Part shown: positions 1-64,000 of the stretch, piece by piece
Numbering within the stretch: the first letter of the stretch is position 1
Layout: each line of letters opens with the position of its first letter
Notes under the pieces: generated by a model
What the model was told of the DNA's origin: nothing
The model's input: only the letters and a program-made list of their open reading frames with translations
Databases searched by the model: none
Assembly (NCBI GenBank): GCA_965211995.1
Contig: OZ243040.1
Coordinates: 1,555,363 to 1,619,362 of the forward strand
Direction of reading: 5' to 3'
From: Candidatus Oxydemutatoraceae bacterium
Lineage (GTDB): Bacteria > Pseudomonadota > Gammaproteobacteria > Poriferisulfidales > Oxydemutatoraceae
DNA length: 64,000 bases
Translations under genes and position numbers: made by a program

Positions 1-155
1 TGCCGCGGGTTTCCGACTGGCCGACTTTCCCGCAGGTCTTCATCAACGGCAAACTGGTCGGCGGCTGCGACATCGTGATGGAATTGTTTGAAAGCGGCAA
101 ACTCAAGCAGATGGTGGAACAGGCGACGACCCATTCCGGAGCCGATTCGACCTGA
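1..155 (+). CDS. monothiol glutaredoxin (Grx4-type), C-terminal fragment; gene starts upstream of the window
   Basis: Frame-3 translation ends '...[33 protein letters not shown]', the conserved C-terminus of Grx4/GrxD; stop TGA at 153-155. Confidence 0.6.
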
Positions 156-211
156 CGGTCCGCGGGTGCCGCCCGCGATGGCCGCGCGCCAGAACTCTCG
201 GCGTAAAGACA

Positions 212-751
212 GTGCTCATTGACAAAATTCCCGCCGGCGAAAACGTGCCCGACGTGTTGAACGCGATCATCGAGATCCCGGCGCGTTCCGACCCGGTCAA
301 GTACGAAATAGAAAAAAACAGCGGCGCGGTGTTCGTTGACCGCTTTGTGAACGTGCCGATGTACTACCCGTGCAACTACGGCTTTGTTCCGCAGACCCTG
401 TCGGAAGACGGCGACCCGCTTGACATTTTGGTGGTCACCCCGGTGCCGGTGCTGACCGGCTCGGTCATCCCCTGCCGCCCGCTCGACGCCCTCGAAATGT
501 CGGACGAGGCGGGACGCGACCTCAAACTGCTCGCCACGCCGGCGCCCGGCATGAACGGCGGCTACGACGACGCGCGGTCGGCCGCGGAGTTGCCCCCCGA
601 CCTGCTCGATCAGATCGTGCATTTCTTTGAACATTACAAAGCGCTCGAACCCGGCAAGTGGGTCAAGGTCGAGGGCTGGCTCGGAGCGGCGGCGGCGAAG
701 CGCGAGATCATGAACAGCGTCGCCCGGTTTACCAAGAACGATCAGGAGTGA
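212..751 (+). CDS. ppa: inorganic pyrophosphatase
   Basis: 179 aa; 'IEIPARSDPVKYEIEKNSGAVFVDRF...YPCNYGFVPQTLSEDGDPLDILV' aligns with E. coli Ppa; GTG start. Confidence 0.9.
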   Translation: MLIDKIPAGENVPDVLNAIIEIPARSDPVKYEIEKNSGAVFVDRFVNVPMYYPCNYGFVPQTLSEDGDPLDILVVTPVPVLTGSVIPCRPLDALEMSDEAGRDLKLLATPAPGMNGGYDDARSAAELPPDLLDQIVHFFEHYKALEPGKWVKVEGWLGAAAAKREIMNSVARFTKNDQE

Positions 752-2616
752 CTCGGTTGCGGCGCCGGAATTACAACAGGATCTTTTTCAGACGCACGTG
801 GCTTGCAGTGATCGCCACCGTCGCCCTGAGCGCGGCGCTGATGCTCAACCTGGTGGCGTTGCAGATCAAGAATCAGGCGCATTACAGCACGCTCGCCGAC
901 AGCAACCGCCTGCACCTCACCGCAATCGCGCCGCCCAGAGGCATCCTTTACGAACGCAACGGCCTGACGCTGGCGGCCAACCGCACGCTCTACCGGCTTG
1001 AATTGACCCCCTCGCTGGCCGGCGACGTCGAAGCGACGCTCGCACGGCTGCAACGCGTTGTCGCGCTCGACGCACGCGACCTCGACCGTTTCAGGCAGAC
1101 CGCCGCGAAGCGCTCGCCTTTTCAAAGCGTGGTTTTGAAACCGCACCTGACGGAGACCGAGATTGCGCGGTTCGCAGTCGACCGCCACCGTTTCGACGGC
1201 GTCGAGATCGTGGGTGAAATCGGGCGCCACTACCCCTACCGCGAAACTTTCGCCCACGCGGTCGGCTACATCGGGCTGCTCGACCAGGAGGATCTGGCAT
1301 CGGTGGACCGGCGCGATTACCGCGGCACCCGCTACATCGGCAAGGTCGGGCTCGAGAAGAAGTACGAGGGACTGCTGCACGGCAAGCCGGGCGTGCGCAC
1401 GATCGAGGTCAACGCGCAGGGGCGCGTCATCAGGGAGATCGGCAAACGCAGCCCGCAACCCGGGCGCGACGTGCTGCTGACTCTCGACCGCAACCTGCAG
1501 ATCGCCGCGTACGAGGCGCTCGGCGATTACGAGGGCGCGGTGGTGGTGATGGACCCGCGCAACGGCGACGTCCTGGCGCTCGTCAGCAAACCCGCGTTCA
1601 ACCCCAATCAGTTTCTCTACGGTTTCAGCACCGACGCCTACAACCAACTGGCTTCGTCGCCCCGACGTCACTTCTTTCACCGCGCGGTGTTCGGGCAGTA
1701 CCCGCCGGGTTCAACCATCAAGCCGCTGGTCGCGCTCGCCGGCCTGCACCACAACATAACGTCACCCGACTACTATATGTTTGCGGGCCCGCATTTCTCG
1801 GTGCCGGGCAACGAGCGGCGGTTTCACGACTGGAAACCCGCGGGACACGGCTGGGTGAATCTGCGCGAATCCATCGCGCAATCGTGCGACGTGTATTTCT
1901 ATGATCTCGCTTACCGCACCGGCATAGACAATCTGCACCGGGTGCTTACAGCGTTCGGCCTGGGCGGCGTCAGCGGCATCGACATGGCCGGCGAGGCGCC
2001 CGGGCTCGTGCCTTCGCGCGAGTGGAAGCAAGCGCAACTCGAGCAGCCGTGGTTTCCGGAGGAGACGGTGATCACCGGCATCGGTCAGGGCTATCTGCTT
2101 ACGACGCCGCTGCAACTCGCCGCCGCCACCGCGACGATTGCGAACCGCGGCGCCAAAGTGACGCCGCGCCTGGTGCGGGCGGTGCGCAGCCGCAAGCGGC
2201 AAGGCTGGCAGGCGCGCCGACCGGCGTCCGCAGGCACGGTCGAGTTCGCCCCCGAGCACTGGGATCTGGTGATCAACGGCATGGTGGACGCGGTGCACCG
2301 ACCGCACGGCACCGCCTATCGCATCGGCGCGGACGCCCCCTACATCATGGCCGGCAAAACCGGCACCGCCCAGACCCACAGCATCAGCGAAGAGGAGCGC
2401 GCACAAAACATCAAGGTGACCGAAAAACACCTGATGGACCATGCGCTGTTCATCGCTTTCGCGCCGGTGGACAATCCGACGGTCGTGATCACGGTGGTGG
2501 TCGAACACGTCGGCGGCGGCGCCAAGTACGCCGCGCCGATTGCCCGCCGGGTGCTCGACACTTATTTTGAACCGCCGACGGCCGCCGCGGGCGCGCCCGG
2601 CGTCACTTCGGGCTGA
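748..2616 (+). CDS. mrdA: penicillin-binding protein 2 (peptidoglycan D,D-transpeptidase)
   Basis: N-terminal TM segment, then transpeptidase motifs STIK (SxxK) and KTGT; GTG/TTG start overlaps the ppa stop; the ORF-track start at 658 is probably too far upstream. Confidence 0.9.
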   Translation: MTRLRRRNYNRIFFRRTWLAVIATVALSAALMLNLVALQIKNQAHYSTLADSNRLHLTAIAPPRGILYERNGLTLAANRTLYRLELTPSLAGDVEATLARLQRVVALDARDLDRFRQTAAKRSPFQSVVLKPHLTETEIARFAVDRHRFDGVEIVGEIGRHYPYRETFAHAVGYIGLLDQEDLASVDRRDYRGTRYIGKVGLEKKYEGLLHGKPGVRTIEVNAQGRVIREIGKRSPQPGRDVLLTLDRNLQIAAYEALGDYEGAVVVMDPRNGDVLALVSKPAFNPNQFLYGFSTDAYNQLASSPRRHFFHRAVFGQYPPGSTIKPLVALAGLHHNITSPDYYMFAGPHFSVPGNERRFHDWKPAGHGWVNLRESIAQSCDVYFYDLAYRTGIDNLHRVLTAFGLGGVSGIDMAGEAPGLVPSREWKQAQLEQPWFPEETVITGIGQGYLLTTPLQLAAATATIANRGAKVTPRLVRAVRSRKRQGWQARRPASAGTVEFAPEHWDLVINGMVDAVHRPHGTAYRIGADAPYIMAGKTGTAQTHSISEEERAQNIKVTEKHLMDHALFIAFAPVDNPTVVITVVVEHVGGGAKYAAPIARRVLDTYFEPPTAAAGAPGVTSG

Positions 2617-2628
2617 GGCAAGCGACGC

Positions 2629-3750
2629 TTGTACAGCGACTCATTCGTCATCGGCGCAAGACTGCCGCTGCGCCGTTTTTTTGAACTCGACTACGTGTTG
2701 CTCGCGGCGCTCGCGGCGCTCGCGGTGCTGAGCGGGGTGACGCTTTACAGCGCCGGCGGCCAGGACGCCGGCCTCATCATGCGCCAGACGGCCAGGTTCG
2801 GGGTGGGGTTCGCGCTGATGTTGATGCTGGCGCAGGTGCCGGTCGCGGTGTACCGCAAATTGAGCCCGTGGCTGTACCTGCTGGGCGTGCTGTCGTTGCT
2901 GCTGGTGTTGTTCGCCGGCGACATCAGCAAGGGCGCCCAGCGCTGGCTCGACCTGTGGGTGGTCAAATTCCAGCCGTCGGAGTTGCTCAAACTTGTGGTG
3001 CCGATGGCGCTGTGCTGGCTGTTCGCGTCGGACCACCCCATTCCGAGGGCGTGGAAGTTCGTGCTGGCGCCGGTGCTGGTCGCCGTGCCGGTGCTGATCG
3101 TCGCGCTGCAGCCGGATCTCGGCACCGCGATCTTGATCGCGATGTCCGGACTGTTCGTAATCTTTCTCGCGGGGTTTCACTGGTTTTGGATCATTTTGTT
3201 CGCGGGGGCGTCGCTGGCGATCGCGCCCGTCGTATGGCACTCGCTGCTCGACTATCAGAAACAGCGCCTGCTCGCTTTTTTCAATCCCGAAAGCGACCCG
3301 CTCGGAGCGGGCTACCACATCATTCAATCGAAGATTGCAATCGGCTCCGGCGGCATCTGGGGCAAGGGCTGGCTGCAGGGCTCACAGTCGCAACTCGATT
3401 TCATCCCGGAACGGGCGACCGATTTTATCTTTGCGGTGTTTTCGGAAGAGTTCGGCTTTGTCGGCATCTGCCTGCTGGTGTCGCTGTATCTGCTGGTCGT
3501 GTTCCGCGGATTTACAATCTCGCTCAAGGCCGCGGACGAATTCGGCAGGTTGCTCGCGGGCGGCCTGGTGCTGTCTTTCTTTCTGTCTTTCTTTGTCAAC
3601 GTCGGCATGGTCAGCGGTTTGCTGCCGGTCGTCGGCGTGCCGCTGCCGCTCGTCAGTTACGGCGGCACCTCGGTCGTGACCTTGCTTGCTTCATTCGGTA
3701 TCCTGATGGCCGTCGCGAGATACCGGCCGATGATGAGGAGCGTCTTTTGA
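2629..3750 (+). CDS. mrdB: rod shape-determining protein RodA (SEDS family glycosyltransferase)
   Basis: 373 aa polytopic membrane protein immediately after mrdA with typical RodA/FtsW sequence. Confidence 0.9.
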   Translation: MYSDSFVIGARLPLRRFFELDYVLLAALAALAVLSGVTLYSAGGQDAGLIMRQTARFGVGFALMLMLAQVPVAVYRKLSPWLYLLGVLSLLLVLFAGDISKGAQRWLDLWVVKFQPSELLKLVVPMALCWLFASDHPIPRAWKFVLAPVLVAVPVLIVALQPDLGTAILIAMSGLFVIFLAGFHWFWIILFAGASLAIAPVVWHSLLDYQKQRLLAFFNPESDPLGAGYHIIQSKIAIGSGGIWGKGWLQGSQSQLDFIPERATDFIFAVFSEEFGFVGICLLVSLYLLVVFRGFTISLKAADEFGRLLAGGLVLSFFLSFFVNVGMVSGLLPVVGVPLPLVSYGGTSVVTLLASFGILMAVARYRPMMRSVF

Positions 3751-4766
3751 AAAAGTTTGCCCGGTGGGTGCGCCCGCGCGCGGCCCGCTGCGTGATGGTG
3801 CTGTGTGCGCTATGCGCGGACGCGCCCGCCGCCGATTACAGCGTGCGCCCCGAAGTGCGCGCCTATATAGACGAGTTGGTGGCGGCGCATAATTTCGAGC
3901 GCGCGCACCTGATCCGCCTGTTCAAGGACGTCAGGCGGCAGACCTCGGCGCTCAAGGCGATGGACCGGCAGGCCGAGGCAAAGCCGTGGCATGAGTACCG
4001 CAAAATCTTCGTCAACGACAAACGCATCGAAAGAGGCATTGATTTCTGGAAAGCGAACGCGAAATTACTGGCCCAGGTCGAGCGCGAATACCTGGTGCCG
4101 GCGGCGGTGGTACTCGCGATTGCCGGCGTCGAGACCTACTACGGCGACAATCTCGGGCGTTTTCCGGTGTTCGACGCGCTCGTGACCCTCGGTTTCGACT
4201 ATCCGCGCCGCGCCGCGTTTTTTCGCAAAGAACTGACCGAAATGCTGCTGCTCGGACGCGAGGAGGACTTCGACTACGAACAAGTGAGAGGCTCGTTTTC
4301 GGGCGCGGTCGGGTTCAGCCAGTTCATGCCGAGCAGTTACCGCTATTACGCGGTGGATTTTGACGGCAACGGCAAACGCGACCTGTGGCACACGCCCGAC
4401 GCGCTCGCGAGCATCGCGAATTATCTCGCGCGCCACGGCTGGAAACGCGGCGGCGCGGTCGCAAACAGGATCAAACTCGAAAAAGCCGCGGGCAACCTGC
4501 CGCTCAACAAGGACCTCAAGCCGTGGCTGTCGCAAGCGGACGCGGGCAACTACGGCCTCGGCAAGATCACGGGCATCGCCGACGGCGAGCCGCTGTTTTC
4601 GCTGCTTGCGTTTGAACTCAAGGGCGGCACGAATGAGCATTGGGCGACGTACCACAACTTTTACGTGATCAGCCGTTATAATCACAGCCGCCGCTACGCG
4701 ATGGCGGTCTATCAACTCAGCGAAATTCTGAAACAACGTTACTTGGCAAACTCCGACGATGGTTGA
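3747..4766 (+). CDS. mltB: lytic murein transglycosylase B family
   Basis: Signal peptide from a TTG at 3747 (alternative ATG at 3795) that overlaps the rodA stop; body matches MltB ('AGVETYYG...GAVGFSQFMPSSY...DFDGNGKRDLW'). The 632-aa ORF starting at 2868 is a GC-frame artefact over rodA. Confidence 0.8.
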   Translation: MKKFARWVRPRAARCVMVLCALCADAPAADYSVRPEVRAYIDELVAAHNFERAHLIRLFKDVRRQTSALKAMDRQAEAKPWHEYRKIFVNDKRIERGIDFWKANAKLLAQVEREYLVPAAVVLAIAGVETYYGDNLGRFPVFDALVTLGFDYPRRAAFFRKELTEMLLLGREEDFDYEQVRGSFSGAVGFSQFMPSSYRYYAVDFDGNGKRDLWHTPDALASIANYLARHGWKRGGAVANRIKLEKAAGNLPLNKDLKPWLSQADAGNYGLGKITGIADGEPLFSLLAFELKGGTNEHWATYHNFYVISRYNHSRRYAMAVYQLSEILKQRYLANSDDG

Positions 4767-4975
4767 CTGCGCGGTCGCAACGGCGGCACCGGCGAGGTGC
4801 CTGATCCCGGCGGCGTACGGAATCAGCCGTTATAATCACAGCCGCCGCCGCGTGATGGCGGTCTGTCCACTCAGCGAAATTCTGAAACAACGTTACTTGG
4901 CGAACCCCGACGATGGTTGATTGCGCGGTCGCAACGGCGGCACCGGCGAGGCGTCTGATCCCGGCGGCGGTTGCC
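4668..4975. repeat. tandem duplication, 2 x ~154 bp (~90% identical), spanning the mltB 3' end and the rlpA 5' end
   Basis: 'atcagccgttataatcacagccgccgc...gaaattctgaaacaacgttacttgg...gatggttga(c/t)tgcgcggtcgcaacggcggcaccggcgagg' occurs at 4668 and again at 4822. Confidence 0.85.
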
Positions 4976-5476
4976 GCGTTCGTCTGCGGCTGCGCCGGCG
5001 TGTCTGAGTTGCCCTACAAACCCGCGGACGTTTACATCGCCGTGCATACAATCCCCGGCGATTGCCGCGGCGCACATCCCTCGTACACGATCAAGGGGCG
5101 GCGCTATTGGATCGAGAACGTGCACGTCGGGCATACGGAAACCGGCACGGCTTCGTGGTACGGCAGGCAGTTTCACGGCAGAAAGACCGCGAGCGGCGAA
5201 GTCTTCGATATGCACCGGATGAGCGCGGCGCACAAAACCCTGCCGCTGTTTTCGACCGTCAAGGTGGTCAACCTTGACAACGGCAGGGAAGTGACGGTCA
5301 GGATCAACGACCGCGGCCCGTTTGCGGGCGAGCGTTTGATTGATTTGTCGTACGCGGCCGCAAAGAGGCTCGGGATGGTCAGCGTCGGCGTCGCGCCGGT
5401 GCGGGTGACCGTGACCGGGACCCCGGCCGGGCGCGAGATGCACGCCGCGCTTTCGGATCCCGTCAGGATCAACTGA
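4913..5476 (+). CDS. rlpA: septal ring lytic transglycosylase RlpA (DPBB domain lipoprotein)
   Basis: Lipobox 'FVCGCAG'; DPBB core '[21 protein letters not shown]...[10 protein letters not shown]'; the start lies in the second copy of the 154-bp duplication. Confidence 0.8.
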
Positions 5477-5478
5477 AG

Positions 5479-6636
5479 ATGACATTTCACGGCATCGGTG
5501 CACCCCGCTCACGGCTCGTCGCGGCGGCGGTGCTTTGGGCGTTCGCCTCCTGCGGTTTCGCCGCGCAGGTGATCGTGCCCGACCCCCCGGCCCTCGACGT
5601 CAACGGCTACATTCTGACGGACTTTCACAGCGGCGCCGTGATCGCGCATAAAAACGCCGACGAGCCCGCCGTACCGGCGAGCATCACCAAATTGATGACC
5701 GCTTACCTCGTGTACGAGGCGCTGGCCGAAGGCTCGCTCAGCCTCGACGAGGAAATCAAGGTCAGCGAGTACGCGTGGAAAACCGAAGGGTCGCGCATGT
5801 TCATTGAGGTCGGCTCGAAAGTGCGCGTCGAAGACCTGCTGCTGGGGATGGTCGTGCAGTCGGGCAACGACGCGAGCGTCGCGCTCGCCGAGCACGTCGC
5901 CGGCTCCGAAGCGGCGTTCGCGGGCCTGATGAACAAAAAAGCCGCGGCGCTCGGCATGACCGGCTCCAATTTCGCCAACGCCACCGGCCTGCCCATGCCG
6001 AACCACCGCATGACCGCACACGATATCGCGGTGCTGTCGCGCGCACTGATCCGGGATTTTCCGGACCATTACGCGATGTATTCGGTCAAAGAATTCACTT
6101 ATAACAACATCAAGCAACACAACCGCAACCGCCTTTTGTGGAGAGACCGCAGCGTAGATGGCCTCAAAACCGGACACACCAACGACGCCGGTTACTGTCT
6201 CGCGGCCTCGGCACAGCGCGACGACATGCGCCTGATCGCGGTGCTGCTCGGCAGCGACAGCGAAAAACGGCGCTCGACGCAGGCGTCGCAACTGCTCGAT
6301 TACGGCTTCAGGTTTTTCACGACCCACCAACTTTATCAGGCAATGCAGCCAATGTACGAAGTGCGGGTGTGGGGCGGGAAACCGAAGCAACTGCAACTCG
6401 GAGTGCGCGAAGACTTCTACGTCACCGTCCCGAGAGGAACCCGGCGCAAACTCGAGATTGAAAGCCAGGTGGTCGACGGGATAGACGCGCCGGTTTCCCG
6501 GATGCAGCCCCTCGGCGTGATCAAAGTCGGCTACGCGGACCGGTTCAGCCGCGAGGAGCCGCTGGTCGCGCTTTCAGACGTGCCGCGCGGGAACATCATG
6601 GCGCGCATGGTTGACGGATTTTTGAAACTGTTTTGA
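5479..6636 (+). CDS. dacA: D-alanyl-D-alanine carboxypeptidase (PBP5/6 family)
   Basis: Signal peptide; SITK (SxxK), SGN and KTG motifs; same rlpA-dacA order as in enterobacteria. Confidence 0.8.
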   Translation: MTFHGIGAPRSRLVAAAVLWAFASCGFAAQVIVPDPPALDVNGYILTDFHSGAVIAHKNADEPAVPASITKLMTAYLVYEALAEGSLSLDEEIKVSEYAWKTEGSRMFIEVGSKVRVEDLLLGMVVQSGNDASVALAEHVAGSEAAFAGLMNKKAAALGMTGSNFANATGLPMPNHRMTAHDIAVLSRALIRDFPDHYAMYSVKEFTYNNIKQHNRNRLLWRDRSVDGLKTGHTNDAGYCLAASAQRDDMRLIAVLLGSDSEKRRSTQASQLLDYGFRFFTTHQLYQAMQPMYEVRVWGGKPKQLQLGVREDFYVTVPRGTRRKLEIESQVVDGIDAPVSRMQPLGVIKVGYADRFSREEPLVALSDVPRGNIMARMVDGFLKLF

Positions 6637-7478
6637 ACCCGGCCTCCGCACCCGCGTATTTGAACGGCGCGTTCACGACGGTTGGGGAATGTCGCATCAG
6701 CCCCCTCGACCGCGCGTTTTTGTTCGGCGACGGCATATATGAAGTCGTCCCGGTGTACGCCGGCAGAATGTTCGAGTGGCCGGCTCACTTCAAACGGCTC
6801 GAAAGAAACCTGCACGAAACCGGGATCGCCGCGCCGCACTCGTCGGACGCATGGGAGGCGATCCTCGGCGGCTTGATCAAGCGCGCCGACGGCGCCGAAC
6901 TGTCGCTTTACCTGCAAGTCTCGCGCGGTGTCGCGCCGCGCGCCCATTGCCTTGAGAAGCCGATCGCGCCGACGGTGTTTGCGATGGCGATGCCGGCGAC
7001 GCCGCCGTCCCCGGAACTGCTCAAACAAGGCGTCAACGCCGTCACCGCCGAGGACGTCCGCTGGCACCGCTGCGACATCAAATCCACGAGCCTGATCGCG
7101 AACGTGCTGCTCAAGATGGGCGCGGTCGCCGGCGGTGCACACGACGTTATTCTGCTGCGCGACGGGCGCGTTACCGAAAGCTCCGCCGCCAACGTGTTCA
7201 TCGTCCGCGCGGGGGTGTTGGCGACGCCGCCGAAAGACCATTGGATCCTGGCCGGCATTACCCGCGACGTGCTGATTCGCCTTGCCGGCCGGCAAGGCGT
7301 CACAGTGCAGGAGCGCGTGATCCCGGTCGCCGAACTCGCGGACGCCGAGGAAATCTGGCTCAGCAGTTCGACCCGGGAGATCCTGCCGGTCACGCGCGTT
7401 GACGGACGCCCGGTCGGCGCCGGCGTGCCGGGTCCGACGTGGCGCGCCTTCAGGGATCACCTGAAGTCATCGGTTTAA
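6633..7478 (+). CDS. dat: class IV aminotransferase, probably D-amino-acid aminotransferase
   Basis: 'AYLNGAF...ISPLDRAFLFGDGIYEVVPVY' N-terminus typical of Dat/IlvE fold IV; the TTG start is uncertain. Confidence 0.7.
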   Translation: MNPASAPAYLNGAFTTVGECRISPLDRAFLFGDGIYEVVPVYAGRMFEWPAHFKRLERNLHETGIAAPHSSDAWEAILGGLIKRADGAELSLYLQVSRGVAPRAHCLEKPIAPTVFAMAMPATPPSPELLKQGVNAVTAEDVRWHRCDIKSTSLIANVLLKMGAVAGGAHDVILLRDGRVTESSAANVFIVRAGVLATPPKDHWILAGITRDVLIRLAGRQGVTVQERVIPVAELADAEEIWLSSSTREILPVTRVDGRPVGAGVPGPTWRAFRDHLKSSV

Positions 7479-7505
7479 CCCACCGGGCAATTACGAAGTG
7501 CAATT

Positions 7506-7545
7506 AAAAAAGATCAATCCGCAGATTGCGCGGATTAAGAACGAG
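7506..7545. repeat. palindromic hairpin (REP-like, ATCCGC...GCGGAT family) downstream of dat, convergent with murU; possible bidirectional terminator
   Basis: 'aaaaaagatcaatccgcagattgcgcggattaag'; related copies occur at 62037-62087 and 62250-62295. Confidence 0.4.
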
Positions 7546-7699
7546 TCTTTGCATTGAAGTTGTTTTGTGCGCGGCCGAGATTGCCGGATACGGCCATCGC
7601 CCGTCGCTGACGGCCTAAGCCCGGCCGCTTTGGGGACTCCTGTCCGCGCCCGCCCGCGCAATCCGCGGACATCAACAAGACCTGCGCGAAAATCCGGCG

Positions 7700-8371
7700 T
7701 CAGCGGTCGGAATGGCCGACCGTTTGACGCAGGGTCTCCAAACTTTCCGGCGTGCCCGCGTCCATCCAGAAATCACGGCAGTGTTCGCCGGCGACGACGC
7801 CCCGCGCAATCGCAGGCTTCAGCACCTGTGCAAGTTTGAAAGTCTCCCCGGGCATTGCCGTGAACAACGCAGGCCGGTAATAGCCGATGCCGGCGTAAGT
7901 CAGCCGGTTTTCGCCGGCCAGCCTGACCGTGCCTTGCTCCAGGCCGAAGTCCCCGCCGGGATGATGCGGCGGATTGTCCACCAGCAGCAGATACGCCTCG
8001 CGGTCGGCGGGCGGTTCCATCCGCTGCGGTTGCCAGTCGGTGTAGATGTCGGCGTTGATGATCAACCATGCACCGTCGCCGAGCAGCGGCAGGGCTTTTT
8101 TGATGCCGCCGCCGGTCTCCAATGGCGCATCGCCTTCGTCCGAGTAGGTGATCCGCACGCCGTAATTCGCACCGTCGCCGAGTGCGTCCATGATCGTTTG
8201 CTTTTTGCAGCAGACGTTGATGACGACCTCGCGAAAGCCGGCCGCCGCAAGCCGCCGCAGGTGCCGCTCGATCAGGCTTTCTTCGCCGACGCGGATCAGT
8301 GGTTTCGGCAGCCGCTCGGTCAGCGGACGCAGCCGCGTGCCCATCCCCGCCGCGAGGATCATCGCTTTCAT
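7700..8371 (-). CDS. murU: N-acetylmuramate alpha-1-phosphate uridylyltransferase (sugar-phosphate nucleotidyltransferase)
   Basis: 'MKAMILAAGMGTRLRPLTERLPKPL' nucleotidyltransferase N-terminus; 4-bp overlap with the upstream kinase gene. The ORF-track start at 8701 is a GC-frame extension. Confidence 0.7.
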   Translation of the reverse strand: MKAMILAAGMGTRLRPLTERLPKPLIRVGEESLIERHLRRLAAAGFREVVINVCCKKQTIMDALGDGANYGVRITYSDEGDAPLETGGGIKKALPLLGDGAWLIINADIYTDWQPQRMEPPADREAYLLLVDNPPHHPGGDFGLEQGTVRLAGENRLTYAGIGYYRPALFTAMPGETFKLAQVLKPAIARGVVAGEHCRDFWMDAGTPESLETLRQTVGHSDR

Positions 8372-9396
8372 CGCCGCCCCGCCCCGGAAGCCGCCCCGAC
8401 GCCGGCAAGGTGCCGGATGACTTCGGCCAGCCGGTCGCCGAGTGCGGCGAACTCGCGATAACGCGATGCACAGTCGGCAACGTAGCCGAGCGTTCTCGGA
8501 ATATCCGCGAGATAGCCGCGCTTGCCGTCGCGGTGGCACAGCCGCGCGAAGATGCCGCTCGCTTTGAAGTGGCGCTGCATTCCCATCAGGTCGAACCAGT
8601 ACTCGAAGGTTGCATCGTCGAAATCGGCGGCGGCGCCGTTGTATGCGCGGCGGCGTTCGAGAAAATAACCGCGCCAGCGTGCGACGTCGCGGCGCGGCCA
8701 TGCAACGTAGCAGTCCTTGAGCAACGACACGAGGTCGTAGCTGAGCGGCCCGGCGACCGCGTCCTGATAGTCGAGCACGCCGGGCGCGGCGCCGTCTTTC
8801 AGCACCAGCAGGTTTCTGGAATGGTAGTCGCGGTGCACGAAAGTTTGCGGCTGCGCCAGCGCGCTCTCGACGAGCCGGTGGAAAGCGTCCTCGTAGATCC
8901 GCCGCGTTTTCGCATCGGGGGCCATGCCGAGATGCCTGTCGAGCAGCCAGTCGGTGAACAGGTGCATCTCCCGCATCATCAGATCCGCATCGAACGCGGG
9001 CAGCGTGCGGCGATCGGCCTGCTGAATTTCCACCAGCGTGTCTATCGCCGCACGGTACAGCGCGTCGGCGTTGTCGCGATTGAGCCGGTTCAGGTACAAC
9101 TCATCGCCCAAGTCGTCCAGCAGCAGGAAACCGCGTGCGGGGTCGGCGTGGTGGATCCGCGGCACCCGCACGCCGCGTTGCAGCAGCCGCTTCGTGATCT
9201 CAATGAAAGGCGCGGGGTCTTCCTTGTCGGGCGACGAATCCATCAGCACCAAACTGGCGCCGCCGCCGCGCTCGACCCGGAAATAGCGGCGGAAACTCGC
9301 ATCGCCCGCCAACGGTGAATAACGGCAGACGGCGGGCGCGAGCGCCTGATCGCTCCAGTTCCGCATGATTGTTTGGCGGTCTTGCATTTCGCGCAT
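8368..9396 (-). CDS. amgK: anomeric MurNAc/GlcNAc kinase (aminoglycoside phosphotransferase fold)
   Basis: APH-fold motifs ('HRDYHSRNLLV', 'LDYQDA'); paired and translationally coupled with murU as in Pseudomonas amgK-murU; the start could instead be the Met at 9366. Confidence 0.7.
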   Translation of the reverse strand: MREMQDRQTIMRNWSDQALAPAVCRYSPLAGDASFRRYFRVERGGGASLVLMDSSPDKEDPAPFIEITKRLLQRGVRVPRIHHADPARGFLLLDDLGDELYLNRLNRDNADALYRAAIDTLVEIQQADRRTLPAFDADLMMREMHLFTDWLLDRHLGMAPDAKTRRIYEDAFHRLVESALAQPQTFVHRDYHSRNLLVLKDGAAPGVLDYQDAVAGPLSYDLVSLLKDCYVAWPRRDVARWRGYFLERRRAYNGAAADFDDATFEYWFDLMGMQRHFKASGIFARLCHRDGKRGYLADIPRTLGYVADCASRYREFAALGDRLAEVIRHLAGVGAASGAGRR

Positions 9397-9692
9397 TATA
9401 GATAGTTGACCTGCGCTTACCCGCCGTCTCCCCTCGCGTTGCCACCCCGCGGTGGAGCCATGCCGTCAATAAACGGCGCGAAGACACGGGCACAACGGCT
9501 GCCGCAATCGCTTATCGGGAAATAGATACCGCTCGTTCCCCCAAGCGTCATAACCCGGTTGACATGGTGTAAATAGACATGCTTGTTCGCTCGGGGGGCG
9601 CTTGGCGCACCTCAACGTTTAACCGGATCCCGCCCCTGGCATTCGCAAAGATGTGGCGGTGGGAGCACGTTTTTGACCAATGGAGGTCAATT

Positions 9693-10388
9693 ATGGAGAA
9701 TATGACTCAAAGTCACCCAACTGCCGCCGCGCAGAGACTCAAATTGGAACAAGCCGACTTCACACCCAATCAGGCCGATGCCCTGACTCAAGCCATCGGA
9801 CGACTGGCCACCAAAGGCGAGTTGAACGAGGCGGTGTCGAACCTTGTCACCAAAGACGAGTTCAGGGAAGCCATATCGCACATGGTCACCAAGGATGAAT
9901 TCCTGGAAGCCATATCACACATGGTCACCAAGGATGAATTCCTGGAAGCCATATCGCGCATGGTCACCAAGGATGAATTCTTGGAAGCCATATCGAATAT
10001 GGTCACCAAGGAAGAACTCGCAAGAGTCGAGGCCAGGCTGGACCATATGGCAACCAAGGAAGACCTCGCAAGAGTCGAGGCCAGGCTGGACAACACAGCA
10101 ACCAAGGAAGACCTCGCAAGAGTCGAAGCCAGGCTGGACAACACAGCAACCAAGGAAGACCTCGCAAGAGTCGAGGCCAGGCTGGACAACACAGCAACCA
10201 AGGAAGACCTCCTGAAAATCCAACTGGCAACCAAGGAAGAACTCCTGAAAGTCCAAGTCGATCTGATGAAGTATTTGGACAAGAAGATCTTCCATTTGCT
10301 CATCATGGTGCCGGTGCTCGTGGTCGCCGTGACCGGCGCGATGCTCGCCTTTGCACCGCCGCTGCTCAAACTGCTGTGGGGCGGCTGA
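9693..10388 (+). CDS. coiled-coil repeat protein with C-terminal TM anchor, tentatively DUF1640/CCDC90-like
   Basis: GGAGG 7 nt upstream of the ATG; four 13-aa repeats 'VTKDEFLEAISHM' and four 16-aa repeats 'ATKEDLARVEARLDNT', then hydrophobic tail 'IFHLLIMVPVLVVAVTGAMLAF'. Confidence 0.5.
   Translation: MENMTQSHPTAAAQRLKLEQADFTPNQADALTQAIGRLATKGELNEAVSNLVTKDEFREAISHMVTKDEFLEAISHMVTKDEFLEAISRMVTKDEFLEAISNMVTKEELARVEARLDHMATKEDLARVEARLDNTATKEDLARVEARLDNTATKEDLARVEARLDNTATKEDLLKIQLATKEELLKVQVDLMKYLDKKIFHLLIMVPVLVVAVTGAMLAFAPPLLKLLWGG
9846..10200 (+). repeat. in-frame tandem repeats inside the CDS: 4 x 39 bp followed by 4 x 48 bp
   Basis: 'gtcaccaaggatgaattcctggaagccatatc.cacatg' x4, then 'gcaaccaaggaagacctcgcaagagtcgaggccaggctggacaacaca' x4, near-perfect copies. 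Confidence 0.9.
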
Positions 10389-10581
10389 CGGGTGCTTGCT
10401 GAAACCGGCGCATCGAAAACCGCACGAGCGGCCTACCGATGATTTTGAGCGCAAGGGGTGGGTTTTGTAACCCGCCCGTTTTTTCGGGACTCTATGCCGA
10501 TGGTGTGACGGAATAACGGCCCTGCCATAACAGCCATGCTGTTGATGCGGGCGAACCACGCATCGCGCTCCACGATTTTCC

Positions 10582-12330
10582 ATGAACAAACCCCCGGACA
10601 TTGCCGACGGCGCAGTCACGACGCTGGACGGGCTGTTCCGCCTGCGGGTCGCGCAAACCCCGCAGCAGACGATTGCGTATCACCAGTTCGACGCCGCACG
10701 CGGCGCCTGGCGTGCCTGGCGTTGGGCGGAAGTCGCCGACGAGGTCGCGCGCTGGCGCCGCGCTTTTGAACGGCACGCTCTGAACCCGGGCGAGCGGGTC
10801 GCGGTGATGGCATCCAACTGCGTCGAGTGGATCATTTTCGATCAGGCGGCGCTTGCACTGGGCCTGGTGACGGTACCGCTGTTCAGTGAAGACAACGCAC
10901 GGAATTGCGCGCACATCCTGCGCGACGCCGCGGTGCGGATCACCGTGGTCGGCAATACGCGCCAACTCGCAAAGATCAAAAGCGTGCTCGATGCGCTGCC
11001 CGCGCTCGAACAGATCGTGTGCGTCGCCGACCTCGAGGACGGAGACAAAGGAGCGCGGGTCACCGATCTGCGCGGCTGGCTGTCGCCGCGCGGCAAGTCG
11101 CCGTCCCCCTCCCCGTCGGGCCACGCGGGCGATGATCTGGCGACGATTGTTTACACCTCGGGCACTACGGGCCCCCCGAAAGGCGTGATGCTGACGCACG
11201 CGAACATTCTCAAGAACACGCAGGCATCGAGCCAAGTCGTTGACATCGGGGAGGGCGACATGCTCCTTTCTTTTTTGCCGCTGTCGCATATGTTCGAGAG
11301 AACCGCCGGTTATTACCTGACGATGCTGGTCGGCGCCGAAGTCGCGTTTGCGCGGTCGGTGACGACGCTGATGGAGGACGTCGCGAGGTTCAAGCCGACG
11401 GCGCTGATCTCGGTGCCGAGGATCTACGAGCGGGTGTTCAGCAAACTCAAGGCGAAATTGCGGGGGTCGCCGTTGCGTTACGGCCTGTTCAAACTCACGG
11501 TCGCCGTCGGTCGCCGCCGCACGCGTAACGTTGTGTGCAGAATTTTGTGGCCCGTGCTCGACCGTGCGATGGCGGCACGCATCCGCGCGGTGTTCGGCGG
11601 CCGCATGCGCTATGCGATCAGCGGGGGCGCGCCGCTGCCACCGCTGATCGCGCACACCCTGATCACGCTCGGCGTGCCGGTGTGTCAGGGCTACGGCCTG
11701 ACCGAAACCAGCCCGGTGCTGTCGGTCAACCGGTCCGACGACAACATGCCGGAAAGCGTCGGCACGCCTCTGCCGGGCGTCGAAATCATGATCAGCGACG
11801 ACGACGAGTTGCTGACGCGCAGCGAGTACGTGATGCAGGGCTACTGGAACCAGCCCGATGCGACGCGGCAGGCGATAGACGACGCCGGTTGGTTCCACAC
11901 CGGCGACAAGGCGCGCATAGACGCCGCCGGCAAGGTGCACATCATCGGCAGGATCAAGGAGATTATTGTCATGGGCAACGGCGAGAAAGTGCCGCCCGCC
12001 GACGTCGAGCAGGCGCTGTCGATGGATCCACTGATTGCGCAGGTGATGGTGTGCGGCGAAGGCCGCCCGTTTCTGGTCGCGTGCGTGGTCGCCAACCCCG
12101 ATCAAATGCGCGCGCAAAAAGATCCCGCAAGCGCCGCCGCCGGTCTCAAGCGGCGTTCGGCGAAGTTATTGGAACCGTTTCCGGCGTATGCCCGGGTGAG
12201 GCGGTTCATTTTTGTCGAGGAACCGTGGAGCATTGACAACGGCACGCTCACGCCGACTTTGAAGATGAAGCGGACGGTGATCGCCGAGCGGTGCCGGGAG
12301 CAGATCGAAGAGGCTTACCGGGGGTTTTAG
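10582..12330 (+). CDS. AMP-dependent long-chain acyl-CoA synthetase/ligase
   Basis: 582 aa with AMP-binding motif 'YTSGTTGPPKGVMLTHANI' and 'GYGLTETSP'. Confidence 0.8.
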   Translation: MNKPPDIADGAVTTLDGLFRLRVAQTPQQTIAYHQFDAARGAWRAWRWAEVADEVARWRRAFERHALNPGERVAVMASNCVEWIIFDQAALALGLVTVPLFSEDNARNCAHILRDAAVRITVVGNTRQLAKIKSVLDALPALEQIVCVADLEDGDKGARVTDLRGWLSPRGKSPSPSPSGHAGDDLATIVYTSGTTGPPKGVMLTHANILKNTQASSQVVDIGEGDMLLSFLPLSHMFERTAGYYLTMLVGAEVAFARSVTTLMEDVARFKPTALISVPRIYERVFSKLKAKLRGSPLRYGLFKLTVAVGRRRTRNVVCRILWPVLDRAMAARIRAVFGGRMRYAISGGAPLPPLIAHTLITLGVPVCQGYGLTETSPVLSVNRSDDNMPESVGTPLPGVEIMISDDDELLTRSEYVMQGYWNQPDATRQAIDDAGWFHTGDKARIDAAGKVHIIGRIKEIIVMGNGEKVPPADVEQALSMDPLIAQVMVCGEGRPFLVACVVANPDQMRAQKDPASAAAGLKRRSAKLLEPFPAYARVRRFIFVEEPWSIDNGTLTPTLKMKRTVIAERCREQIEEAYRGF

Positions 12331-12566
12331 CGGGGAATCGCCCTTGTGCGCCGCCTGAAAAAGCCGCCTGGATTGATCGGACGCAGGGCAATTATAGGGA
12401 AGTTAGGCAGTTTAGGGTTTTTTGATAACTTGGCTAACTTCGGTATAAACCGGCTGTTGTGGACTCCATCAGAAACCCGTATGCGCCCGGAGCAGGGGTT
12501 GCTCCCCCGGAATTGGCTGGTCGCCGGGAAATCCTTGAAGCGATGCGAATTGCATTGGAGCGGGTT

Positions 12567-13529
12567 TTACTTCTTTGTTTCATAATTCTCTAAAACTAGT
12601 TGAGCAAAGTGCTCTCCATCAATAAGCACAATATTTTTCCCGGTCGAGTCGTAATAATCGTCAGCTTTTTTTATGGCTTCTTCTGAAATTTTCCCTGACG
12701 TAATTACCATTCCAAGTTGGGTGTCTTCGTGTTTCATGCCTCGAATTAACTGCTCTACAACTTCTGCGCCGGCTGGTGAATCAGGTTGCCAATACTTTGC
12801 TTGAACGGCGACCTTCTGCTCAAACATACCTGCAACCGTAAAGTCTGCAATCACATCAGCCCCTTTATCTTTGCAGCGGGCCACGACCTTAGATTCCTCG
12901 GCTCCCATATTTAGCAGCACCCTTTCAATAAGGCGCTCAAATTCATCAGGATTCATTCTGCCTGTTCTAATCTCTTCAAGCGTTTGCGAAATTAACTTTT
13001 GCTTAAGGTCACTTTCAAATGTGGGCTCATCTCCGGTCTTGGCAATGTTTAAGCAATCCTTAATTTGATCAATTAAGCGAGTGGCATCCGCACTGGTGCC
13101 TCGTATTTTCATCCGTGCAACCAGTGCAGATTTAGCGAATTTTCTTTCGATCGGCTTCTTTTCATTTAGCCACTTTACCGGTCTGCGGTAAGCCGAATCA
13201 TCATCTTTCTTTTCAGGCAAGTATGTTGCCGAACCTATGACTTCAGCGACATAAAACTTTGACCCGCTATGAGGAACGACGACTAAATCCCCTACACCCA
13301 TGTCACGTATAAAGCGCCACATATGTCCAGCTGCGCTGCCTGCTTTTCGAAAATCTGGGTCATCTGGATGATATTTTTTATGGATGATCTCTCTAAACTC
13401 CATCCATTTTAGACCCTTATCTAAGAGCCCTTCCGCATCAGCCCAACCGATAATTAATTGGTTTGATTCAAGCGCTTCTTGAACGCAATCTTTCCCGCTT
13501 GGAGATATTCTAAGAATGAATGCTTTCAT
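12567..13529 (-). CDS. Mrr-type PD-(D/E)xK restriction endonuclease with an N-terminal PUA/EVE-like domain (putative modification-dependent nuclease)
   Basis: Low-GC gene. C-terminal 'GADVIADF...FEQKVAVQAKYW' is the Mrr_cat D-(E/Q)xK motif; the N-terminal ~150 aa are beta-rich with 'GDLVVVPHSGSKFYVAEVIG', resembling a PUA-like reader fold. Confidence 0.6.
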   Translation of the reverse strand: MKAFILRISPSGKDCVQEALESNQLIIGWADAEGLLDKGLKWMEFREIIHKKYHPDDPDFRKAGSAAGHMWRFIRDMGVGDLVVVPHSGSKFYVAEVIGSATYLPEKKDDDSAYRRPVKWLNEKKPIERKFAKSALVARMKIRGTSADATRLIDQIKDCLNIAKTGDEPTFESDLKQKLISQTLEEIRTGRMNPDEFERLIERVLLNMGAEESKVVARCKDKGADVIADFTVAGMFEQKVAVQAKYWQPDSPAGAEVVEQLIRGMKHEDTQLGMVITSGKISEEAIKKADDYYDSTGKNIVLIDGEHFAQLVLENYETKK

Positions 13530-13556
13530 TTTCCAAGTCCCTTGGTTAAGTTGAAT

Positions 13557-14426
13557 TCAGGCGAATAGCTTTTTCAGCCATGTAAAAACGCCGGGATAAT
13601 GTTGCAAATCCAGCACGAACTCCTGACCGATTTTTGCAGAGTCCAGAAGCGTAAATTTATTGCCTTTGACTTTCTTCCAGTTCGTCATTCTTTTGTTATA
13701 ACTTAAAGCAAGTTCCTCGCTTTTTGGATAAAAACAGATCGGCAGTTCCCAAACTGATTTGTTGTTTTGGGTCATATCAGTCAGAATCTGTATCGGCTTA
13801 ACCTTATTAAAAACACCATAGCCCGCTTGATTGGAATTGATTTTAGAGGGTAAGGCTCGACTGCCCACATAAACGGTGTTTTTCTTGTTGTCTATGCCGC
13901 ACAAATGGGGATGATGTTTGAGCCATGGATATTTTTTAAGAACGTCTTTCTCTTTGCCATATATCGGGATTACTTCTTCAACGAACAGCCATCCGTATAT
14001 TGCGTGCATATTTATCGAATCCCGCTTGAACTTCCAAGTTCCCCCGTGTTTCTCTATTTCTCTGAACCAGCCGAAGTAAATAAACAGATCCCCCACCCCG
14101 ACACCGGCATTTTCCAAATGCCCTTGGGCGGCACCCACTTGTCCGAATGCCCCTTTCCAACCTTTCGGTCTATTCGCAAGGAGTCGCCGGTCTATGTCGG
14201 GATCGAGATGAACATATTTCGAAACCCCAGATTTCTTCTTTCCTGTCAGGCTTTGAACAATATCAACTATGTCATAACCTTTTACATTCAGATCATTTAA
14301 TCTCGTCGGTGAACGTGAGGCTGGAATCGGCAGAGAAACCATTCCCCCATCTGGAAGTATCGGACTTGGTATTCCCCCATTGGAAGAATCGAATCCTTTT
14401 CTGCTTAGAATGATTTTCATCTGCAC
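13557..14426 (-). CDS. hypothetical protein (289 aa) encoded immediately upstream of the Mrr-like nuclease; no recognisable family
   Basis: Low-GC ORF, co-directional with the nuclease gene 27 bp downstream; N-terminus 'MKIILSRKGFDSSNGGIPSPILPDGGMVSLPIP'; a second PUA-like-looking segment 'GDLFIYFGWF...HAIYGWLFVEEV'. Confidence 0.5.
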   Translation of the reverse strand: MQMKIILSRKGFDSSNGGIPSPILPDGGMVSLPIPASRSPTRLNDLNVKGYDIVDIVQSLTGKKKSGVSKYVHLDPDIDRRLLANRPKGWKGAFGQVGAAQGHLENAGVGVGDLFIYFGWFREIEKHGGTWKFKRDSINMHAIYGWLFVEEVIPIYGKEKDVLKKYPWLKHHPHLCGIDNKKNTVYVGSRALPSKINSNQAGYGVFNKVKPIQILTDMTQNNKSVWELPICFYPKSEELALSYNKRMTNWKKVKGNKFTLLDSAKIGQEFVLDLQHYPGVFTWLKKLFA

Positions 14427-14632
14427 TTGCCGAGCGTTTTACACTTTATGCGCGTCCCTTTAGAGGGCTGGCATCTTTCAGATGGTTTTAGACGCTCACC
14501 TCTTCTACATCTGCTGCAAACTTTAGAGGGGGGCATTTTTTAGCCCGTTTTAGAATTTCTAAAACTTCTTCATAAACCTTCTTACGTTCAGGTTGTCGTT
14601 CAAGTTGTGAGGAGGATATCTTTATACGCCGT

Positions 14633-15742
14633 TTGCCATTTCCTCCGTACATATACTCATGTAGTTTTGGGGCGATTTTTTTAACAAAATCTCCTTTCTC
14701 TACCGTTCGCTGCCTCAGAACCTTGTGCCACCTGCCGAAACATCCGAACGGCATCGCGGTCAGGGAGTTGCGCCGGAGATTGCGCAACGACAGATTCGAG
14801 ATCAGCATCCGCACCCTGCAACGCGACCTGCGCGATTTGTCCGTCGCTTTTCCCATCACCGCCGAGGAGCAGGGGCGCCGCCTGGTTTGGTGCTGGTCTC
14901 GCGACGCCACGCTTTTTTCGATCCCGTCCATGGACGCCTACACCGCGCTGACTTTTATGCTGGCCGAGTCACATCTGGCCGAGTTGTTTCCCGCAAGCAT
15001 CGGCTCGGGCCTTAAGCCGTACTTCGATGCGGCGCGGAAGGTTCTGAAGAAAAGCGGGAGAGGCCATCTGAGCGAGTGGAAAAGGAAAGTCAGAGTTATT
15101 CCGCGCAGCCAGTCGCTGATGCCGGCACGCATACGCCCGCGGGTGAACCACGCGGTACACGACGCGCTGCTGCGGGACAAGCGGCTGCACGTCCGGTACC
15201 GGGCACGCGACGCATCGCAGGACGACGAGTGGGAAATCAACCCTCTTGCGCTCGTGCATCGCCACGGGGTGAGTTACCTGGTTTGCACTTCAGAAAAAGA
15301 TCGCAACGTCAGGCAACTGGCATTGCACCGTTTTCGCACAGCCAGGGTGCTGGACAAAGCGATTGTAAAACCGATCGGAGTTGATCTGAGCGAGTTTTGG
15401 CAATCAAAGCCGTTCGATTATCCCACCGGCGGCAAAATTGATTTGGACGTGTTGTTTGACGCCGGGGTTGCGAAACACTTGCGGGAAACCCCGCTCGGCC
15501 CGGCAGCCGCCAGCCGCCAGCCGGTTGCGAAACACTTGCGGGAAACCCCGCTCGGCCCGGGGCAGAGTTTGTGCAAGCATCCCGGCGGACGAACGAGATT
15601 AAGGATCAATATCGAAAGCACTTCTCAACTGCGCTGGTGGTTGTTGGGTTTCGGCAATTACGCCGAGGTCGTCGGCCCCAGGGAACTGAGAGCCGAGTTC
15701 ACGCGGATAGCACGGGGCCTCGGCGAGATGTATTCGCTGTAA
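14633..15742 (+). CDS. WYL-domain transcriptional regulator (HTH-WYL-WCX, BrxR/CapW-like)
   Basis: HTH 'GIAVRELRRRLRNDRFEISIRTLQRDLRDL'; WYL core 'LHVRYRARDASQDDEWEINPLALVHRHGVSYLVCTSEKDRNVRQLALHRF'; divergent from the minus-strand operon; start uncertain (an alternative TTG further downstream is possible); internal 57-bp in-frame duplication at 15467-15580. Confidence 0.7.
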   Translation: MPFPPYIYSCSFGAIFLTKSPFSTVRCLRTLCHLPKHPNGIAVRELRRRLRNDRFEISIRTLQRDLRDLSVAFPITAEEQGRRLVWCWSRDATLFSIPSMDAYTALTFMLAESHLAELFPASIGSGLKPYFDAARKVLKKSGRGHLSEWKRKVRVIPRSQSLMPARIRPRVNHAVHDALLRDKRLHVRYRARDASQDDEWEINPLALVHRHGVSYLVCTSEKDRNVRQLALHRFRTARVLDKAIVKPIGVDLSEFWQSKPFDYPTGGKIDLDVLFDAGVAKHLRETPLGPAAASRQPVAKHLRETPLGPGQSLCKHPGGRTRLRINIESTSQLRWWLLGFGNYAEVVGPRELRAEFTRIARGLGEMYSL

Positions 15743-15753
15743 GCAAGGTGCTC

Positions 15754-18501
15754 TCACCCCGTCCAGCCAAGTCCCGCCGCCACGCAGTTAATTGACAACA
15801 GCAGCGCGACCAGTTTTTCCTGATGGCTGCTCTCATCGGTCACGTCCATGCCGCGCAACTCGGAGATCAAGCGCACCTGTTCAAACCCGGCTTGATCCAC
15901 CATCGGCAGGCGTCTTTCGAGGCGGCGCCCGAAGCGCGGGAATCTCTCGCACAGGTGTTTTTTGCCGGTAATGCTGAGCAGCATTTCCGCGCTCAGGCGG
16001 TACTCGTCCTTGATCAGGCCGAAGATCTTGTCGCGCACGCCGGTGTCGGGCACCATCTCCGCGTAAGCGGCGGCGATATCAAGATTGACCTGCGGCAGGT
16101 TCTTTTCGACTTCGTTGGCGATCAGGCGAAACAAAGGGCAGTCCCGCAGCATCGTGCGCAGCAACGCAAGCGCGCCTTCATGTTCCGACACCAAGGTCCG
16201 CACCGCGGAACCGAAGCCGAACCAGCCGGGCACCATCATTCGGTTCTGCGACCACGCGAACACCCAGGGGATCGCGCGCAGGTCGTCGAGCGTGCCGGCG
16301 CCAAAGCGCTGTGCCGGGCGCGACCCGATCTTCAGCAGCGCCAACTCCCCGACCGGACTCGCCGCCTGATAGAACATAAGCAGTCCTTTCTGATCAGCCA
16401 ATCGGCGGTAGGCCGCGAACGAAGCGGCGGACAAGGTTTCCATCGCCGCATCGAATTCGCTGTTGCGCGTCAGCCGCCGGTCAACGCCGGACAGCAGGCT
16501 GTGTTCAAGCGCCGACGCGCACAGCATTTCCAGTTGATGCTCGGCGGTGCCCAGGTTCGCGAACTTTGCAGACACCACTTCGCCCTGTTCGGTCACCCGC
16601 ATTCTGCCGTTGACCGTGAACGGCGGCTGCGCGGCAATTGCGTCCTCGATCGGGGCGCCGCCGCGGCTGCTCGAACCGCCGCGCCCGTGGAAAAAAGACA
16701 CCGCGACGCCGTGCTCACGGCCGACGGCGTGCAGCCGTTGCTGCGCCTTGCCGGTCTCCCAGTTCGAGCAGACGAAGCCGCCGTCCTTGTTGGAGTCCGA
16801 ATACCCGACCATGATCTCCTGCACGCCGCCGAGCGAGTCAAGCGTGCGGCGCACGGCGTCCGCCGTCAGGATTTCCGCAAGAATGTCCGGCCCCTTGCGC
16901 AGATCGTTGATGGTTTCGAGCAGCGGCACCACCGCGATGCGGCACGCGCCGGCGTTGAATAATCCGGCGAACTTCGCGAGCAGATAGACGTTCAAAACGT
17001 CCGCGCCTGAGCGCGTCATGCTCAGGATGAAACTGTTGAACGCGGATTTGTCGAGACGGCCACCGACTTCGGCGACGAGACGGAAGATCTTGAAAGTCTC
17101 GACGGTTTGCCCGGACAATTCAGTGTCCGGAGGCAGGCGCGGGCAGGGCGCGTCGAGCAGTTCCGCCACCCATTTCAGATAGTCGCCGCCGGCTTGCGGC
17201 GGGCGCAGTTCCGCCTTGGCCAAAATCTCCGTCAGGGCCTGATTGATGCGGGTCGAGTTTTCCCTGAGGTCGAGGCTTGCCGTTCTGAAACCGAAGGTCC
17301 GGGCGATGCGGATCAGGCGCAAGACGTAACGGCGGGCGAGGCCGTCGGCGGCCGCGTCGTTCAGACAGCGATACATGATTTCGAGGTCGTCCAGCAATGC
17401 TTCGGCGTCGCGGTAGCCACCGTCGCTTGCGGCGGCGGTGTTTTTGATTTTGGTGATAACGCAGCGCGCGTATTGGCGGAACAACTCTCCGGGGTTGCGC
17501 TTTTCCGTCGCGTCGCGTTCTCCGGAGGCGTCGAGCAACTCGTTCAGGCGCCGCCGAAAATAGCCGGGGACATTGATCGCATGAGCGGCAATGCTCAAAT
17601 GCCTGAGCAGCCCCCTCATTTCCGTTTCCAGGTTGGCGAGGCTGGTCGCACGGTACGTGAACAAAGCCTTGCGCGTGACGTCCGCGGTCACGAACGGGTT
17701 GCCGTCGCGGTCGCCGCCGATCCACGAACCGAAACGCAGCAGCGCCGCGGTTGTCGCGGGCGCCGCCTCGGGGTAATGGGCGGCGAGAGCATCGCAGAGT
17801 TGCTCGTGCACGGTGTTGACCGCTTCAAAGATGGATTCGTGAAAAAAATGGCAGCCCCACGCGATCTCGTCTTCGACCGACGGCTTCTCCAAGCGGATTT
17901 CCCCGGTCATCCACAGCAGGTCTATCTCGTCGCGCAGGCGCAGGATCAATTCGTTGCGCTCCCGCGGCGTCCAGCGCGCGAGTTCGAGTTCTTTCAGCCG
18001 CAGGTAGATGCGCCGGTGTATCTGCAAAACGGTGATGCGCTTGGCTTCGGTCGGATGCGCGGTGATGACCGGCTGTATCAGCGTATCGTTGAGCAGCGCT
18101 TGCACGGTGTCGGCGGTGAGTTCTTTTTCGCGCGCGGCGGCGAACAAACTCATGAACGTGCCATCGTTGCAATCGGCGCCGAGCGAAGTTTCAATCTCGC
18201 GGCGGCGGCGCACGGTCGCGTTCTGCTCGAGGATGTTCAGCAACTGAAACCAGATCCCGCGTGCCTGCAGCGTGTGCAGCAGGTCGAGGTCGCTGCGCGC
18301 GCGCATTTGCCTGCCGGTAAACAACTCTTCTATATGCGGCCGCCGGCGGCGGATAACGTCGAGCAGCAGTTCGTGAAACAGTTGCAGCGTGCGTTCAGCG
18401 TAGGCGATTGAACGCCGGCTGATCTCGGCACGGTCGCGCCCGCGGCGGGGTGCAACCGGTTCGAGGTAGCCGGGATGGTCGCAACGGCGGGTGGCTGTCA
18501 T
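15754..18501 (-). CDS. ppc: phosphoenolpyruvate carboxylase
   Basis: 'VITAHPTEAKR' PEPC signature, ~915 aa; alternative start at 18528 ('MSLRLSLKF'). Confidence 0.9.
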   Translation of the reverse strand: MTATRRCDHPGYLEPVAPRRGRDRAEISRRSIAYAERTLQLFHELLLDVIRRRRPHIEELFTGRQMRARSDLDLLHTLQARGIWFQLLNILEQNATVRRRREIETSLGADCNDGTFMSLFAAAREKELTADTVQALLNDTLIQPVITAHPTEAKRITVLQIHRRIYLRLKELELARWTPRERNELILRLRDEIDLLWMTGEIRLEKPSVEDEIAWGCHFFHESIFEAVNTVHEQLCDALAAHYPEAAPATTAALLRFGSWIGGDRDGNPFVTADVTRKALFTYRATSLANLETEMRGLLRHLSIAAHAINVPGYFRRRLNELLDASGERDATEKRNPGELFRQYARCVITKIKNTAAASDGGYRDAEALLDDLEIMYRCLNDAAADGLARRYVLRLIRIARTFGFRTASLDLRENSTRINQALTEILAKAELRPPQAGGDYLKWVAELLDAPCPRLPPDTELSGQTVETFKIFRLVAEVGGRLDKSAFNSFILSMTRSGADVLNVYLLAKFAGLFNAGACRIAVVPLLETINDLRKGPDILAEILTADAVRRTLDSLGGVQEIMVGYSDSNKDGGFVCSNWETGKAQQRLHAVGREHGVAVSFFHGRGGSSSRGGAPIEDAIAAQPPFTVNGRMRVTEQGEVVSAKFANLGTAEHQLEMLCASALEHSLLSGVDRRLTRNSEFDAAMETLSAASFAAYRRLADQKGLLMFYQAASPVGELALLKIGSRPAQRFGAGTLDDLRAIPWVFAWSQNRMMVPGWFGFGSAVRTLVSEHEGALALLRTMLRDCPLFRLIANEVEKNLPQVNLDIAAAYAEMVPDTGVRDKIFGLIKDEYRLSAEMLLSITGKKHLCERFPRFGRRLERRLPMVDQAGFEQVRLISELRGMDVTDESSHQEKLVALLLSINCVAAGLGWTG

Positions 18502-18610
18502 GAACTTGAGGCTCAACCGCAAAGACAAACCCGCCGACGCCGCGGATTCCCGACGACGACACGGGCGGGAATGACGACGCGGATGCCTGCGCGAAAGTCA
18601 AAAGACGTCA

Positions 18611-18832
18611 TCACTGCGCCCCTTCGCTCGACGTCTGCGGAGGCAACAGCAGGCGGATGATATCGAGCAGCAGTGCGTGAAACAGTTGCAGCGTGCGTTC
18701 AGCGCAGGCGATTGAACGCCGGCTGATCCCGGCACGGTCGCGCCCGCGGCGGGGTGCAACCGGTTCGAGGTAGCCGGGATGGTCGCAGCGGCGGGTGGCT
18801 GTCATGAACTGGGGACTCAATTGCAAAGACAA
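18611..18832 (-). pseudogene. truncated ppc N-terminal copy (repeat unit 2)
   Basis: Encodes 'MSLQLSPQFMTATRRCDHPGYLEPVAPRRGRDRAGISRRSIACAERTLQLFHALLLD', then runs out of frame. Confidence 0.6.
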
Positions 18833-18917
18833 ACCCGCCGACGCCGCGGATTCCCGACGACGACGGCACGGGTGGGAATGACGACGCGGACGCCTGCGCG
18901 AAAGTCAAAAGACATTA

Positions 18918-19139
18918 TCACTGCGTTCCTTTGACCGCCATCTGCGGAGGCAACAGCAGGCGGATGACATCGAGCAGCAGTGCGTGAAACAGTTGCAGCG
19001 TGCGTTCAGCACAGGCGATTGAACGCCGGCTGATCCCGGCACGGTCGCGCCCGCGGCGGGGTGCAACCGGTTCGAGGTAGCCGGGATGGTCGCAGCGGCG
19101 GGTGGCTGTCATGAACTGGGGACTCCATTGCAAAGACAA
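18918..19139 (-). pseudogene. truncated ppc N-terminal copy (repeat unit 3)
   Basis: Encodes 'MSLQWSPQFMTATRRCDHPGYLEPVAPRRGRDRAGISRRSIACAERTLQLFHALLLD', then diverges. Confidence 0.6.
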
Positions 19140-19321
19140 ACCCGCCGACGCCGCGGATTCCCGACGACGACGATGCGGGCGGGAATGACGCCACGAACGC
19201 CTGCGCGAAAGTCAAAAGACATCATCACTGCGCCCCTTTGCTCGACGTCTGCGGGCACAACAGGCGTTGCATTTCGGATTTGAATTCGCCGGATGGGCGA
19301 AGCAGAGCGGTCGCGGCTTCC

Positions 19322-20296
19322 TCAGGCGACTCGGTCTCCGGGTTTTCCGCCGGCGAGATAGGTGCGGAGATTTTCGAGAACGCGCCGGCCCATCGCGATG
19401 CGCGTTTCAGACGACGCGCTGCCGAGATGCGGCAGCAGCACCGCGTTTTCGAGCATCAGAAAACCCTGGTCGAGGGCGGGCTCGCCTTCGTACACGTCGA
19501 GGCCGGCGCCCGCGATGCGATTGCGGCTGAGCGCTTCTATCAGCGCCCGGTTATCTATGACGTCGCCGCGCGCGGTGTTGATCAGATACGCCCCCGGCTT
19601 CATCAGCGCCAGCCGCTCCCGGTTGATCAGGTGGTAAGTCTGCTTGCCGCCGGGGCAATGCAGTGAAACAAAATCGGCTTTCGGCAGCAGGTCTTCGAGC
19701 GAGTCGCAACGCTCGGCGTTGTACTTCTTCGTCACTTCGATGGGGACGTCAAACGGATCCGTGTAGATGATCTTCATGCCGAAACCGAAATGCGCCTTGT
19801 TCGAGACCGCTTGGGCGATGCGCCCGAAGCCGACCAGCCCCAGCGTTTTGCCGGTGACTTTGGTGCCGACCATATGCGTCGGGCGCCAGCCTTCCCACGC
19901 CTGCGCGCGCACGTGGCGTTCGCCTTCGCCGATGCGGCGCGCGACCGCGAGCATCAGCACCATCGCGATATCGGCGGTGCAGTCGGTCAGCACTTCGGGC
20001 GTGTTGGTGACGACCAGCCCCGCGGCTTTGGCCGCATCCAAATCTATGTGGTTGAAACCGACGCCGAAGTTGCCGAGAAACTTGCAGCGCATATCGGAGA
20101 CGCCGAGCACCTCCGCGTCAAACGCGTCGGTCACGGTCGGCAACACGCAGTCGGCGCTGTGCAGCGCGTCTTTGAGTTCGTCTTTCGACAGCGGGCGGTC
20201 GGCTTCGTTAAGCCGGACGTCGCCGCACATTTGTTGCAGTTCTTCTTCGACGACGCCCGGCCAGCGCCGCGTAACGATGACTGTTTTGTCTTTCAT
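19322..20296 (-). CDS. hprA: D-isomer-specific 2-hydroxyacid dehydrogenase, probably hydroxypyruvate reductase of the serine cycle
   Basis: NAD-binding 'GLVGFGRIAQAV'; catalytic R/E/H pattern; sits in the serine-cycle cluster; start taken at 'MKDKTVIV'. Confidence 0.75.
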   Translation of the reverse strand: MKDKTVIVTRRWPGVVEEELQQMCGDVRLNEADRPLSKDELKDALHSADCVLPTVTDAFDAEVLGVSDMRCKFLGNFGVGFNHIDLDAAKAAGLVVTNTPEVLTDCTADIAMVLMLAVARRIGEGERHVRAQAWEGWRPTHMVGTKVTGKTLGLVGFGRIAQAVSNKAHFGFGMKIIYTDPFDVPIEVTKKYNAERCDSLEDLLPKADFVSLHCPGGKQTYHLINRERLALMKPGAYLINTARGDVIDNRALIEALSRNRIAGAGLDVYEGEPALDQGFLMLENAVLLPHLGSASSETRIAMGRRVLENLRTYLAGGKPGDRVA

Positions 20297-20377
20297 TTCA
20301 AAAATCCTTGAGGGCATGGTTCCCTTATTTTAACGGCGCCGGCGGAAACCGGGTGCCATGGGCCAAAATCGCGTTAT

Positions 20378-21265
20378 TCAACACCGGCTTAGCGCTTGTT
20401 CCATGGTGGCGCCCAGTTCCGACGGACTCGGCGCGAGGATCGCACCGGCTTCCTGCAAAATCTTGACTTTCTCGGCGGCGCTTTCGCCCTTGCCCGACAC
20501 GATCGCGCCGGCGTGGCCCATGCGCCGCCCTTTCGGCGCGGTCAGCCCCGCGATGTACGCGACCACCGGCTTGCTCATCCGCTCGCGAATGTAGTCGGCG
20601 GCTTCGGCCTCCTGCGGCCCGCCGATCTCGCCGATCAACATCACCGCCTTGGTAGCGCTATCGGCCTCGAACAGTTCGAGGATGTCGCGGTGCGAACTGC
20701 CGTTGATCGGGTCGCCGCCGATGCCGACGCTGGTCGAGATGCCGATGCCGGCGGCTTTCATCTGCGACGCGGCTTCGTAGCCGAGCGTGCCTGAGCGCGC
20801 GACTACGCCGACCTCGCCGGGCATATAGATGTGTCCGGGCATGATGCCGAGCAGCGCCTTGCCCGGGGTGATCGTGCCCGCGCAGTTGGGGCCGGTCAGG
20901 ATCATCTTGTCTTTGCGCCGGTAGCGGCGCATGAAGCGCTTGACTTTCATCATGTCGAGCGTCGGGATGCCGTCGGTGATCGCAACGCAGTAACGGATGC
21001 CGGCGTCGGCGGCCTCCATGATCGAATCCGCCGCCGCCGCCGCGGGCACGAACACGATGCTGGTGTCGGCACCGGTCGCGGCGACGGCTTCCTTGACGGT
21101 GTTGAACACCGGCTTGTTGAGGTGCGCCTGCCCGCCCTTGACCGGCGTCACGCCGCCGACGACGTTGGTGCCGTATTCCATCATCTCTTTGGCGTGGAAC
21201 GAGCCGATGCGCCCGGTAAAGCCCTGGATGATGACTTCGCTGTGCTCGTCTAGCAGGATGGACAC
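20378..21265 (-). CDS. mtkB: malate thiokinase small subunit (succinyl-CoA synthetase alpha-like)
   Basis: SucD-like CoA-binding fold; the context between mcl and hprA argues for Mtk rather than SucD. Confidence 0.7.
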   Translation of the reverse strand: MSILLDEHSEVIIQGFTGRIGSFHAKEMMEYGTNVVGGVTPVKGGQAHLNKPVFNTVKEAVAATGADTSIVFVPAAAAADSIMEAADAGIRYCVAITDGIPTLDMMKVKRFMRRYRRKDKMILTGPNCAGTITPGKALLGIMPGHIYMPGEVGVVARSGTLGYEAASQMKAAGIGISTSVGIGGDPINGSSHRDILELFEADSATKAVMLIGEIGGPQEAEAADYIRERMSKPVVAYIAGLTAPKGRRMGHAGAIVSGKGESAAEKVKILQEAGAILAPSPSELGATMEQALSRC

Positions 21266-21270
21266 GGCGT

Positions 21271-22437
21271 TTAACCCCGGTTGACCGCCGCAACCGCGTG
21301 TTGCGCGGCTTCGCCGAGCGTGTCGGCGGAGATGATCGGGAAGTCGCTGTCCTCGAGCATCTGCTTGCCGAGTTCGACGTTGGTGCCCGACAAACGCACG
21401 ATCAGCGGAACGTTGACTTCGAGTTTCTTGACCGCCTTGACGATGCCCTCGGCGATCCAGTCACAGCGGTTGATGCCGGCGTAGATGTTGACCAGCAACG
21501 CCTTGACGTTGTCGTCCTCAAGCACCAGTTCAAACGCCTTCGCGACCCGTTCGGGCGACGCGCCGCCGCCGATGTCGAGGAAGTTCGCGGGCTCGCCGCC
21601 GACGTGCTTGATCATGTCCATCGTCGCCATCGCCAGCCCGGCGCCGTTGATCATGCAGCCGATGTTGCCGCCGAGGCCGACGTAGCTGAGGTCGTGGTCG
21701 GAGGCGCGGGTCTCGCGCGGGTCTTCCTGCGACTTGTCGCGCCGCTCGGTGATCTCGGGGTGGCGAAACAGCGCGTTGTCGTCGAAGTTGATCTTTGCAT
21801 CAAGCGCAATCAGGCGCTTCTGGCGCGTCACCACCAGCGGGTTGATCTCGACCATGTTCGCGTCGAGCGTGATCAGGACGTTGTAGCAGGCCATGAAAGT
21901 GGTGATCGCCTGTTTGACCACTTCCCCGGACAGGTCGAGCGAGAATGCGAGTTCGCGCGCCTGAAAGGCGGTCAGCCCGACCGCCGGGTCCACCGGCACG
22001 CGCATGATCGCCGCGGGGTTTTTGGCCGAGACTTCCTCGATCTCCACGCCGCCCTCGCTCGAAACCACCGCGACGACGCGCTCGCTCGCGCGGTCAACCA
22101 CGAACGCCGCGTAGATCTCGCGCTCGATCTCGCTCGCGGCTTCGATATAGACTTTCTCGACGATCTTGCCCTGCGGGCCGGTCTGGTGCGTCACCAGGCG
22201 CGAGCCGATCAACTTGTCGGCGGCCTTCGCGACTTCGCGGTCGCTCTCGCAGACGATGATGCCGCCGGCCTTGCCGCGCGCCCCCGAGTGCACCTGCGCC
22301 TTGAGCACGCATTTTTCGATTGCGAGCGAGCGGTAACTGACCACCGCCTGCTCCGGGCTGAAAGCGATCCTGCCGGGGGAAATTCTGACGCCGTGCTCGG
22401 CGAGCAGTTCCTTGGCCTGGTATTCGTGAATGTTCAC
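21271..22437 (-). CDS. mtkA: malate thiokinase large subunit (succinyl-CoA synthetase beta-like, ATP-grasp)
   Basis: 'MNIHEYQAKELL' SucC-like N-terminus; serine-cycle context. Confidence 0.7.
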   Translation of the reverse strand: MNIHEYQAKELLAEHGVRISPGRIAFSPEQAVVSYRSLAIEKCVLKAQVHSGARGKAGGIIVCESDREVAKAADKLIGSRLVTHQTGPQGKIVEKVYIEAASEIEREIYAAFVVDRASERVVAVVSSEGGVEIEEVSAKNPAAIMRVPVDPAVGLTAFQARELAFSLDLSGEVVKQAITTFMACYNVLITLDANMVEINPLVVTRQKRLIALDAKINFDDNALFRHPEITERRDKSQEDPRETRASDHDLSYVGLGGNIGCMINGAGLAMATMDMIKHVGGEPANFLDIGGGASPERVAKAFELVLEDDNVKALLVNIYAGINRCDWIAEGIVKAVKKLEVNVPLIVRLSGTNVELGKQMLEDSDFPIISADTLGEAAQHAVAAVNRG

Positions 22438-22462
22438 CGCCGTGGTTCGCTGAGGCGCCGGT

Positions 22463-23416
22463 TCAAACGCCCCCCTCTTTGGCGTTGATCGCGTCGGCGG
22501 TGCGCACGACGTTCTCAGCCATGCGCGCCGAGGCCGCGTCGATCATCTTGCCGTCGAGCGAGGCTGCGCCGCGTCCCTCGCGCGCGGCTTTGTCGAGTTC
22601 CGCGAGGATCTTGCGCGCTTTTTCGATCTCGGCGGGCGGCGGCGAAAACACCCGGTTCGCGAGTTCGATCTGCAAGGGGTGGATCGCCCATTTGCCTTCG
22701 ATGCCGAGCGCCGCGGCGCGCTTCGCCGCGAAAATGTAGCCGTCGGAGTCCCTGAAATCTCCGAACGGGCCGTCGATCGGGCGCAGGCCGCAGGCGCGGC
22801 AGGCGACGGTCATGCGGCTGAGCGCCGCGTGCCACTGATCGCCCGGGTAGTCGGGATTGAGGCCGCCGATGTTGACCGTGCGCGCACGGTTGCTCGCGGC
22901 GTAATCGGCGACGCCGAAGTGCATCGCCTCCAGGCGCGTGCCGCGCGCGGCGGCAATCGCCTCGACGTGGGCCATGCCGATTGCGGTTTCGATCAGCGCT
23001 TCCAGTCCGATGCGGTGCTCGATGCCCATCGCTTCCTCGATCTGGGTCACCATCATGTCCACCGCGTACAGATCCGCGGGCACGCCGACCTTCGGCACCA
23101 GGATTGTGTCCAGGTGTCGCCCGGCCTGCTCGACCACGTCCACCACGTCGCGGTACATATAGTGTGTGTCGAGACCGTTGATGCGCACCGACACGGTCTT
23201 GTCGGCGGCTTTCCAATCAAGGTCGTTGAGCGCCTGGATTGCGTTCTTGCGCGCCTGCGGCTTGTCGTCGGGCGCAACCGCGTCCTCAAGATCAAGAAAC
23301 ACGTAATCGGCGTCCGACGCGAGCGCCTTTTCGATCATGCCGGGGTTCGACGCCGGCACCGCGAGTTCGCTGCGCTGCACGCGGGCGGTCGCGGGTTCGT
23401 AACGTGTGTGGCTCAT
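22463..23416 (-). CDS. mcl: malyl-CoA lyase (HpcH/HpaI aldolase, citrate lyase beta-like)
   Basis: CitE/HpcH family sequence adjacent to mtkAB. Confidence 0.75.
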   Translation of the reverse strand: MSHTRYEPATARVQRSELAVPASNPGMIEKALASDADYVFLDLEDAVAPDDKPQARKNAIQALNDLDWKAADKTVSVRINGLDTHYMYRDVVDVVEQAGRHLDTILVPKVGVPADLYAVDMMVTQIEEAMGIEHRIGLEALIETAIGMAHVEAIAAARGTRLEAMHFGVADYAASNRARTVNIGGLNPDYPGDQWHAALSRMTVACRACGLRPIDGPFGDFRDSDGYIFAAKRAAALGIEGKWAIHPLQIELANRVFSPPPAEIEKARKILAELDKAAREGRGAASLDGKMIDAASARMAENVVRTADAINAKEGGV

Positions 23417-23437
23417 GGTCGTGTTGCGCGCCGGGGC

Positions 23438-24700
23438 TCAGCCGCGGCTCTTTGCGGTGGCTTTGGGGCGCCCCGGCTTTTTGGGCGCGGGCTTTTTGAC
23501 CGCTACCTTTTTGGCCTTGGACTTTTTCGCGCCGGGCGCGGTTTCGCGGAAGTATTCCTCGGCCGCGGCGGTGCCGCTGCCGGCGGCAATCTTGAGACCC
23601 GCGTCGCGCATCGCCATTTCGGTGCCCGCGAGCGCCGCGAGGATCGAGGTCTCGTTGTTGTCTCCGAGATGCCCGATGCGGAACACCTTGCCCGCGAGTT
23701 TGGAAAGCCCCGCGCCAAGCGAGATGTTGTAGCGGTGGTAGGCGATATCAATCACCTTGCGCGCGTCGCGGCTCGGCGGCACGACAATCGCCGTGACCGT
23801 GTCCGAATACCATTTCGGCTCTTTCGCGCAGGTCTTGAGACCCCACGCCCAAATCGCGCGGCGCACGCCTTCGGCGAGGCGGTGGTGGCGCTTGAACACG
23901 CTGTTGAGGCCCTCGTCGAGCAGCAGGTCGAGCGACTTTCTCAAGCCGTACAGCAGCGGGATCGAGGGGGTGTACGGAAAGAAACCGTCCTTGTTGGTGA
24001 CGATATGGTCTTCGATGTCGAGATAGCACCGTGCGCACTTTGCTTGCTTGCGAGATTGCAACGCCCTTTTGCTGAAGCATGCGAGCGCGAGTCCCGCCGG
24101 CAGCATGAAGCCCTTTTGCGAGCCGCTGATCGCGACGTCCACTTTCCAGTCGTCCATGCGGAAGTCCACGCTCGCGATTGAACTGACGCCGTCCACGTAG
24201 AGCATCGCCGGGTGCTTGACCCGATCGAGCACTTTGCGCACGCCGCGCACGTCGCTGGCGACGCCGGTCGCGGTTTCGTTCTGGCACACCATCACGCCCT
24301 TGATCTGGTGGCGGGTGTCGGCCTTGAGGCGCTTTTGGAGTCTGTCGAGCGGAAAACCCTGCCCCCACGGCGTCTCGAAAACCTCGACGTCGAGGCCGAC
24401 GCGCTGCGCGAGATCAATCCACAGGTGGCTGAACTGCCCGAAGCGCGCGCTCAGCACTTTGTCTCCCGGCGACCGCGTGTTCACCAGCGCGACCTCCCAG
24501 CCGGCGGTGCCTGAGCCGGGGAAGATGAACGATTGCCCCGTCTCGGTTTTGAAAACCCGGTTGAGATCCCTGAACAGCGGCTTGGTCAGTTTGTGCATGT
24601 CGGGGCGACGGTGATCCTCCTGCGGAACGCGCATCGCGTTGTCAACGGCCGCCGGCAGATTGGTCGGGCCCGGCACATATAAGAAATTACGTCCTGGCAT
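23438..24700 (-). CDS. sga: serine--glyoxylate aminotransferase (class V aminotransferase)
   Basis: 'MPGRNFLYVPGPTNLP' start, PLP-lysine region 'SGSQKG'; unusual Lys/Ala/Pro-rich C-terminal tail. Confidence 0.8.
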   Translation of the reverse strand: MPGRNFLYVPGPTNLPAAVDNAMRVPQEDHRRPDMHKLTKPLFRDLNRVFKTETGQSFIFPGSGTAGWEVALVNTRSPGDKVLSARFGQFSHLWIDLAQRVGLDVEVFETPWGQGFPLDRLQKRLKADTRHQIKGVMVCQNETATGVASDVRGVRKVLDRVKHPAMLYVDGVSSIASVDFRMDDWKVDVAISGSQKGFMLPAGLALACFSKRALQSRKQAKCARCYLDIEDHIVTNKDGFFPYTPSIPLLYGLRKSLDLLLDEGLNSVFKRHHRLAEGVRRAIWAWGLKTCAKEPKWYSDTVTAIVVPPSRDARKVIDIAYHRYNISLGAGLSKLAGKVFRIGHLGDNNETSILAALAGTEMAMRDAGLKIAAGSGTAAAEEYFRETAPGAKKSKAKKVAVKKPAPKKPGRPKATAKSRG

Positions 24701-25252
24701 GGTTGTTGTCCTGAAGTTCGGTTGAGTGGGCAATGGATTTCGCCGGGAAAAACCGGGCGAAGCCGGCAATTATGCCGCAAACAGCGGCTGTTTCTCAAGC
24801 GGGCGTAAGTCCGATGCAAGTCAGAAGCGTATGCCCTGCTCCGGGGCATGGCTCCCCGGGACGGGGATCAAGACGGCGCTTGCTGCCGCCCGCGGCAAAG
24901 GGATGCCATGACGCGGGAGGCTGGAACCGTGTTCGGCGGGGGGTTGACCGGCTAAGGCTGAGTGAGGCGGGGCAAAGTCGGGGCACCTCAGACCAACTGA
25001 AGCAACGGCTGCAACAGGGTGCGTGGGTGCCATTGACTGACACCTTTACCGGTGCGCGGCGTACCCGTTTGACCGCTAGAGGGAAATGGAGCGTTGCAAC
25101 GGGGTTAAGGGGGATTCCCTCGCGCCAAGAGGAAAGCGGTTTGTGACGTTCGGCAATGCCGGCATCGCCAAACGCTGAAACAGCGCCGTTCCATCCGTGG
25201 AGATATCAAGTCGGAATCTATGCGGACTTTTTTTTGCAAGTCGGTTTTTCTT

Positions 25253-25455
25253 CTACAGACCGAGGAGGCTAAAAGGAATTGGCTGTTGGCGCCTGGGTTT
25301 GGGGGGTTCGCGCGGGGGATTAGTGTCAATGCCGCCGGCTTCAAGTTCCGCCTGCTTTTGTTGCCACTCGTGAAATCCGCGCAAGTTCATTTGCGGGTTT
25401 TGGGCGGCAATTTCCTCCATGGTCAGTATTTTGGGAGGTGTTGGCTTGTTCATAA
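25253..25455 (-). CDS. small hypothetical protein (~66 aa)
   Basis: ORF 5 bp downstream of the membrane-protein gene; no recognisable motif. Confidence 0.25.
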
Positions 25456-25587
25456 GAGACTCCTGGTATGGACAGTGGACAGCCACTCTTGGATAAGCGA
25501 CCTGGACAATTCCGCCGCCAATTCTATCTGATGACGTGCGCTTGGGGGGTATTGATGCGGATGGACAACTGAGAACATACATACCTC

Positions 25588-26253
25588 CTACCGTCGGCGT
25601 ATGTAATAACCGCTATCACTGTCAAGGGGAATTTCATCCCCTTCCTGAGCATGATCGCTTTCCAAGTGCTTCCATGAAAGCCACAAGACCATAACAGTGG
25701 CCACTAGTATAGATCCTACTATCCACCACCTGTATGGGACACATCCAGGGTCAAAACACATCAGGCTGAAAACAAGCAACACCGACCAAATAACCGTGCT
25801 CAAAAGACTTACAGCAATACCAATTTTAGAAACAGAAAAGGGGGACGCTGAAAGAAGCGAATTTGATCCAGTATATTCGTGGATAGATGTCTTATATAAT
25901 TTGCCTGTAATTTCATCCTCTAAAAAGTCAATATTTTTCTCCCAAATCTCTTGCCAATACCGACTACCCTTATTAGCCAACCACCACCAAAAAGAAAGGA
26001 TCAGTCCAACAGAACTCAGAGCAACAGAGGCTACCCATAGGACCAAACCGTTTTGAGACTTTACCAAACCAGCATAAGCGACAAACGCAAGTGCAATAAA
26101 AACCCAAAAATAAGCCGACCTTTTCCAAAAAAGATCTATTTCAAACCGACGTATTTCATGTGCGTATTTAAGTGCTCTTGCCTGCATACGCTCTCTCTGG
26201 GGGTTATCCCCAAAAGCCTCGCGCAGGTACTTTTGTCTGGCAGTTTCATTCAT
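25588..26253 (-). CDS. hypothetical 4-TM membrane protein, coupled to the res gene
   Basis: 221 aa, two hydrophobic helix pairs; starts 15 bp after the res stop; low GC. Confidence 0.5.
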   Translation of the reverse strand: MNETARQKYLREAFGDNPQRERMQARALKYAHEIRRFEIDLFWKRSAYFWVFIALAFVAYAGLVKSQNGLVLWVASVALSSVGLILSFWWWLANKGSRYWQEIWEKNIDFLEDEITGKLYKTSIHEYTGSNSLLSASPFSVSKIGIAVSLLSTVIWSVLLVFSLMCFDPGCVPYRWWIVGSILVATVMVLWLSWKHLESDHAQEGDEIPLDSDSGYYIRRR

Positions 26254-26268
26254 GCGGTAAAGACCCGG

Positions 26269-28950
26269 TTATTTATAATTGGTGAAACCCTCCACCAACT
26301 CTTTAAATGATTGTGGATTATATTCGTAGAACCCTTTCTCATCCACATAAACAAAGTCATAAATAACTTCTGATTGTATTCGATTAATATCTTCACACCA
26401 TTGTTTCAACCTTTTCATTTTCAAATCCACGTCCATATCTTTTAGCCCTTTAGTTTCCACAATAAAAATCTCAGAGGGGGATTTTTTGACCAGGAAATCA
26501 GGGTAATAATTAGAAATATTCCCGTCGGCGTTCACGTAATCTATCTTGAAATGGGAAGTGGCATTTTTTGCATAGGAAATAATGTCCGCACATTCCTCTA
26601 AAAACCCCGCAAACTTCAACTCAAGGTGGCTATCCCCCACAATCTTATTGAAAACACTCTTTTTAGGAATCAAATACTCTTGCTGCTTAACGACACAGGG
26701 GCGTGTTTTACGCAACTTGATCGCATCCCGTATTTCCGCATTGCCCCGGTCTTGCACCGTTAATTCGTTGATCCTTTTTTTGAAAGTATCAATTAATGTC
26801 TTGCAGGCAACCAGTTCCGACAGATTACGCAAAGTGTTGGGATTCTCCAATTCGATTTCCTTGCCAAATAAATGAAACCTTATAAACTCTTTTACTTTTC
26901 CATAAAGCACATCATACCCGCTGAATAAACGCAGATCTTTCATGATTGTCTTTGTAAAATACCCAATGACACTGCTGTAATTAGGGACACCGGAAATATC
27001 CAGTTTCGTGATATGTGTAATTTCTCCTGTTGTGATGTCTTTAAAAACAATTTCCCGCTGCTGTTCCTTTACAAACTGACGATAAGGCGCTTTCTCACAA
27101 CCAAAAGTGCCAACATCAAGATCGTCAAGGTTCTTATACTCACGATAGATTCTAGCGGTCAGAACCGGGATCTCGATATCCAGTGCATCCATATCTTTGT
27201 TTTTGTTGTCATGGTCAATTTCAATAATGAGCGGCGTTTTTGCACTAGTGCCCTCTCCCATCGCTGCGCGTTCCAGTTCAACCCCCTCAGTTTGAATGGA
27301 CTCCACAAATTCCATAAAGGCGTCAGTCCCAACCACACTGACTTGTTCTTCCGCATCCTCATCCGGATACATCCTGCGCAAACCGCGGCCTAAGGTTTGT
27401 TCCGGCAAAATGTTGCTCTGAGCGGTATATGGCCTCAAGCCCACAATCGTCGTCACATTACGTACATCCCAACCTTCCTTAAGCACCAGCACTGAAACAA
27501 TAGCCTTATACGAGTTATCTGCACTATCAATAGCATTCGCTTGCTTTCTCAACTTTTCCAATTCGTCTTTGTTTCTACTGCTGTCTGCCTCAGAAATCTC
27601 CCCATTCTTTTTAGTGTGAATAACCAGTACGGCATCTTTCAGATCAGGGTAGGTGCTTTCTAGATATTCGGCAACGCTATCGCAATTCTTTGTGTCATCC
27701 GTCATTACAAACAAAATCGCTTTTTTATCTAGTTTCTTGTGTTCCTCATAAGTTTTTCTCCATTCAACCACCCCCAGATGCAAATAATCAGAATACTTTT
27801 CAGTATATTTAATGCTTTGCTTCTCTCTGAGTTTAGCCCTGCTGGCAGAATCGGGAAGCACGGGATGTTTAACCACATTTTGAGAAATTGCTTCGACCAA
27901 CGGGTAGTCTGAAACAGTTTGCACGAAAATCGCCCCATTATTGTGCTTGGGTGTCGCGGTGGTATCTACCTGCAAAGATAACTCGCTGCCTTTCTGCAGC
28001 AAATGATTGTGAATGTCTTCAATGCACTTAAACCAAGCGAGACTACTATCGTGTATGTGATGCGCCTCATCGTTCAAAACCACTAACTCATCTATGTCAC
28101 GAACGATAACCCCTAAATCTATCTTGGAATCCGTAGTCGCACCTGTCGGTTTTTTGCCTAGAAAATAGCCCCTCGTATCGTCATCGTCAGCCGATGGAAG
28201 AGCATCGTCGCCGGCATATATGCGATGGATATTAGTCAGAAAGACATTGCCAGCAGGACGAGTAACACGCACTTCATCCTGTATGTGCACGGTCAAGTTA
28301 AAGTCATCGTTCCAATTCCGGCCGCCCACTCCATCATCAGGCAATATCGGATCTTCCCTGAAAATTTTCGAGTCTACAAAATCCTTACGCAGTCTGTCCA
28401 AAACTATAATGTTGGGAGCAATCACAAGAAAGTTGCGGGCAAGTTCTGATTCATCCTCGTAAATCTTATGGAAATAACTCCAAGCCAAGACCAGGCTCAT
28501 AACTTTAGTTTTTCCCGTTCCTGTCGCCATCTTGACGACAAAGCGTTTCCAACTCTCATCGAACATGTTTGCGGAAACAGCGCCGGATTTGTCAAATCGA
28601 AGCATGTCGTACTTGTCTTTTATACGTGCCACGTCGTATAAATAAATGATCGTCTCAATGGCTTCCCTCTGGGCAAAGTAATACTGGAACTCCGTTGCCG
28701 TTCCATCATTTGTATTAGAAATTAAGTGCGGGGTGTTGAACCACCAATTCAAAAGGCTGCGGCTTGTCTCAGTAGCCCCCTTGTACCCGCTATCACGCCA
28801 CTTCTTAACTTGTCTCCTTAACTCCGGGACCAGCGGTGGCAACAACTTCTCAAAACTCGTCTCGCGTAACGTTTCATCTGCCGGGAGCCAGCGAACATCA
28901 GGCTCCAAAATTGCATGAGGAGAATCTGGAAAATCAGGATGGAGTGCCAT
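26269..28950 (-). CDS. res: type III restriction enzyme Res subunit (SF2 helicase plus C-terminal PD-(D/E)xK nuclease)
   Basis: Walker A 'ATGTGKT', 'LNDEAHH' DEAH box, C-terminal 'YYPDFLV...IVETKG' nuclease motif; 893 aa; low GC. Confidence 0.85.
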   Translation of the reverse strand: MALHPDFPDSPHAILEPDVRWLPADETLRETSFEKLLPPLVPELRRQVKKWRDSGYKGATETSRSLLNWWFNTPHLISNTNDGTATEFQYYFAQREAIETIIYLYDVARIKDKYDMLRFDKSGAVSANMFDESWKRFVVKMATGTGKTKVMSLVLAWSYFHKIYEDESELARNFLVIAPNIIVLDRLRKDFVDSKIFREDPILPDDGVGGRNWNDDFNLTVHIQDEVRVTRPAGNVFLTNIHRIYAGDDALPSADDDDTRGYFLGKKPTGATTDSKIDLGVIVRDIDELVVLNDEAHHIHDSSLAWFKCIEDIHNHLLQKGSELSLQVDTTATPKHNNGAIFVQTVSDYPLVEAISQNVVKHPVLPDSASRAKLREKQSIKYTEKYSDYLHLGVVEWRKTYEEHKKLDKKAILFVMTDDTKNCDSVAEYLESTYPDLKDAVLVIHTKKNGEISEADSSRNKDELEKLRKQANAIDSADNSYKAIVSVLVLKEGWDVRNVTTIVGLRPYTAQSNILPEQTLGRGLRRMYPDEDAEEQVSVVGTDAFMEFVESIQTEGVELERAAMGEGTSAKTPLIIEIDHDNKNKDMDALDIEIPVLTARIYREYKNLDDLDVGTFGCEKAPYRQFVKEQQREIVFKDITTGEITHITKLDISGVPNYSSVIGYFTKTIMKDLRLFSGYDVLYGKVKEFIRFHLFGKEIELENPNTLRNLSELVACKTLIDTFKKRINELTVQDRGNAEIRDAIKLRKTRPCVVKQQEYLIPKKSVFNKIVGDSHLELKFAGFLEECADIISYAKNATSHFKIDYVNADGNISNYYPDFLVKKSPSEIFIVETKGLKDMDVDLKMKRLKQWCEDINRIQSEVIYDFVYVDEKGFYEYNPQSFKELVEGFTNYK

Positions 28951-28965
28951 AATTATTGGGGGAAT

Positions 28966-30240
28966 TTATTCTTTCGGGTTTGGGTCTTTTTTGTCCGCAG
29001 TACTATTTTCTGTGACGTTATCTATAGCGCTTTTCATAAAATCCACTTCATCATGCCTTTTTCTCAGTGGATCTTGAAGGATTTGATTCAAAATCCCGCG
29101 CACGTAGTAACTTTTGTCTTTTGATTCTATCTTTTCCATAAATGCCATTAATGATTTTGCCAGCACTGCTTTATAAGAGTAGTCTTCAGCCAAGTTTTTA
29201 TTTTTGACATATCTGCCCGCACAAAACCAAGCACCCGCTATTAACAAAGGAATTAGAGTCAGCCTAAGTGCGGCAGTTACTACATCTGCCCCATCATCCG
29301 TTAAAGATCCCAAGATATAGAAACCCAACCCAACTGAAAATAATGTAAAAAGTAAAGCACCCGATAACCAACCCACAAAATTATTCCACTTTCTAGCTTG
29401 ACTGTACTTTTCTTGGTAGGCCGCGCTGATTCCTGCAGCGGTCGTGTACTCAAGAGCTATCTTAGATTGCTTTATCAGTTGACTAGCCTCTTCAAGAAGT
29501 TCTTCCTGTTGTTGCTTATACTTTTCTGCCTCTTGCTCCTGAGATTCTAGTTGAGCCCGCTTTTCTTCAATTTGTTGGGAAAATTCTTCAATCACTTTGA
29601 AATGAGTTTTTGCAGAAGATAATAATTGACTTATGTCTTTATTACTATCAGAAGACCTCTCGTGAATACCCGTTAATTCATCAGATTTCTGATTGAGACC
29701 ATTAAGTTTTTCTGAAAAAGAGGCAAAATTCTCCTCCGCTTGTTGTATTTTACTCTGTGCCTGTTCGGCATTTTCTTGGATGCTTTTGACTTTCTTAATA
29801 TCTTCTTCAAGTGCAGAACTCTTTGAGTGTAATTCATTGAGACGTTCTTCAATAGCCTTTTGAGATTCTGATGATCCTCTGATTCTATAACTTCGAATGA
29901 TAATTTTTAATTCATCCAACTGGTTGGCAACATTTGGGTAGTTTTTTTGATTTAACAAATTATTTATCCTATTTAAGCAAATCTGTATGTTAAGTCTTTC
30001 CTGATAGACAGACAGTTGTATAAACTTGTTATGCGCTTTCGTGATACCTCTCAAGTCCGTAATAATAGCTTGCAGCCCCGCTTTAAGGGACTGTGGGGTG
30101 TATTCCCCTTCCTGCCCATAAACACTTTTCCCATGCTCTCTCGGAGCAAAAGTTGAGAGATGTTTTTCCAACATGTCTAATTGACCACGTACGTTTTTTA
30201 TTGATTCTGTTTCCATGATTTCACACTGTAATTTGCACAA
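28966..30240 (-). CDS. coiled-coil protein with two C-terminal TM helices, inserted between mod and res
   Basis: ~290 aa of heptad-rich Q/E/K/L sequence, then TM helices 'WLSGALLFTLFSVGLGFYILGSL' and 'LTLIPLLIAGAWFCAG'; its start overlaps the mod stop. Confidence 0.55.
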   Translation of the reverse strand: MCKLQCEIMETESIKNVRGQLDMLEKHLSTFAPREHGKSVYGQEGEYTPQSLKAGLQAIITDLRGITKAHNKFIQLSVYQERLNIQICLNRINNLLNQKNYPNVANQLDELKIIIRSYRIRGSSESQKAIEERLNELHSKSSALEEDIKKVKSIQENAEQAQSKIQQAEENFASFSEKLNGLNQKSDELTGIHERSSDSNKDISQLLSSAKTHFKVIEEFSQQIEEKRAQLESQEQEAEKYKQQQEELLEEASQLIKQSKIALEYTTAAGISAAYQEKYSQARKWNNFVGWLSGALLFTLFSVGLGFYILGSLTDDGADVVTAALRLTLIPLLIAGAWFCAGRYVKNKNLAEDYSYKAVLAKSLMAFMEKIESKDKSYYVRGILNQILQDPLRKRHDEVDFMKSAIDNVTENSTADKKDPNPKE

Positions 30241-32458
30241 TTTTCATAGTGTCATTGCCAAATATATCCACTACTTTAACGGCTATCTTCCGTCGCCCGG
30301 GTTTACATTCCTTAAATATACTAGTGAGTTCTAATGAGCGATCTTTCTTTGTCCGAAATGATTGCCACTCGTTTTCAAAGACATAGTCGCCGGTCCAACG
30401 CTCTTCCCACTTGTCAGTATCTTCATCTTTAACCCTAATAATCTCACGCTTACTCTCAAAATCAAAATCCACCGCCCAATAATCAATCCAATCCGCCCAT
30501 TCTTTGGTCAGCACTTCACGCTTGACGATGCCGTCTTTCGCCTTACTCACTTTAATAATCTGCCCTTGCTCCACCACGATTTTATTTTTCCCTTTCTTCA
30601 AACTAACTTCAACATTTGCAATAGAGTCCTGCGAATAGAAAACAGAAAAATCAGTCAACTCTATAGCGACACTTTTATCCTTAATGTGAGGTTTAATTTC
30701 AATATACGACACGTCGTGGAACACCACCTGATTTTTCTCCACCGCCCGCTTGTCAAAGACTTCGGCGGGGATGTATTTCATTTCCAGGTTGATGCCTTTG
30801 CCTTTTGCTTCGTCCATGATTTGCGGGAATAGGCCCATTTCAAACTCAAAGGCGAGGATGTCGGCGCGGGTGATGTGATTTTTGCGGCACTCCAGGATAA
30901 TTTCTTCCACGAACAGGCGCGTAACCGGCAGGTTGATGGGGCCGATGGCGACCATGCGTCCGGCTTTTTTGCCGTGGAACACGCCGGACTGTTCCACCGG
31001 TTGCGCGGCGTAGGCTTTGAGGATCAGGTCCTGGTATTCCTTTGATTTGGCGGCGATCTGCGCTTGCTGCTGTTCAGGTCGCAGGCCGGGATTGACGCCG
31101 ATGTAGTGCTGGCGTTCGTATTTTCCGAGGTTGAGGATTTCAAAGGCGCGGTAATTTTTGCTTTCCTTTTTGAGTGCGCGCTGTACGCCGATCATGCGCT
31201 TGCGGGTGGTGTGGATGGCGAACTTGCCGAGGTCGGAGGCGATCCATTTGCGGCTGAGTTTTTCGGCGACGGCGGCGGTGGTGCCGGAACCACAGAAGAA
31301 GTCGGCGACGAGGTCACCTTCGTTAGAGGAGGCTTTGATGATGCGTTCTAAAAGAGCTTCGGGTTTTTGGGTTGGGTATTTCAGGTATTCTCCGCCTTGT
31401 GTGGCTCTAATGTCCATCCAAACATCACGACAGCGAACTCCCTTACCCATATAAAGTTTTCGCCCTGGAACTTTCCCCTCCTCAATCAGCAACTCGCCAT
31501 TTTCAATCCACAGCAACGCAGTTTTTTTGGGCATCCCATAACCCCTTGATGGTACTTTCTCGCCATATCCTAAATCATAAACATAGCCGCCTCCGCCTGG
31601 GTTATCTACGGGGCCTACTCGATAGCGGCCTCTTTCATCGGAGTAGCGATAAAGACTTTCGCTGGCTTTGCTGTATTCCTGAAAAATGTCATTCCAGATC
31701 ACTTTTCTTTTTCCCTTACGATAAAAAAACAAAGTTTCGTGGGACTTTATAAATTTTTTGTTTTTTGCCGAACTATCCCCGATAGCTCCCTGCCAGATAG
31801 ATTCGTTCACGAAATTCTCTTTCCCAAACACCTCATCCAAAGCCAACCGCATAAAACCATTCACCCGCCAATCACAATGCACATAAATACTCCCATCCTC
31901 CGCCAGTAAATCCCGCATCAACACCAGCCGCTCATAAATCATCGCAATAAACGAATCCGCGCCCTTGCCCCAGGTGTCGCGGTAGGCCAGTTCCTCCAGC
32001 ACGTTCGGCTTTTTGGTGAAGGTGTCGCCGCCGATTTCAATATCCATGGAAAAATCCGCGCCCACGTCAAACGGCGGATCAATGTAAATCAGTTTCAACC
32101 CGCCCTGCGCTTCAATCTCCTCGCGCAACGGCCCGTTCTTGAGGCCGGACAGGATCAACTTGTTGTCGCCCCAGATCAGTTTGTTGCTCCAGCCCTTGAG
32201 TTGCCGCCCACGCGCATCGGTGGTGAACAGATCCGCCTGTAGCGATGTATCCTCCGACTTCTCCGCGCGCGGTTCGTCCACCTGCTCAATCACCTGAAAC
32301 GGCAGCACCACGTTGCACACCTCGCTGGTCTTGCCGTTCCACACCAGTTCCACTTCCCGCTTGTCGTCAAACAACAGGAAGCGGTACTTGTCGGGCAGCG
32401 GCTTGCCGGACTCAATGAGTTTGACGACGTCGCGCTTTTCGTTGTCGGAGAGGTTCAT
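30221..32458 (-). CDS. mod: type III restriction-modification Mod subunit (N6-adenine DNA methyltransferase, beta class)
   Basis: 'IYIDPPFDVG' (motif IV) lies N-terminal to 'FFCGSGTTAAVAEKL' (motif I); start 'MNLSDNEKRD'; long low-GC C-terminal extension. Confidence 0.85.
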   Translation of the reverse strand: MNLSDNEKRDVVKLIESGKPLPDKYRFLLFDDKREVELVWNGKTSEVCNVVLPFQVIEQVDEPRAEKSEDTSLQADLFTTDARGRQLKGWSNKLIWGDNKLILSGLKNGPLREEIEAQGGLKLIYIDPPFDVGADFSMDIEIGGDTFTKKPNVLEELAYRDTWGKGADSFIAMIYERLVLMRDLLAEDGSIYVHCDWRVNGFMRLALDEVFGKENFVNESIWQGAIGDSSAKNKKFIKSHETLFFYRKGKRKVIWNDIFQEYSKASESLYRYSDERGRYRVGPVDNPGGGGYVYDLGYGEKVPSRGYGMPKKTALLWIENGELLIEEGKVPGRKLYMGKGVRCRDVWMDIRATQGGEYLKYPTQKPEALLERIIKASSNEGDLVADFFCGSGTTAAVAEKLSRKWIASDLGKFAIHTTRKRMIGVQRALKKESKNYRAFEILNLGKYERQHYIGVNPGLRPEQQQAQIAAKSKEYQDLILKAYAAQPVEQSGVFHGKKAGRMVAIGPINLPVTRLFVEEIILECRKNHITRADILAFEFEMGLFPQIMDEAKGKGINLEMKYIPAEVFDKRAVEKNQVVFHDVSYIEIKPHIKDKSVAIELTDFSVFYSQDSIANVEVSLKKGKNKIVVEQGQIIKVSKAKDGIVKREVLTKEWADWIDYWAVDFDFESKREIIRVKDEDTDKWEERWTGDYVFENEWQSFRTKKDRSLELTSIFKECKPGRRKIAVKVVDIFGNDTMKIVQITV

Positions 32459-33861
32459 GGGGAGAGGTCCGGTGCGGCGTGGCGGCCAGCAAGATAACAA
32501 TACACGCTGGCGGGAAAGTAGGCCATCTTTTGATTTTCCATGTCAACGTGCCCAAACTTGGTTCGTGTTGTGAAATAACAATCTTCCATCCCGGGATGTT
32601 TTTTGAAAAACGTCTGCAAAGACCCTCGCTTTTGCCGTTGTTCAATACCTCCGTCAGACCATTTAACTTCCAAACACCAGAAAGGATGCCCACGTTCGTC
32701 AAGGGCCACGATATCCACTTCGCCGCCTTGCCAGCGTGCGTAGTGAAATTCGTATTGGAAATGAAACAACTGAGCAAATACTGCGGTCTCTACCAATGCC
32801 CCGCTTGGTCCTTCATCCTCCGGCGGGCCAAAAAGGGCGTGGTGGATTGAGGGATTGGTGAGATACACCTTGAAGAAATTGGCGCGCTTGAACCGCCTGG
32901 CATTTTGGTCTATGCGGCGAACAGTTTTGATAAGAAATGCGGCCTCCAGATATTCCAGATAACGTTTGAGCGTGGGCTTGGACACACCGGATCTCTGCGA
33001 GAGTCCGTCCAGTGATACTTCCTGTGCGGTATTCCAGGCGAGAGCCACGAACAGAGAATTGAGTTCCTGGATGTCTTGTATGCCGTAGAGACTCGGCAGG
33101 TCGCGCAGCAACACCTTGTCAATGATGTCGCTACGGACATAACGACTCATGTCCTGCTGTATGGTTTCGGAAAAAATGATTTCCGGGTAGCCGCCGATTT
33201 TGATGTAACGGATGAAGTGATCGTTGAGTTCTTTGATATTAGCATCATTCCAATTCTCTGTCTCATCTTCCCGTGCAAACGGCACGTTGATTTCCTGTAA
33301 ATCCAGATACTCGTAGAAGGTCAGCGGCGGCAGGAAAAAATCGGTGAAGCGCCCGGCGCCGGATTCAATGCTCTTGAGTCGCAACGCCGCCGCCGCCGAA
33401 CCGGACACCACGCATTTTATGTTTGGATGCGAATCCACAAACACTTTCAGGTGGCGTTCCCAATCCCGCAGGTACTGGATTTCGTCGAGGAAGAGAAAAG
33501 CGGGCGTTGCTTTTTTTAATCCGCCGGCCTCGTGAACCCGGGCGGCAAGTTCTTCGATGGACAGATTGGAATAGAGGGGCTGGTCCAGCGACAGGTAGGC
33601 CACGGCCCGGGCGGGGGTGCCTTTGTCCAGAAGTTTCTGGATGATGTGTTGTAGCAACACAGTTTTGCCGACGCGGCGCGGCCCCATCAGCACCACGGCA
33701 CGGCGCACGTCTTCGGTTTCCACCAGTTCGGCAAAGGCCCGGATGCAGGCGCGGGGGCGCATTTTCCGATGCACTTCATCGGTCTGGTGCGATGCCGTGC
33801 TCCACCAGGGATTTTCAACGCGCATGCGCTCCAGGAGCTGCGCTTCGGGGATGGTGTCCAT
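32455..33861 (-). CDS. AAA-family ATPase with C-terminal DUF4143 (PD-(D/E)xK-like) domain
   Basis: Walker A 'GPRRVGKT', Walker B 'LFLDEIQ', C-terminal 'EVDIVALDERG...CLEVKW'; 4-bp overlap with the mod start. Confidence 0.8.
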   Translation of the reverse strand: MDTIPEAQLLERMRVENPWWSTASHQTDEVHRKMRPRACIRAFAELVETEDVRRAVVLMGPRRVGKTVLLQHIIQKLLDKGTPARAVAYLSLDQPLYSNLSIEELAARVHEAGGLKKATPAFLFLDEIQYLRDWERHLKVFVDSHPNIKCVVSGSAAAALRLKSIESGAGRFTDFFLPPLTFYEYLDLQEINVPFAREDETENWNDANIKELNDHFIRYIKIGGYPEIIFSETIQQDMSRYVRSDIIDKVLLRDLPSLYGIQDIQELNSLFVALAWNTAQEVSLDGLSQRSGVSKPTLKRYLEYLEAAFLIKTVRRIDQNARRFKRANFFKVYLTNPSIHHALFGPPEDEGPSGALVETAVFAQLFHFQYEFHYARWQGGEVDIVALDERGHPFWCLEVKWSDGGIEQRQKRGSLQTFFKKHPGMEDCYFTTRTKFGHVDMENQKMAYFPASVYCYLAGRHAAPDLSP

Positions 33862-34304
33862 TATGACTGTATTGTAGCGACGGCGAGGCCGAAATTCAAT
33901 ATAAGAGAAGTTGACTTATCTTATAGGGGTTTTCTGTCGTTTTAATTTATTAATCATAGATTTATATCCGTACGAAAATTGGGATGGCAGGAATCTGGAA
34001 ACATCCGGCGTTTTATCTCATGGATGCGGCTTTTGGGGTGCTTTGTCTCATATTTTCAGTTTTATGAGACAATTTAGGGGGTTTGTGTTATCTATGAGGC
34101 ATTAATCTAGGATTACGATCAACTCCGAAAAACAGCACAATGCCGTCCTGCCACCCCTTCCCGGCATTATTTTCTGAATAATTCCCCCTTTTCAAGGAGA
34201 TTCAGCAGTCGCGCCGCACTGGGACGCGGGACAACAGCCCTGTCCCGAAAATCAACGCCGGTGAACCACGGTTCGGAAAAAATGAAATTGGTAATCTGTG
34301 TGCT

Positions 34305-34531
34305 CGCATTCGTAGGCGATGTGTTGTCTGATTTTGTCAAAGATCTGGTTCATGGATTGGCGGCTAATGCCGACGATTTAAGCGACTTTGCAGGCTTCGA
34401 TATCGAGGCAAAACAGGCGCAGGATTTGGCGGAATTTCGCCCCGGAAATTCGTGAACGGATGATATACTTTTTTTCATTTATATAACAATGTGTTATGCG
34501 CATTTTAGTATACCTTAAGTTGTCTTGAACC
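34305..34531 (-). mobile_element. IS1595-family remnant (left end only: terminal inverted repeat plus ~60 codons of the transposase N-terminus)
   Basis: ~85% identical to 55540-55763, including the inverted repeat 'ttaagttgtcttgaacc' and the 'MKNKY...' start region. Confidence 0.6.
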
Positions 34532-34578
34532 TATTTAAATGTAGCACTAGTTGCTTAGGTGATGTATCATGACGATAC

Positions 34579-34860
34579 ATGGATGAGCAGGGGGGAATTC
34601 GATGTTTGCCTATCGAAAAGGCCGAAGAAATAATCCGTGCTTATGCGGCGTACAAAAATCGAGATTCTCTTGAATTGAGTTATTCAGAACACGCGTTGGA
34701 GCGCGCAAAAGAAAGAGGTATTTCTAATTCTGATGTCTTCTATATCCTTGCTCATGGCTTCATAAATGAGGAACCACAGGAATCAAGCAGACTAGGATAT
34801 TGCAAGTACAAATATGCAGTAAATCGCCTAACTCAGGCAACCGAGAAATATGTGCGGTAG
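34579..34860 (+). CDS. DUF4258-like small toxin candidate
   Basis: 'SEHALERAKERGISNSDVFYILAHG' resembles the DUF4258 core; 93 aa; followed by an HTH gene. Confidence 0.45.
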   Translation: MDEQGGIRCLPIEKAEEIIRAYAAYKNRDSLELSYSEHALERAKERGISNSDVFYILAHGFINEEPQESSRLGYCKYKYAVNRLTQATEKYVR

Positions 34861-34923
34861 TGATTCCTGATCCCCGTAAGCCAGCCATCAAAATCGTTAC
34901 ACTCATGTGGAAGGATTTATAAA

Positions 34924-35379
34924 ATGACTCCCGAAATAGTACGCCATCACTACACCGAGTGTGGGTTGCCTAATGTATGGATTCAAGGTCTGCGCATGGA
35001 AGACGACGCCGGGGAAAAAGTGATCAGAATCCCGAATATAGGAAGCCTGCATAAGTTGATCTCAAAGACGATCGTAACCTCAAAAGGCACGCTGACCGGG
35101 CCGGAGTTGCGCTACCTGCGCACCGAGATGGGATTGACTCAAACGCAACTGGGCGAGTTGGTTCATCGCGAGCGCCTGACCGTCTCGCGCTGGGAGCGCG
35201 GGGAAACCACTTTGGAGGGCGCCACCGAGGCGTATATCCGCATACTGGCGTCCAGCAAACTGGGGCTGGAACAGGTCGATCCGGCAGAACTCAGCTGCTG
35301 GTGCAGGTTGACGCCCGACAGTAAAAAACCAATCCACATAGACGCAACGGATCCTGAAAACTACCGCCTCGCCGCTTGA
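34924..35379 (+). CDS. XRE-family HTH protein (antitoxin candidate)
   Basis: 'LTGPELRYLRTEMGLTQTQLGELVHRERLTVSRWERGE' helix-turn-helix. Confidence 0.6.
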   Translation: MTPEIVRHHYTECGLPNVWIQGLRMEDDAGEKVIRIPNIGSLHKLISKTIVTSKGTLTGPELRYLRTEMGLTQTQLGELVHRERLTVSRWERGETTLEGATEAYIRILASSKLGLEQVDPAELSCWCRLTPDSKKPIHIDATDPENYRLAA

Positions 35380-35449
35380 TCGCGGCCGCTGCGGGGCGTT
35401 GGCGGCGGACTGTCCCGCCGGAATAAACCGCGGCTTCGCTATTCCCCGC

Positions 35450-35680
35450 TCAGTCGGCTTTTGCCTTAGAGAGATTCTCTTTTTCCCACTGACGGGCGAT
35501 TTTTAGAGTGGTCCGTTCACCCACCTGCACGATGTGTCCCTTGCCCCATCCCCGCTTGCTCTTATGCTCCATCTCGCGCCGGTCTATGTCATGGGTAATG
35601 CCCACGTGGACAATTCTGTTGCCTTTCTTGAAATAGTACCTATAGGCGGTTCTATACGTCGGCATCGTTCTCATCCTCAA
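35450..35680 (-). CDS. small GIY-YIG-like protein, copy 1
   Basis: 'YRYYFKKGNRIVHVGIT.DIDRREMEH' matches the GIY-(x10)-YIG...R..EH pattern. Confidence 0.5.
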   Translation of the reverse strand: MRMRTMPTYRTAYRYYFKKGNRIVHVGITHDIDRREMEHKSKRGWGKGHIVQVGERTTLKIARQWEKENLSKAKAD

Positions 35681-35827
35681 AAGAGTTAATCAATGAGCGA
35701 GTAACACTCGCCCGCTAATTTAAGACGGACACTAAAAATTATCCACTTTGCGACACAATCGCAGTTTATGCGGGACACCTGCGGCAGGTTGTTCCACCGG
35801 AATAAGCCGTAACTGTTCTAGCCCCCG

Positions 35828-36058
35828 CTAGTCGGGGTGTGCCTTAGAGAGATTCTCTTTTTTCCACTGACGAGCGATTTTTAGAGTGGTCCGTTCACCC
35901 ACCTGCACGATGTGCCCCTTGCTGCAACCTGGCTGATTCTTATGCTCATATTCGCACTGGTCTATGTCATCAGTGATGCCCACGTGGACAACCTTGTTGC
36001 CTTTCTTAAAATAGTACCTATAGGCGGTTCTATACGTTGGCATCGTTCTCATCCTCAA
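35828..36058 (-). CDS. small GIY-YIG-like protein, copy 2
   Basis: 85% identical to copy 1. Confidence 0.5.
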   Translation of the reverse strand: MRMRTMPTYRTAYRYYFKKGNKVVHVGITDDIDQCEYEHKNQPGCSKGHIVQVGERTTLKIARQWKKENLSKAHPD

Positions 36059-36584
36059 AAGAGTTAATCAAAGCATCCGCTATCCGCACAAACTCAACCA
36101 TGTCAAGATGTGCACGGGTTTTCTTACCGTCGTATTCACCCCTTATGGTCATTCTGCCATTATATGCCAACTTAATCTTTATCTTAGATTCCCGCTCTCC
36201 CGGCTTAATCTTTATCTTAGGTTTCCGCAGCGGAACCTTAAAAGGCCAAATTTCTTTAGCATGAATCGCGGTATTACAAGCCCGCCTGAATAACAGCGAT
36301 TCTTTTTCTCCGCCTGGAAAATCGGCCCAGTATTCTCCGCAGTCTTGTCTGCCGATGTCTCTTCGATCCTGCAGATCCAACAAACTGCGCGATGCCGCCG
36401 ACACCCACAGCATCAGCCTTCTTACTTCGTTTTCGTATAGAGTTTGCGTCCAATCAACCACGTTTTTTACTTTAGCCACTTCTTTATCGGCTAACAGCAG
36501 ACTCATCAAAAAGTACAAGTCCCTGCGTAAAACCAGCATGTCAACGATGGGAACATCTATTACCGTACCAGACTTATCCTGCAT
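36030..36584 (-). CDS. hypothetical protein (184 aa), low GC
   Basis: ATG at 36584; only this low-GC portion of the 357-aa ORF is plausible; the upstream extension is antisense to folD. Confidence 0.4.
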   Translation of the reverse strand: MQDKSGTVIDVPIVDMLVLRRDLYFLMSLLLADKEVAKVKNVVDWTQTLYENEVRRLMLWVSAASRSLLDLQDRRDIGRQDCGEYWADFPGGEKESLLFRRACNTAIHAKEIWPFKVPLRKPKIKIKPGERESKIKIKLAYNGRMTIRGEYDGKKTRAHLDMVEFVRIADALINSFEDENDANV

Positions 36585-36631
36585 TTTAATTATGTGAATG
36601 ACTTCCGCCCAAGCACCCCCCCCACCGCCGG

Positions 36632-37507
36632 TCAGTCTTTCACCACTCCCTGCATTCTCGCCGCCGTCAGCGTGTTTTCGAGCAGGCAGGCGACGGTGAC
36701 CGGGCCGGTGCCGCCCGGCATCGGCGTGATGCAGCCCGCGACCGCCGACACTTCCTCGAACGCCACGTCGCCGCGTATTCCCTCCGGCGTGTGCGTGACG
36801 CCGACGTCGAGCACCGCGGCGCCGGGTTTGACGCAGTCGGCGGTGATCAGCCCGGGCGCGCCGGTGGCGGCGACCAGAATATCGGCCGTGCGGCAGGTCT
36901 CGCTCAGCGCCGGCGTGCGCGAGTGGCACAGCGTAGGCGTTACATCCAACCCCTTGCGCGCCATCAACAACACCTGCGGCAGTCCGACCAGGTACGAGCG
37001 TCCGACAATGACCGCACGCCGGCCCGAGGTCGGGATCTCGTAGTGTTCGAGTATGCGCATCACGCCGAGCGGCGTGCACGGCACGAGTCCGGGTTCGCCG
37101 CACACCAGCGCGCCGAGGTTGGCGCGGGTCAGTCCGTCCACGTCTTTCGCCGTCGGCAGAAGTTCTATCGCGGCGCGGGTATCAAGCCCCTCGGGCAGCG
37201 GCAGTTGCAGCAGGATGCCCTGCACCGCCGCGTCGTTCGCAAGTTCGGTGAGTTTTTGCCCGAGTTGCGCCTGGGTGGTGCCGGCCGGCATTTCGACCAG
37301 CAGCGGGTTGAGTCCGGCGGCGGCGGCGCGCTTGAGTTTCAGGTTGACGTAGAGTTTGCCCGGCGCGTTTTCGCCGACCAGCACGGTCGCGAGCGTGATC
37401 GGCGGGCTGCCCGCCTGCTCGATCTGCGCGGCGACGCGCGCCTGGATCGCGTCGGCGACCGCCTTGCCGTCAAGGATCTGCGCGCCCTGCGAGGCCGGAG
37501 CCGTCAT
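36632..37507 (-). CDS. folD: bifunctional methylenetetrahydrofolate dehydrogenase/cyclohydrolase
   Basis: 291 aa, classic FolD sequence ('ILDGKAVA...', 'VGRS..VG.P'). Confidence 0.9.
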   Translation of the reverse strand: MTAPASQGAQILDGKAVADAIQARVAAQIEQAGSPPITLATVLVGENAPGKLYVNLKLKRAAAAGLNPLLVEMPAGTTQAQLGQKLTELANDAAVQGILLQLPLPEGLDTRAAIELLPTAKDVDGLTRANLGALVCGEPGLVPCTPLGVMRILEHYEIPTSGRRAVIVGRSYLVGLPQVLLMARKGLDVTPTLCHSRTPALSETCRTADILVAATGAPGLITADCVKPGAAVLDVGVTHTPEGIRGDVAFEEVSAVAGCITPMPGGTGPVTVACLLENTLTAARMQGVVKD

Positions 37508-37526
37508 TGTCAGTTCGGGCGGCGCC

Positions 37527-38456
37527 TTACGCGGGCGCCGGCTGCTGATCCGGATGCAGGTAGATAAAACTCTTGCCGAGGCGTCCTGCGTAGTTGCCCG
37601 CCGAGATCATCAGCAGCCCGCCGGTGTCTTTGGACGCGGCAATCGCCGCCTGCGTCGCCTCGATGATGCAGGCCATGTCGCGCCCGTTCATGATGATCTC
37701 CATCACCGATGCGACGCCGTCGGGCAGGCCGCCCTCGACGCCGGGTTCGTCCTGCAGCAACGGGCAGAATTTCTCGTAGGTGCTCGCGATCGTGAAGTCG
37801 TAGTTGCTGCCGGCTTTCGAGCCGCTGCCGGCGACGCCGCCCGGGAAAGTCGTGATCACGCCGGCAACCGGCAGAATCGCGGCGACGCCTTGTTCGGCCG
37901 CGGTCAGCGCCGCGTCGGTGTCCCTGCCGAAAAACCACAGGTTGCCGCCCATGAGTCCGTCGGCGTAACCGAGCCGGCGATCAAGAATGAACTCGCCGCC
38001 GAGGATCGGTATCCACCACATCTTGCGCCCGTAGCGCTCGATGCGTTTTTGGTAGCCGTTGCCGAAGTAGGCGACCTTGCGCCCCATCCGGAAATAGTCT
38101 TCGGAGTCAATCAGGTTGAAGCACGCCGCGGTCGGGCAGGTCAATACGTTCTGGCTGAGGCGCACGAGCGCGGCCTTTTCGAGCCGGGCGGCGCGGTCTT
38201 TCCAAAAGCGCGGCACGTGCAACTGCACCACGGCGCCGGGGCGCCCGTCGGGGGTGTTGAAGTCTTCGTCGCCGCCCGGCCCGACGTAGCGGTCGAGACC
38301 GGCCTCGCAGTCGCACAGGATCGAACTCGAGGCGTTGCCGGTGCAGGCGTTGACCGCGTGATCGAGCCACTTGCGGTCTTTCGCCGTAATCAGGAACTCG
38401 ACGTAGAGGCTTTTGAACGCTTCGGCGTAAGTGTCGTCAATGACCGCGCTCATCAA
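37527..38456 (-). CDS. formylmethanofuran--tetrahydromethanopterin formyltransferase family (Ftr/FhcD)
   Basis: 309 aa, Ftr-fold sequence; part of a C1 (H4MPT) gene context. Confidence 0.75.
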   Translation of the reverse strand: MMSAVIDDTYAEAFKSLYVEFLITAKDRKWLDHAVNACTGNASSSILCDCEAGLDRYVGPGGDEDFNTPDGRPGAVVQLHVPRFWKDRAARLEKAALVRLSQNVLTCPTAACFNLIDSEDYFRMGRKVAYFGNGYQKRIERYGRKMWWIPILGGEFILDRRLGYADGLMGGNLWFFGRDTDAALTAAEQGVAAILPVAGVITTFPGGVAGSGSKAGSNYDFTIASTYEKFCPLLQDEPGVEGGLPDGVASVMEIIMNGRDMACIIEATQAAIAASKDTGGLLMISAGNYAGRLGKSFIYLHPDQQPAPA

Positions 38457-39085
38457 TTCCTTCCCTTGCCGGTGTAAACGTCTTTTTCGGTGATGACCTT
38501 GTCCATGAAAACGTCGTGCGGCCCGACCAGGATCTCGTCGAACAGTTGCGCCTCGTAGCAGAGCGCGACCAGCGGGCAGTCGGGGCGGGCTTTCTCGAGC
38601 AGGCGGTCGTAATAACCCTGACCGTTGCCCATGCGCCCGCCGCGGCGGTCGAAGCCGACGCCGGGCACCATCACGAGATCAAGGCTTTCAGGCGCGACCT
38701 CCTTGTCCGGGTCGCCCCAGCGCGCGCGCGGCGGCTCGAGAATTTTCCACTTGCCGACCACCAGTTCGTCAAAGTTCTCAAGGTGCCACAGCCCCAGTTT
38801 GTTGTCGCCTTTCTCGTCCACCGTGCAGTAGGGGACGATGATCTTCTTGCCGGAGGCTTCGATCTCCTGCTTTAATTGCGGCTGGGTGCGGGTCTCCGAA
38901 CGGCAGTCTATGTACCACATCGCAACCCCGGCGCTTTGGTATTCGGGCAGTTGGGTGAACTTCCCGCAAATGTCCGCGCTGATCTCGTCCTTGTTCTCCT
39001 GTGCGGCGCGCGCGTCGTACGCCTGGCGGCGCATCTTGTTTTTTCTCTCCATCAACGCTTCGAGTTCTTGCGGCGTCAGTGACAT
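38453..39085 (-). CDS. 5-formyltetrahydrofolate cyclo-ligase family protein
   Basis: 210 aa; 'GVGFDRRGGRMGNGQGYYDR' is the 5-FCL signature. Confidence 0.7.
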   Translation of the reverse strand: MSLTPQELEALMERKNKMRRQAYDARAAQENKDEISADICGKFTQLPEYQSAGVAMWYIDCRSETRTQPQLKQEIEASGKKIIVPYCTVDEKGDNKLGLWHLENFDELVVGKWKILEPPRARWGDPDKEVAPESLDLVMVPGVGFDRRGGRMGNGQGYYDRLLEKARPDCPLVALCYEAQLFDEILVGPHDVFMDKVITEKDVYTGKGRN

Positions 39086-39229
39086 CGGGCAATCCTCCGG
39101 TGTGGCGGTTCGGCAACGGCAACGCCGTTGTTTAATCGGGTGGTTTGATCAGGCGCGGGAAAATGAAAGGCGCTAATCCTAACCAATCCGGCGGGACGGG
39201 GCAACGCGCCGCGCTCAATTCCGGCCGGG

Positions 39230-40906
39230 TCAGTCGGTAATTGCGCCCTCGGACGCGGGGCTGACCTGCTTGGCGTATTTCGCGAGCACGCCGCGGCGGT
39301 AGCGCGGGCGCGGCGCCTTCCAGGTCTTCAGGCGGCGGCGAAGTTCGCTTGGGGCGAGGTCGAGATTGATTTCGCGCGCGACTGCGTCAATCGTGATCGG
39401 GTCGCCGTTGCGCACGACCGCGAGCGGCCCGCCGACCGCGGCTTCGGGGGTGACGTGTCCGACGACAAACCCGTGGCTGCCGCCTGAGAAGCGTCCATCA
39501 GTGATCAACGCGACGTCCTTGCCGAGTCCCCTGCCCATCACCGCCGAGGTCGGCGCAAGCATCTCGCGCATACCCGGCCCGCCGCGCGGGCCTTCGTAGC
39601 GGATCACGATCACGTCGCCTTTTTTGACGCTGCCGCCGAGGATGCGCTTGAGCGCGTCTTCTTCGGAGGCGAACACGCGCGCCTTGCCGCTGAAGCGCAG
39701 GCCTTCCTTGCCGGTGATCTTCGCGACCGCGCCCTGCGGCGCGAGGTTGCCGTAGAGGATGACCAGATGACCGTCGCGCTTGATCGGGTCGTCGAGCGGA
39801 CGGATGACGTCCTGCCCGCGCGGGTAGGGCTTGACCGCGGCGAGGTCGTCGCCGAGCGTGCGCCCGGTGACGGTCAGGCAGCCGCCGTGCAGGAGTCCGG
39901 CGTCGAGCAGCGTTTTCATCAGTGGCCGGATGCCGCCGATCGCAACCAGTTCCGACATCATGTAACGCCCGCTCGGGCGCAGGTCGGCGAGCACCGGCAC
40001 GCGCCGCCCGACGCGGGTGAAATCGTCGAGTTTGAGCCTGACGCCGCAGGCGTGCGCCATCGCAAGCAGGTGCAGTACCGCGTTGGTCGAGCCGCCGAGC
40101 GCGGTCACCATGGTGATCGCGTTCTCAAACGCCTTCTTGGTCATAATGTCGCGCGGCAGGATGGCTTTTTTGATCAATTGCATCACCGCCGCACCCGCCG
40201 CGACGCAGTCGTTGACCTTCGCGCGCGACGTCGCGTTCTGCGCCGAACTCCCCGGCAGGCTCATGCCCATCGCCTCAATCGCCGACGCCATCGTGTTCGC
40301 GGTGTACATGCCGCCGCAAGCGCCGGGACCGGGGATCGCGCACACCTCGATTGCGTGCAGTTCGCGCTTGCTGATCTTGCGCCGCGCCGCTGCGCCGACG
40401 GCCTCGAACACCGAGACGACGTCCACCTTGCGGCGGCGGCGCACGCCGGGCAGGATCGTGCCGCCGTAAACGAACACCGCGGGGCGGTTGAGGCGCGCCA
40501 GCGCGATCAGGCAGCCCGGCATGTTCTTGTCGCAGCCGCCGATCGCGACGAGGCCGTCAAACCCCTCGCAGGCGGCGACGGTCTCGATCGAGTCGGCGAT
40601 GACCTCGCGCGATACCAGCGAGTACTTCATGCCCTCGGTGCCCATCGAGATGCCGTCGGAGATCGTGATGGTGTTGAAGATCACCGCCTTGCCGCCGGCC
40701 CCGTCGGCACCGCGCCCCGCGTGGCGCGCGAGTTTGTCAATGTGGACGTTGCACGGCGTCACTTCGCTCCAGGTCGAGGCGACGCCGACCTGCGGCTTTT
40801 TGAAATCCGCGTCCTTGAAGCCGACCGCGCGCAGCATCGAGCGGCTCGGCGCGCGCGCGGCGCCATCCACCATCGGCGATGAATACCGTCTGAGTTTGGA
40901 AGTCAC
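39230..40906 (-). CDS. ilvD: dihydroxy-acid dehydratase
   Basis: IlvD/Edd family ('CDKNMPG', '[11 protein letters not shown]'); GTG start at 40906 giving 'TSKLRRYSS...'; the upstream part of the 685-aa ORF is spurious. Confidence 0.85.
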
Positions 40907-41021
40907 TGGATTCGATGCCTCGTCATGCCCGGCAACCCTTTGCTTTTGCGGAATAGTTGCTATTCTACTGTAAGCGGCCGGGCGCACCGGGCGCGGTTTC
41001 AAACCCGGCGAGGAAAACAAC

Positions 41022-41870
41022 TTGGCAACGGCGTTATCTTCCAAAGTCGCGGCAGTCCAGATGAACAGCGGCGCCGACACCGCCGCGAACCTTGCGTGCG
41101 CGGGCGAATTGGTCGCGCGCGCCGCCGCCGCCGGTGCCGGCCTCGTCGTGCTGCCCGAAGTGTTCGCGTTCATCGGCCGCGACCTCGGCGAGCAACTCGG
41201 CGCGTGCGAAGACGACGGCGGCGGGCCAATCCAGGACTTTCTCGCGGCGTTGGCGCGCACGCACGGCGTATGGCTGGTCGGCGGCACGTTCCCGCTGCGT
41301 TCGCCGCGCCCCGACCGGGCGTACGCGGCGTGCGCGCTGTATGACCCGCACGGGCAACGCGCTGCGATCTACCGCAAGATTCACTTGTTCGACGTGCGCG
41401 TGAGTGACGCCGGCGAAGAGTATTCGGAGTCGCGCACGTTCACGCCCGGCGACGAAGTCGTGGTCGCCGACACGCCGTTCGGGCGCTGCGGTCTCGCGGT
41501 GTGCTACGACCTGCGCTTCCCCGAACTGTTCCGTGCGATGCTCGACCGCGGCGTTGACCTCGTCGCACTGCCGTCGGCGTTCACCGAGGCAACCGGACGG
41601 GCGCACTGGGAAACGCTGCTGCGCGCACGCGCGGTCGAGAACCTGGTGTACGTCGTCGCCGCCAACCAGACCGGCCGCCACGCCAACGGCCGCACAACCT
41701 GGGGGCACAGCACGGTGGTGGACCCGTGGGGACGCACGCTCGCCGCACTCGAGCGCGGCGAGGACGTCGCCGTCGCCGAACTCGACCGCACATTCCAGGC
41801 GCGCGTACGCAAAGAGTTTCCGTGCACCGACCACCGCCGGCTCTCATCGCCGCCGCGGACGCGGGAATGA
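41022..41870 (+). CDS. carbon-nitrogen hydrolase family protein (nitrilase/omega-amidase-like)
   Basis: Catalytic E-K-C pattern: 'VVLPE', 'RKIHLFD', '[12 protein letters not shown]'. Confidence 0.8.
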
Positions 41871-41931
41871 GTCAACTCGGGCGTGATACGCTAAAGCGCA
41901 CTTAAACGATCCACACGGAGTTCGAAGACGC

Positions 41932-43374
41932 ATGGGCAAGGCACTGACCATCGCCAAAGAAAAACTGCTGAGTCCGTTCGGCTTGGAGGAGGCGCATCTG
42001 GGCGAGGCGCTGTCGCAACTGATGGGGCCGAGCATTGACGACGGCGACGTGTTTATGCAGTACGCGCGCCACGAGTCGTGGGCGATCGAAGACGGGCTCG
42101 TCAAGGAAGCCGGTTTCGGCATTGATCAGGGCGTCGGCGTGCGGGCGGTTAGCGGCGAGAAGACCGGTTTTGCCTATTCCGACGAGATCGCGTTGCCGGC
42201 GTTGCTCGACGCGAGCCGTGCGGCGCGGCGCATCGCGCGTGCGGGCGACAGCGGGCAGGTGCGGGCGCGGGGCGGCGCGGCCGAGCGCGGGCTGTACGCG
42301 GTGCAGGATCCGATGGCCGACCTCGGCGACGCCGACAAGGTCGAACTGCTGCAATCAATAGACCGGATGGCGCGCGCGGCCGACGGGCGCGTGCGGCAGG
42401 TGATGGCGTCGCTCACGGGCGAGCACGAGGTGATGATGGTCGCCGCCGCCGACGGCACCCTGACCGCCGACGTGCGCCCGCTGGTGCGGCTGAACGTCAG
42501 CGTCATCGTCGAGCAGGACGGGCGGCGCGAACAGGGCGGCGCCGGCGCCGGCGGGCGTTACGGCTACGACGTGTTCGTCCGCCGCGGCACCGCGAAATCT
42601 CTGGTGGACGAGGCGGTGCGTCAGGCGCTGCTCAATCTCGAAGCGGTCGCGGCGCCGGCGGGCAACATGGTGGTGGTGCTCGGCCCCGGCTGGCCCGGGG
42701 TCTTGCTGCACGAGGCGGTCGGACACGGACTTGAGGGCGACTTCGGGCGCAAAGGCACTTCGGCTTTCAGCGGGCGCCTCGGCGAGCGCGTCGCAAGCCG
42801 GGGCGTGACGGTGGTGGACGACGGCACGCTCAAGCACCGGCGCGGCTCGCTGAACGTGGACGACGAAGGCACGCCGACGCAATGCACGACGCTGATAGAG
42901 GACGGGATCCTAAAGGGCTTCATGCAGGACAAGATGAACGCGCGGCTGATGGGGGTGCCGGTGACCGGCAACGGCCGGCGTGAATCCTATTCGCATCTGC
43001 CGATGCCGCGCATGACCAACACCTACATGCTCGCGGGCGCACACGACCCCGCCGAGATTATCGCATCGGTGAAGAAAGGCTTTTACGCGGTCAACTTCGG
43101 CGGCGGCCAGGTGGATATCACTTCGGGGCAGTTCGTGTTCTCGGCGTCGGAAGCGTATCTGATCGAGAACGGCAAGGTGACCACGCCGGTCAAGGGCGCG
43201 ACGCTGATCGGCTACGGCCCGAAGGTGCTGACGCGGGTGAGCATGATCGGCGACGATCTCCAACTCGACGACGGCATCGGCACCTGCGGCAAGCAGGGGC
43301 AGATGGTGCCGGTCGGCGTCGGTCAGCCGACCCTGCGCATTGACGGCCTCACCGTCGGGGGCGTCAACGCTTGA
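41932..43374 (+). CDS. tldD: metalloprotease TldD
   Basis: 480 aa with a typical TldD sequence. Confidence 0.9.
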
Positions 43375-44705
43375 GTGCGCCCGCGCTCGAAAGCGATCTC
43401 GCGGCAATCGCCGATACCGCGCTTAAGGAAGCCGTGCGCCGCGGCGCGGACGCCGCCGAAGCGGTGGCGAGCGCGGCGCGCGGCCTGGCGGTCACCGCGC
43501 GTCTCGGCGATGTCGAAACCCTGGAGCACAGCAACGACCGCTCGCTCGGCGTCACGGTTTATTTCGGCGCGCGCAAAGGCACGTCGAGCGTGTCCGATTT
43601 CTCGCCGCAAACGGTGTCCGAAGCGGTCGCGACCGCGTGCGGTATCGCGCGCTACACCTCCGAGGACGCTTGCGCGGGTCTCGCCGACGCCGCGCTGATG
43701 GCGACCGACTTTCCCGACCTCGATCTGGACCGGCGCTGGGACCTCGACGCCGAACGCGCGATCAACATCGCGGTCGAGTGCGAAAACGAAATGCGCGCCG
43801 CCGACAAGGTGGTCAACACCGAGGGCGCGTCGGTATCCACGCTGCGCGGCGCCCATTGCTACGCGAACACCCACGGCTTTGCGCACACCGTCGCCGCGAC
43901 CCGGCACAGCATCAGCGGTGTCGCGGTCGCCGACGCCCGCAACGGCACCGGTATGCAGCGCGACTTCTGGTACAGCGTCCACCGCCACCCCGAACGCCTT
44001 GAACCGCACCGCGAGATCGGGCGGCGCGCGGCGGCGCGCGCGGTGCGGCGTCTCGGCGCGCGCAAACTGAAGACGCGCAAAGCGCCGGTGTTGTTTGAAG
44101 CCGCGCTCGCGACCGGGCTGCTGTCGCAGTTGGCCGCTGCGATCAGCGGCGGCGCTTTGTATCGCCGCACGTCGTTTCTGCTCGACGCGCTCGGCGAACA
44201 ACTGTTTCCTTCGTTTGTGCGGATCGCGGAGCGCCCGCGCCTGCCCGGCGCACTCGGCAGCGCGTGCTTTGACGCCGAGGGCGTCGCCACCCGCGAACAC
44301 GCGATCATAGACAACGGCGCGCTCGCCAGTTACGTGCTCGACAGTTATTCGGCGCGCAAACTCGGCGCACAGACCACCGCCAACGCCGGCGGCATCCACA
44401 ACTGGGTGTTCGAGGGCGAAACCCGCCCGCCGGACGCGCTGTTCGAGGAAATGGGAGACGGATTTTTCGTCACCGAATTGATGGGGCACGGCGTCAACAT
44501 GGTCACCGGCGACTACTCCCGCGGCGCCGCCGGGTTTTGGGTCGAGGGCGGCAAGATCGCCTACCCGGTTGCGGAAGTGACAATCGCCGCGAACCTGCGC
44601 GACGTGTTCAAAAATATCATTGCCGTCGGCGACGACGTGGATTGGCGCGGCAACGTTTTATGCGGCTCAATCCTCGTCGGCGACATGACCGTCGCGGGCG
44701 ATTAA
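43371..44705 (+). CDS. pmbA: metalloprotease PmbA (TldE)
   Basis: 444 aa; TTG start overlaps the tldD stop. Confidence 0.85.
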
Positions 44706-44905
44706 AGACTCCGGCAACCCTCGTTTTCACGCCGCCGGCGCCGGCATAGTCATCGGCGACTACTCCCGCGGCGGCGGGTTTTGGATCGAGGGCGGCAAGA
44801 TCGCCTACCCGGTTGCGGAAGTGACAATCGCCGCAAACCTGCGCGACGTGTTCAAAAACATTATCGCCGTCGGCGACGACGTGGATTGGCGGGGAGCCGG
44901 GCGGG
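44509..44905. repeat. duplication of the pmbA 3' end (~150 bp copied ~246 bp downstream)
   Basis: 'gactactcccgcggcg...ggttttgg.tcgagggcggcaagatcgcctacccggttgcggaagtgacaatcgccgc.aacctgcgcgacgtgttcaaaaa' at 44509 and again at 44757. Confidence 0.85.
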
Positions 44906-45035
44906 CGCAGCCCGGTCGGTGGGGGGAAATACACAAGACGCCCGCGGGCGGGCACAAAACAATAACGGGCAAACACCGCACTTCAGACTTGAATCCGGCC
45001 TCCCGCCCGCGGGGGCGACCTGCCAACGGCTTCGC

Positions 45036-46253
45036 CTACACCGCGTCCAGCCTGCGCCACCTGTTTGGCAGCAGGTGCAAGTCGGCCATGCCGGCGACCA
45101 GCGCCTTGCCGAAAGTCGCTTGGTCTTCATAGACGAGGCGGTAGTACTCGACTTTCATCGTCAGTGCCGCGCCCAGCACGATGAACGCGAAAGTGACGAA
45201 CGAGCCCAGCGCGAGCGTGGAGGCGCCGGTGATCGCCTGTCCGAAAGTGCAGCCGAGCGAGAGCACGCCGCCGACCCCCATCAGCAGGCCGCCGCCGAGA
45301 TGGCGCGCGAAGTCCGCAAACGACGAGAACCATTCGACCCGGAACTTGCGGAACGCAACGGAGTAGATGAACGAGCCGAGCATCACGCCGGCGGCGGCGA
45401 CCAGCGCGAAAGTGACAACGTTCAGCGCGAAGCCTTCCTGAATGAGGTAGTAGAAATGCGCGGTCGGCTTGACGAAGGTCAGCGACTGCGCGCCGACGTC
45501 GTAGGGGCGTTCGTCGAGGAACTCGATCTCCTCAAGCAGCGTCCGCCCGAGCGGCCCGGCGGTAACAAACCACGCGGCGACGACCGCGATGCCGACGACG
45601 AGGCCGCCGAGCACGTTGTCGAACTTATCGCGCAGGTCGTCGGACTTGAACGCCCAGGTCAGCAGCAAAGCACCGAGCACAATGCCGACGATCAGGCGCA
45701 GGTCGGCGTCTTCCAACCCGAGCGCGCCCGCGAGCAGGGCCGCGACGTTCTGGCTGTCGATGCCGTAGTTGGCGAAATTGACCGCCAGCGGCTGCATCCA
45801 GCGCAAAAACAAGTTGTAACTGAAGTCGGTGTAGATCATCACGTAGGCGGCGGCGCCCATCGCGAGGAACACCACCACGGATTTAACGTTGCCGCCGCCG
45901 ATGCGCACCATGGTCTTGTTGCCGCAGCCGGAACCGAGCGTCATGCCGATCCCGAACAACAAGCCGCCGAGCACGTAGCGCAACCATACGAATTGCGGCG
46001 CGGCGTAGGGCGGCTTGCCGGTGTCGCCGCTGTTGACCAGCGTCATATCCACCGCCGCAACGCTGTCGAGCAGCGCGATGCCGACGATGGCGACGGCGAT
46101 TGCGAGCACCCACGCGCGCATACGCCCGGTGTCGCCGATGTTGATCCAGTCCGACACCGCGCCCATCGTGCAGAAGTGGGTCTTGCTGACGACCGCGCCC
46201 ATAACCAGCGCGATCACCAGTCCCCACAGCAGTATTTGATGCGTCAATTCCAT
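45036..46253 (-). CDS. YeeE/YedE family sulfur-compound transporter (two-domain form)
   Basis: 405 aa polytopic membrane protein with duplicated 'GSGCG'/'LGCTFG' motifs. Confidence 0.7.
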   Translation of the reverse strand: MELTHQILLWGLVIALVMGAVVSKTHFCTMGAVSDWINIGDTGRMRAWVLAIAVAIVGIALLDSVAAVDMTLVNSGDTGKPPYAAPQFVWLRYVLGGLLFGIGMTLGSGCGNKTMVRIGGGNVKSVVVFLAMGAAAYVMIYTDFSYNLFLRWMQPLAVNFANYGIDSQNVAALLAGALGLEDADLRLIVGIVLGALLLTWAFKSDDLRDKFDNVLGGLVVGIAVVAAWFVTAGPLGRTLLEEIEFLDERPYDVGAQSLTFVKPTAHFYYLIQEGFALNVVTFALVAAAGVMLGSFIYSVAFRKFRVEWFSSFADFARHLGGGLLMGVGGVLSLGCTFGQAITGASTLALGSFVTFAFIVLGAALTMKVEYYRLVYEDQATFGKALVAGMADLHLLPNRWRRLDAV

Positions 46254-46286
46254 GCGTTGCAGCGTGCGTTGCGCGTGCGGAAATGA

Positions 46287-47048
46287 TTATACATAAGGCG
46301 TCGGGTCGGGAACGCCGGCGTCGCTGAAGCCGCGTGCGCGGAAACGGCAGGAGTCGCAACGCCCGCACGCACGGCCCGCGGCGTCGGCGCGGTAGCACGA
46401 CACGGTCAACGAGTAATCCACGCCGATGGCGGCGCCGCGGCGGATGATGCCGGCCTTGCTGAGCTTCACCAGCGGCGCGTGGACGCGGATGCGTTCGCCG
46501 GCGACACCGGCGCGGGTCGCGAGGTTGGCGACGGTCTCGAACGCGGCCAGGAACTCGGGGCGGCAATCGGGATAACCCGGGTAGTCCACCGCGTTTGCGC
46601 CGATAAAGAGATCGCGCGCGCCGAGCGCCTCGGCCCAGGCGAGCGCCAGCGACAGGAACACCGTGTTGCGCGCGGGGACGTAAGTGACCGGGATGCCGGA
46701 GTGCGGCTTCGCGCTCTCAACCGCGCCTTGACCGTCGTCGTTATGCAAATGCTGCGACCGTGCGGGTTCAGGCGCCGGCGAACCGGGATGCTCCGGCGGA
46801 CTGACCGGCACTGCAATCGCGGCGTCGGTCAGCGCCGAGCCGCCGAACAACTCCGATGACAACGAATAGACGCGGTGTTCCTCGGCGCCGAGGTGTTTTG
46901 CAACGCGCGCCGCCGCGTCGAGTTCGGCACCGTGACGCTGGCCGTAGGCGAAACTCAAGGCGTGGCAGACAAACCCCTGTTCACGCGCGAGCGCGAGCGT
47001 GGTCGCGGAATCGAGTCCCCCGGACAGTAAAACCACCGCGCGCCTCAT
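46287..47048 (-). CDS. queC: 7-cyano-7-deazaguanine synthase
   Basis: '[10 protein letters not shown]' PP-loop and C-terminal Cys cluster; contains a ~40-aa Pro/Ala-rich insertion. Confidence 0.85.
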
Positions 47049-47089
47049 AGCGTTGACTCCCAATAAAGCGCAAACACCGCGCACCGCAA

Positions 47090-47825
47090 GGACCGCGTCA
47101 CCCGCCCGGCACGTCGCCCCACGGAAGTTTGTGCAACTGCCATTACAGGTGCATGGGCAGGCGCACGGGCAGGCGGTCGGCGAGAATCCAGTCGGCGAAC
47201 GCGGCGGCGTCCCGGCGCTGCCACGCCGGAGAAAACAGTACTTCGCAACGCGCCGCGAGCAGGGGCCGCTTGACTTGACGCTGCGCCCATTCGTAGTCGT
47301 CGCGGTCGCAAATCACGAACTTAACCTGGTCGCCGGCACGCAACGGGCGCGTCACCTGCCCGGCACGTCGCCCCACAGAAGTTTGTGCAACTGCCATTAC
47401 AGGCGCATGGGCAGGCCGGTCGGCGAGCGCGGCGGCGTCCTGACGCTGCCACGCCGGAGAAAACAGCACTTCGCAACGCGCCGCGAGCAGGTGTCGCTTA
47501 ACTTGACGCTTCGCCCATTCGTAGTCGTCGCGGTCGCAAATCACGAACTTAACCTGGTCGCCGGCACGCAACGGGCGCGTCACCTGCCCGGCACGTCGCC
47601 CCACAGAAGTTTGTGCAACTGCAATTGCAGACGCACGGGCAGGTGGTCGGCGAGAATCCAGTCGGCGAGCGCGGCGGCGTCCTGGCGCTGCCACGCCGGA
47701 GAAAACAGCACTTCGCAACGCGCCGCGAGCAGGTGCCGCTTAACTTGACGCTTCGCCCATTCGTAGTCGTCGCGGTCGCAAATCACGAACTTAACCTGGT
47801 CGCCGGCACGCAGGTGCTCGACGTT
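47090..47825. repeat. tandem triplication (~230-255 bp unit) of the queE 3' end, filling the queE-queC intergenic space
   Basis: Marker 'gcgtcacc.gcccggcacgtcgccccac.gaagtttgtgcaactgc' at 47092, 47349 and 47577. Confidence 0.85.
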
Positions 47826-48266
47826 TGAATAAAGGTTGCGCTCACATTCGCCCGATGCGGGGGTTTTTAAATCCATGACCCGCTCGACGCGCGCATCTAC
47901 TGCCGAAATATCGTGCGCGCCGCCGGTTTCGAGCGAAACCGCATAGCCCGCGTCGCACAGGCGGGTCAACAAGTCGAGGCTGCGCGGCTGCGCGAGCGGC
48001 TCGCCGCCGGTGACGGTCACGCGCCGCGGCGCGTACGCCGCAACCTGCGACAAGATCTCGGCGAGGCTCATCCCGCGCCCGCCGCTAAAGGCGTATGCAG
48101 TGTCGCAATAGTCGCAGCGCAGCGGGCAACCGGTCAGGCGCACGAATACGGTGGGGAGGCCCGCGTGCGTGGATTCGCCCTGCAGCGAATAAAAAATCTC
48201 GGTGATCTTGACTTGTATTTCTCGCACAGGGGACGCGATGACCGCGCCGTCGGCCACGGCGCTCAT
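47580..48266 (-). CDS. queE: 7-carboxy-7-deazaguanine synthase (radical SAM)
   Basis: 'CPLRCDYCDT' radical-SAM cluster, 'IFYSLQGE' start region. Confidence 0.85.
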   Translation of the reverse strand: MSAVADGAVIASPVREIQVKITEIFYSLQGESTHAGLPTVFVRLTGCPLRCDYCDTAYAFSGGRGMSLAEILSQVAAYAPRRVTVTGGEPLAQPRSLDLLTRLCDAGYAVSLETGGAHDISAVDARVERVMDLKTPASGECERNLYSNVEHLRAGDQVKFVICDRDDYEWAKRQVKRHLLAARCEVLFSPAWQRQDAAALADWILADHLPVRLQLQLHKLLWGDVPGR

Positions 48267-49432
48267 CGGCGCGGCTTTTGATCAATGAGATCAAGCCTGC
48301 GCGCCGCCAACTCGCGGACGCGCTCGTTGCGCGAGTCGGCCAACTCTTCGAGCAGGCGCCGCGCCGCCGTCAGATCGTCGCGCCCGTGATAGATATAGGC
48401 GAGTTTGAGCCGCGCGTCGTCGGCACGGTCCACGTTGGGGAAACGCTTGACGTATTGCTCGAAATAGCGTGCGGCCTGTTTAAACCGCTTCTCGGTGTAA
48501 TAGGACTCGGCGATCCAGTAGCGCGCTTTCGGCTCGTAGGTGCTGTCGGGGTAGGCATCGAGAAACCGCTGCAACGCCGCACGCAGACCGTCGTACTGGC
48601 TTTCGTCGAGATACGCGAGTGCGTCGAGATACGCCTCGCGCTCCTCGGCGCTGCCGCGCGCACGGCGACCGGCCAGTGCAAAACGCGGCTCTTCAGGCGG
48701 CGGTGTGCGTGCACGCGGCGCCTCGACGGTCTCCGCCTCTTGCTCCCCGGCGCCCGGCTGTGCCTCGGCGGTCGGCGTCCCGGCCGCTACCTGCGCTTCG
48801 CCGGACGATGCCTCGGCCAGCCCTTGCCCTTCGACGGGCGGTGCTTCGGCAGTTCCCCTTGCTTGCTCCCCGGCGGTTGGCTGTGCCCCAGCGGACGGCG
48901 TCCCGGCCGCTACCCGCGCTTCGCCGGACGGTGCCTCGGCCAGCCCTTGCCCTTCGCCGGGCGGTGCTTCGGCAGTCCCCCTTGCTTGCTCCCCGGCGGT
49001 TGGCTGTGCCCCAGCGGACGGCGTCCCGGTCGCTACCCGCGCTTCGCCGGACGATGCCTCGGCCAGCCCTTGCCCTTCGCCGGGCGGTGCTTCGGCAGTC
49101 CCCCTTGCTTGCTCCCCGGCGCCCGGCTGTGCCTCGGCGGTCGGCGTCCCGGCCGCTACCTGCGCTTCGCCGGACAATGCCTCGGCCGGCCCCCGCCCCT
49201 TAACGGACGACGGCGTAGAAAGCACGGCGGCGGCCGTGCGCACGCGCGGCTCTTTGCTGTCGATGCCGAGTTGGTCGAGCAGCGCTTCGAGGCGGTGGCG
49301 CAGGATCTCGTTTTCGTTTCTGATGCTGCTGACTTCGACGCGCAGTTTCCGCACCTGCTCAAGCAACTCGACGATCAGCGCGCCGTCGCCTTCCTGCGCC
49401 GCGGCGGGCGCAAGCAGCGCGCACAGCAACAT
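48263..49432 (-). CDS. cpoB: Tol-Pal system protein CpoB/YbgF (coiled coil plus TPR), with a long repetitive linker
   Basis: Signal peptide, N-terminal coiled coil, 4 x ~40-aa Ala/Gly/Glu-rich repeats, C-terminal TPR 'YEPKARYWIAESYY'. Confidence 0.75.
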   Translation of the reverse strand: MLLCALLAPAAAQEGDGALIVELLEQVRKLRVEVSSIRNENEILRHRLEALLDQLGIDSKEPRVRTAAAVLSTPSSVKGRGPAEALSGEAQVAAGTPTAEAQPGAGEQARGTAEAPPGEGQGLAEASSGEARVATGTPSAGAQPTAGEQARGTAEAPPGEGQGLAEAPSGEARVAAGTPSAGAQPTAGEQARGTAEAPPVEGQGLAEASSGEAQVAAGTPTAEAQPGAGEQEAETVEAPRARTPPPEEPRFALAGRRARGSAEEREAYLDALAYLDESQYDGLRAALQRFLDAYPDSTYEPKARYWIAESYYTEKRFKQAARYFEQYVKRFPNVDRADDARLKLAYIYHGRDDLTAARRLLEELADSRNERVRELAARRLDLIDQKPRR

Positions 49433-49455
49433 CGCGGCGGTCGTATGCCGGCGTC

Positions 49456-50775
49456 TCACCAGGTAAAAGGCGACCACGCAGCGCCGCGCACGTCCGACGC
49501 GGACAACGGAATCAGTTTGCCGAAGACGCCGTCGGTAGTCATCAACCCGAACGCGCTCTTGCCGCCGCGATCGGTGATGTAGCCGAGCAACTGACCGTTG
49601 GCGGTGAAACGCGGGCCTTCGGCGCCGGGGTTGAACACCAACTCCGACTCGTCGCCGTCCTTGCCGGTGAAGTCCTTGATCACGATCACGAAGCCCTTGC
49701 TGCGCCGGCTCAGAAAAGCGATCTGGTCGCCGCGCGGGGAAATGCTGGCGTCGGAGTTGTAAGTGCCGCGGAAAGTGATGCGGCGCGGCGCGGCGCCGTC
49801 GCTGTCAACCCGGTACAACTGCGGGCTGCCGCTGCGGTCGGAGGTGAAGACCAGCGTGCCGTCGGGCGCCCAGGTCGGCTCGGTGTCTATAAAAACGTTG
49901 TCGGTTACGCGCAGAATACGCTTGGACGCGAGTTCGATGACGTAAACGTCGGGGCTGCCGCCCGCCGAACTGACGTAGGCGAGGCGCTCGCCGTCGCCCG
50001 ACCAACTCGGCAAACTCGCCGGCGCGGTGCCCCCGCCGAGCATCTCACGCGCGCCGGTCGCAACCGTTTGCACCACGATCTCGGGCTGGCCGTTTTCATA
50101 CGACACGTAGGCGATCCGCTTGCGGTCGGGCGACCACGTCGGCGACATCAATTGGTGCGGAGAACTGTGAATCGCGTGGGCGTTGCGGCCGTCGGCGTCG
50201 CTGACGTACAAAGTGCTCCTGTGGCGGCGCCAACTGTAATGCTCGGCGCTGATGAACGCGATGCGGGTGCTGAAAATACCGGGGATGTCGGTGAGTTCCT
50301 TGTAGATCAGGTCGCTGATCTGATGCGCGACGCGATCCACCGTGCCGCCGGAGTCAATGACGAATTCCTTCAGGCGCTTGCCGCGCACCGCGTCGTGCAA
50401 TTCAAAGTGGACCTGCCCGTCTTGCGCGATCGCGCCGATGATGACTTTTTCAACGCCGTGGATGAGCCACACGCCGTAGTCGAGATCGCTGCCGAGCAGC
50501 GGCGACTCCGATACGCCGGCGTCAATGAGCAAGAACAGGCCGCTGTAGGCGAGATCGTCGGCGACGATGCGGTGGTAGTTGCGGTCGAGCCCCTCGGGTT
50601 CACCGCGAAACGGCGACACCGCGATGGGCACGCCGCCTTCGACGCCTTCGGTGACCTCGATTTTGAGTTCGGCGGGCGCCGGCAACGCCGACACCAGCCC
50701 GTATAACAAGGCACACGGCAGAACGCATCGCCGCGCGGCTTCAGTACTCCTGGCGAAAAGTAATTTCAACTTCAT
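49456..50775 (-). CDS. tolB: Tol-Pal system beta-propeller protein TolB
   Basis: 439 aa with a typical TolB sequence. Confidence 0.9.
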   Translation of the reverse strand: MKLKLLFARSTEAARRCVLPCALLYGLVSALPAPAELKIEVTEGVEGGVPIAVSPFRGEPEGLDRNYHRIVADDLAYSGLFLLIDAGVSESPLLGSDLDYGVWLIHGVEKVIIGAIAQDGQVHFELHDAVRGKRLKEFVIDSGGTVDRVAHQISDLIYKELTDIPGIFSTRIAFISAEHYSWRRHRSTLYVSDADGRNAHAIHSSPHQLMSPTWSPDRKRIAYVSYENGQPEIVVQTVATGAREMLGGGTAPASLPSWSGDGERLAYVSSAGGSPDVYVIELASKRILRVTDNVFIDTEPTWAPDGTLVFTSDRSGSPQLYRVDSDGAAPRRITFRGTYNSDASISPRGDQIAFLSRRSKGFVIVIKDFTGKDGDESELVFNPGAEGPRFTANGQLLGYITDRGGKSAFGLMTTDGVFGKLIPLSASDVRGAAWSPFTW

Positions 50776-51943
50776 GGTCGAACACGTCCCACGAGGGCGG
50801 AGACGGTAACGGGTTTGATTTCCATACTGCGTCTTCCACCGAGAGCATGTAAAAACGATCCCCCTTGCAACTGATCACTTGTACGCTCTCAATGTTACCA
50901 CTGCGATCCTGCCGCAACTTAACGACGCAATCGCCGCCTTTGACGCTCGCGGGCGGGCGCGTCCAGTGGGTTTCGATGCTGCGGCGAATACTCTGAGCGT
51001 ATTCTTTGGTCAAGGCCGTGATCTTCGCGCGCCTGATGCGTGCCTGTTCTTCGGCCTCGGCCTGGCGCCGCGCTTCCTCGGCCAGGCGCTTTTGCTCCTC
51101 CTCCAACTTGCGCTGCGCTTCCTCGGCCAGGCGTTGCTTCTCCTCCTCGGCCTGGCGCCGCGCTTCCTCGGCGAGACGCTGCTTCTCCTCCTCCAACTTG
51201 CGCTGCGCTTCCTCGGCCAGGCGCTTTTGCTCCTCCTCCAACTTGTGCTGCGCTTCCTCGGCGAGGCGCTGCTTCTCCTCCTCCAACTTGCGCTGCGCTT
51301 CCTCGGCCAGGCGTTGCTGTTCTTCCCCCAACTTGTGCTGCGCTTCCTCGGTGAAACGCTTTTGTTCTTCCTCGGCCTTGCGCCGCGCTTCTTCGGCCAG
51401 GCGCTTTTGTTCTCCCTCAAGTTTGTGCTGCGCTTCCTCGGCGAGACGCTTTTGTTCTCCCTCGAGTTTGTGCTGCGCTTCCTCGGCGAGGCGCTTTTGT
51501 TCTCCCTCGAGTTTACGCTGCGCTTCCTCGGCTAAACGCTTTTGCTCCTCCTCGGCCTCGGTGCGCGCCTGCCTGGACTGCGCTTCCTGTTCGAGCCGGG
51601 CTTGTTCAAGGCGCTTTTGCTCTCCTTCGGCTTTGAGCCGCGCCTGTTCGAGACGCTTTTTCTCCTCTTCGGCCGCGCGCCGCGCTTCCTCCTGCGCACG
51701 CCGCCGCGCCTCATCCGCTTCACGCTGCCTGCGCTCCCTGTCGCGCTTTTGCTGCAACATTTGCTCGATTTCCTGGGGGCTTACCGCGGTCGCCTCGATG
51801 ACCGGGCGCGGGGCGGACACGGGTTTCGACACCGATACCAGCGACGGGCCGATACTGAATGCCGCGAGAGCGACCAGAGCGAGATGGATCAGAATCGAAG
51901 CGATCAGCGACTTTTGCTGCCGCCGGCGGCCACGCTTTTTCAT
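50741..51943 (-). CDS. tolA: TolA
   Basis: N-terminal TM helix, long 'EEAQRKLEEEQKRLAEEA' helical repeats, C-terminal TolA domain. Confidence 0.8.
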   Translation of the reverse strand: MKKRGRRRQQKSLIASILIHLALVALAAFSIGPSLVSVSKPVSAPRPVIEATAVSPQEIEQMLQQKRDRERRQREADEARRRAQEEARRAAEEEKKRLEQARLKAEGEQKRLEQARLEQEAQSRQARTEAEEEQKRLAEEAQRKLEGEQKRLAEEAQHKLEGEQKRLAEEAQHKLEGEQKRLAEEARRKAEEEQKRFTEEAQHKLGEEQQRLAEEAQRKLEEEKQRLAEEAQHKLEEEQKRLAEEAQRKLEEEKQRLAEEARRQAEEEKQRLAEEAQRKLEEEQKRLAEEARRQAEAEEQARIRRAKITALTKEYAQSIRRSIETHWTRPPASVKGGDCVVKLRQDRSGNIESVQVISCKGDRFYMLSVEDAVWKSNPLPSPPSWDVFDHEVEITFRQEY

Positions 51944-52374
51944 TGCGGCGCCGCGTCCTCCGGCGGTTCGGTGATCAAACCGATGTTTTCAGCGCCGGCG
52001 GTTTGCAGAAGCACCATTGCGGCGACGACGTTGCCGTACGACGTGCCGCGGTCGCCGCGCACGTAGGCGACGCCGCTCTGGTCGGGCAGCAGCACGTACA
52101 ACTGGCGCAGCACGAAGTCGGGCGACAGCGGCTGGTTGGCGGCTTCGCCCTTGTTGAGCAGGATCTGGCCGCGGCGGTTGACCGTGACGATCAGCGGGTC
52201 GGGCGCTTCGCTGCCTTCGAGCGGGCGCGCCTGCGCCTGCGGCAACTCGATCTTGATCCCCTGCTGGATCAGCGGCACCGTCACCATGAAGATCACCAAC
52301 AGCACCAGCATCACGTCTATATAAGGCACGATGTTGATCTCGGCCATAAGTTTGCGGTCGCGGTAAACCGACAT
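51940..52374 (-). CDS. tolR: TolR (ExbD family)
   Basis: 144 aa; 'NIVPYIDVMLVLLVIFMV'. Confidence 0.9.
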   Translation of the reverse strand: MSVYRDRKLMAEINIVPYIDVMLVLLVIFMVTVPLIQQGIKIELPQAQARPLEGSEAPDPLIVTVNRRGQILLNKGEAANQPLSPDFVLRQLYVLLPDQSGVAYVRGDRGTSYGNVVAAMVLLQTAGAENIGLITEPPEDAAPQ

Positions 52375-52384
52375 CAGCCGACCT

Positions 52385-53080
52385 TTACTCCACGCTCGCG
52401 GCGGCGCGCCCCGGCACCTGCTTGCTGAGGAGGGTGGTGAATTCCTCGAGGAAATTGTCGTAGCGCGAGACCAGCCGCTCGACGCGGTCGCGGAAGCGGT
52501 TGTAGGCGATGACCGCGGGGATCGCCGCGAACAGCCCCATCGCAGTCGCGATCAACGCCTCGGCGATGCCGGGCGCGACCAGCGACAGCGTCGCGTACTG
52601 CACGTCCCGCAACGCGAGGAACGCGTCCATAATGCCCCACACCGTGCCGAACAAGCCGACGTAGGGCGCGGTCGAACCGACCGTCGCGAGAAAGTTCAAC
52701 TGGCTTTCCATGTCTTCTATCTCGCGCGACAACGCGACCTTCATCACCTTCACCGAAGTCAAGGAAAGCATCTCCATGGATACCGTGCGCTCCTTGTGCA
52801 GGCGCATGTATTCCTTGAACCCCTCGCAAAAGATCGCCGCCATGCCCGAGTCGCGCCCTTCCTTTTGCACCTCGCCGTACAACTGCGACAGATCCGACCC
52901 CGACCAGAAGCGCTCCTCGAAACCGTCCGCGGCCACTTTCATGCTTTTCAGTTCGCGCCATTTATTCAAAATGAAAGACCAACTGATCACCGAGGCCAGC
53001 ACCAGGATGAGCATAACCAGTTGCACCACGAAAGTGGCGTCAAGAATCAGGCTCAAAAAATCTAGATCCGCTTGTATCAA
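52385..53080 (-). CDS. tolQ: TolQ (MotA/ExbB family)
   Basis: 231 aa with a typical TolQ sequence. Confidence 0.9.
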   Translation of the reverse strand: MIQADLDFLSLILDATFVVQLVMLILVLASVISWSFILNKWRELKSMKVAADGFEERFWSGSDLSQLYGEVQKEGRDSGMAAIFCEGFKEYMRLHKERTVSMEMLSLTSVKVMKVALSREIEDMESQLNFLATVGSTAPYVGLFGTVWGIMDAFLALRDVQYATLSLVAPGIAEALIATAMGLFAAIPAVIAYNRFRDRVERLVSRYDNFLEEFTTLLSKQVPGRAAASVE

Positions 53081-54112
53081 ACTCTCAACGTCTCCTGGGT
53101 GAGCGGCCGCTGCGCCGCAAAAGTGCTGCTGCTATAACGGCCCATTTTCCTACAAACCGCAGCGCAGGTCATCCCCGCGTAATCAAAGAAGCGCCGTCTC
53201 CGCAAAAAGTGCGATATCCCGCATGACGCTGCGGCGGCTTTCAGTCCGAAACTGCCTCAATTCAAAAGCATGAGGCACTTCTCCGAATCGGAGGAGACAC
53301 CTTGCAAACCCGCCGCATTCGGCCACCGCCTCAGGGGATTTTACCGCGTTGGCACCTTCCGGCTCGAAGTGCGGCAAAAATAAGGGAGACAAGTGCCCTG
53401 TTTGTCCCCCCGCCTGTTACCAACCGGAGGACTGAATCGGCGCCTGCAGGCACCAATCCTTTCCGCACCGTACCACGGTTCAAGTGTTGCTCGACGCCGG
53501 GTATTCCCAGGCCTGCATCGCCAATCCATCAACTGCCGCCGCTCCCCCCCGCTCCGGGAGATCAAGCGCAACCGCACCGCCGCCGCCATAAGTTCGGAAA
53601 CGGGCCGAAGCCGGAACATCGCGCCGGTCGCGTGGCGCGCAAAGAGCGGTTATGCGGACGGCGCCCTCCACGGTCGCCCCGCGATCGTGGGCCAACGGTC
53701 GCCTCTCGGCGACCGGGAAATAAAAGGATGCGATTTTGTGGGAGAACCTCCGGCCCTGTGGCTGGATTGACCGTCCAAAACATACAAAATCACGCCCTGT
53801 GCAAGTTGCCGCGGTGAACCACTGCTGTTGTGCATCAAATGGGTGAAATGGCGGGACGGGCAGCGCGAATCAGGCATACCCTAACTGTTAGAAGTTAACT
53901 GGTTGTTAGTAATGATTCCCATGCACCATGGTATCTGGAAGATTTAATTTACTAACAGCACAAACATCGAAAAACCCAACAACCTCATTTGGCTTAATTG
54001 CTACTCCACCAAAGCCATCATATCCCCCGCCACCACACCACCACCCGCTCTCCGACCACCGCGGGGACTAGAGGTGGTTTAGGCCCTGCTGAAGTCGGGC
54101 AACCCCTGACGG

Positions 54113-54937
54113 TCATTGCTTTTCCATGACCGCAACCGAGTAAAAATTAAGCACCGCCATAGGCTCCTCCGCTCCGGGGGAGTATTCTTCACGAAGATTT
54201 TTCATCAGCCGGTCTTCGACCACTTTCAGCGGGGTTTTTTGTTCCAGCACCTTCAGGTCGTCAAAGCCGGTGACCCAGGTGGCGGACATTTTATCGAAGA
54301 ATTCGGCGGCTTTTGTTATTGAATCAAAGCCGCTGGTGCGCATGACCATGCACTTGTCCAGGTAGTCAAAGGTGACCGCGAAGCGGGCGAGGTTGTCGCA
54401 GAAATCATTCAGCAGGCGAACGACTGTTTCTTCGGGGAGATACATCGTGTTGCCCTCCCAGGTAATCAGCGTCGGCGCGTCCGGGTCAAGGCCCTGCGCG
54501 GCCAGTTTGGCGAACAAATCTTCGTCCGCGTAGTTGCACGGCACGAAGTTTGCGCGGTAAGGGATGTTGTTTTTCTCTATGACCTGCTGTTTGAAGGCCA
54601 GCACCGCGCTTTGATCGACGTCAAAGAAAACCACGTCGTCGTCTTGATAACCACCGGCGCGCATGTCAAAGCCGCTGCCCAGCATGATTACCTGGCGAAC
54701 GCCGCCGGTGACCGCATCGGCGGTTTTGTCGCCGAAGAATTTTATCCGGTAGCGAATCATTTCACGCCCTTCCGGCAGCACCTTTTCGAAGTCGAGCGCT
54801 TTTTGTATCACCTGTTCATTGACAAAAAACTCCGAATACCCGTCCTCAAAGAGCGGTGCATCCGCGTCCTTTTCCAGCGCACGGTAGGCGGCGATGATGA
54901 ATGCGGTCGCACCGATTTCGTTGATAATGTCTTTCAT
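54113..54937 (-). CDS. class I SAM-dependent methyltransferase (leucine carboxyl/TcmP-like O-methyltransferase family)
   Basis: 'VIMLGSGFDMRA' and 'WEGNTMYL' are LCM-family motifs; intermediate GC; next to the IS element. Confidence 0.65.
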   Translation of the reverse strand: MKDIINEIGATAFIIAAYRALEKDADAPLFEDGYSEFFVNEQVIQKALDFEKVLPEGREMIRYRIKFFGDKTADAVTGGVRQVIMLGSGFDMRAGGYQDDDVVFFDVDQSAVLAFKQQVIEKNNIPYRANFVPCNYADEDLFAKLAAQGLDPDAPTLITWEGNTMYLPEETVVRLLNDFCDNLARFAVTFDYLDKCMVMRTSGFDSITKAAEFFDKMSATWVTGFDDLKVLEQKTPLKVVEDRLMKNLREEYSPGAEEPMAVLNFYSVAVMEKQ

Positions 54938-55029
54938 GTGGTTACCTCTTGTTTATTTGGCAACGTTGCCGCTCAAATACTCCAAAGTCTCTTTCACTCT
55001 GTTCACCGCTATGCCGAACAATTTGATCT

Positions 55030-55763
55030 GGGTTCAAGATACTTTAAGCGGTCTATTTCGTATAGATTTCAGCAGGTATTGATACATATTTTCGTGGCGC
55101 ATATTGAAGCGAAACTCACACTCTTTCAAGTGGCAATAAAACCTCTGTATGTGAATACCCCGAAAGCGGGCAAGGCGCACCTTGCAAAGCCCCCGGAAGT
55201 TCCCGATGCCGTTGATATGGCGGCTACCTTGCGCGAACTCGTTGTGGCTGTGTCTGATGCGGTAATGTTGCTTATAGCCGAGGTCGGCGAGACCGTCTCA
55301 GGTTCTAAATCCATCGCTATAAACCGCCATCTGCTTACTGGCCTTGCCCTTGTTAATCGGCAGGATTTCAGCCATAGAGCAGTTTTTAACCACTTGGCCT
55401 TGCCGCCACGCTTGAACATGCCGAACACCGGCGTTTTTCCGGCAGCACCGCGCCCGCGCCTGCCGCGTACCCGGCGGGGCCCGAAGTATCTTTCATCCAA
55501 CTCAACCGCCCCCTCGCCAAAGGGGCTGGCGCGCTCGCATTCATGGGCGATGTGTTGTCTGATATGGTGGAACAAGCGGTTTGCCTCAGGGTGGTTGATG
55601 CCTGCGATTTGGGCGACTTTGCAGGCCTCGATATCCAGGCAAAACAGGCGCAAAGTCTGCCGGAATTTAGCCGCGGAAATTCGTGAACGAAGGATATACT
55701 TGTTTTTCATTTATGGGACAATAAGTTACATTCATTTTAGTATATCTTAAAGTGTCTTGAACC
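55030..55763 (-). mobile_element. IS1595-family element, internally deleted (~734 bp), with 17-bp terminal inverted repeats
   Basis: Inverted repeats 'ggttcaagatactttaa' at 55030 and 'ttaaagtgtcttgaacc' at 55747; encodes only the transposase N-terminus. Confidence 0.7.
55126..55710 (-). pseudogene. IS1595-family transposase, truncated or frameshifted
   Basis: 'MKNKYILRSRISAAKFRQTLRLFCLDIEACKVAQIAGINHPEANRLFHHIRQHIAHEC' matches the IS1595 (ISXO2-like) transposase N-terminus; the remainder of the ORF is out of frame. Confidence 0.65.
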
Positions 55764-55832
55764 TAAATTAATTCATAGGCAGAAATAAAATTCACTAGTA
55801 TCATTGCAATTATTATCAAACGAGTAACCAAA

Positions 55833-57842
55833 ATGCCAGCACTAGGATTGGGCCGCGAGAGACCCGCGGACTACATAAATATCAGCAAGACAATCGCGGA
55901 TACATATCCGTCAGGGTTGGCGCATGGACTCCAAAAAGATGCTATTCAGAACTCTGTGGATGCAAGGAGTAGTAAATCGTTGCCGATAAAAGTTGAATTT
56001 AATGTTGTGCGGAACGCTAATGGCGTGTTTTTGACAATAACTGATTCAAACACGACCGGGCTCACTGGTGATGTCATACACGATATTGAAGATTATCGGC
56101 ATTTACAACGAGATGATCATTGGGCGCGGTTTGAGTCTTTTGCTTTCACGAAAGTAGATGCTGATGCCCTTGGGGCTAGAGGGCAGGGTAAATTCATCTT
56201 TCTTTATGCATCCCAAAATCACAAAATGTTTTACGACACCCTAAGGAAAGACAGTATCTATAGACTCGGCGCAACACAAGCTACCGATATAGGATGTCCA
56301 ATTTTCCCCGGCAGTGAAGAAAAACCGTGGGAAAGTCATATTGCCCGGGAAAGATTAAGCGAACACTGCGGCCTGGTGCCTCTACGAGAGATTGGGACAA
56401 GAGTTATCATTTGTGCTCCTAAGCAAGAGGTTTTGGACGCAATTGACAGTGGGGAAATGGAGAGAGCCATCCAGGAAACATGGTTTCGATTAATACAAAA
56501 GAAACAATTGGAGGTAACTTTACATACAAAGGGGCAGATCAAAACAATAGAGTTACCAAATATCTATACGCTTCCCCAAAATGACTCAAGCACTCATAAA
56601 GTTTGGATTTACGGTCAAGATTTTAACGAAAGGGAAATCAAACTCCTTTCCGGCGAAAATTACAAAATCAAGAACTTTCACGTCGTATACCTAAAAAAAG
56701 AAACGGTGCCGGAAGATTTGCAGGGAATAACTTTGGTGCAAAACGGCATGAAAATCACGTCTCTGCCTATGGCAATGGCCCCGACAGATATCAAGGAGAA
56801 AATTACCGGCTACATAGAATTTGGCCGTGACCTTGACAGAGAATTGCGAAAGGGAAAAAACCAACTCCCGAATCACTATGATTTGAAGTGGAGATCAGCT
56901 CTTCCTCGTAGCATTAAAGCATTTATAACAAACCAACTAGATGCTTTTGGAACATCTAAGCTTGGTTTAGGTGAAGATCCTCGTCAGCGAAAAAATCGAC
57001 GGAGAAACGATGCCGAAGATTGGGCAATGCGACAATTACAACAATACGCAAGGGACTTGAATTTACTTGGCCCCCACAAACCCAGACCGGGGTCGGACCC
57101 GCCGCGTCCCCCTATTCCACCGCCACATAAAGATAGAGGTTTGTCTTTCAAGGATTTTTTGATTCCTAACGAGGGGTTCCGCGTTAATTGGGGGCAACAA
57201 GTTACGTTTTCCCTATGGGGCTTCAACAAAACCTCAGAGGCTGTAGAATATAAAATATCGTTGAGGGTGCTCCATGCCGACTCGGAAATTGTCAAATTGC
57301 TTGATAGTGAATCCCTTACACTTGATGCCAATTCAAGAAAACAAATCAGCGATTCTTCTTTCACCCTTGCCATTGAAAAGCCTCAATATGAAAACGTCGG
57401 CGAGTATAGAGTTAAGGCTACCTTGATCAATGCCGAGACGGGTGAAGAGGTGGATACGCTCACGCGAAAATTCTGGGTGGAAAGCAATCCGCCCATGCGT
57501 CAGCCTTTTGAGTTGAAAGCATCCCTATTTCCACCGGATTTAACGCTTGCTTGGTCAGCAGATGTTAATAATATGATGTTACTCTACAATACCAATCATC
57601 CGGAATATCGTTCTGCGGAAAAAAACGAGGACACACAAACGGATTATTTGCTAAAAATTTGCTTGGAAGGCGCCCTACATTTTGTGTTGGCGAAAACGTT
57701 CGAGGATGCCCCGGATTATGCTCCGTTGGACACAAACACCATTATGCAGAGTGACAAAGACATAATTCCGGAAAAGACTTACGCTGAGGTTATGGCATAC
57801 ATATCCAAAATACGCTGGAAAATTTACGAAGATGGGAGCTAA
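55833..57842 (+). CDS. GHKL-superfamily ATPase (MutL/MORC/Hsp90-like Bergerat fold) with a ~480-aa C-terminal region of unknown function
   Basis: N-box 'LQKDAIQNSVDA', G1 'ITDSNTTGLTGD', G2 'LGARGQGKFIFL'; low GC; 669 aa. Confidence 0.7.
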   Translation: MPALGLGRERPADYINISKTIADTYPSGLAHGLQKDAIQNSVDARSSKSLPIKVEFNVVRNANGVFLTITDSNTTGLTGDVIHDIEDYRHLQRDDHWARFESFAFTKVDADALGARGQGKFIFLYASQNHKMFYDTLRKDSIYRLGATQATDIGCPIFPGSEEKPWESHIARERLSEHCGLVPLREIGTRVIICAPKQEVLDAIDSGEMERAIQETWFRLIQKKQLEVTLHTKGQIKTIELPNIYTLPQNDSSTHKVWIYGQDFNEREIKLLSGENYKIKNFHVVYLKKETVPEDLQGITLVQNGMKITSLPMAMAPTDIKEKITGYIEFGRDLDRELRKGKNQLPNHYDLKWRSALPRSIKAFITNQLDAFGTSKLGLGEDPRQRKNRRRNDAEDWAMRQLQQYARDLNLLGPHKPRPGSDPPRPPIPPPHKDRGLSFKDFLIPNEGFRVNWGQQVTFSLWGFNKTSEAVEYKISLRVLHADSEIVKLLDSESLTLDANSRKQISDSSFTLAIEKPQYENVGEYRVKATLINAETGEEVDTLTRKFWVESNPPMRQPFELKASLFPPDLTLAWSADVNNMMLLYNTNHPEYRSAEKNEDTQTDYLLKICLEGALHFVLAKTFEDAPDYAPLDTNTIMQSDKDIIPEKTYAEVMAYISKIRWKIYEDGS

Positions 57843-57844
57843 TC

Positions 57845-58537
57845 ATGGCAGTTATACTCCGTGAACAAGTCGCATTGAGGGGCAAAACGAGTGAAATTAA
57901 AACATTTCACCCTTCCGGGGCATTGTCCAAAACTGACCGGGAGCGTGCAGAAAATCTGGACGCTTTTCTTGAAAGGGAAATACCCAAAGTAGTCGAACGC
58001 ATCATAAATCAGGTGACTTTGGCCAAAAACGACACGTCTTTGTTTAGATGGTATCTCTTCGGGAAGGAATTGAGAAAAATTACCGACAATGAACTGGTTT
58101 TATCACTGGATGTGAAAAGTGGAATTATCTGGGAAGCCGTATGGCAACATTTGCCGAATTCTTTTAAACCGCATGGTACCAGAACGGAAAAGAATCTGTT
58201 TTCAAAAAAACGGGTCCAAGGTAGGGACCATCTCTCTATATGCTACACGCTAGGCCAGTACGACGAGAAAGATATCCTGTGGATTCGTCGCTGGGATGAT
58301 TGGTGTCAAATCTATTACAGAACGGGAATTCTTGAAGACAAACGAGTATTTGAATCCCTTAGGGAAGAAATCCAGAAACTGAACGAGTATCCGAAAAAGG
58401 ATATTTTCAGGGGAATTGTTTCTAATATTTCCCAATGCTTTCCGCAGAAGGCTGGCAAAAAAGTACACACCAGCGTTCTGGCCAAGACAGTGATTAGAAA
58501 GCGCGTTCACGATAGTGCAATGCAAGCCTATAAATAA
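57845..58537 (+). CDS. hypothetical protein (230 aa), translationally coupled to the GHKL ATPase gene
   Basis: ATG 3 nt after the upstream stop; low GC; no recognisable motif. Confidence 0.5.
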   Translation: MAVILREQVALRGKTSEIKTFHPSGALSKTDRERAENLDAFLEREIPKVVERIINQVTLAKNDTSLFRWYLFGKELRKITDNELVLSLDVKSGIIWEAVWQHLPNSFKPHGTRTEKNLFSKKRVQGRDHLSICYTLGQYDEKDILWIRRWDDWCQIYYRTGILEDKRVFESLREEIQKLNEYPKKDIFRGIVSNISQCFPQKAGKKVHTSVLAKTVIRKRVHDSAMQAYK

Positions 58538-58578
58538 ATCCTGCAAATTCGAGATATTAATATTGGCCTGCCAGGCTC

Positions 58579-58782
58579 GGTTCAAGATACTTTAAGCAGT
58601 CTATTTCGTATAGATTTCAGCAGGTATTGATACATATTTTCGTGACGCATATTGAAGCAAAACTCACATTCTTTCAAGTGGCAATAAAACCTCTGTATGT
58701 GAATACCCCGAAAGCGGGCAAGGCGCACCTTGCAAAGCCCCCGGAAGTTCCCGAGGCCGTTGATATGGCGGCTGCCTTGGAT
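58579..58782 (-). mobile_element. IS1595-family remnant (right end only)
   Basis: ~93% identical to 55030-55235, including the inverted repeat 'ggttcaagatactttaa'. Confidence 0.65.
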
Positions 58783-58825
58783 GCAAAACTCAGCGCTTGC
58801 TCAGGGAGCACGACTCCCCCGACGG

Positions 58826-59581
58826 TTAATTGCTCAAGGTTCTGCCGCCGTCCACCGCGATGATCTGCCCGGTGATGTAGCCTGCGTCGCGCACCAGAAA
58901 CAACACCGCCGCCGCCGCGTCCTGCGGCGAGCCTTCGCGCTTGAGCGCGGTGCGGGCGATGATCTCCTTGTGCTGTTGCTCGTAATGCTCGTCCTGCGGC
59001 CACAGCAAGGCGCCGGGCGCGACCGCGTTGCAACGCACTTCGGGCGCGAGTTCGCGCGCGAGCGACTTCGTCAGCGCATGTACGCCGGCTTTGGCGATGG
59101 AATAGAGCATGTAGCCCTTGAGCGGGCGCCCGGCGTGAATATCGCCGACGTTGACGATGCAGCCCCGGCGCCGGCGCAACTCGGACGACAGGTGCGTGGA
59201 CAGGAACAAAGCACCCTTGAGATTGGCGCCGACGATTTCGTCCCACTGCGCCTCTTTCAATGCGCCGGGCGGCGTCGGATAAAACGTTGACGCGTTGTTC
59301 ACCAAAGCGTCGAGCCGCTCCCAGCGCGCCGCCGCCTGAGCCGCGAGCGACTCGACCTGCGCGAGTTGCAACAGGTCGGCCTGCACGACGCAGGCGGAGT
59401 CGGGACGCACGCGATTCAACGTCTGCGCAAGCCGTTCGGCCTCGTCGCGGGAGCGGCGACAATGCACCACGACGTTCATGCCCGCAGCGTGCAGGGTTGC
59501 GGCGATTGCCGCGCCGATGCGCCGGGCGGCGCCCGTCACCAGCGCGACCTTGCCCTCGAGATCGGTCGAAGTCTGCGTCAT
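58826..59581 (-). CDS. folM: SDR-family pteridine/dihydromonapterin reductase
   Basis: 'KVALVTGAARRIGAAIA' Rossmann motif, catalytic 'YSIAK', PTR1/FolM-like. Confidence 0.7.
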   Translation of the reverse strand: MTQTSTDLEGKVALVTGAARRIGAAIAATLHAAGMNVVVHCRRSRDEAERLAQTLNRVRPDSACVVQADLLQLAQVESLAAQAAARWERLDALVNNASTFYPTPPGALKEAQWDEIVGANLKGALFLSTHLSSELRRRRGCIVNVGDIHAGRPLKGYMLYSIAKAGVHALTKSLARELAPEVRCNAVAPGALLWPQDEHYEQQHKEIIARTALKREGSPQDAAAAVLFLVRDAGYITGQIIAVDGGRTLSN

Positions 59582-59695
59582 TTGAACGTGGTCTCGCGTA
59601 TACTCCCGCGTGGTTGGCTCAATCGGCGCCGCTCAATCGGCGCCGTTATTAAATCACACCGCGCGCAACGACCCGCGCGCAGCGACAATCTCACG

Positions 59696-60502
59696 ATGGA
59701 CGCCTCTCAAGCGATCTCTCTGGCGCTGGTGCAGGGCATCACCGAGTTCCTGCCGGTGTCGAGTTCGGCGCACCTGATCCTGCTGCCGAAGTTGATGGAC
59801 TGGAGCGATCAAGGAATCGCTTTCGACGTCGCGGTGCATCTCGGCACCTTATCCGCCGTGGTTTTTCACTACCGCGCCCCGCTCGCGGATATGCTGAACG
59901 GCCTGCGCCGGCGGCCGCACGGCGACGCCGCGGCGGCCAACACGGCGATGCTGCTCGCGGTCGCGAGCGTGCCGGTGCTCGCCGCCGGCTACACGTTGGA
60001 AAGCGCGATCGAGCAGCACCTGCGCGCGCCGTCGGTGATCGCCGCGACCACCGTCGGCTTCGGTCTGCTGCTGTGGGCCGCCGTGTGGCGCCGGTCAAAG
60101 ACCGCGGCGGCACCGGCGGCGCTGAGCCTTAAAGCGGCATTGATCATCGGTCTCGCGCAGACGCTCGCACTGATCCCCGGCACGTCGCGCGCGGGAATCA
60201 CGATCACCGCCGGGCTTTTTCTCGGCTTATCGCGCGAGCAGTCCATCAACTTCTCGTTCCTGCTCGCGATTCCAGTGATCCTGATCGCGGCACTGTACAA
60301 AGCCGCAAAAATCGGCGTACAAACCGGCGCCGGCGCATGGCCCGACGTATGGCCGATGCTCGCGCTCGGTTTCGCGGTGTCGGCAATATTCGCTTTACTG
60401 ACGATCCGGCTGTTCCTGACGCTGACGGAAAAAATCGGCCTGACGCCGTTCATCGTCTATCGTCTGGCGCTCGGTGCGTTGCTAGTTGCCCTGCTCCTGT
60501 GA
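59696..60502 (+). CDS. uppP: undecaprenyl-diphosphate phosphatase
   Basis: 'ITEFLPVSSSAHL' and 'PGTSRAGITI' are BacA/UppP motifs; start taken at the Met at 59696. Confidence 0.85.
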   Translation: MDASQAISLALVQGITEFLPVSSSAHLILLPKLMDWSDQGIAFDVAVHLGTLSAVVFHYRAPLADMLNGLRRRPHGDAAAANTAMLLAVASVPVLAAGYTLESAIEQHLRAPSVIAATTVGFGLLLWAAVWRRSKTAAAPAALSLKAALIIGLAQTLALIPGTSRAGITITAGLFLGLSREQSINFSFLLAIPVILIAALYKAAKIGVQTGAGAWPDVWPMLALGFAVSAIFALLTIRLFLTLTEKIGLTPFIVYRLALGALLVALLL

Positions 60503-60903
60503 CAAAGCCCCCAGCCGCGCCTTGCGCACGGCTTCACCGACGTCGCCGCCGCAACTTGCGACCACCCTTTTGAGATCGAGCCGGCTCACCGTGTCGAACG
60601 CCGCGCGGATCCGCGACAGACACCGCGCCTTGTCATCCCCGGCAAACGGAAAATCGCAAACCTGCTCCTGTGACGGCTACGGCTTTCGTAAGCATCGAGA
60701 CAGTGCTCGCCCGGCGCGCTGCTAGTTGCCCTGCTCCTGTGACAAAACCCCCAGCCGCGCCTTGCGCACGGCTTCACCGACGTCGCCGCCGCAACTTGCG
60801 ACCACCCTTTTGAGATCGAGCCGGCTCACCGTGTCGAACGCCGCGCGGATCCGCGACAGGCACCGCGCCTTGTCATCCCCGGCAAACGGAAAATCGCAAA
60901 AGC
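60480..60903. repeat. tandem duplication (~240 bp unit) of the overlapping convergent 3' ends of uppP and cca
   Basis: 'tgctagttgccctgctcctgtgacaaa.cccccagccgcgccttgcgcacggcttcaccgacg...' at 60480 and again at 60720. Confidence 0.85.
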
Positions 60904-61864
60904 GCCAGGCGTCGAGCAGCGCCGTCAGTTGTGCGGTGTTCCGAAACGCGTCGGTGCGCTCGAACAGATCGAGCAGCACTTGTGCGTCGAGGCGCCGGGC
61001 CTGTTCCAGACGCCGCCGACAAAACGCCGCGGCTTTCACGAACCTCGAATAAACCGACGGCACGCGCAAGCGCTTGCACGCGGGCGCCAGGTCAACCTCG
61101 TGCGCCGCGGCCTGAAGCACGAGCGCGGCAAACACGGTGAACGGGGGTTGCGCTGCACTCGCGCAGTCGTCGAGCGCCCGCATCACCGCCGCCGCCGCGT
61201 CCGGCGATTGCAGCAACCGCTCCAGCCCGGGCGCCGCGGCGGGCGCGACCGACGCGAGTGCGCCGATCTCCATGAGCACCGCGAAAAAACGCGAAGGCGC
61301 GGGCTCGGACAGCGCGGTTTCAAATTCTTTCCAGACGCGCTCGGCCACCAGCGCTGCGATCTCGCCGCGGTTCACCATCTCACGCATCAGCGCGACGGTC
61401 TCGGCGGCGACACGGAACCCGAGCGGATGAAACCGTGCGGCAAAGCGCGCCACCCGCAGCACCCGCACCGGATCTTCGACGAACGCAGGGGAGACGTGAC
61501 GCAGCAGTTTGTGTTCGAGGTCGCGGCGGCCGTGGTACGGGTCGATCAGGCTGCCGTCGCCGTCGCGTGCGATCGCGTTGATCGTCAGGTCGCGGCGGCG
61601 CAGATCGTCCTCGAGCGACACGTCGGGGCCGGTGTGGAATTCAAACCCGTGATACCCCGGCCCGGTTTTGCGTTCGGTGCGCGCAAGCGCGTATTCCTCT
61701 TTGGTGTCGGGGTGCAGGAACACCGGAAAATGGCGTCCGACCGGCTGAAACCCCCGTGCGCCCATTTCCTCGGGGGTCATGCCGATCACGACCCAGTCGC
61801 GCTCGCCGACCGCAAGGCCGAGCAACTCGTCGCGTACCGCGCCGCCTACGAGATAAACCTGCAT
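60722..61864 (-). CDS. cca: CCA tRNA nucleotidyltransferase (class II, short form)
   Basis: '[16 protein letters not shown]', 'RRDLTINA', 380 aa. Confidence 0.85.
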
Positions 61865-61974
61865 CTGACAAAATACATTTCAAATAGCCGGGCGCGTATA
61901 GTATCTGAAAACGATTTGCGCAGGCCCCGCAAGCAACCGGCCATTTCCAGTCCGGTGTGCGACACAAGAAAGAT

Positions 61975-62378
61975 GCCCGGCGCTGCGCGGCACCGCCTGA
62001 GGCTCGAACGAGACCGCCCTGACCGGCGAAAGCCCGCGTCATCCGCGGATCCAAAAAGATAAATCCGCAGACGACGCGGATGGACACAAGAAAATGACGG
62101 GCACAGGCCGCACCTCAGACTCGCATCCGGCCCCGGTCAGATTGGCGGCGTCGGGAAAAGCGGCAACAGCAGATTAAGGAAAAGGGCCGGCGCTGCGCGG
62201 CACCGCCTGAGGCTCGAACGAGACCGCCCTGACCGGCGAAAGTCCGCGTCATCCGCGGATCCAAAAAGATAAACCCGCAGACGACGCGGATGGGCACAAG
62301 AAAATGACGGGCACAGGCCGCACCTCAGACTCGCATCCGGCCCCGGTCAGATTGGCGGCGTGGGAAAAGCGGCAAGAA
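61975..62378. repeat. intergenic tandem duplication, 2 x ~211 bp, each unit containing ATCCGCGGAT-type palindromes
   Basis: 'gcccggcgctgcgcggcaccgcctgaggctcgaacgagaccgccctgaccggcgaaag.ccgcgtcatccgcggatccaaaaagataaa.ccgcagacgacgcggatgg' at 61975 and again at 62186. Confidence 0.8.
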
Positions 62379-62433
62379 TGACGTGGGGGCTCAGCGCCGC
62401 GGCCGTGTCGGCTCAGGCGACAAAAGCCGAAAG

Positions 62434-62553
62434 GCTTCGCGGGTCATTTTAAGTGCTCCGGCCATATCAACTGCAAGAGACGAAACCGGGGTGCCTTGCG
62501 GGTCATTTAAGTGCTCCGGTCATGTCAACCGCAGATGGCGGAACCGGGGGCTT
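62434..62553. repeat. intergenic tandem duplication, 2 x 60 bp
   Basis: 'ct..gcgggtcattt.aagtgctccgg.cat.tcaac.gcaga' twice. Confidence 0.7.
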
Positions 62554-62606
62554 TGCGGATTTATGGGTTAATATAAACGCCGCGCAGCCACGCGAACCCG
62601 CAGATC

Positions 62607-63494
62607 GTGAAACCATTCCCGTTTTTCAAGCCCGTGCCGGGCGTGCTATCCGGCGTCCTGCTCGCCGCGGCGTTGTCCGCGGCGGCGGCGGACAGGGCGC
62701 TCGACGACCCCGGGTTCAAGCGCGCGGTCGCGGCCTATTCCGAAGGCCGGCTCGACGAGGCGCAACTCGCGTTCGAGCAACTCGCGCAGCGTTTCCCCGA
62801 CGATCCGAACGTACTGAACAACCTCGCGGTGATCGCGGCGAAGCAGAACGACACCGGCCGCGCGATCGGGCTGTTCAAACGCGCGATCGAGACCGACGCG
62901 GCGATCAACGTCGGCTACCAAAACCTGTCCGCGATCTACGCGCATCTCGCATCGCTGTCCTACCGCGACGCGTTGTCGCTCGAGTCCGCCGAGCCGCAAC
63001 CGCTGCAACTGAGACTGATCAAGGCGCCCCCGCCAAGCGCGCAGCCCGGCGCGCAGCCCGACGCTGCGGAGATAGACGGGGCGGCGGCGCAGGCGGCGCG
63101 CACGAAAGAAGTCGGCGAGCCTTTGGTGCGCGACCCCGAAGCGCCGGTATTGTCCGACCGCGACCGCGACGTCGTGTCCGCGGTCAGACGTTGGGCGCAA
63201 GCGTGGTCGCGCCAGGACCCGGACGCTTATTTCGCAAGTTACGTCGGCGATTACACGCCGCCGGGCGATTCGCACCGGGACTGGAAAAGGCAGCGCCGCG
63301 AGCGCGTGACGGCGCCGCGGCACATCGAAGTCAAACTCTCCGACGTGCGCGTGCGGATGCGCGGCGAAACCGATGCACGGGTGACGTTCCTGCAGAAATA
63401 CCGCTCGAACCTGCTGTCGAGTTCGGTGATCAAACGGCTGCAAATAAAAAAGGTCGGCGATGAATGGAAGATCACGTCAGAGCAAGTGCTGTAG
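62607..63494 (+). CDS. secreted TPR-repeat protein with a C-terminal NTF2/SnoaL-like domain
   Basis: Signal peptide; TPR 'AFEQLAQRFPDDPNVLNNLAVIAAKQ'; C-terminal 'VRRWAQAWSRQDPDAYFASY'. Confidence 0.5.
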   Translation: MKPFPFFKPVPGVLSGVLLAAALSAAAADRALDDPGFKRAVAAYSEGRLDEAQLAFEQLAQRFPDDPNVLNNLAVIAAKQNDTGRAIGLFKRAIETDAAINVGYQNLSAIYAHLASLSYRDALSLESAEPQPLQLRLIKAPPPSAQPGAQPDAAEIDGAAAQAARTKEVGEPLVRDPEAPVLSDRDRDVVSAVRRWAQAWSRQDPDAYFASYVGDYTPPGDSHRDWKRQRRERVTAPRHIEVKLSDVRVRMRGETDARVTFLQKYRSNLLSSSVIKRLQIKKVGDEWKITSEQVL

Positions 63495-64000
63495 GCGCGC
63501 GGCGGCGCTTGCGGCGGCTTTGCTCGCGGTCGCGGCTTCAGCCGCCACGGCCGATGAAGCCGCGGTCGAGAAGACGCTGCGCCAGGGGCTCGGCGCACTG
63601 CTCGACGGCGACGACGCGCTGTCTTTGAAACACGTGCGGGCACTGCTCGAACAGCAGCCCGACTTCCGGCTCGGACGGTTGATCTACGCCGACCTGCTCG
63701 CCGCGCGCGCCCATCAGGACACGCTGATGGCGATACCCGAAGCTTTGGGCAAAACCCGCATCAAGGGCTTGGTCGAAGAGGCGCAAGCGCGGGTGCATTA
63801 CCGCAGCCCGCCGCGTGGCTACCTGCCCGACGCGGTGATGCAATTGTCGCGGCTGCACCAATACGCATTCGTCCTCGACGCCGCGCGCGCGCGCCTTTAC
63901 GTGCTGGCAAACAAACAGGGCGTACCCGAACCGGTCGCCGACCATTACATCTCGACCGGCAACGGCGGCATCGGCAAAGCCGACGAAGGCGACGAGAAAA
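63460..64000 (+). CDS. L,D-transpeptidase family protein (YafK-like), N-terminal part; runs off the window end
   Basis: ATG at 63460 overlaps the previous gene by 35 nt; signal peptide 'RRAAALAAALLAVAASAATA'; 'ARLYVLANKQG...HYISTGNGGIGKADEGDEK' resembles the YafK/ErfK N-terminal region. Confidence 0.55.
   Translation, partial: MNGRSRQSKCCRRAAALAAALLAVAASAATADEAAVEKTLRQGLGALLDGDDALSLKHVRALLEQQPDFRLGRLIYADLLAARAHQDTLMAIPEALGKTRIKGLVEEAQARVHYRSPPRGYLPDAVMQLSRLHQYAFVLDAARARLYVLANKQGVPEPVADHYISTGNGGIGKADEGDEK

Follow-up and report, generated by a model that had tools for sequence, protein, structure and literature searches.

Segmental tandem duplications at gene boundaries in a 64-kb window of a proteobacterial genome, and their turnover among relatives

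Introduction

Tandem duplication is a textbook class of mutation, but bacterial chromosomes normally carry few fixed duplications of sub-genic size, since these arise at a low rate, are soon reversed and in most cases do harm. In-frame VNTR-like arrays in TolA and other linker or coiled-coil proteins are common across many bacteria. Animal mitochondrial genomes undergo tandem duplication followed by random loss, which usually involves whole genes and rearranges the gene order. Reportedly, a 2016 plant study and work on flap-endonuclease mutants (yeast rad27 and the 5'-nuclease of E. coli polA) found that the duplicated segment corresponds to the distance between two lesions. Lesion-derived duplications of this kind in plants, rad27 and polA were shown experimentally; they have little or no microhomology and occasional filler DNA, and they measure tens to a few hundred nt.

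Microhomology-mediated tandem duplications (MTDs) of fission yeast originate de novo, are reversible and place segments of tens to hundreds of nt head to tail; essential genes are depleted of them, and those that are retained tend to keep the reading frame or to lie close to the 3' end of a gene (PMC8639346). In E. coli, the detection of MTDs was down to about 1/20 of that in S. pombe (PMC8639346). The E. coli topA (R168C) mutator produces de novo tandem duplications of 2-19 bp which are independent of pre-existing repeats, and the mechanism of such repeats was called unknown (PMC6954433).

Materials and Methods

The window means the whole stretch of DNA analysed, 64 kb of a small, GC-rich source genome; the proteins of the window are found on a single 1,943,614-bp contig. 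About 165 kb from relatives in its uncultured clade, whose genomes measure 1.3-2.4 Mb, was examined alongside it. Repeats were counted when they were at least 50 nt long, at least 80% identical and offset by 55-1500 nt.

Results and Discussion

Structure of the duplicated sites

A preliminary description of this DNA had listed eight tandem duplications or triplications, and all of them (R1-R8, Table 1) were recovered in the window by TRF, find_repeats, fixed-offset identity profiles and self-BLAST. The units measured 58-378 nt and were present in 2-3.3 copies with an inter-copy identity of 84-98%. The tandem character was strict, head-to-tail and without spacer, only in R1, R2, R5 and R8. The other four sites carried 17-136 nt between the well-aligned parts: R6 and R7 had fillers, the second copy of R4 was partial and R3 was the duplication of a whole ORF. 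A gene start or stop was included in six of the eight sites, and not in nearly all as had been described, since R7 and R8 are purely intergenic. Self-BLAST revealed no further copy of any unit elsewhere in the window, so the units are locus-specific and do not represent a dispersed repeat or mobile element. No common motif was shared among them, each being unique to its own locus. The R7, R8 and R2 units and the R6 filler had no match in 1.5 Mb of collected loci.

Table 1. Positions and structure of the duplicated sites and in-frame arrays in the window
Feature	Position	Strand	Structure
R1	4662..4969	+	2 x 154 nt head-to-tail, 92-93% identical; crosses mltB stop (4764-4766) and rlpA start (4913)
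R2	18247..19263	-	3.3 units x 304-307 nt, ppc 5' region
R3	35444..36071	-	378-nt unit twice (242-nt copies, 378-nt spacing, 88-89% identical), low-GC island
R4	44489..44894	+	about 160 nt of pmbA 3'-proximal coding sequence (44489-44650) again at 44736-44894; spacing 244-247 nt, 90-93% identical
R5	47085..47885	-	last about 225 nt of queE including stop, three times; copies 228-254 nt, 93-97% identical
R6	60468..60900	.	193-nt segment twice, 240-nt spacing, 97% identical; overlapping 3' ends of convergent uppP (stop 60502) and cca (stop 60722-60724)
R7	61966..62375	.	about 190-nt intergenic unit twice, 210-nt spacing, 98% identical, about 17 nt between copies
R8	62439..62558	.	2 x 58-nt intergenic tandem, 84% identical, upstream of TPR/Cds6_C gene (62607-63494)
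In-frame arrays	9846..10256	+	periods 39, 48 and 33 nt, in coiled-coil ORF 9579-10388
In-frame array	48739..49192	-	3.7 x 123 nt, in TPR/YfiO-like cpoB (ybgF) 48263-49477
In-frame arrays	51055..51740	-	periods 45, 42, 24 and 21 nt, in tolA 50741-51943
Smaller array	2700-2729		period 9, rodA
Smaller array	45611-45660		period 21

In R1, the first copy keeps mltB intact together with a leftover 53-aa ORF (4759-4920) of the rlpA-N fragment, while rlpA is intact in the second copy; the 12 differences between the copies are scattered across codon positions. Each unit of R2 contains about 105 nt of upstream sequence, the first about 150 nt of the ppc CDS and about 50 nt directly 5' of the ppc ATG. 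The working unit is the one adjoining the ppc body, and the Ppc starting from its ATG at 18501 has 915 aa and exactly matches database protein P0244, while the two upstream units give 73-aa truncated ORFs (18611-18832 and 18918-19139). Between these two pseudo-units, the ppc-5' part is 98.5% identical and the neighbouring part 88.6%, and simple neutral decay fails to account for this patchwork.

Each unit of R3 has a whole 76-aa ORF (35450-35680 and 35828-36058) without Pfam or PHROG match. The second copy of R4 starts 30 nt past the pmbA stop (44703-44705) and is missing the last about 85 nt of the unit. In R5, 47812-47566 is the working queE copy, followed by two pseudo-copies (47565-47339 and 47338-47085), which have a 14-nt deletion and a 12-nt insertion, and by the queC start at 47048. 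Between the copies of R6 lies a filler of 59 nt (60661-60719) that opens with a 14-nt repeat of the uppP end. R7 sits between the divergent cca and TPR/Cds6_C genes, and each of its units contains a strong terminator-like hairpin.

Placement, reading frame and junctions

None of the eight units lies wholly inside one gene, which has P = 1.4e-4 under random placement. Unit end points were found at no fixed distance from starts and stops, 0-217 nt inside genes and 13-135 nt outside. The in-frame arrays inside genes, which had also been described before, were confirmed: all of their periods (39, 48, 33, 123, 45, 42, 24, 21 and 9) are divisible by three and the host ORFs stay open, whereas the boundary units (154, 307, 247, 254, 58 and so on) do not have this bias. 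This avoidance of gene interiors and the in-gene periods in multiples of three make survivorship filtering of a general duplication process the best reading of the gene-boundary pattern.

Junction microhomology was 0 nt in R1, 1 nt in the ruvC/ruvA duplication of relative L081 and about 4 nt in R2 (CGCC), R5 (TGCG) and R8 (GCGG), values which copy divergence blurs at the older junctions. Because the microhomology is this short and two junctions, R6 and R7 (about 17 nt), contain filler DNA, template switching or end joining fits better than classical slippage. The slipped-strand origin that had been proposed, in the sense of mispairing between sizeable repeats, is therefore not favoured.

Divergence of the copies

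The copies are 2-16% diverged, with frame-breaking indels. Differences were distributed over codon positions 1:2:3 as 11:22:22, and all substitution types occurred, with 60 of 75 differences being transitions in both directions. The duplications are real and derived, and the extra copies are decaying pseudo-copies and neither strain alleles nor artefacts of collapsed reads.

Density in the window and in the clade

By the same counting, the window had 9 repeats per 64 kb, compared with 15 per 1,169 kb in 80 control loci from other proteobacteria (Poisson P of 2e-8 to 2e-7), many of which are short-read MAGs where near-identical tandem repeats may be under-represented. Seven of the 15 control repeats are tRNA-Lys arrays, leaving 8 per 1,169 kb. 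For boundary and intergenic duplications, this is one per 8 kb in the window (eight sites) against at most one per 146 kb in the controls. Clade relatives had 14 per 165 kb, although the clade genome L090/L093 had no such duplication in 44 kb. The steady-state density in this small-genome lineage is roughly 7-18 times that in other proteobacteria, with the source genome at about 18 times, and the lineage is enriched, in agreement with the preliminary description, which had called the density far above what is usual. Perfect duplications of 7-60 nt reached only about 1.3 times the control level, and the excess is confined to units of 58-378 nt. The high density may come either from commoner formation or from less efficient purging.

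Ancestral state and turnover among relatives

The single-copy state was found in relatives for R1, R2, R5, R6, R7 and R8. In L092, mltB and rlpA overlap without duplication, and in L094 the unduplicated queE and queC overlap by 4 nt. In L090 and L091, uppP and cca overlap by 21-24 nt without any repeat, so the duplication of R6 has pulled these genes apart. The hprA-ppc spacer at R2 is 820 nt in the window versus 53-236 nt in relatives, and the intergenic spacer at R7 is 742 nt versus 89-167 nt. Relatives have comparable duplications at other gene boundaries. It means that the events are recent and lineage-specific, because these six sites of the window are unduplicated in the relatives.

The queE|queC boundary was duplicated in three lineages (the window, L081-84 and L085), in addition to a cassette duplication in L087-89. 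These are independent events, as the queE pseudo-copies are 93-97% identical to the queE of their own genome and 71-79% identical to the copies of other genomes. Array copy number differs among the co-occurring strains L087-L089, and the pseudo-copies of L091 have deletions between direct repeats of 6-7 nt. The arrays inside genes also have other periods in relatives, 114 nt (L085) and 201 nt (L087) in cpoB, and 84 and 90 nt (L085) and 42 nt (L094) in tolA.

Proposed explanation

We consider it rather probable that the sites are independent and fairly recent tandem duplications of homology-poor origin, made by a position-blind process, passed through a selection filter and then left to decay. 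Homology-poor illegitimate events would create segmental tandem duplications whose units measure about 60-380 nt. For the molecular route, we infer replication template switching, or staggered breaks that are filled in and rejoined, with filler added at some sites. Gene position probably plays no part in where duplications form, and selection would purge duplications inside genes while sparing in-frame ones in tolerant repetitive proteins (TolA, CpoB and the coiled-coil ORF). The survivors would be units that span a gene end or are intergenic, because every gene then retains one complete copy. The redundant copy would subsequently decay by point mutation and small microhomology-mediated deletions. 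The idea of a lineage process that duplicates gene ends is therefore kept as far as the lineage is concerned, but its aim at gene ends is better replaced by a position-blind process with survival only where each gene keeps an intact copy.

Alternative explanations

Gene ends might themselves be mutational hotspots, where hairpins, terminators, transcription-replication conflicts or R-loops stall forks and lead to template switching, so that the bias would come from mutation and not from selection. The triple hit at queE|queC hints at such hotspots besides survivorship. A perfect 12-nt palindrome, CTGCAATTGCAG, lies near the queE end, and unconstrained copies in two lineages have gained insertions there; the strong hairpin within the R7 units, and the convergent gene ends at both R6 and the 12.6-13.4 kb array of L091, point in the same direction. 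But the distance between unit end points and stops or starts varies, the in-frame arrays in TolA, CpoB and the coiled-coil ORF indicate that the process works within genes as well, and the pattern is predicted by survivorship alone. As a full account of the bias, we regard hotspots as unlikely.

The duplications might also be retained because they are useful, by uncoupling overlapping genes (mltB/rlpA and uppP/cca), by multiplying a promoter or leader (ppc x 3.3) or by supplying chimeric small ORFs. R1 and R6 indeed separate gene pairs that still overlap in relatives, R2 has given ppc, in a serine-cycle cluster, several upstream regions, its two pseudo-units are better conserved in the ppc-5' part than in their flanks, and L081 has an in-frame chimeric ORF QueC-N::QueE-C. 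This seems quite improbable to us, since the extra copies gather frameshifts, substitutions hit all codon positions, a sigma-70-like promoter was looked for in the R2 units and none was detected, and R7 and R8 contain no gene end. Moreover, no duplication is conserved, because the sites differ between relatives.

Assembly artefacts had been named in the preliminary description as the other possible cause. A metagenome assembler might have placed contigs of co-occurring strains one after the other with their overlap left unmerged, or might have mis-resolved a graph cycle. In L081, the 332-nt ruvC/ruvA duplication is located exactly where the identity to strain L082 shifts from 98.8% to 99.85%, and its second copy is identical to the single copy of L082. 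It may be an assembly join artefact, so such artefacts do occur in comparable data, and the contig of the window is known from one assembly only. For the window, a systematic artefact is very unlikely, considering the divergence of the copies with its frame-breaking indels and lack of third-position concentration. Triplications (R2 and R5) and junction fillers (R6 and R7) are unexpected from an overlap join, and the avoidance of gene interiors would need knowledge that no assembler has. In addition, the 307-nt queE/queC duplication of one relative is present in four independent assemblies made by different methods (a long-read contig, an NCBI MAG and two SPAdes contigs).

Scars of integrative elements, in which an element in a gene end brings a replacement copy and its later loss leaves two copies with a short spacer, would agree with the inter-copy spacers of R3, R4, R6 and R7, with several low-GC islands and IS remnants in the window and with the foreign small ORFs between queE and queC in L087-89. 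We hold this to be highly improbable. The window contains no tRNA or tmRNA gene, no integrase is found near any of the eight sites, and the spacers are of 0-136 nt and absent from R1, R2, R5 and R8. The pseudo-copies are nearest to the gene of their own genome and not to a foreign allele, the locus-unique units have no motif in common, and the only dispersed repeats that are long, IS1595-like remnants, have no relation to R1-R8.

Template/variable repeat pairs of a diversity-generating retroelement recall the pairs of about 100-200 nt with one repeat at a gene 3' end and the other just downstream (R1, R4 and R5), but are refuted by the substitution spectrum, which is not adenine-specific and consists mostly of transitions in both directions; the ORFs that were run against Pfam included no reverse transcriptase, the genes affected encode housekeeping enzymes, and 5'-end and intergenic duplications occur too.

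Implications

Coming back to the position-blind duplication with selection, its high density in this clade might reflect a heritable peculiarity of replication or repair, which would raise either the frequency or the persistence of homology-independent tandem duplications of 60-400 nt about tenfold over that in other bacteria. Candidate causes are a change in how flaps or nicks are processed, active end joining of the Ku/LigD type and a variant topoisomerase, and we put such a peculiarity forward as a tentative and somewhat doubtful possibility. If true, as a by-product overlapping genes would be steadily separated, 5' regions multiplied and chimeric small ORFs made, such as QueC-N::QueE-C.

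With one duplication per 8-20 kb, the lineage would be a natural experiment on de novo tandem repeats that arise without pre-existing repeats. It would show how selection shapes the visible duplication pattern, and how duplications resolve gene overlaps and seed chimeric ORFs. There are also practical consequences: annotation pipelines will report spurious small genes or pseudogenes where truncated copies lie, and strain-join artefacts can mimic the duplication pattern, as the case of one relative suggests.

Comparison with known systems

VNTR-like arrays in TolA, linker and coiled-coil proteins resemble those of the window in periods divisible by three and in period and copy number that vary among close relatives, but they explain the in-gene arrays only and not the eight boundary and intergenic duplications. 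Mitochondrial duplication with random loss is alike in that units span boundaries and each gene part keeps one functional copy, the other degenerating to spacer; there, whole genes are duplicated and reordered, whereas the window has sub-genic units and an unchanged gene order. The lesion-derived duplications of plants, rad27 and polA are matched in low microhomology, fillers and size.

The MTDs of fission yeast share with the window the head-to-tail size range, the depletion from essential genes, the retention in frame or at 3' ends and the turnover (PMC8639346). They are flanked by microhomology of 5-8 nt or more, whereas the junctions in the window have 0-4 nt, two with filler; and while MTDs are scarce in E. 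coli, the window holds unusually dense fixed duplications in a bacterium (PMC8639346). The duplications of the E. coli topA (R168C) mutator are of 2-19 bp, while the excess in the window is found only in units of 58-378 nt (PMC6954433). The mutator is a bacterial genotype that tilts mutations towards head-to-tail duplications without flanking repeats, as may hold for the lineage of the window, and it offers a precedent for a lineage-specific cause (PMC6954433).

Tandem duplications in the window

All eight short tandem duplications that had been noticed by eye (R1-R8) were recovered with Tandem Repeats Finder, a repeat finder, fixed-offset identity profiles and self-BLAST, and the in-frame arrays within genes were confirmed as well. 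The preliminary description held that nearly all units include a gene start or stop; this is true for six of the eight, but R7 and R8 are intergenic. None of the eight units lies wholly inside one gene.

Duplications, repeat arrays and other features of the window and of related loci (L081-L094, fetched from relatives of its clade)
Feature	Position	Copies or period	Identity	Content	Junction
R1	4662-4969	2 x 154 nt	92-93%	mltB stop and rlpA start	0 microhomology
R2	18247-19263 (minus)	3.3 x 304-307 nt		ppc 5' region	about 4 nt microhomology (CGCC)
R3	35444-36071	242-nt copies, spacing 378	88-89%	entire 76-aa ORF doubled, low-GC island	
R4	44489-44894	~160-nt copies, spacing 244-247	90-93%	3'-proximal internal pmbA piece	
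R5	47085-47885	three copies, 228-254 nt	93-97%	last ~225 nt of queE, then queC	about 4 nt microhomology (TGCG)
R6	60468-60900	193-nt copies, spacing 240	97%	overlapping 3' ends of convergent uppP and cca	59-nt filler
R7	61966-62375	190-nt copies, spacing 210	98%	intergenic	about 17-nt filler
R8	62439-62558	2 x 58 nt	84%	intergenic	about 4 nt microhomology (GCGG)
In-frame arrays (Tandem Repeats Finder)	9579-10388	periods 39, 48, 33		ORF	
In-frame array (Tandem Repeats Finder)	48263-49477	period 123		cpoB-like gene	
In-frame arrays (Tandem Repeats Finder)	50741-51943	periods 45, 42, 24, 21		tolA	
Small in-frame arrays (Tandem Repeats Finder)		period 9; period 21		rodA; sulphur-transport gene	
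Serine-cycle cluster	15754-24769 and 36632-39085			sga, mcl, mtkAB, hprA, ppc	
Defence-like islands	12346-15742 and 26269-33861			low GC	
IS1595-like remnants	55024-55765, 58572-58779, 34302-34533			dispersed repeats	
L081-L084		307-nt unit		queE stop and queC start; yields in-frame QueC-N::QueE-C ORF	
L085		163-nt duplication		queC 5' part	
L087-L089	L087 11088-12481	doubled		two-ORF cassette between queE and queC	
L091		three arrays	97-99.6%	convergent gene pair; beside a stop; across a start	
L092		single duplication		sga 5' end	
L090/L093 (one 1.67-Mb genome)		zero in 44 kb			
L094		array only		tolA	

Each R2 unit contains ~105 nt of upstream sequence and ~200 nt across the ppc start (~150 nt coding). 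The working unit, which belongs to the intact gene, is the one adjoining the ppc gene body, and translation from its ATG (18501) gives a Ppc of 915 aa that matches database protein P0244 exactly. The extra, decaying pseudo-units B and C (18551-19266) are 98.5% identical in their ppc-5' parts and 88.6% in the adjacent upstream ~105-nt parts. Partial gene conversion is the likely source of this uneven divergence. Promoter scans found no promoters in the R2 units. The second R4 copy sits 30 nt past the pmbA stop. A 26-mer from the R5 unit had no match in metagenome contigs.

Each R7 unit (61977-62170 and 62187-62375, minus) folds at -101.7 kcal/mol (z = -4.8 against shuffled sequence). Upstream of cca, on the minus strand, each unit has a 17-bp hairpin and, after it, a T-run. 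The units have no Rfam match; judging from the predicted fold, the element may represent either a small RNA or a terminator. An origin from a long palindrome was rejected, because the hairpin has 17 nt only.

Gene content around the sites

Pfam scans showed an ordinary proteobacterial chromosome, broken up by low-GC islands. The window has mrdA, rodA, mltB, rlpA and dacA, the genes cpoB, tolB, tolA, tolR and tolQ, and uppP together with tldD, pmbA, queC, queE and cca; tRNA and Rfam scans of the window gave zero matches. The serine-cycle cluster looks complete, encoding serine-glyoxylate aminotransferase, malyl-CoA lyase, malate thiokinase A/B, a hydroxypyruvate reductase-like dehydrogenase and PEP carboxylase, accompanied by folD and genes for an Ftr-like formyltransferase and a 5-formyl-THF cyclo-ligase. 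It is conserved in L092 and L093, and its gene content on a 1.94-Mb contig points to a methylotroph-like metabolism in a small genome.

Between tolB and the TPR/YfiO-like cpoB (48263-50775) pal (OmpA-like) is absent, and tolB directly overlaps cpoB; both hold for the window and all fetched clade relatives (L081-L094). In QueC (46287-47048, minus) a ~35-aa insert cuts the Pfam match in two, with shorter versions in the relatives. One defence-like island encodes an Mrr-type restriction endonuclease, Nmad3 and a WYL/WCX regulator, and the other a ResIII helicase-nuclease, a coiled-coil protein, an N6/N4 DNA methylase and an AAA_14/DUF4143 ATPase.

Excess over control genomes

The preliminary description had called the density of tandem duplications unusually high, and counting bears this out. 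Same-strand repeats of >=50 nt with >=80% identity and an offset of 55-1500 nt numbered 9 in the 64-kb window and 15 in 1,169 kb of controls (80 queC neighbourhoods of diverse gamma- and betaproteobacteria with QueC <=64% identical to that of the window), many control loci being short-read MAG contigs, in which near-identical repeats may be lost. Assembly is normally unproblematic for repeats of 85-95% identity. Seven of the 15 control repeats are tRNA-Lys gene arrays, leaving at most eight others, and the control-based expectation per 64 kb is 0.44 to 0.82 (Poisson P 2e-8 to 2e-7). Boundary and intergenic duplications together are enriched ~18-fold in the window.

Arrays of two to three tRNA-Lys genes directly follow queC in many other gammaproteobacteria (L015, L019, L028, L049, L054, L055, L067), at about 10.7-11.1 kb or, in L028, at 4908-5127. 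The studied clade has no tRNA gene after queC.

Related genomes and independent origin

The QueE, Cca and Ppc of the window were present in the protein collection on one 1,943,614-bp contig only. Exact-match searches with QueC, QueE, TolR and P0001 hit no contig, which left no second assembly of the genome for comparison. The closest relatives of the QueE, Cca and Ppc are 63-83% identical and lie on 1.3-2.4-Mb contigs, several of them flagged circular by a long-read assembler, and Cca identity falls abruptly to 52% for all bacteria outside the clade. It means that the window belongs to an isolated, uncultured, GC-rich, small-genome gamma/betaproteobacterial clade.

The relatives carry like duplications at other places, 14 clusters in 165 kb in total, so the excess is specific to the lineage, as had been proposed. 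The array copy number varies between the co-occurring strains L087-L089, where the tandem cassette ORFs (89 and 124 aa) have no Pfam hits and a neighbouring ORF with 123-nt repeats has 257, 266 and 302 aa in the three strains. L085 (16615-20681) and L091 (1-6127) encode giant proteins of >3,500 aa that contain FGE-sulfatase domains and internal repeats of 1.1 kb, which is unusual for genomes of ~1.3-2.4 Mb.

Comparison of gene spacing indicates that the duplications of the window are derived. The uppP and cca genes of both L090 and L091 share 21-24 nt and have no repeat, and the spacer there between cca and the TPR gene is 89-167 nt against 742 nt in the window; such short spacers leave no room for an R7-like element. 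The hprA-ppc spacer is 820 nt in the window and 53-236 nt in relatives, mltB overlaps rlpA in L092, and L094 has a 4-nt overlap between queE and queC. The queE pseudo-copies are 93-97% identical to the gene of the same genome and only 71-79% to copies of other genomes, so the events at the queE/queC boundary were independent in each lineage. Insertions at the same palindrome in both pseudo-copies raised the idea that the window and L081 share an ancient queE duplication; it was rejected on this ground and because the unit boundaries differ.

Assembly artefact

Systematic assembly artefacts had been offered as one explanation of the repeats, and several results contradict it. Between working and extra copies, the coding parts of R1, R2, R4, R5 and R6 differ at codon positions 1, 2 and 3 in the ratio 11:22:22, and the extra copies hold frame-breaking indels, such as a 14-nt deletion and a 12-nt insertion in R5. 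By their sequences, these copies have the look of unconstrained pseudo-copies and not of two functional strain alleles. Triplications and junction fillers are not products expected from an overlap join. With random placement of the observed unit sizes on the window gene map, the chance of no gene-internal unit is 1.4e-4; this avoidance argues against an artefact because an assembler is blind to gene ends. Four independent assemblies, built from short or long reads, contain the L081-L084 duplication, and its reproduction by different assemblers also argues against an artefact.

One case points the other way. A 332-nt tandem duplication at ruvC/ruvA is present only in the L081 long-read contig (L081 2721-3384 against L082 2953-3284), with 1 nt of microhomology at its junction. 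It sits precisely at the point at which identity to L082, a near-identical strain, switches from 98.8% to 99.85%, and its second copy is identical to L082's single copy. It may be an assembly artefact, produced by joining two strains, that resembles the biological pattern. We left it out of the evidence, and it is a reason to check the window contig against reads.

Junctions and mechanism

Slipped-strand mutation or replication restart had been suggested as the cause. The junctions have 0 to about 4 nt of microhomology, or fillers at R6 and R7; the R6 filler begins with 14 nt that repeat the end of uppP, and its remainder has no source in the window. The duplications could have formed by template switching with minimal homology, or by fill-in and rejoining of staggered breaks, and judging from the junctions classical slippage between sizeable direct repeats fits less well. 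Homology-poor duplication is thus the most likely mechanism. Later decay does use microhomology, since L091 pseudo-copies lost 24 and 33 nt between direct repeats of 6-7 nt.

Integration scars or mobile elements were rejected, because no integrase or tRNA gene was found near any of the eight sites, none of the R1-R8 units recurs outside its own locus, and IS1595-like remnants are the only long dispersed repeats. Diversity-generating retroelements were excluded by a transition-rich substitution spectrum (60 of 75) running in both directions.

The IS1595 (ISXO2-like) elements are degraded; one of them carries the terminal inverted repeats GGTTCAAGATACTTTAAGC. A partial copy of 204 nt with 96.6% identity is located 3.5 kb off and encloses a low-GC segment that contains two ORFs without known function. 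The other low-GC island has a third remnant, of 80% identity.

Position at gene boundaries

When a tandem duplication falls within a gene, the result is an insertion or frameshift; when it crosses a gene end, each gene retains one complete copy. Every surviving in-gene event has a period divisible by three and affects a tolerant protein of repetitive sequence; no such bias is seen among the boundary units (154, 307, 247, 254, 58 etc.). This points to a selection filter on a position-blind process. The pattern at gene ends is real, as first described, but instead of a process targeting gene ends it most likely reflects survivorship of homology-poor duplications.

A mutational hotspot at gene boundaries may be an added component. 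The queE/queC boundary was duplicated in three lineages, and unconstrained queE copies of two lineages have insertions at the perfect 12-nt palindrome CTGCAATTGCAG (window 47085-47640; L081 10880-10990). The same Leu-to-Pro change (CTG/TTG to CCG) is found in window queE copy 3 and the L081 pseudo-copy and not in window copy 2. From these sequence differences, the queE end looks like a quasi-palindrome mutation hotspot.

In all, the observation is confirmed and its interpretation was partly right: the excess is lineage-specific and no artefact, and survivorship remains the preferred reading of its position. The high density could come either from more formation or from less removal.

Comparison with known systems

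In the literature we found no earlier account of a bacterial genome with dense duplications at gene boundaries. Mutations of this kind are in themselves well known, and the finding would gain interest if a specific repair or replication defect proved to be the cause of the excess. The E. coli topA R168C mutator produces de novo duplications of 2-19 bp (PMC6954433). A topA-like spectrum was rejected here, because the predicted excess of short perfect duplications (7-60 nt) is missing (just 1.3 times the control level); the excess is confined to long units, and the spectrum is thus unlike that of the mutator. The selection filter is shared with yeast microhomology-mediated tandem duplications, for which it has been documented (PMC8639346).

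What the first reader, a model, noticed from the sequence alone, without database searches (positions are those of the whole stretch)
12340..15750. Low-GC island 1: WYL regulator divergent from a two-gene operon (unknown 289-aa protein plus PUA-like/Mrr nuclease), a candidate uncharacterised defence module
GC falls from ~65% to ~40% exactly between the fadD-like stop (12330) and the ppc stop (15754). The insert holds two co-directional minus-strand genes 27 bp apart: a 289-aa protein with no recognisable motif, followed by a 320-aa protein with a C-terminal Mrr-type PD-(D/E)xK motif ('DVIADF...EQK..QAKYW') and an N-terminal PUA/EVE-like region. A WYL-domain HTH regulator (BrxR/CapW-like) is transcribed divergently from it. 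A WYL regulator divergent from a nuclease operon in a compositionally foreign insert is the hallmark of a phage-defence island. I cannot assign this gene pair to any named system.
Basis: partly seen in the sequence, partly recalled or inferred. Interest (0 to 1): 0.8.

Follow-up and report, generated by a model that had tools for sequence, protein, structure and literature searches.

The report
Foreign restriction-nuclease islet beside a truncated regulator
A 2.1-kb AT-rich piece of foreign DNA carries a probable modified-DNA-cutting restriction enzyme of an already catalogued candidate family and an unrelated gene of unknown function, and the "regulator" next to it is a truncated bystander, so this is ordinary rather than a new three-gene defence system.

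Summary
The low-GC insert is real but shorter than described, about 12560-14700. Its genes have GC 0.43, against 0.63-0.65 for fadD and ppc. The WYL gene has GC 0.60 and lies outside the insert.

The 320-aa protein is a DUF8426 (EVE/YTH-like fold) plus Mrr_cat nuclease. It belongs to PADLOC candidate family PDC-S02 and is most likely a solitary Type IV, modification-dependent restriction endonuclease.

The "motif-less" 289-aa protein is a full-length Pfam Nmad3 (E 2.4e-69). Its confident model has a PUA-like (McrB-N/EVE/ASCH/YTH) core.

The three genes are not a conserved module. None of 89 Nmad3 loci carries the Mrr gene, and none of 83 Mrr-family loci carries Nmad3.

At 14700/14701 a recombination joint truncates two genes at once. 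One is the usual upstream partner of Nmad3, of which only about 65 C-terminal codons remain. The other is the WYL gene, which has lost its first 4 codons and its promoter.

In three relatives the WYL gene sits next to a 700-820-aa AAA ATPase gene that is absent here.

Verdict: a new member of a known kind, of low to moderate interest. Nmad3 biochemistry remains unknown.

The parts
12331..12566 (.). Spacer between the fadD-like stop and the Mrr stop. Its composition is mixed: GC about 0.62, then 0.35-0.45 at 12381-12450 with a 23-nt imperfect inverted repeat, then 0.62-0.70. The low-GC block starts at about 12560.
   Evidence: It has no repeat elsewhere in the window and no match in any fetched locus.
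12567..13529 (-). 320-aa DUF8426 (EVE/YTH-like PUA fold, about residues 1-165) plus Mrr_cat PD-(D/E)xK nuclease (residues 191-311, window 12597-12959). It is a candidate solitary Type IV modification-dependent restriction endonuclease and a member of PADLOC PDC-S02.
13530..13556 (-). 27-bp gap between the Nmad3 stop and the Mrr start. It holds only a weak GGA Shine-Dalgarno-like element.
13557..14420 (-). Nmad3-family protein, 287 aa from the ATG at 14420. The ORF tool starts it 2 codons earlier at GTG 14426. It is intact and has a PUA-like core fold. Its biochemical function is unknown.
14417..14700 (-). Pseudogene stump of 'partner X', the 156-190-aa gene that precedes and overlaps Nmad3 in the closest relatives. 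Only about the last 65 codons remain. A roughly 62/63-nt imperfect duplication (14458-14492 versus 14521-14554) shifts the frame. The original ...GKCR* end still overlaps the Nmad3 ATG as ATGA.
   Evidence: tblastx and blastn (80-84% identity) to the gene upstream of Nmad3 in L093. The protein alignment runs from EKGDFVKKIAPKLHEYMY... to residue 91 of the 156-aa L093 protein. Three-frame reading. Repeats D3/D4.
14700..14702 (.). Recombination or deletion joint. The last X-homologous codon is 14700-14698 on the minus strand. The first WYL-homologous codon is 14702-14704 on the plus strand.
14702..15742 (+). WYL+WCX (YafY/BrxR-like) regulator gene of near-native GC (0.60). It lacks the first 4 codons (MKxH) and the upstream region that its homologues have. 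The only possible starts are TTG 14633, which adds 19 foreign residues, or TTG 14780, the start of the 320-aa form on record (P0242), which falls inside the N-terminal region conserved among homologues.
   Evidence: Pfam WYL 3e-13 and WCX 3.7e-15. Alignment with 12 homologues. P0242, the 320-aa form on record. GC.
15467..15559 (+). 57-bp in-frame tandem duplication inside the WYL gene, with a 36-nt exact repeat at 15467-15502 and 15524-15559. It adds 19 residues (AKHLRETPLGP twice) that all 12 homologues lack.

Best explanation
The low-GC block (about 12560-14700) is a decayed remnant of horizontally acquired DNA. It holds two intact but functionally independent genes.

Gene 1 (12567-13529) is a one-polypeptide Type IV restriction endonuclease. 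By inference from fold matches, its N-terminal DUF8426 domain, a PUA-superfamily EVE/YTH-like fold, would flip a modified base out of incoming DNA and read it. Its C-terminal Mrr-type PD-(D/E)xK domain (E198, D225, Q243-x-K245) would then cut the DNA. No methyltransferase partner is needed, because host DNA would lack the targeted mark.

Gene 2 (13557-14420) is an Nmad3 protein. It has a PUA-like core and a set of invariant His/Asp residues, which suggests a protein that binds or processes a modified nucleotide or nucleic acid. In its closest relatives it forms an operon with an upstream 156-190-aa gene ('X') or with Nmad2, not with a nuclease. Here X is reduced to a stump.

The WYL gene is a neighbour that the same rearrangement cut into. 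It is not the regulator of these genes.

Shown: composition, domain and fold assignments, intactness of the two genes, the joint, and the lack of co-occurrence. Inferred: modification dependence, the target base, expression, and any Nmad3 activity.
For: Composition: GC and GC3 contrast.

Mrr protein:
- Pfam Mrr_cat 1.7e-22, PADLOC PDC-S02 4e-30 and mREase_IV 1.5e-9.
- Catalytic residues are invariant.

Nmad3:

Independence of the two genes:
- 0 of 89 Nmad3 loci, mostly with +/-6 kb of flank, hold an Mrr homologue.
- 0 of 83 Mrr-family loci hold Nmad3, and 46 of them have at least 1 kb on the relevant upstream side.
- The closest Mrr homologue with context (62% identity) is solitary.
- Close Nmad3 homologues have X or Nmad2 upstream.

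Joint at 14700/14701.

WYL: its homologues sit next to an AAA ATPase gene in 3 of 3 contexts examined, and no remnant of that gene is in the window.

Literature: PUA-superfamily readers fused to nucleases are modification-dependent enzymes (PMC6765204).
Against: - No experiment shows that this family cleaves modified DNA or defends against phage. The one PDC-S02 representative tested against T4, T5 and T7 in E. coli B was not among the protective candidates (bioRxiv 10.1101/2024.09.26.614923).
- The 27-bp spacing, shared strand and identical GC of Nmad3 and Mrr fit co-transfer and co-transcription, so a local functional link cannot be excluded.
- The consensus scan found no promoter-like site on the minus strand between 14427 and 14700, so expression is unproven.
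- The donor and the ancestral empty site were not found.
Confidence: 0.72

Rival explanations
1. First reader's model. A WYL (BrxR/CapW-like) regulator controls a divergent two-gene defence operon (unknown protein plus PUA-Mrr nuclease), and the whole is one mobile defence module.
For: - The geometry is divergent, and the WYL and WCX domains are present.
- The TTG at 14633 could still give a near-full-length WYL protein.
- One distant WYL gene lies near an Mrr-family gene (L108) and one near an Nmad3 gene (L061).
Against: - WYL has GC 0.60 against 0.43 for the insert.
- The joint at 14700/14701 removes the WYL start codon, its promoter and operator region, and the 5' two-thirds of the operon's first gene.
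- WYL homologues pair with an AAA ATPase gene in 3 of 3 relatives.
- WYL is found next to only 1 of 83 Mrr loci and 1 of 89 Nmad3 loci, and those are only distant homologues (E 1e-5 to 1e-4).
- The WYL gene carries a 57-bp internal duplication that all homologues lack.
Confidence: 0.04
2. Nmad3 and the EVE-like-Mrr nuclease work together here as a lineage-specific two-component system. Two PUA-like modules would act on modified nucleic acid. Nmad3 could be a second sensor, a base-processing enzyme, or a guard that limits self-cleavage.
For: - The genes share a strand, lie 27 bp apart and have identical GC (0.433 and 0.432).
- Both have PUA-like folds.
- Both are intact although the genes around them have decayed.
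Against: - There is no co-occurrence in 172 loci.
- Each gene is usually solitary, with native GC in its own genome. The median gene-minus-flank GC difference is +0.024 for Nmad3 and -0.007 for the Mrr family.
- The only recurrent neighbour of Nmad3 is Nmad2, at 6 of 121 immediate neighbours.
- Nmad3 and the Mrr N-terminal domain share no sequence homology (hhalign probability 0.4%).
Confidence: 0.1
3. The islet is silent, decaying junk. After the deletion removed the native promoter, neither gene is expressed, and both are on the way to becoming pseudogenes.
For: - X is a stump with a frame-shifting duplication.
- WYL is truncated and carries an internal duplication.
- There is no promoter-like site upstream of Nmad3 on the minus strand.
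- The ATGA overlap with X, through which Nmad3 translation is probably coupled to X in relatives, no longer follows a translated X reading frame.
Against: - Both ORFs are full length, without frameshifts, and keep every family-invariant residue: 51 for Nmad3 and 77 for Mrr.
- The consensus promoter scan is crude and covers only sigma-70-type sites.
- Read-through or cryptic AT-rich promoters are common in foreign DNA (general knowledge).
Confidence: 0.14

Closest known systems
MspJI / AspBHI family (Type IV modification-dependent REases: N-terminal SRA-like PUA-superfamily reader plus C-terminal Mrr-like PD-(D/E)xK)
   Different: The reader domain resembles EVE/YTH, not SRA (best reader hits PH1033, VcaM4I and YTH). 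There is no detectable sequence homology to any solved structure. Specificity and oligomeric state are unknown.
EVE-HNH enzymes TspA15I / VcaM4I (5mC/5hmC-dependent; Lutz et al. 2019, PMC6765204)
   Different: The nuclease is Mrr-type PD-(D/E)xK rather than HNH. That paper reports at least one PUA-superfamily/PD-(D/E)xK fusion (YenY4I) and calls its EVE-DUF3427-PD-(D/E)xK combination rare.
PADLOC phage-defence candidate PDC-S02 / Pfam DUF8426+Mrr_cat proteins
   Same: It is a direct member. The HMM match is 4e-30 and near full length, and there are hundreds of 55-62% identical 320-aa homologues with the same architecture.
   Different: None in architecture. The family itself is unvalidated, and one representative gave no reported protection against T4, T5 or T7.
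BrxR/CapW-type WYL regulators of defence islands
   Same: WYL and WCX domains follow an N-terminal region conserved among homologues (presumed HTH; not hit by Pfam). Homologues lie divergent from a large AAA ATPase gene with IetA-like ATPase similarity.
   Different: Here the gene is 5'-truncated, lacks its divergent promoter region, carries an internal duplication, and abuts unrelated foreign DNA.
Nmad2-containing multi-gene system validated by DefensePredictor (Science 2026, PMC13092281)
   Same: Nmad3 is a sister 'nucleotide modification associated domain' family in Pfam's naming. Nmad2 is the only recurrent neighbour of Nmad3.
   Different: That system contains Nmad2 (PF18753) together with a 5-hmdU DNA kinase. 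PF18754 (Nmad3) does not occur in the held supplements. No Nmad2 gene is present in this window's islet.

Membership tests
Type IV modification-dependent restriction endonuclease (PUA-superfamily reader + PD-(D/E)xK) | Mrr-type PD-(D/E)xK catalytic domain with intact E...D...(E/Q)xK residues | tested here: met
Type IV modification-dependent restriction endonuclease (PUA-superfamily reader + PD-(D/E)xK) | Separate N-terminal modified-base reader domain of the PUA superfamily | tested here: met
Type IV modification-dependent restriction endonuclease (PUA-superfamily reader + PD-(D/E)xK) | No cognate methyltransferase adjacent | tested here: met
   No methyltransferase ORF lies between 12331 and 15753. 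The nearest one is in a separate island at 30221-32500.
Type IV modification-dependent restriction endonuclease (PUA-superfamily reader + PD-(D/E)xK) | Cleavage depends on a DNA modification | not testable with these tools
   This needs enzyme assays on modified and unmodified DNA.
PADLOC PDC-S02 | Near full-length match to a PDC-S02 HMM, single-gene system | tested here: met
   PDLC04806 4e-30, protein residues 17-318 against profile positions 16-306 of 324.
Pfam Nmad3 (PF18754) | Full-length match above the gathering score | tested here: met
   234.2 bits against a cut-off of 27, profile 1-247 of 247.
WYL (BrxR/CapW-like)-regulated defence locus | Intact regulator gene with its own start and a shared divergent promoter/operator region next to the regulated operon | tested here: not met
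   Homology to relatives begins at their residue 5, at window 14702. The sequence upstream is the stump of gene X.
WYL (BrxR/CapW-like)-regulated defence locus | Recurrent association of this regulator family with these cargo genes | tested here: not met
   Close WYL homologues sit next to an AAA ATPase gene in 3 of 3 contexts. Only distant WYL genes are seen, near 1 of 83 Mrr loci and 1 of 89 Nmad3 loci.
WYL (BrxR/CapW-like)-regulated defence locus | WYL + WCX domain architecture | tested here: met
   Pfam WYL 3e-13 and WCX 3.7e-15.
Conserved Nmad3 + Mrr two-gene operon (proposed new system) | The two genes recur together in other genomes | tested here: not met
   0 of 89 and 0 of 83 loci.

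The most novel reading that the evidence does not exclude
The juxtaposition is functional. An Nmad3 protein (PUA-like fold with invariant His/Asp residues, possibly an enzyme acting on a flipped modified base) and an EVE-like-Mrr nuclease would form a previously unseen two-reader restriction module. Separately, Nmad3 with its partner X or Nmad2 could be an uncharacterised system that processes modified nucleotides.
Probability: 0.08. Interest if true: 0.6.

Novelty: new member of a known kind. Interest (0 to 1): 0.25.

Why it matters
For genome annotation, it shows that a [quoted passage not shown] can be an accident of a deletion joint. Gene order and composition alone are therefore not enough to call a defence module.

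The nuclease adds one more member to a widespread but experimentally unvalidated candidate family, DUF8426-Mrr_cat / PDC-S02. Its predicted EVE/YTH-like reader makes the family a reasonable target when looking for new modification-dependent restriction specificities.

The Nmad3 family is large: more than 4,000 protein clusters (at 90% identity) matched at E <= 0.001. It is strongly conserved, has no solved structure, and models confidently as a PUA-like protein. Determining its biochemistry would be of general interest, but this locus adds little to that question.

Tried and rejected
- Exact-sequence look-ups of the window's Nmad3 and Mrr proteins gave no contig. Cluster look-up showed only that the genome is on record as a 1.94-Mb contig without names. 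The organism was therefore not identified.
- A search for attachment-site-like direct repeats flanking the insert found only short, chance-level matches.
- No tRNA gene was found anywhere in the window. No Rfam match was found in 11500-16500.
- Is partner X a divergent Nmad2? An HMM of Nmad2 neighbours against X, and hhalign, were both negative. X has no Pfam match and only chance-level PADLOC and PDB matches (E >= 0.025).
- Are Nmad3 and the Mrr N-terminal domain homologous? hhalign probability was 0.4%.
- Is Nmad3 a phage gene? It has 0 hits in 50,697 phage genomes and 17 in 2.9 million viral contigs. The Mrr family has 0 in viral contigs.
- Does Nmad3 sit in defence islands? Among 121 immediate neighbours from 63 genomes, PADLOC hits were few and each family matched only one or two of them; the families that recur, apart from Nmad2, are mostly metabolic or transport.
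- NCBIfam gave no hit for any of the three proteins.
- A literature search for Nmad3 found nothing relevant.
Full report
**Observation.** The GC profile and per-gene values confirm a strong compositional anomaly.

| Feature | GC | GC3 |
|---|---|---|
| 320-aa ORF (12567-13529, minus) | 0.432 | 0.39 |
| 289-aa ORF (13557-14426, minus) | 0.433 | 0.44 |
| Segment 14488-14700 | 0.394 | 0.30 |
| fadD-like gene | 0.646 | 0.82 |
| ppc | 0.630 | 0.80 |
| WYL gene body | 0.60 | 0.73 |

The WYL gene is close to native composition. The switch is abrupt at about 14700, where 30-nt windows go from 0.33 to 0.60. On the other side, low GC begins at about 12560, after a 236-bp spacer of mixed composition. The foreign block is therefore about 2.1 kb (12560-14700), not 12340-15750.

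**The nuclease.** The 320-aa protein has a C-terminal Mrr_cat domain (Pfam 1.7e-22). Its sequence match to EVE is only sub-threshold (E 0.14). It matches PADLOC's single-gene candidate PDC-S02 almost end to end (4e-30) and also mREase_IV (1.5e-9).

Hundreds of 55-62% identical proteins of about 320 aa share the architecture PF28530 (DUF8426) plus Mrr_cat. E198, D225, Q243 and K245 are invariant among 25 sequences including this one.

- the modification-dependent enzymes AspBHI (13.2) and MspJI (12.8);
- for the N-terminal half, the EVE-HNH enzyme VcaM4I (8.9), the EVE protein PH1033 (8.6) and YTH domains (about 7.8).

A PUA-superfamily reader fused to a nuclease is the hallmark of modification-dependent restriction enzymes (PMC6765204).

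The family has no solved relative by sequence. It is experimentally unvalidated, and the one PDC-S02 representative tested against T4, T5 and T7 was not among the protective candidates (bioRxiv 10.1101/2024.09.26.614923).

**The 289-aa protein.** It is not motif-less. It matches Pfam Nmad3 (PF18754) over the whole profile (E 2.4e-69). More than 4,000 protein clusters match it at E <= 0.001, and the 120 best listed are single-domain proteins of mostly about 285 aa.

Fifty-one columns are invariant in a 26-sequence alignment. They include the motifs SRKGFD, LPIP, HxDP, GQ, GD, HPH and GQEF. The true start is the ATG at 14420.

- EVE PH1033 (7.0);
- VcaM4I and ASCH (6.2);
- YTH (6.1) and THYN1 (5.9).

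No solved structure is related by sequence, and I found no paper on Nmad3. The sister family Nmad2, not Nmad3, occurs in a system validated by DefensePredictor (PMC13092281).

**Is the gene pair a module?** No.
- Among 88 Nmad3 loci, none encoded an Mrr homologue. These were 80 species-representative genomes with +/-6 kb of flank, plus metagenome contigs.
- Among 83 Mrr-family loci, none encoded Nmad3. Forty-six of them have at least 1 kb on the upstream side, where Nmad3 would lie.
- The closest Mrr homologue with context (62% identity) is solitary among unrelated genes.
- Across 121 immediate neighbours of Nmad3 from 63 genomes, the only recurrent family is Nmad2 (6 cases). The other families that recur are mostly metabolic or transport, and PADLOC hits are few (each family matched one or two neighbours).
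- In other genomes both genes have native composition. The median gene-minus-flank GC difference is +0.024 for Nmad3 and -0.007 for the Mrr family, against about -0.20 here.
- Neither gene is typical of phages.
- Nmad3 and the Mrr N-terminal domain share no sequence homology.

**The joint.** The sequence between Nmad3 and WYL is not an intergenic control region. On the minus strand, 14700-14488 encodes EKGDFVKKIAPKLHEYMY...VLEILKRAKKCPP.

This aligns with residues 91-143 of a 156-aa protein encoded immediately upstream of Nmad3, and overlapping it, in the close relative L093. The match also holds at DNA level (80-84% identity). It aligns as well with the equivalent gene in L004/L005/L009 and in L177/L178, where it is 190 aa. 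I call this gene X. It has no Pfam match, only chance-level PADLOC and PDB matches (E >= 0.025), and no detectable relation to Nmad2. Another close relative has Nmad2 in that position.

In the window the first 90 or so codons of X are missing. An imperfect 62/63-nt duplication shifts the frame. The original ...GKCR* end still overlaps the Nmad3 ATG as ATGA.

On the plus strand, twelve WYL homologues start MK(D/N)HTIRCLKTL. The window matches only from T24 (codon 14702), so the start codon and everything upstream are gone. The last X codon is 14700-14698 and the first WYL codon is 14702-14704. A single joint therefore truncates both genes.

The 320-aa form of the WYL protein on record (P0242) starts at L50, inside the N-terminal region conserved among homologues. 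The only longer alternative is TTG 14633, which adds 19 residues encoded antisense to X.

The WYL gene also has a 57-bp exact in-frame tandem duplication that every homologue lacks.

In the three relatives whose context I could read, the WYL homologue lies next to a 700-820-aa AAA ATPase gene. That gene is divergent with a 162-bp gap in L174, and its ATPase domain gives an IetA-like hit of 2.7e-42. No trace of that gene remains in the window.

The simplest reading is that foreign DNA carrying X-Nmad3-Mrr came to lie next to a WYL locus. An illegitimate recombination or deletion then removed the 5' part of X, the WYL start with its control region, and whatever lay between. That last part may have included the AAA gene; this is inference.

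**How it most likely works.** The steps shown are the fold, the catalytic residues, the intact reading frames and the solitary distribution. The rest is inferred.

The 320-aa protein would act alone as a Type IV enzyme. The EVE/YTH-like domain would recognise a modified base in incoming DNA, and the Mrr domain would cut. Host DNA would be spared because it lacks that mark. The target base cannot be predicted here.

Nmad3 most likely binds or processes a modified nucleotide or nucleic acid, normally together with X or Nmad2. Its role is unknown, and here it has lost its partner.

Expression of both genes is unproven. The consensus scan found no promoter-like site on the minus strand between 14427 and 14700, and the gap before the Mrr start has only a weak ribosome-binding signal.

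**Comparison and novelty.** The nuclease is a member of PDC-S02 / DUF8426-Mrr_cat. It works like MspJI and AspBHI or the EVE-HNH enzymes, with a different pairing of reader and nuclease. Nmad3 is a member of a named but uncharacterised Pfam family. The WYL gene belongs to the YafY/BrxR-like family but fails the locus-level criteria for being this islet's regulator.

Overall this is a new member of known kinds, plus a rearrangement scar. The residual novel possibility is that Nmad3 and the nuclease cooperate here. I put that at about 8-10%.

**Limits.** Fold-based assignments rest on predicted models. The co-occurrence samples are large but not exhaustive, and the closest homologues of both genes (61-62% identity) lie on contigs too short to show their context.

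Noticed in passing
window 18348-19254: A 307-bp unit repeated 3.0 times (92% matches) covers the 5' end of ppc and the sequence upstream of it. It produces three near-identical copies of the ORFs that start MSLQ(L/W)SPQFMTATRRCDHPGYLEP...
   Followed up: partly
window 9579-10388: A 269-aa ORF is built from tandem 39-nt (4.4 copies), 48-nt (4.3 copies) and 33-nt repeats, giving VTKDEFLEAISHM and ATKEDLARVEARLDNT peptide repeats. It ends in a hydrophobic tail, has GC about 0.53-0.55, and gives only a weak, sub-threshold XhlA hit.
   Followed up: partly
window 25500-33900: A second, larger low-GC island (GC 0.37-0.46) carries a Type III-like restriction-modification set and other genes: a ResIII helicase (893 aa), an N6_N4 DNA methylase (759 aa), a 424-aa ORF with no Pfam hit, an 8xMP membrane protein, and an AAA_14/DUF4143 ATPase. 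The host therefore probably methylates its own DNA at N6-A or N4-C, which constrains what the Mrr-type enzyme can target.
   Followed up: partly
window 55833-58537: A third low-GC block (GC about 0.42-0.45) holds two co-directional ORFs of 669 and 230 aa with no Pfam match.
   Followed up: no
L174:4367-8023, L175:4065-8008, L089:6337-10999: The closest WYL/WCX homologues (49-51% identity) each lie beside a 700-820-aa AAA ATPase gene. The three ATPases are 36-45% identical to each other, and the one scanned (L174) gives IetA-like and TRIP13-like PADLOC hits. The gene is divergent with a 162-bp gap in L174. Toxin-antitoxin genes lie nearby in L089 and L174. This may be an uncharacterised WYL-regulated ATPase system.
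   Followed up: partly
L093:2359-2829, L177:4432-5004, L004:1781-2542 (window stump 14417-14700): An unannotated protein family of 156-190 aa ('X') has the conserved motifs VVLIYKRTH.GDP, GIFGIN.CMG, IAP.LYK.MY and a C-terminal GCR/KCR. It sits upstream of Nmad3 and overlaps its start by 4 nt. It has no significant match in Pfam, PADLOC or the PDB.
   Followed up: partly
L010, L032, L040, L048, L057, L061, L075, L077, L087, L176: Nmad2 (PF18753) genes lie directly next to Nmad3 on the same strand in about 10 unrelated genomes. Nmad2 is the only recurrent partner of Nmad3 seen.
   Followed up: partly
window 15467-15559: A 57-bp in-frame tandem duplication with a 36-nt exact repeat lies inside the WYL gene, in the region just before the WCX domain.
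   Followed up: yes

Follow-up and report, generated by a model that had tools for sequence, protein, structure and literature searches.

Nmad3, the nucleotide modification associated domain 3 of Pfam, is a protein family for which, to our knowledge, no biochemical activity has been described in any member, and a literature search on it returned nothing relevant, the single return being an unrelated plant paper. A multi-gene defence system that has been validated by experiment contains Nmad2 but lacks Nmad3 (PMC13092281). The NMAD of the DefensePredictor study was considered as a possible Nmad3 and rejected, since that domain is Nmad2. Fusions of a PUA domain to a nuclease are established modification-dependent enzymes (PMC6765204), and the MspJI and AspBHI enzymes carry an N-terminal PUA-like reader followed by a C-terminal PD-(D/E)xK-type nuclease. 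Regulators with the wHTH-WYL-WCX architecture control defence systems and sense single-stranded DNA (PMC9122601, PMC11662680).

The locus described here lies within a window of 64 kb, the whole stretch of DNA that was analysed. It comprises an islet of low GC content, carrying a Nmad3-family gene between the remnant of a second gene, which belongs to a family that we call X, and a nuclease gene, and a divergent regulator gene at the edge of the islet.

12400..14700, no strand: low-GC islet of 2.3 kb, delimited by GC content and holding the X remnant, Nmad3 and the nuclease
12567..13529, minus strand: predicted type IV restriction endonuclease, DUF8426 (PF28530) plus Mrr_cat, assigned with Pfam, PADLOC and AF2/Foldseek
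13557..14420, minus strand: Nmad3-family gene (PF18754), 287 aa with the likely ATG start at 14420
14491..14700, minus strand: X pseudogene remnant, the C-terminal third, assigned with BLASTP and the X profile
14633..15742, plus strand, divergent: wHTH-WYL-WCX transcription factor of the BrxR/CapW type, assigned with Pfam and PADLOC

The best overall explanation of this arrangement, to which we give a probability of roughly 0.6, is that an intact Nmad3 gene resides in a scarred, imported cassette and that the nuclease is an independent neighbour.

The Nmad3 reading frame of the original prediction is uninterrupted over 13557..14426, on the minus strand, with 289 codons from a GTG at 14426. Every aligned homolog opens with MKIILSRKGFDS, and thus translation probably begins at the ATG at 14420, giving a protein of 287 residues. 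The protein had been called an orphan, which is contradicted by a full-length match to the Pfam Nmad3 profile (positions 1–247 of 247, 234.2 bits, E-value of 2.4e-69), far above the gathering threshold of 27, and by thousands of relatives. These number 4,127 among clusters at 90% identity, the nearest sharing 61% identity with the window protein, and 2,909 among representatives at 50% identity (1,317 with an E-value of 1e-30 or lower), and NCBI labels relatives as "Nmad3 family putative nucleotide modification protein". The window ORF is therefore a genuine, intact Nmad3-family gene, and a profile search of the 64-kb window found this single copy. Matches to Nmad3 numbered zero in 50,697 phage records and six in plasmid or chromid records, and no model in PADLOC-DB v2, NCBIfam or PHROG matches the family. 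The public protein collection includes the exact nuclease protein of this genome (P0121, encoded on a 1.94-Mb contig) and lacks the exact Nmad3 sequence, from either start codon. In the source record the Nmad3 gene may be uncalled or flagged as a pseudogene.

An alignment of 41 Nmad3 sequences contains about 45 invariant columns, mostly polar, and the window protein retains all 45. The invariant positions include Ser8, Arg9, Lys10, Asp13, His73, Asp75, Gln96, His103, Asp113, His141, His172-Pro-His174, Asn183, Tyr186, Gln268 and Glu269, and the motifs SRKGFD..GG.PSP, H.DP, GQ..H, GD, HPH, N..Y and GQEF are all present in the window protein. The N-terminus, which had been singled out as distinctive before the family was recognised, proves to be the most conserved part of Nmad3, with Ser8, Arg9, Lys10, Gly11, Asp13, Gly17, Ser21 and Pro22 invariant in the 41 sequences. 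The reported lack of Walker, HNH, PD-(D/E)xK, methyltransferase and helicase motifs was borne out by a Pfam search, which gave none of these at an E-value of 1 or lower. So many invariant positions, most of them polar, are more in keeping with a catalyst than with a passive reader, and suggest on sequence grounds that Nmad3 is an enzyme, whose conserved site, rich in His, Asp, Glu and Lys, would act on nucleic acid or nucleotides.

We used AF2 to predict the structure of Nmad3 from the 41-sequence alignment, which gave a confident model (pLDDT of 94.1, pTM of 0.92). Sequence searches of solved structures, with the single sequence and with a profile, found nothing meaningful, and Foldseek found no significant neighbour of the model in the PDB or BFVD. 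The best sub-threshold PDB matches were the ATP-sulfurylase N-domain (E-value of 0.029) and the Thermococcus McrB-N m5C reader (E-value of 0.037), accompanied by sub-threshold matches to ASCH, TRIP4, PH1033 (EVE) and PH0355, and the weak BFVD matches were to ASCH proteins. Thus, the PUA-like superfamily (ASCH, EVE, YTH, SRA and the ATP-sulfurylase N-domain) provides nearly all of the top sub-threshold neighbours in two libraries, and the Nmad3 GD-hydrophobic strand motif lies where the original prediction had placed a PUA-like barrel. However, TM-scores against PUA-like targets do not exceed 0.36, even when normalised to small targets, a Pfam search gave no PUA, EVE or ASCH domain at an E-value of 1 or lower, and hhalign comparison with the alignment of DUF8426-Mrr proteins, whose N-domain is YTH-like by structure, returned a probability of 0.14%. 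Nmad3 is also twice as large as a PUA-like domain, with numerous additional polar residues that are invariant. The proposed comparison of both proteins with the PUA, EVE, ASCH, YTH and SRA folds was productive for the nuclease, which matches YTH domains, and stayed sub-threshold for Nmad3. A PUA-like fold for Nmad3 is weakly supported by these models; if it is correct, the enzyme may have at its core a PUA-like pseudobarrel in which a base or nucleotide is bound.

We compared the neighbours of Nmad3, using local profiles, in 95 loci from genomes, metagenomes and plasmids, a sample that corresponds to about 80 non-redundant loci out of thousands. A small partner gene is found in 56 of the 95, namely Nmad2 (PF18753, confirmed with Pfam) in 49, the Nmad2-like family A6 in a further 4 and X in 3. 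In most cases the partner gene, which may lie on either side of Nmad3, is co-directional with it and overlaps or adjoins it, so that the two are translationally coupled. Single-protein fusions of Nmad2 with Nmad3 also occur, in either order (L023/L024, P0335, P0369, P0347 and P0351). The small partners are 150–250 residues long and interchangeable across the cassettes. Comparison of Nmad3, Nmad2, X and the DUF8426-Mrr protein by hhalign gave no sign of a relationship (X against Nmad2, probability of 0.8%, leaves that relationship unsupported), the sole exception being A6 with Nmad2 (probability of 84%, with overlapping matches). Nmad2, X and the Nmad2-Nmad3 fusion have no match in PADLOC. No recognised partner is present in the remaining 39 loci, mostly truncated contigs; about a dozen non-redundant loci, such as that of Cupriavidus necator, carry Nmad3 alone despite ample flanks. 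We propose that Nmad3 is the larger protein of a widespread cassette of two genes, that it normally acts in complex with its small partner, and that the cassette, which sequenced phages lack, moves horizontally among bacteria and archaea.

Six Nmad3 proteins (P0425, P0442, P0453, P0459, P0463 and P0466) have unannotated C-terminal extensions of 150–220 residues. That of P0453 has unannotated stand-alone homologs of about 130 residues on plasmids and a motif like the PD-(D/E)xK core, and that of P0463 resembles a B3/EcoRII-N DNA-binding domain by eye only; we note both tails as leads.

Family X has 82 members of 150–200 residues, and no model in Pfam or PADLOC. Complete X proteins are about 170 residues long and carry the motifs LIYKRTHKGDP...CMGRVR...DAVIGIGG. 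In close relatives of the window Nmad3 the X gene precedes Nmad3, overlapping it by 4 bp in L010/L011 and L099, whose Nmad3 proteins are 53–55% identical to that of the window. For 10 of the 35 closest Nmad3 relatives, a contig of the same size also holds an X member, one such pair having adjacent NCBI locus tags. X is thus a frequent partner in the window protein's own Nmad3 subclade. X also occurs away from Nmad3, at 4001–5339 of L100, a Bacteroidota mobile element, beside an unannotated protein of 246 residues; elements of this type carry an integrase and a relaxase and were seen in hundreds of gut-type metagenome contigs. The 246-residue neighbour was considered as a candidate Nmad3 and rejected, as it is not Nmad3-like.

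The window shares with the Nmad2-Nmad3 cassettes the large subunit and the mobile accessory-island lifestyle, and a WYL regulator occurs occasionally in those cassettes also. Unlike them, it lacks Nmad2, which was not found in any frame of the 64 kb (hmmsearch --max), and its Nmad3 belongs to the subclade that often has X instead. A profile of X from which the window sequence had been left out was searched against the six-frame ORFs of the window and gave a single match, the remnant upstream of Nmad3 (E-value of 6.6e-10). The remnant covers positions 91–146 of the 173 in the profile, and BLASTP aligned it to the X partner of L010 (41% identity, E-value of 6e-8) and to L091 (E-value of 4e-5). 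It lacks the N-terminal part, which bears nearly all of the conserved X motifs in the alignment. The X homology begins at ~14,700, at the very point where GC rises abruptly from about 0.41 to about 0.60, and no spacer separates the truncated X from the WYL coding region. We infer that the truncation is the scar of a rearrangement or deletion, which probably also took the cassette's own promoter. The cassette would then have been scarred after its arrival, X losing its N-terminal two-thirds and its stump coming to abut the WYL 5′ end. The window Nmad3, left without X, may work alone, as partner-less Nmad3 proteins elsewhere seem to, or may be decaying. An X remnant upstream of Nmad3 together with a type IV nuclease downstream is seen only in the window, relative to the other 95 Nmad3 loci.

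The GC contents of the X remnant (0.414), Nmad3 (0.434) and the nuclease (0.432) match one another and contrast with those of the flanking host genes (0.63–0.65), with sharp transitions near 12,400–12,500 and 14,700. Given this match, the three were probably acquired together. We propose that the cassette and an autonomous MspJI-like type IV enzyme arrived on one 2.3-kb low-GC islet. Neither a tRNA nor convincing flanking direct repeats mark the islet borders, the islet DNA has no match among plasmids, and promoter and terminator scans of the islet stayed at chance level, the promoter consensus being crude and perhaps unsuited to this organism.

The divergent regulator matches WYL (E-value of 3e-13) and WCX (E-value of 3.7e-15) in Pfam and WYL in PADLOC (1.1e-28). 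It shares these two domains and a defence-gene neighbourhood with the BrxR/CapW regulators, whereas its GC content of 0.59–0.60 is host-like rather than islet-like. Its start is uncertain. Alignment with the WYL proteins of L016, L023, L015 and L001 places the native start near 14690–14700, and the sole in-frame start upstream of the first helix, a TTG at 14633, falls within the foreign islet. At its junction with the X remnant, the WYL gene seems to have had its native start and promoter replaced. The WYL-WCX protein also contains, relative to four homologs, an internal duplication of ~19 residues (VAKHLRETPLGP...VAKHLRETPLGP) at the start of WCX, encoded around 15,530–15,640. A further duplication affects the PEP carboxylase gene (15754–18528, minus strand), where a 307-bp unit is present 3.0 times with 92% matches at 18348–19254. 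The 5′ end of the gene and its upstream region are duplicated by this repeat, which yields three near-identical N-terminal ORF fragments.

Besides the Nmad2 partners, the WYL+WCX regulator is the only recurrent neighbour family of Nmad3 (L016, L023/L024, L015 and L001). Some of the WYL-associated cassettes hold an additional gene between the WYL and Nmad genes, for an HD_4 (RelA/SpoT-type HD) protein in L015 (3658–4269) and for a ParE toxin in L016 (4226–4531). The other neighbours are scattered and include type I restriction, retron, viperin, Lit, AriA, mads and PDC candidates, transposases, and PIN, PhdYeFM, HepT/MNT, ParE and MazEF modules. These heterogeneous neighbourhoods fit residence in defence and mobilome islands, and a defence role for Nmad3 is at present an argument of guilt by association. 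The cassette might serve in inducible responses to conflict, in defence or in DNA damage, sometimes under WYL control.

The nuclease is a protein of 320 residues, with Pfam matches to Mrr_cat (E-value of 1.7e-22) and, weakly, to EVE, an N-terminal DUF8426 (PF28530) in the precomputed Pfam annotation, and PADLOC matches to PDC-S02 (4e-30) and mREase_IV (1.5e-9). The prefix in PDC-S02 presumably denotes a single-gene candidate. A sequence search of solved structures with the nuclease profile gave nothing meaningful. Foldseek matched the AF2 model (pLDDT of 86.8) to MspJI (E-value of 8.7e-8), AspBHI (E-value of 2.7e-7), AF1548 and YTH (m6A reader) domains (probability of about 1.0). The catalytic residues of the D...QxK motif, Asp225, Gln243 and Lys245, are invariant in an alignment of relatives, which share 56–62% identity, are about 320 residues long and occur in bacteria and archaea. 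On the strength of the model, the protein is predicted to be a stand-alone, MspJI-like type IV (modification-dependent) restriction enzyme. It shares the reader-nuclease architecture of MspJI and AspBHI but belongs to a distinct sequence family (DUF8426 plus Mrr_cat; PDC-S02). Its relatives stand alone in all five independent contexts, with Nmad3, Nmad2 and X in none of them, and the nuclease is thus independent of Nmad3.

The window also contains a type III restriction-modification system, on the minus strand of a larger low-GC island (~25,500–33,900).

26269-28950, minus strand: type III Res, in the low-GC island at ~25,500–33,900
30221-32500, minus strand: type III Mod, PADLOC MTase_III at 6.6e-116

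Given the type III Mod, N6A or N4C methylation of the host DNA is probable, a modification with which the type IV enzyme must be compatible. The same island encodes an 8xMP membrane protein, a PDC-S01 AAA_14/DUF4143 ATPase and a coiled-coil-like protein of 424 residues with weak JetC/LmuB matches. A third low-GC island (55833–58537, plus strand) encodes proteins of 669 and 230 residues with no Pfam match and a marginal PADLOC match to PDC-M33A. A 269-residue ORF at 9579–10388 (plus strand) contains in-frame tandem repeats of 39 bp (4.4 copies) and 48 bp (4.3 copies), encoding VTKDEFLEAISHM and ATKEDLARVEARLDNT, and ends in a hydrophobic tail.

The alternatives to an independent nuclease beside a scarred cassette concern how the islet genes work, and with whom. 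The original prediction had partnered Nmad3 with the nuclease, and locally the adjacency stands: Nmad3 lies 27 bp upstream of the nuclease gene, co-directional with it, and the gap contains no terminator-like site. From this spacing and the identical GC content, the two genes are probably co-transcribed in the window. However, the partnership is not conserved. A homolog of the window's EVE/Mrr-type nuclease is adjacent to Nmad3 in 0 of 95 loci, the single Mrr-type gene among them (L077) being 3.7 kb away on the other strand; the nuclease is missing downstream of all six close Nmad3 relatives (53–57% identity) that have a downstream flank; and Nmad3 is missing from all five nuclease-side contexts. 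Co-occurrence with Mrr-like genes in other genomes, on which the prediction had been staked, was thus absent from the loci compared. A functional pair, with Nmad3 as a second modified-base reader or sensor subunit, as a writer that marks invading DNA, or as an eraser that protects host DNA from the nuclease, would account for the close, co-directional spacing and sit well with the weak PUA-like matches of Nmad3, yet the profile comparison of Nmad3 with the nuclease's reader domain was negative. Other nucleases do adjoin Nmad3: in L023 an HNH_2 nuclease gene comes after a Nmad2-Nmad3 fusion and before a WYL gene, and in L095, a Bacillus toyonensis plasmid, an HNH protein that matches PADLOC mREase_IV lies 500 bp upstream. 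Such cases are rare and belong to unrelated families, as clustering in defence islands predicts, and we read them as such clustering. The tail fused to Nmad3 in P0453 has a motif that recalls the Mrr catalytic core, but the likeness is without statistical support (hhalign probability of 0.25%) and the plasmid homologs of the tail are unannotated. We therefore regard a functional pair as very doubtful, and the suggested role of Nmad3 as a second reader or a sensor or specificity subunit of the nuclease gives way to Nmad2, A6 and X as its real partners. A longer shot still is that Nmad3 is a nucleic-acid-modifying or de-modifying enzyme wired to modification-dependent nucleases, the window holding a "mark-and-cut" or self-protection pair; if this were true, the HNH type IV and HNH_2 neighbours, and P0453 as a possible fusion, would be further instances. 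Instead, Nmad3 and the nuclease in the window would be defence-island genes, independent of each other, that lie side by side in this particular lineage.

Two further readings concern the cassette itself. It could be a toxin-antitoxin-like or abortive-infection pair, in which one protein is toxic to nucleic-acid metabolism and is neutralised by the other, the window gene being harmless through the retained C-terminal stump of X or through loss of the promoter. The overlapping two-gene layout with variable gene order, the frequent setting among PIN, PhdYeFM, HepT/MNT, ParE and MazEF modules and transposases, and the adjoining WYL regulators, which gate costly defence systems (PMC9122588), are in keeping with such a pair. 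However, fusion of Nmad2 and Nmad3 in both orders is unusual for one, each protein far exceeds the classical type II components in size and neither matches a toxin or antitoxin family in Pfam. The dozen or so well-flanked, non-redundant loci without a recognisable partner, Cupriavidus necator among them, also indicate that Nmad3 alone is not lethal, and we hold this reading to be quite improbable. The window gene could alternatively be a non-functional relic that, after the deletion of most of X and of the native promoter region, is unexpressed or useless and not yet disabled by mutation. This would agree with an X remnant stripped of all conserved N-terminal motifs, an X stump that runs without a spacer into the WYL coding region, the absence of a promoter-like match upstream of Nmad3, and a Nmad3 protein missing from the public collection that holds the nuclease of the same genome. 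Against it, the ORF is intact with 45 of 45 invariant positions kept, partner-less Nmad3 genes persist in other genomes, and the consensus promoter scan, a crude one, may be ill-suited to this organism. Decay of this kind is unlikely, and an intact Nmad3 gene in a scarred, imported cassette beside an independent nuclease remains our preferred explanation.

As far as the window goes, these results chiefly correct the earlier reading: the protein is a member of a catalogued family, and its apparent operon partnership with the nuclease is not conserved. Nmad3 itself is abundant and horizontally mobile, with an enzyme-like conserved site and a confidently predicted fold for which the libraries searched offer no significant match. 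Thus, the intact cassettes, rather than the damaged copy in the window, may reasonably be considered candidates for a defence or nucleic-acid-modification system that is still uncharacterised.

Follow-up and report, generated by a model that had tools for sequence, protein, structure and literature searches.

Adaptive tandem duplications of promoter regions are known from bacterial amplification under selection and from the TR34 and TR46 repeats in the cyp51A promoter of Aspergillus fumigatus. Also known are intrinsic terminators or attenuators inside operons, as well as intercistronic hairpins that stabilise the message. Tandem repeats of 300 nt are normally soon lost through recombination. 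The serine-cycle genes of the methylotroph Methylobacterium extorquens are found in the clusters sga-hpr-mtdA-fch and mtkA-mtkB-ppc-mcl. Short microhomology at the duplication junctions is the signature of a microhomology-mediated tandem duplication (MTD) growing into tandem repeats (Wei et al., bioRxiv 10.64898/2026.02.28.708716; Haber & Louis model).

The locus described here, a repeat array between hprA and ppc, lies in a 64-kb stretch of DNA (hereafter the window) from a gammaproteobacterial lineage of 'Candidatus Oxydemutatoraceae'-type MAGs; a search of the literature on Candidatus Oxydemutatoraceae returned one paper, which has the name once and nothing relevant beyond it. We conclude that the array is probably a real and fairly old segmental tandem duplication, and a neutral scar rather than a designed regulatory device.

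Layout of the array between hprA and ppc

Positions 18348-19262 of the window hold, on the minus strand, three head-to-tail units of 304, 307 and 304 nt. Read along that strand, the order is the stop codon of the hprA-like gene (19322-19324), a unique spacer, unit 3, unit 2, unit 1 and the remainder of ppc:

19322..20317, minus strand: hprA-like 2-hydroxyacid dehydrogenase gene (glyoxylate/hydroxypyruvate reductase family), an ORF whose gene order is syntenic in relatives
19263..19321, minus strand: unique, non-duplicated spacer after the hprA stop, 55 nt plus the distal CGCC arm (19263-19266)
18959..19262, minus strand: unit 3, distal, 304 nt (150 nt upstream part and 154-nt ppc 5' fragment), with a CGCC end at 18959-18962
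18652..18958, minus strand: unit 2, middle, 307 nt, a probable unequal-crossover hybrid, with a CGCC end at 18652-18655
18348..18651, minus strand: unit 1, proximal, 304 nt, running into intact ppc, with a CGCC arm at 18348-18351
15754..18501, minus strand: intact ppc, PEP carboxylase, 915 aa plus stop (P0001, 100% identity), whose N-terminus aligns with relatives

An earlier note on this DNA had described the ppc 5' region as tandemly triplicated between the two genes, and this is confirmed. Tandem Repeats Finder reports a single array at 18348-19254 (period 307, 3.0 copies, 92% matches, 0% indels, score 1572), and the repeat search and a MAFFT alignment concur with it. Each unit consists of 150-153 nt of the hprA-ppc spacer followed by 154 nt of the ppc start, that is, 51 codons and not the approximately 48 first reported. 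The units abut without any spacer at 18958/18959 and 18651/18652, and with the array in place the hprA-ppc spacer measures 820 nt instead of 209 nt. Every unit has its own ATG (19112 in unit 3, 18805 in unit 2 and 18501 in unit 1); as the earlier note had also stated, only the proximal one, at 18501, opens the 915-aa ppc.

The 4-nt microhomology CGCC is present at all four unit boundaries, at the coordinates given above, and the array displays the pattern MH-X-MH-X-MH, with the arm at the flanks, at every junction and once more at the end. The original flanks of the duplicated segment read AACGCC|TG and TCCGCC|GC, and the two internal junctions are identical. Two stretches of 22-28 nt within the unit were found in the three units only when the 64-kb window was searched, with 0 occurrences expected by chance; a dispersed REP- or MITE-like element was rejected on the ground that the unit core is restricted in this way.

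The array was found in none of the eight relatives that carry the hprA-ppc region (Ppc identity 56-81%), all of which have a single copy. The nearest other Ppc on record is 81% identical. Metagenome contigs scanned for exact copies of the 28-nt unit core gave 0 matches, and exact-protein look-ups of HprA and Ppc returned no contig on record.

The genes around the array encode a class-V aminotransferase, a malyl-CoA-lyase-like CitE protein, the beta and alpha subunits of malate-CoA ligase, a hydroxypyruvate-reductase-like dehydrogenase and PEP carboxylase, in the order aminotransferase-mcl-mtkA-mtkB-hprA-ppc and in one string; several of the family scores lie under curated cut-offs. For Ppc, there is a precomputed PF00311 match, and NF000584 covers residues 65-915 (E = 3.6e-222) with 740 bits, under the equivalog cut-off of 815. 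Among NCBIfam models the hprA-like gene best matches glyoxylate reductase (E = 1.6e-80), with a score short of the curated cut-off. The ppc gene itself is intact and under purifying selection.

Divergence among the copies and the history it suggests

Pairwise identity between the units is 92-93% (23, 23 and 20 substitutions per ~304 nt), lower than the figure of about 95% given in the earlier note. The copies differ at 32 sites, with 25 transitions and 7 transversions, and the coding part has no indels. The older split is ~5% diverged and the younger one ~1-1.5%, so the array is not the recent amplification that had been considered. The units are also mosaic: sites private to unit 1 make up 3 of the 18 variable sites at columns up to and including 91, versus 11 of the 14 from column 137 onwards (Fisher p = 0.0009). 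Given the CGCC at all boundaries and this changing pattern of variable sites, we infer an old microhomology-mediated tandem duplication followed by expansion through unequal crossover.

The history that we propose would begin with a 304-nt segment made up of the final 150 nt of the spacer between hprA and ppc and codons 1-51 of ppc. The sequence points to a head-to-tail duplication of this segment by illegitimate, slippage-type recombination between two CGCC motifs. After divergence had reached ~5%, an unequal crossover with its exchange point in an invariant block near the hairpin called H2 below would have produced a third, hybrid unit in the middle, as the mosaic of variable sites suggests. 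Because the duplication began in the spacer and ended inside ppc, the proximal copy is an intact ppc with its native leader, and the two distal copies are 5' fragments left free to decay. The array would then merely extend the spacer, adding two decoy 64-aa ORFs and two extra leader hairpins with their U-tracts; overall, it probably changes the expression of ppc little or lowers it mildly, and it would persist because it is nearly neutral. The decoy ORFs are:

18918..19112, minus strand: truncated ORF of unit 3, 64 aa (51 ppc codons and 13 junction-derived codons, with the TGA inside unit 2), carrying E26G, Y34C and E44A
18611..18805, minus strand: truncated ORF of unit 2, 64 aa, carrying E26G, Y34C, E44A and V49I

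These ORFs had been described as 73 aa long, which is their length when read from an upstream TTG. Starting at the ppc ATG gives 64 aa, the form in which the source record annotates both as genes (P0121 and P0122). A sequence record look-up found the 64-aa ORFs in the source contig only. E26 and Y34 are present in intact Ppc and in nearly all of its 17 closest homologues, and are altered in both fragments. Given that E26G and Y34C hit residues conserved in relatives, the two extra copies appear to be decaying fragments. Their changes number 3-4 nonsynonymous versus 3 synonymous, counts too small for dN/dS to separate neutrality from constraint. The two 64-aa 'hypothetical proteins' in the public record are ppc 5' fragments and should not count as genes.

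The variable sites are unevenly spread: 24 fall in the 150-nt upstream part and 8 in the coding part of 154 nt (p = 0.0025). This would mostly be accounted for by the history of the hybrid unit, with constraint on the fragments as a possible contribution. Two private clusters do not fit uniform neutral drift: 7 substitutions fall within 25 nt of unit 2 (p = 2e-5), and unit 1 has 5 in the 12 nt immediately before the ATG (p = 0.007). For the cluster of unit 2, no donor is present in the 64-kb window, and gene conversion from a nearby site is thus unsupported. The copies have been retained to 5-8% divergence; since tandem repeats are usually lost fast, such survival calls for deletion to be very rare or for the array to be of some benefit.

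Promoter-like sites, hairpins and alternative readings

The best promoter-like site between positions 15000 and 27000, with a 10/12 match to the consensus, lies 5.7 kb upstream:

24769..24798, minus strand: sigma-70-like promoter TTGAGA-18-CATAAT before the class-V aminotransferase gene, the first of the cluster; conserved in the closest relative (L003)

This site is likely to be the promoter of an aminotransferase-mcl-mtkA-mtkB-hprA-ppc operon. In five of the eight relatives only 21-63 nt separate hprA from ppc, implying that the two are co-transcribed; three relatives have long spacers. We infer that the conserved promoter preceding the aminotransferase gene drives an operon in which ppc comes last.

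A different reading is that the array was selected as a multiplied promoter: the 150-nt part of each unit would hold a ppc-specific promoter (TTGACT or a non-sigma-70 element), and three copies of it would raise transcription and uncouple ppc from the upstream serine-cycle genes, with the truncated ORFs as by-products. TTGACT, a 5/6 match to the -35 hexamer, is indeed conserved in every unit, isolated within a fully conserved stretch (at 19214-19209 in unit 3), but the unit has no -10 element at a usable distance from it, and a sigma-70 consensus scan of 18000-19600 found 0 sites in the spacer or in any unit. A sigma-54 reading, CGGGTT-N4-TTTGCA (GG-N10-GC with TTGCA), was rejected as weak: the -24 element matches by GG only, the leader would be ~7 nt, and the site is degraded in unit 1, the functional one. 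The spacer of 209 nt before duplication was roomy enough for a promoter, and three relatives have long spacers too, yet the 150-nt upstream part is conserved in none of the relatives, where the coding part alone aligns. Any such promoter would also be separated from the ATG by H2 and its U-tract. Retention of the array to its present divergence would fit a benefit of this kind, and so would the closest relative, in which a recognisable promoter of the same operon has been duplicated separately (177 nt x 1.8, covering the promoter and the 5' end of the first gene, with a distal copy that lacks the ATG); that duplication arose independently of the ppc array. Similar arrays in the window, however, cover the 3' ends of genes, where dosage is no obvious explanation. 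Overall, we regard promoter multiplication as unlikely, and the promoter dosage put forward in the earlier note is unsupported, given the lack of sigma-70-like sites in the units, the conserved promoter before the operon and the short spacers of five relatives.

The units do carry hairpins:

19130..19183, minus strand: H2 hairpin and U-tract of unit 3, UUUGUCUUUGC, -22.8 to -25.2 kcal/mol, one of the window's top candidates for a hairpin with a T-tract
18823..18876, minus strand: H2 and U-tract of unit 2, in which the 5' arm differs (G>A and a 3-nt insertion) with stability kept
18519..18569, minus strand: H2 and U-tract of unit 1, ending 17 nt before the ppc ATG
19213..19250, minus strand: H1 of unit 3, a weak hairpin, AGACGUC...GAUGUCUUUUG
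18599-18636 and 18906-18943, minus strand: the H1 equivalents of unit 1 and unit 2, the latter destroyed

H1 of unit 2 is destroyed by that unit's private cluster of substitutions. The stop codon of each truncated ORF sits in the H1 loop of the next unit downstream (units 2 and 1). H2 lies inside the operon spacer, between two co-directional genes. It has 14-15 bp and a stability of -22.8 to -25.8 kcal/mol across the three units (z = -2.1), and in all three it is followed by UUUGUCUUUG, which gives the stem-loop and U-rich tract of an intrinsic terminator. The three copies rank 4th, 6th and 9th among 219 hairpin-plus-T-tract candidates in the window. When the whole 150-nt upstream part was folded unit by unit, no global structure appeared (z = +0.34, -0.83 and -0.38), H2 being the one sub-hairpin to stand out. 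Rfam covariance models run on the whole window at gathering scores gave 0 matches, and at E <= 5 the region 18200-19400 produced chance-level matches only (E >= 0.17).

H2 might accordingly be a partial intrinsic terminator or an RNA-stability hairpin, with three in series lowering or tuning read-through into ppc. Its 3' arm and U-tract are invariant in all units, and alternative pairings make up for changes in the 5' arm; this kept stability hints at a function in every copy. Under this reading, translation of the decoy ORFs would shield the long spacer from Rho-dependent polarity, and the ORFs would therefore stay open; those of units 2 and 3 are in fact intact, and the RNA of the fragments is C-rich (C/G = 1.48). 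Several observations speak against it. The comparison rests on three paralogous sequences, too few for covariation; many equally stable hairpins are found inside genes of this GC-rich window; the U-tract is interrupted; and the invariant block coincides with the proposed crossover site, its largest invariant run being weakly unusual (p = 0.025). Furthermore, since ppc is intact and under purifying selection, termination at H2 cannot be strong. A terminator-like element before the ATG could reduce read-through as easily as raise expression. Taken together, a series of attenuators or insulators seems quite improbable.

The idea that the true genome has one unit or some other number, the repeat having been expanded or strain variants strung together in assembly or polishing, is very unlikely: the source is a single 1.94-Mb metagenome-derived contig, the collections offering no second genome of the species, and the relatives' assemblies of the same long-read kind have coverage down to 4x, but the copies are distinct, with biologically structured differences (the bias towards transitions, the absence of coding indels, the mosaic, and conserved residues kept in the intact copy only), the novel coding-to-upstream junction is present twice and so requires real tandem copies, and relatives with the same assembler naming convention, apparently similar long-read assemblies, show few such arrays.

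Other local duplications and comparison with known systems

Local duplications are frequent in the window: its 64 kb has 9 such loci, against 4 in other loci totalling 164 kb (binomial p = 0.0024). They lie mostly at gene ends, are diverged and measure 150-380 nt, at ~1 per 7-9 kb. Besides the ppc array they include:

mltB/rlpA junction: duplication, x2
queE 3' end: duplication, x2.7, with TGCG microhomology and decayed copies
pmbA-like gene and CCA-enzyme gene, 3' ends: duplications

So many gene-end duplications in one window would make the ppc array an example of a mutational or retention bias acting across the genome, and not a product of selection on ppc. We raise more tentatively, as a doubtful but possible extension, that the array is a visible example of a flood of microhomology-type tandem duplications specific to this lineage. 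If the density of the window held over the 1.94-Mb chromosome, there would be some 200 such scars, an unusually high number for a small bacterial genome. A flood of this kind would indicate that lagging-strand flap processing or recombinational deletion is defective or peculiar, and a few of the arrays, among them that of ppc, could have been recruited to tune expression by means of serial leader hairpins or decoy ORFs. Were this to hold across the genome, one could use the lineage as a natural system in which to follow how tandem duplications originate, survive deletion bias and occasionally rewire operons. For ppc and the serine cycle themselves, the array is probably of little consequence, given an intact enzyme gene and extra copies that have the look of neutral debris.

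Compared with the known systems, the array most resembles a repeat derived from an MTD in its head-to-tail copies, in the CGCC arm at both ends and at every junction, in the single copy of its relatives, and in having grown from two to three copies, which degenerated with time. It differs in that its unit is long (304 nt), spans a spacer and the 5' end of a gene, and has copies that are old (5-8% diverged) and probably not polymorphic. With the adaptive promoter duplications it shares the repetition of a region directly upstream of a metabolic gene, which in principle can alter expression; here, however, the unit has no detected promoter, includes 51 codons and yields truncated ORFs, and arrays at gene 3' ends coexist with it. 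As in intra-operon terminators, the ppc leader has a GC-rich hairpin and a U-rich tract between co-directional genes, 17 nt upstream of a start codon, whereas its U-tract is interrupted, it has no supported antiterminator fold or Rfam match, and H2 is a putative terminator. Finally, the same set of enzymes that is clustered in M. extorquens is clustered here, although in a gammaproteobacterial lineage and as one string, aminotransferase-mcl-mtkA-mtkB-hprA-ppc.

Layout of the array and its gene cluster

On the sequence, the array is real and is built as first described. The tandem triplication of the ppc 5′ region put forward in the earlier note is recovered by Tandem Repeats Finder as a single array at 18348-19254 (period 307, 3.0 copies, 92% matches, no indels, score 1572), and a repeat search and a MAFFT alignment of its units give the same array. 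All relevant genes lie on the minus strand.

Array and gene-cluster features, in the direction of reading (gene names from NCBIfam)
24699 (true ATG, near) to 23441 (stop, about), minus: class-V aminotransferase
22463-23416, minus: CitE/malyl-CoA-lyase-like protein
21271-22437, minus: malate-CoA ligase beta
20378-21265, minus: malate-CoA ligase alpha
19322-20317, minus: hprA-like 2-hydroxyacid dehydrogenase
first 55 nt after the hprA stop, minus: unique spacer, then the distal CGCC arm (19263-19266)
19262-18959, minus: unit 3 (distal), ppc ATG at 19112
18958-18652, minus: unit 2 (middle), ppc ATG at 18805
18651-18348, minus: unit 1 (proximal), ppc ATG at 18501
15754-18501, minus: PEP carboxylase (ppc), 915 aa

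Each unit consists of 150-153 nt of upstream sequence and 154 nt of ppc coding sequence (51 codons, not the ~48 claimed), and pairwise identity is 92-93% rather than ~95%. Only the proximal unit runs into full-length ppc, as had been stated: ATG 18501 alone opens the full gene, whose 915-aa product is 100% identical to P0001, a database protein from a 1,943,614-bp contig. The length of 73 aa given for the truncated ORFs holds from an upstream TTG only; from the ppc ATG they are 64 aa long, and these 64-aa ORFs are called genes in the source record and do not occur outside it among about 15 billion proteins.

No second strain was found in 185,579 species genomes or in a 5.8-billion-protein search, the nearest Ppc there being 81% identical. 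The relatives are gammaproteobacterial MAGs of small size (1.7-2.1 Mb), under the label Candidatus Oxydemutatoraceae or uncultured Chromatiales. The order mtkA-mtkB-hprA-ppc is shared by eight, none of which has a repeat between hprA and ppc; the spacer there measures 21, 30, 53, 57 and 63 nt in five genomes and roughly 95-290 nt in the other three. Relatives align with the unit over its coding part alone, the 150-nt upstream part being lineage-specific. In an N-terminal alignment, E26 and Y34 are kept in nearly all of the 17 closest homologues. The intact ppc copy retains both residues; both fragments carry E26G, Y34C and E44A, and are thus probably no longer constrained as Ppc.

The operon is probably flanked by inserted islands at 25588-33861 and 12567-15742. 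The former encodes a type III restriction-modification pair, made up of a ResIII helicase (26272-28950) and an N6/N4 methylase (30224-32500); on the same side lies an AAA_14/DUF4143 ATPase. An Mrr-type endonuclease is found downstream of ppc, as are an AT-rich 289-aa ORF (13557-14426) and an unassigned 369-aa ORF; in relatives, the gene directly 3′ of ppc encodes an AMP-binding ligase.

Promoters and hairpins

On balance, we regard the array as near-neutral debris, which has stretched the distance between hprA and ppc from 209 to 820 nt and supplied a pair of decoy ORFs and a pair of additional leader hairpins. The earlier note had suggested that the triplication could raise ppc promoter dosage. 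A sigma-70 consensus scan finds no site anywhere in 18000-19600, and the sole promoter-like element in the unit is an isolated TTGACT, with no -10 hexamer suitably spaced from it. The top promoter-like site of 15000-27000 is TTGAGA-18-CATAAT (10/12; 24798-24769), 5′ of the aminotransferase gene and found also upstream of its orthologue in the closest relative. The short hprA-ppc spacers of relatives fit with this, and ppc would be the last gene of an operon read from this site. The unit may contain non-sigma-70 promoters. Promoter dosage is unlikely, and the array is not demonstrable as a promoter multiplier.

Each unit does carry H2, a GC-rich hairpin of 14-15 bp followed by UUUGUCUUUG, which ends 17 nt 5′ of the ATG and which, if it terminates at all, would in three serial copies mean less, not more, read-through into ppc. 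The folding energy of H2 varies with the stretch taken, from -22.8 to -25.8 kcal/mol; the z-score is -2.1 in every unit, and the minimum-energy fold makes up 34-56% of the ensemble. Among the window's 219 candidates for a hairpin plus T-tract, both strands included, the three copies come 4th, 6th and 9th. The 3′ arm and U-tract do not vary among units; the 5′ arm does (G>A, 3-nt indels), with re-pairing that keeps equal stability. The upstream part folded as a whole gives no significant fold, and H2 has no Rfam family match. It may act as a partial terminator or attenuator, or else as an intercistronic RNA-stability element, three paralogous sequences being too few for covariation. That the array acts as a serial attenuator, with three H2 copies before ppc, is a reading we hold to be quite improbable.

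Duplications elsewhere in the window

Six more duplications, tandem or near-tandem, are present in the window, with units of 154-380 nt and 85-97% identity, nearly all over a gene end.

Local duplications outside the ppc array
4662-4969: 154 nt x 2, 92% identity; last 99 nt of mltB and first 55 nt of rlpA
35402-36071: 292-nt copies, 86% identity; includes the last 42 nt (36030-36071) of a minus-strand ORF
44489-44894: 162-nt copies, 91% identity; 3′ end of a PmbA/TldD-family gene
47085-47812: 228 nt x 2.7, about 88-92% identity; queE 3′ end, TGCG microhomology, extra copies with indels
60468-60900: 193-nt copies, 97% identity; 3′ end of a CCA/polyA-polymerase gene
61966-62375: 210 nt x 1.9, 96% identity; intergenic

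The queE 3′ end is thus triplicated, with decayed copies. Counted by self-BLAST (at least 100 nt, at least 80% identity, at most 1 kb apart), the window holds 9 such loci in 64 kb versus 4 in 164 kb of other loci, an about 6-fold higher density (binomial p = 0.0024). A duplication straddling a gene end leaves every gene one intact copy, and is therefore of a kind that survives. The closest relative (OZ245010.1; locus L003 435-762, the same as L014 4447-4774) has its own tandem duplication in the serine-cycle operon, 177 nt x 1.8 at 86% identity, which spans the sigma-70-like TTGAGA-18-CATAAT promoter and 48 nt at the start of the aminotransferase gene heading that operon, ATC replacing ATG in the distal copy; the two events are independent. 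Because the window is rich in like duplications, the ppc array is best read as one case of a habit of the whole genome, in mutation or in retention, rather than as an adaptation specific to ppc, and the density of such duplications is a more interesting lead than the array.

Several other repeats were noted. In-frame coding arrays occur at 9846-10256 (39/48/33-nt periods; an ORF of 269 aa whose XhlA-like match is weak), 48715-49209 (a CpoB/YbgF-like TPR protein whose linker has 123-nt, or 41-aa, repeats) and 51039-51739 (45-nt repeats; a TolA-like protein whose C-terminal domain is TonB_2). A conserved hairpin motif, GGCCGGAT-N3-AGTCTGA-N-GTGCGG, is found on the minus strand at 44976-45000, 62108-62132 and 62318-62342, where chance predicts 0 sites; it sits within a longer stem followed by a T-tract, once just 3′ of a minus-strand gene and once in either copy of the 210-nt array that precedes the CCA-enzyme gene. 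It matches no Rfam family and may be a shared terminator or small RNA 3′ end. Direct repeats of 204 nt (97% identity; 55028-55231 and 58576-58779, ~3.5 kb apart) bracket two ORFs (55833-57842 and 57845-58537) that have no Pfam match; the region may be an inserted element with duplicated flanks. An AT-rich repeat of ~230 nt (80% identity; 34302-34533 and 55533-55765) is present twice, 21 kb apart, within a window that is GC-rich elsewhere.

Origin of the array

The three units differ at 32 sites, distributed unevenly in what they tell. From alignment column 137 onwards (the last 17 nt before the ATG and the coding part), 11 of 14 sites split unit 1 from units 2 and 3, as against 3 of 18 up to column 91 (Fisher p = 0.0009). 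In the simplest history, a first duplication would have been followed by ~5% divergence of the two copies; an unequal crossover between them, with its exchange point in the invariant block of columns 92-136, would then have produced a hybrid middle unit, and further divergence of about 1-1.5% would have come after. Most of the excess of variable sites upstream (24, as against 8 in the coding sequence; p = 0.0025) would follow from this history. The array is not recent, contrary to one possibility raised in the earlier note.

Two private clusters are left unexplained by this history. Unit 2 (18906-18943) has 7 private substitutions in 25 nt, which destroy H1, a weak hairpin (permutation p = 2e-5), and the 64-kb window holds no donor sequence for them. 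Unit 1 (18507-18518) has 5 in 12 nt just 5′ of the functional ppc ATG (p = 0.007), which create the palindrome TTGAGCCTCAA. The two clusters may stem from template-switch or patch-type mutation.

An assembly artefact is very hard to credit, given that the 32 differences (25 transitions, 7 transversions, no coding indels) are ordered biologically, with conserved residues in the intact copy only and a mosaic that fits recombination, that the novel coding-to-upstream junction is present twice, and that few arrays occur on relatives' contigs, several of them from similar long-read assemblies as judged from contig names.

The tetranucleotide CGCC stands directly before unit 3, at both internal junctions, which are identical to each other, and at the end of unit 1; the original flanks are AACGCC|TG upstream and TCCGCC|GC in the coding sequence. 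We conclude that the array arose by microhomology-mediated duplication and unequal crossover. Microhomology-mediated tandem duplication with expansion has been reported as the dominant route to tandem repeats (bioRxiv 10.64898/2026.02.28.708716), and the array's MH-X-MH-X-MH-X-MH layout is the signature of that route.
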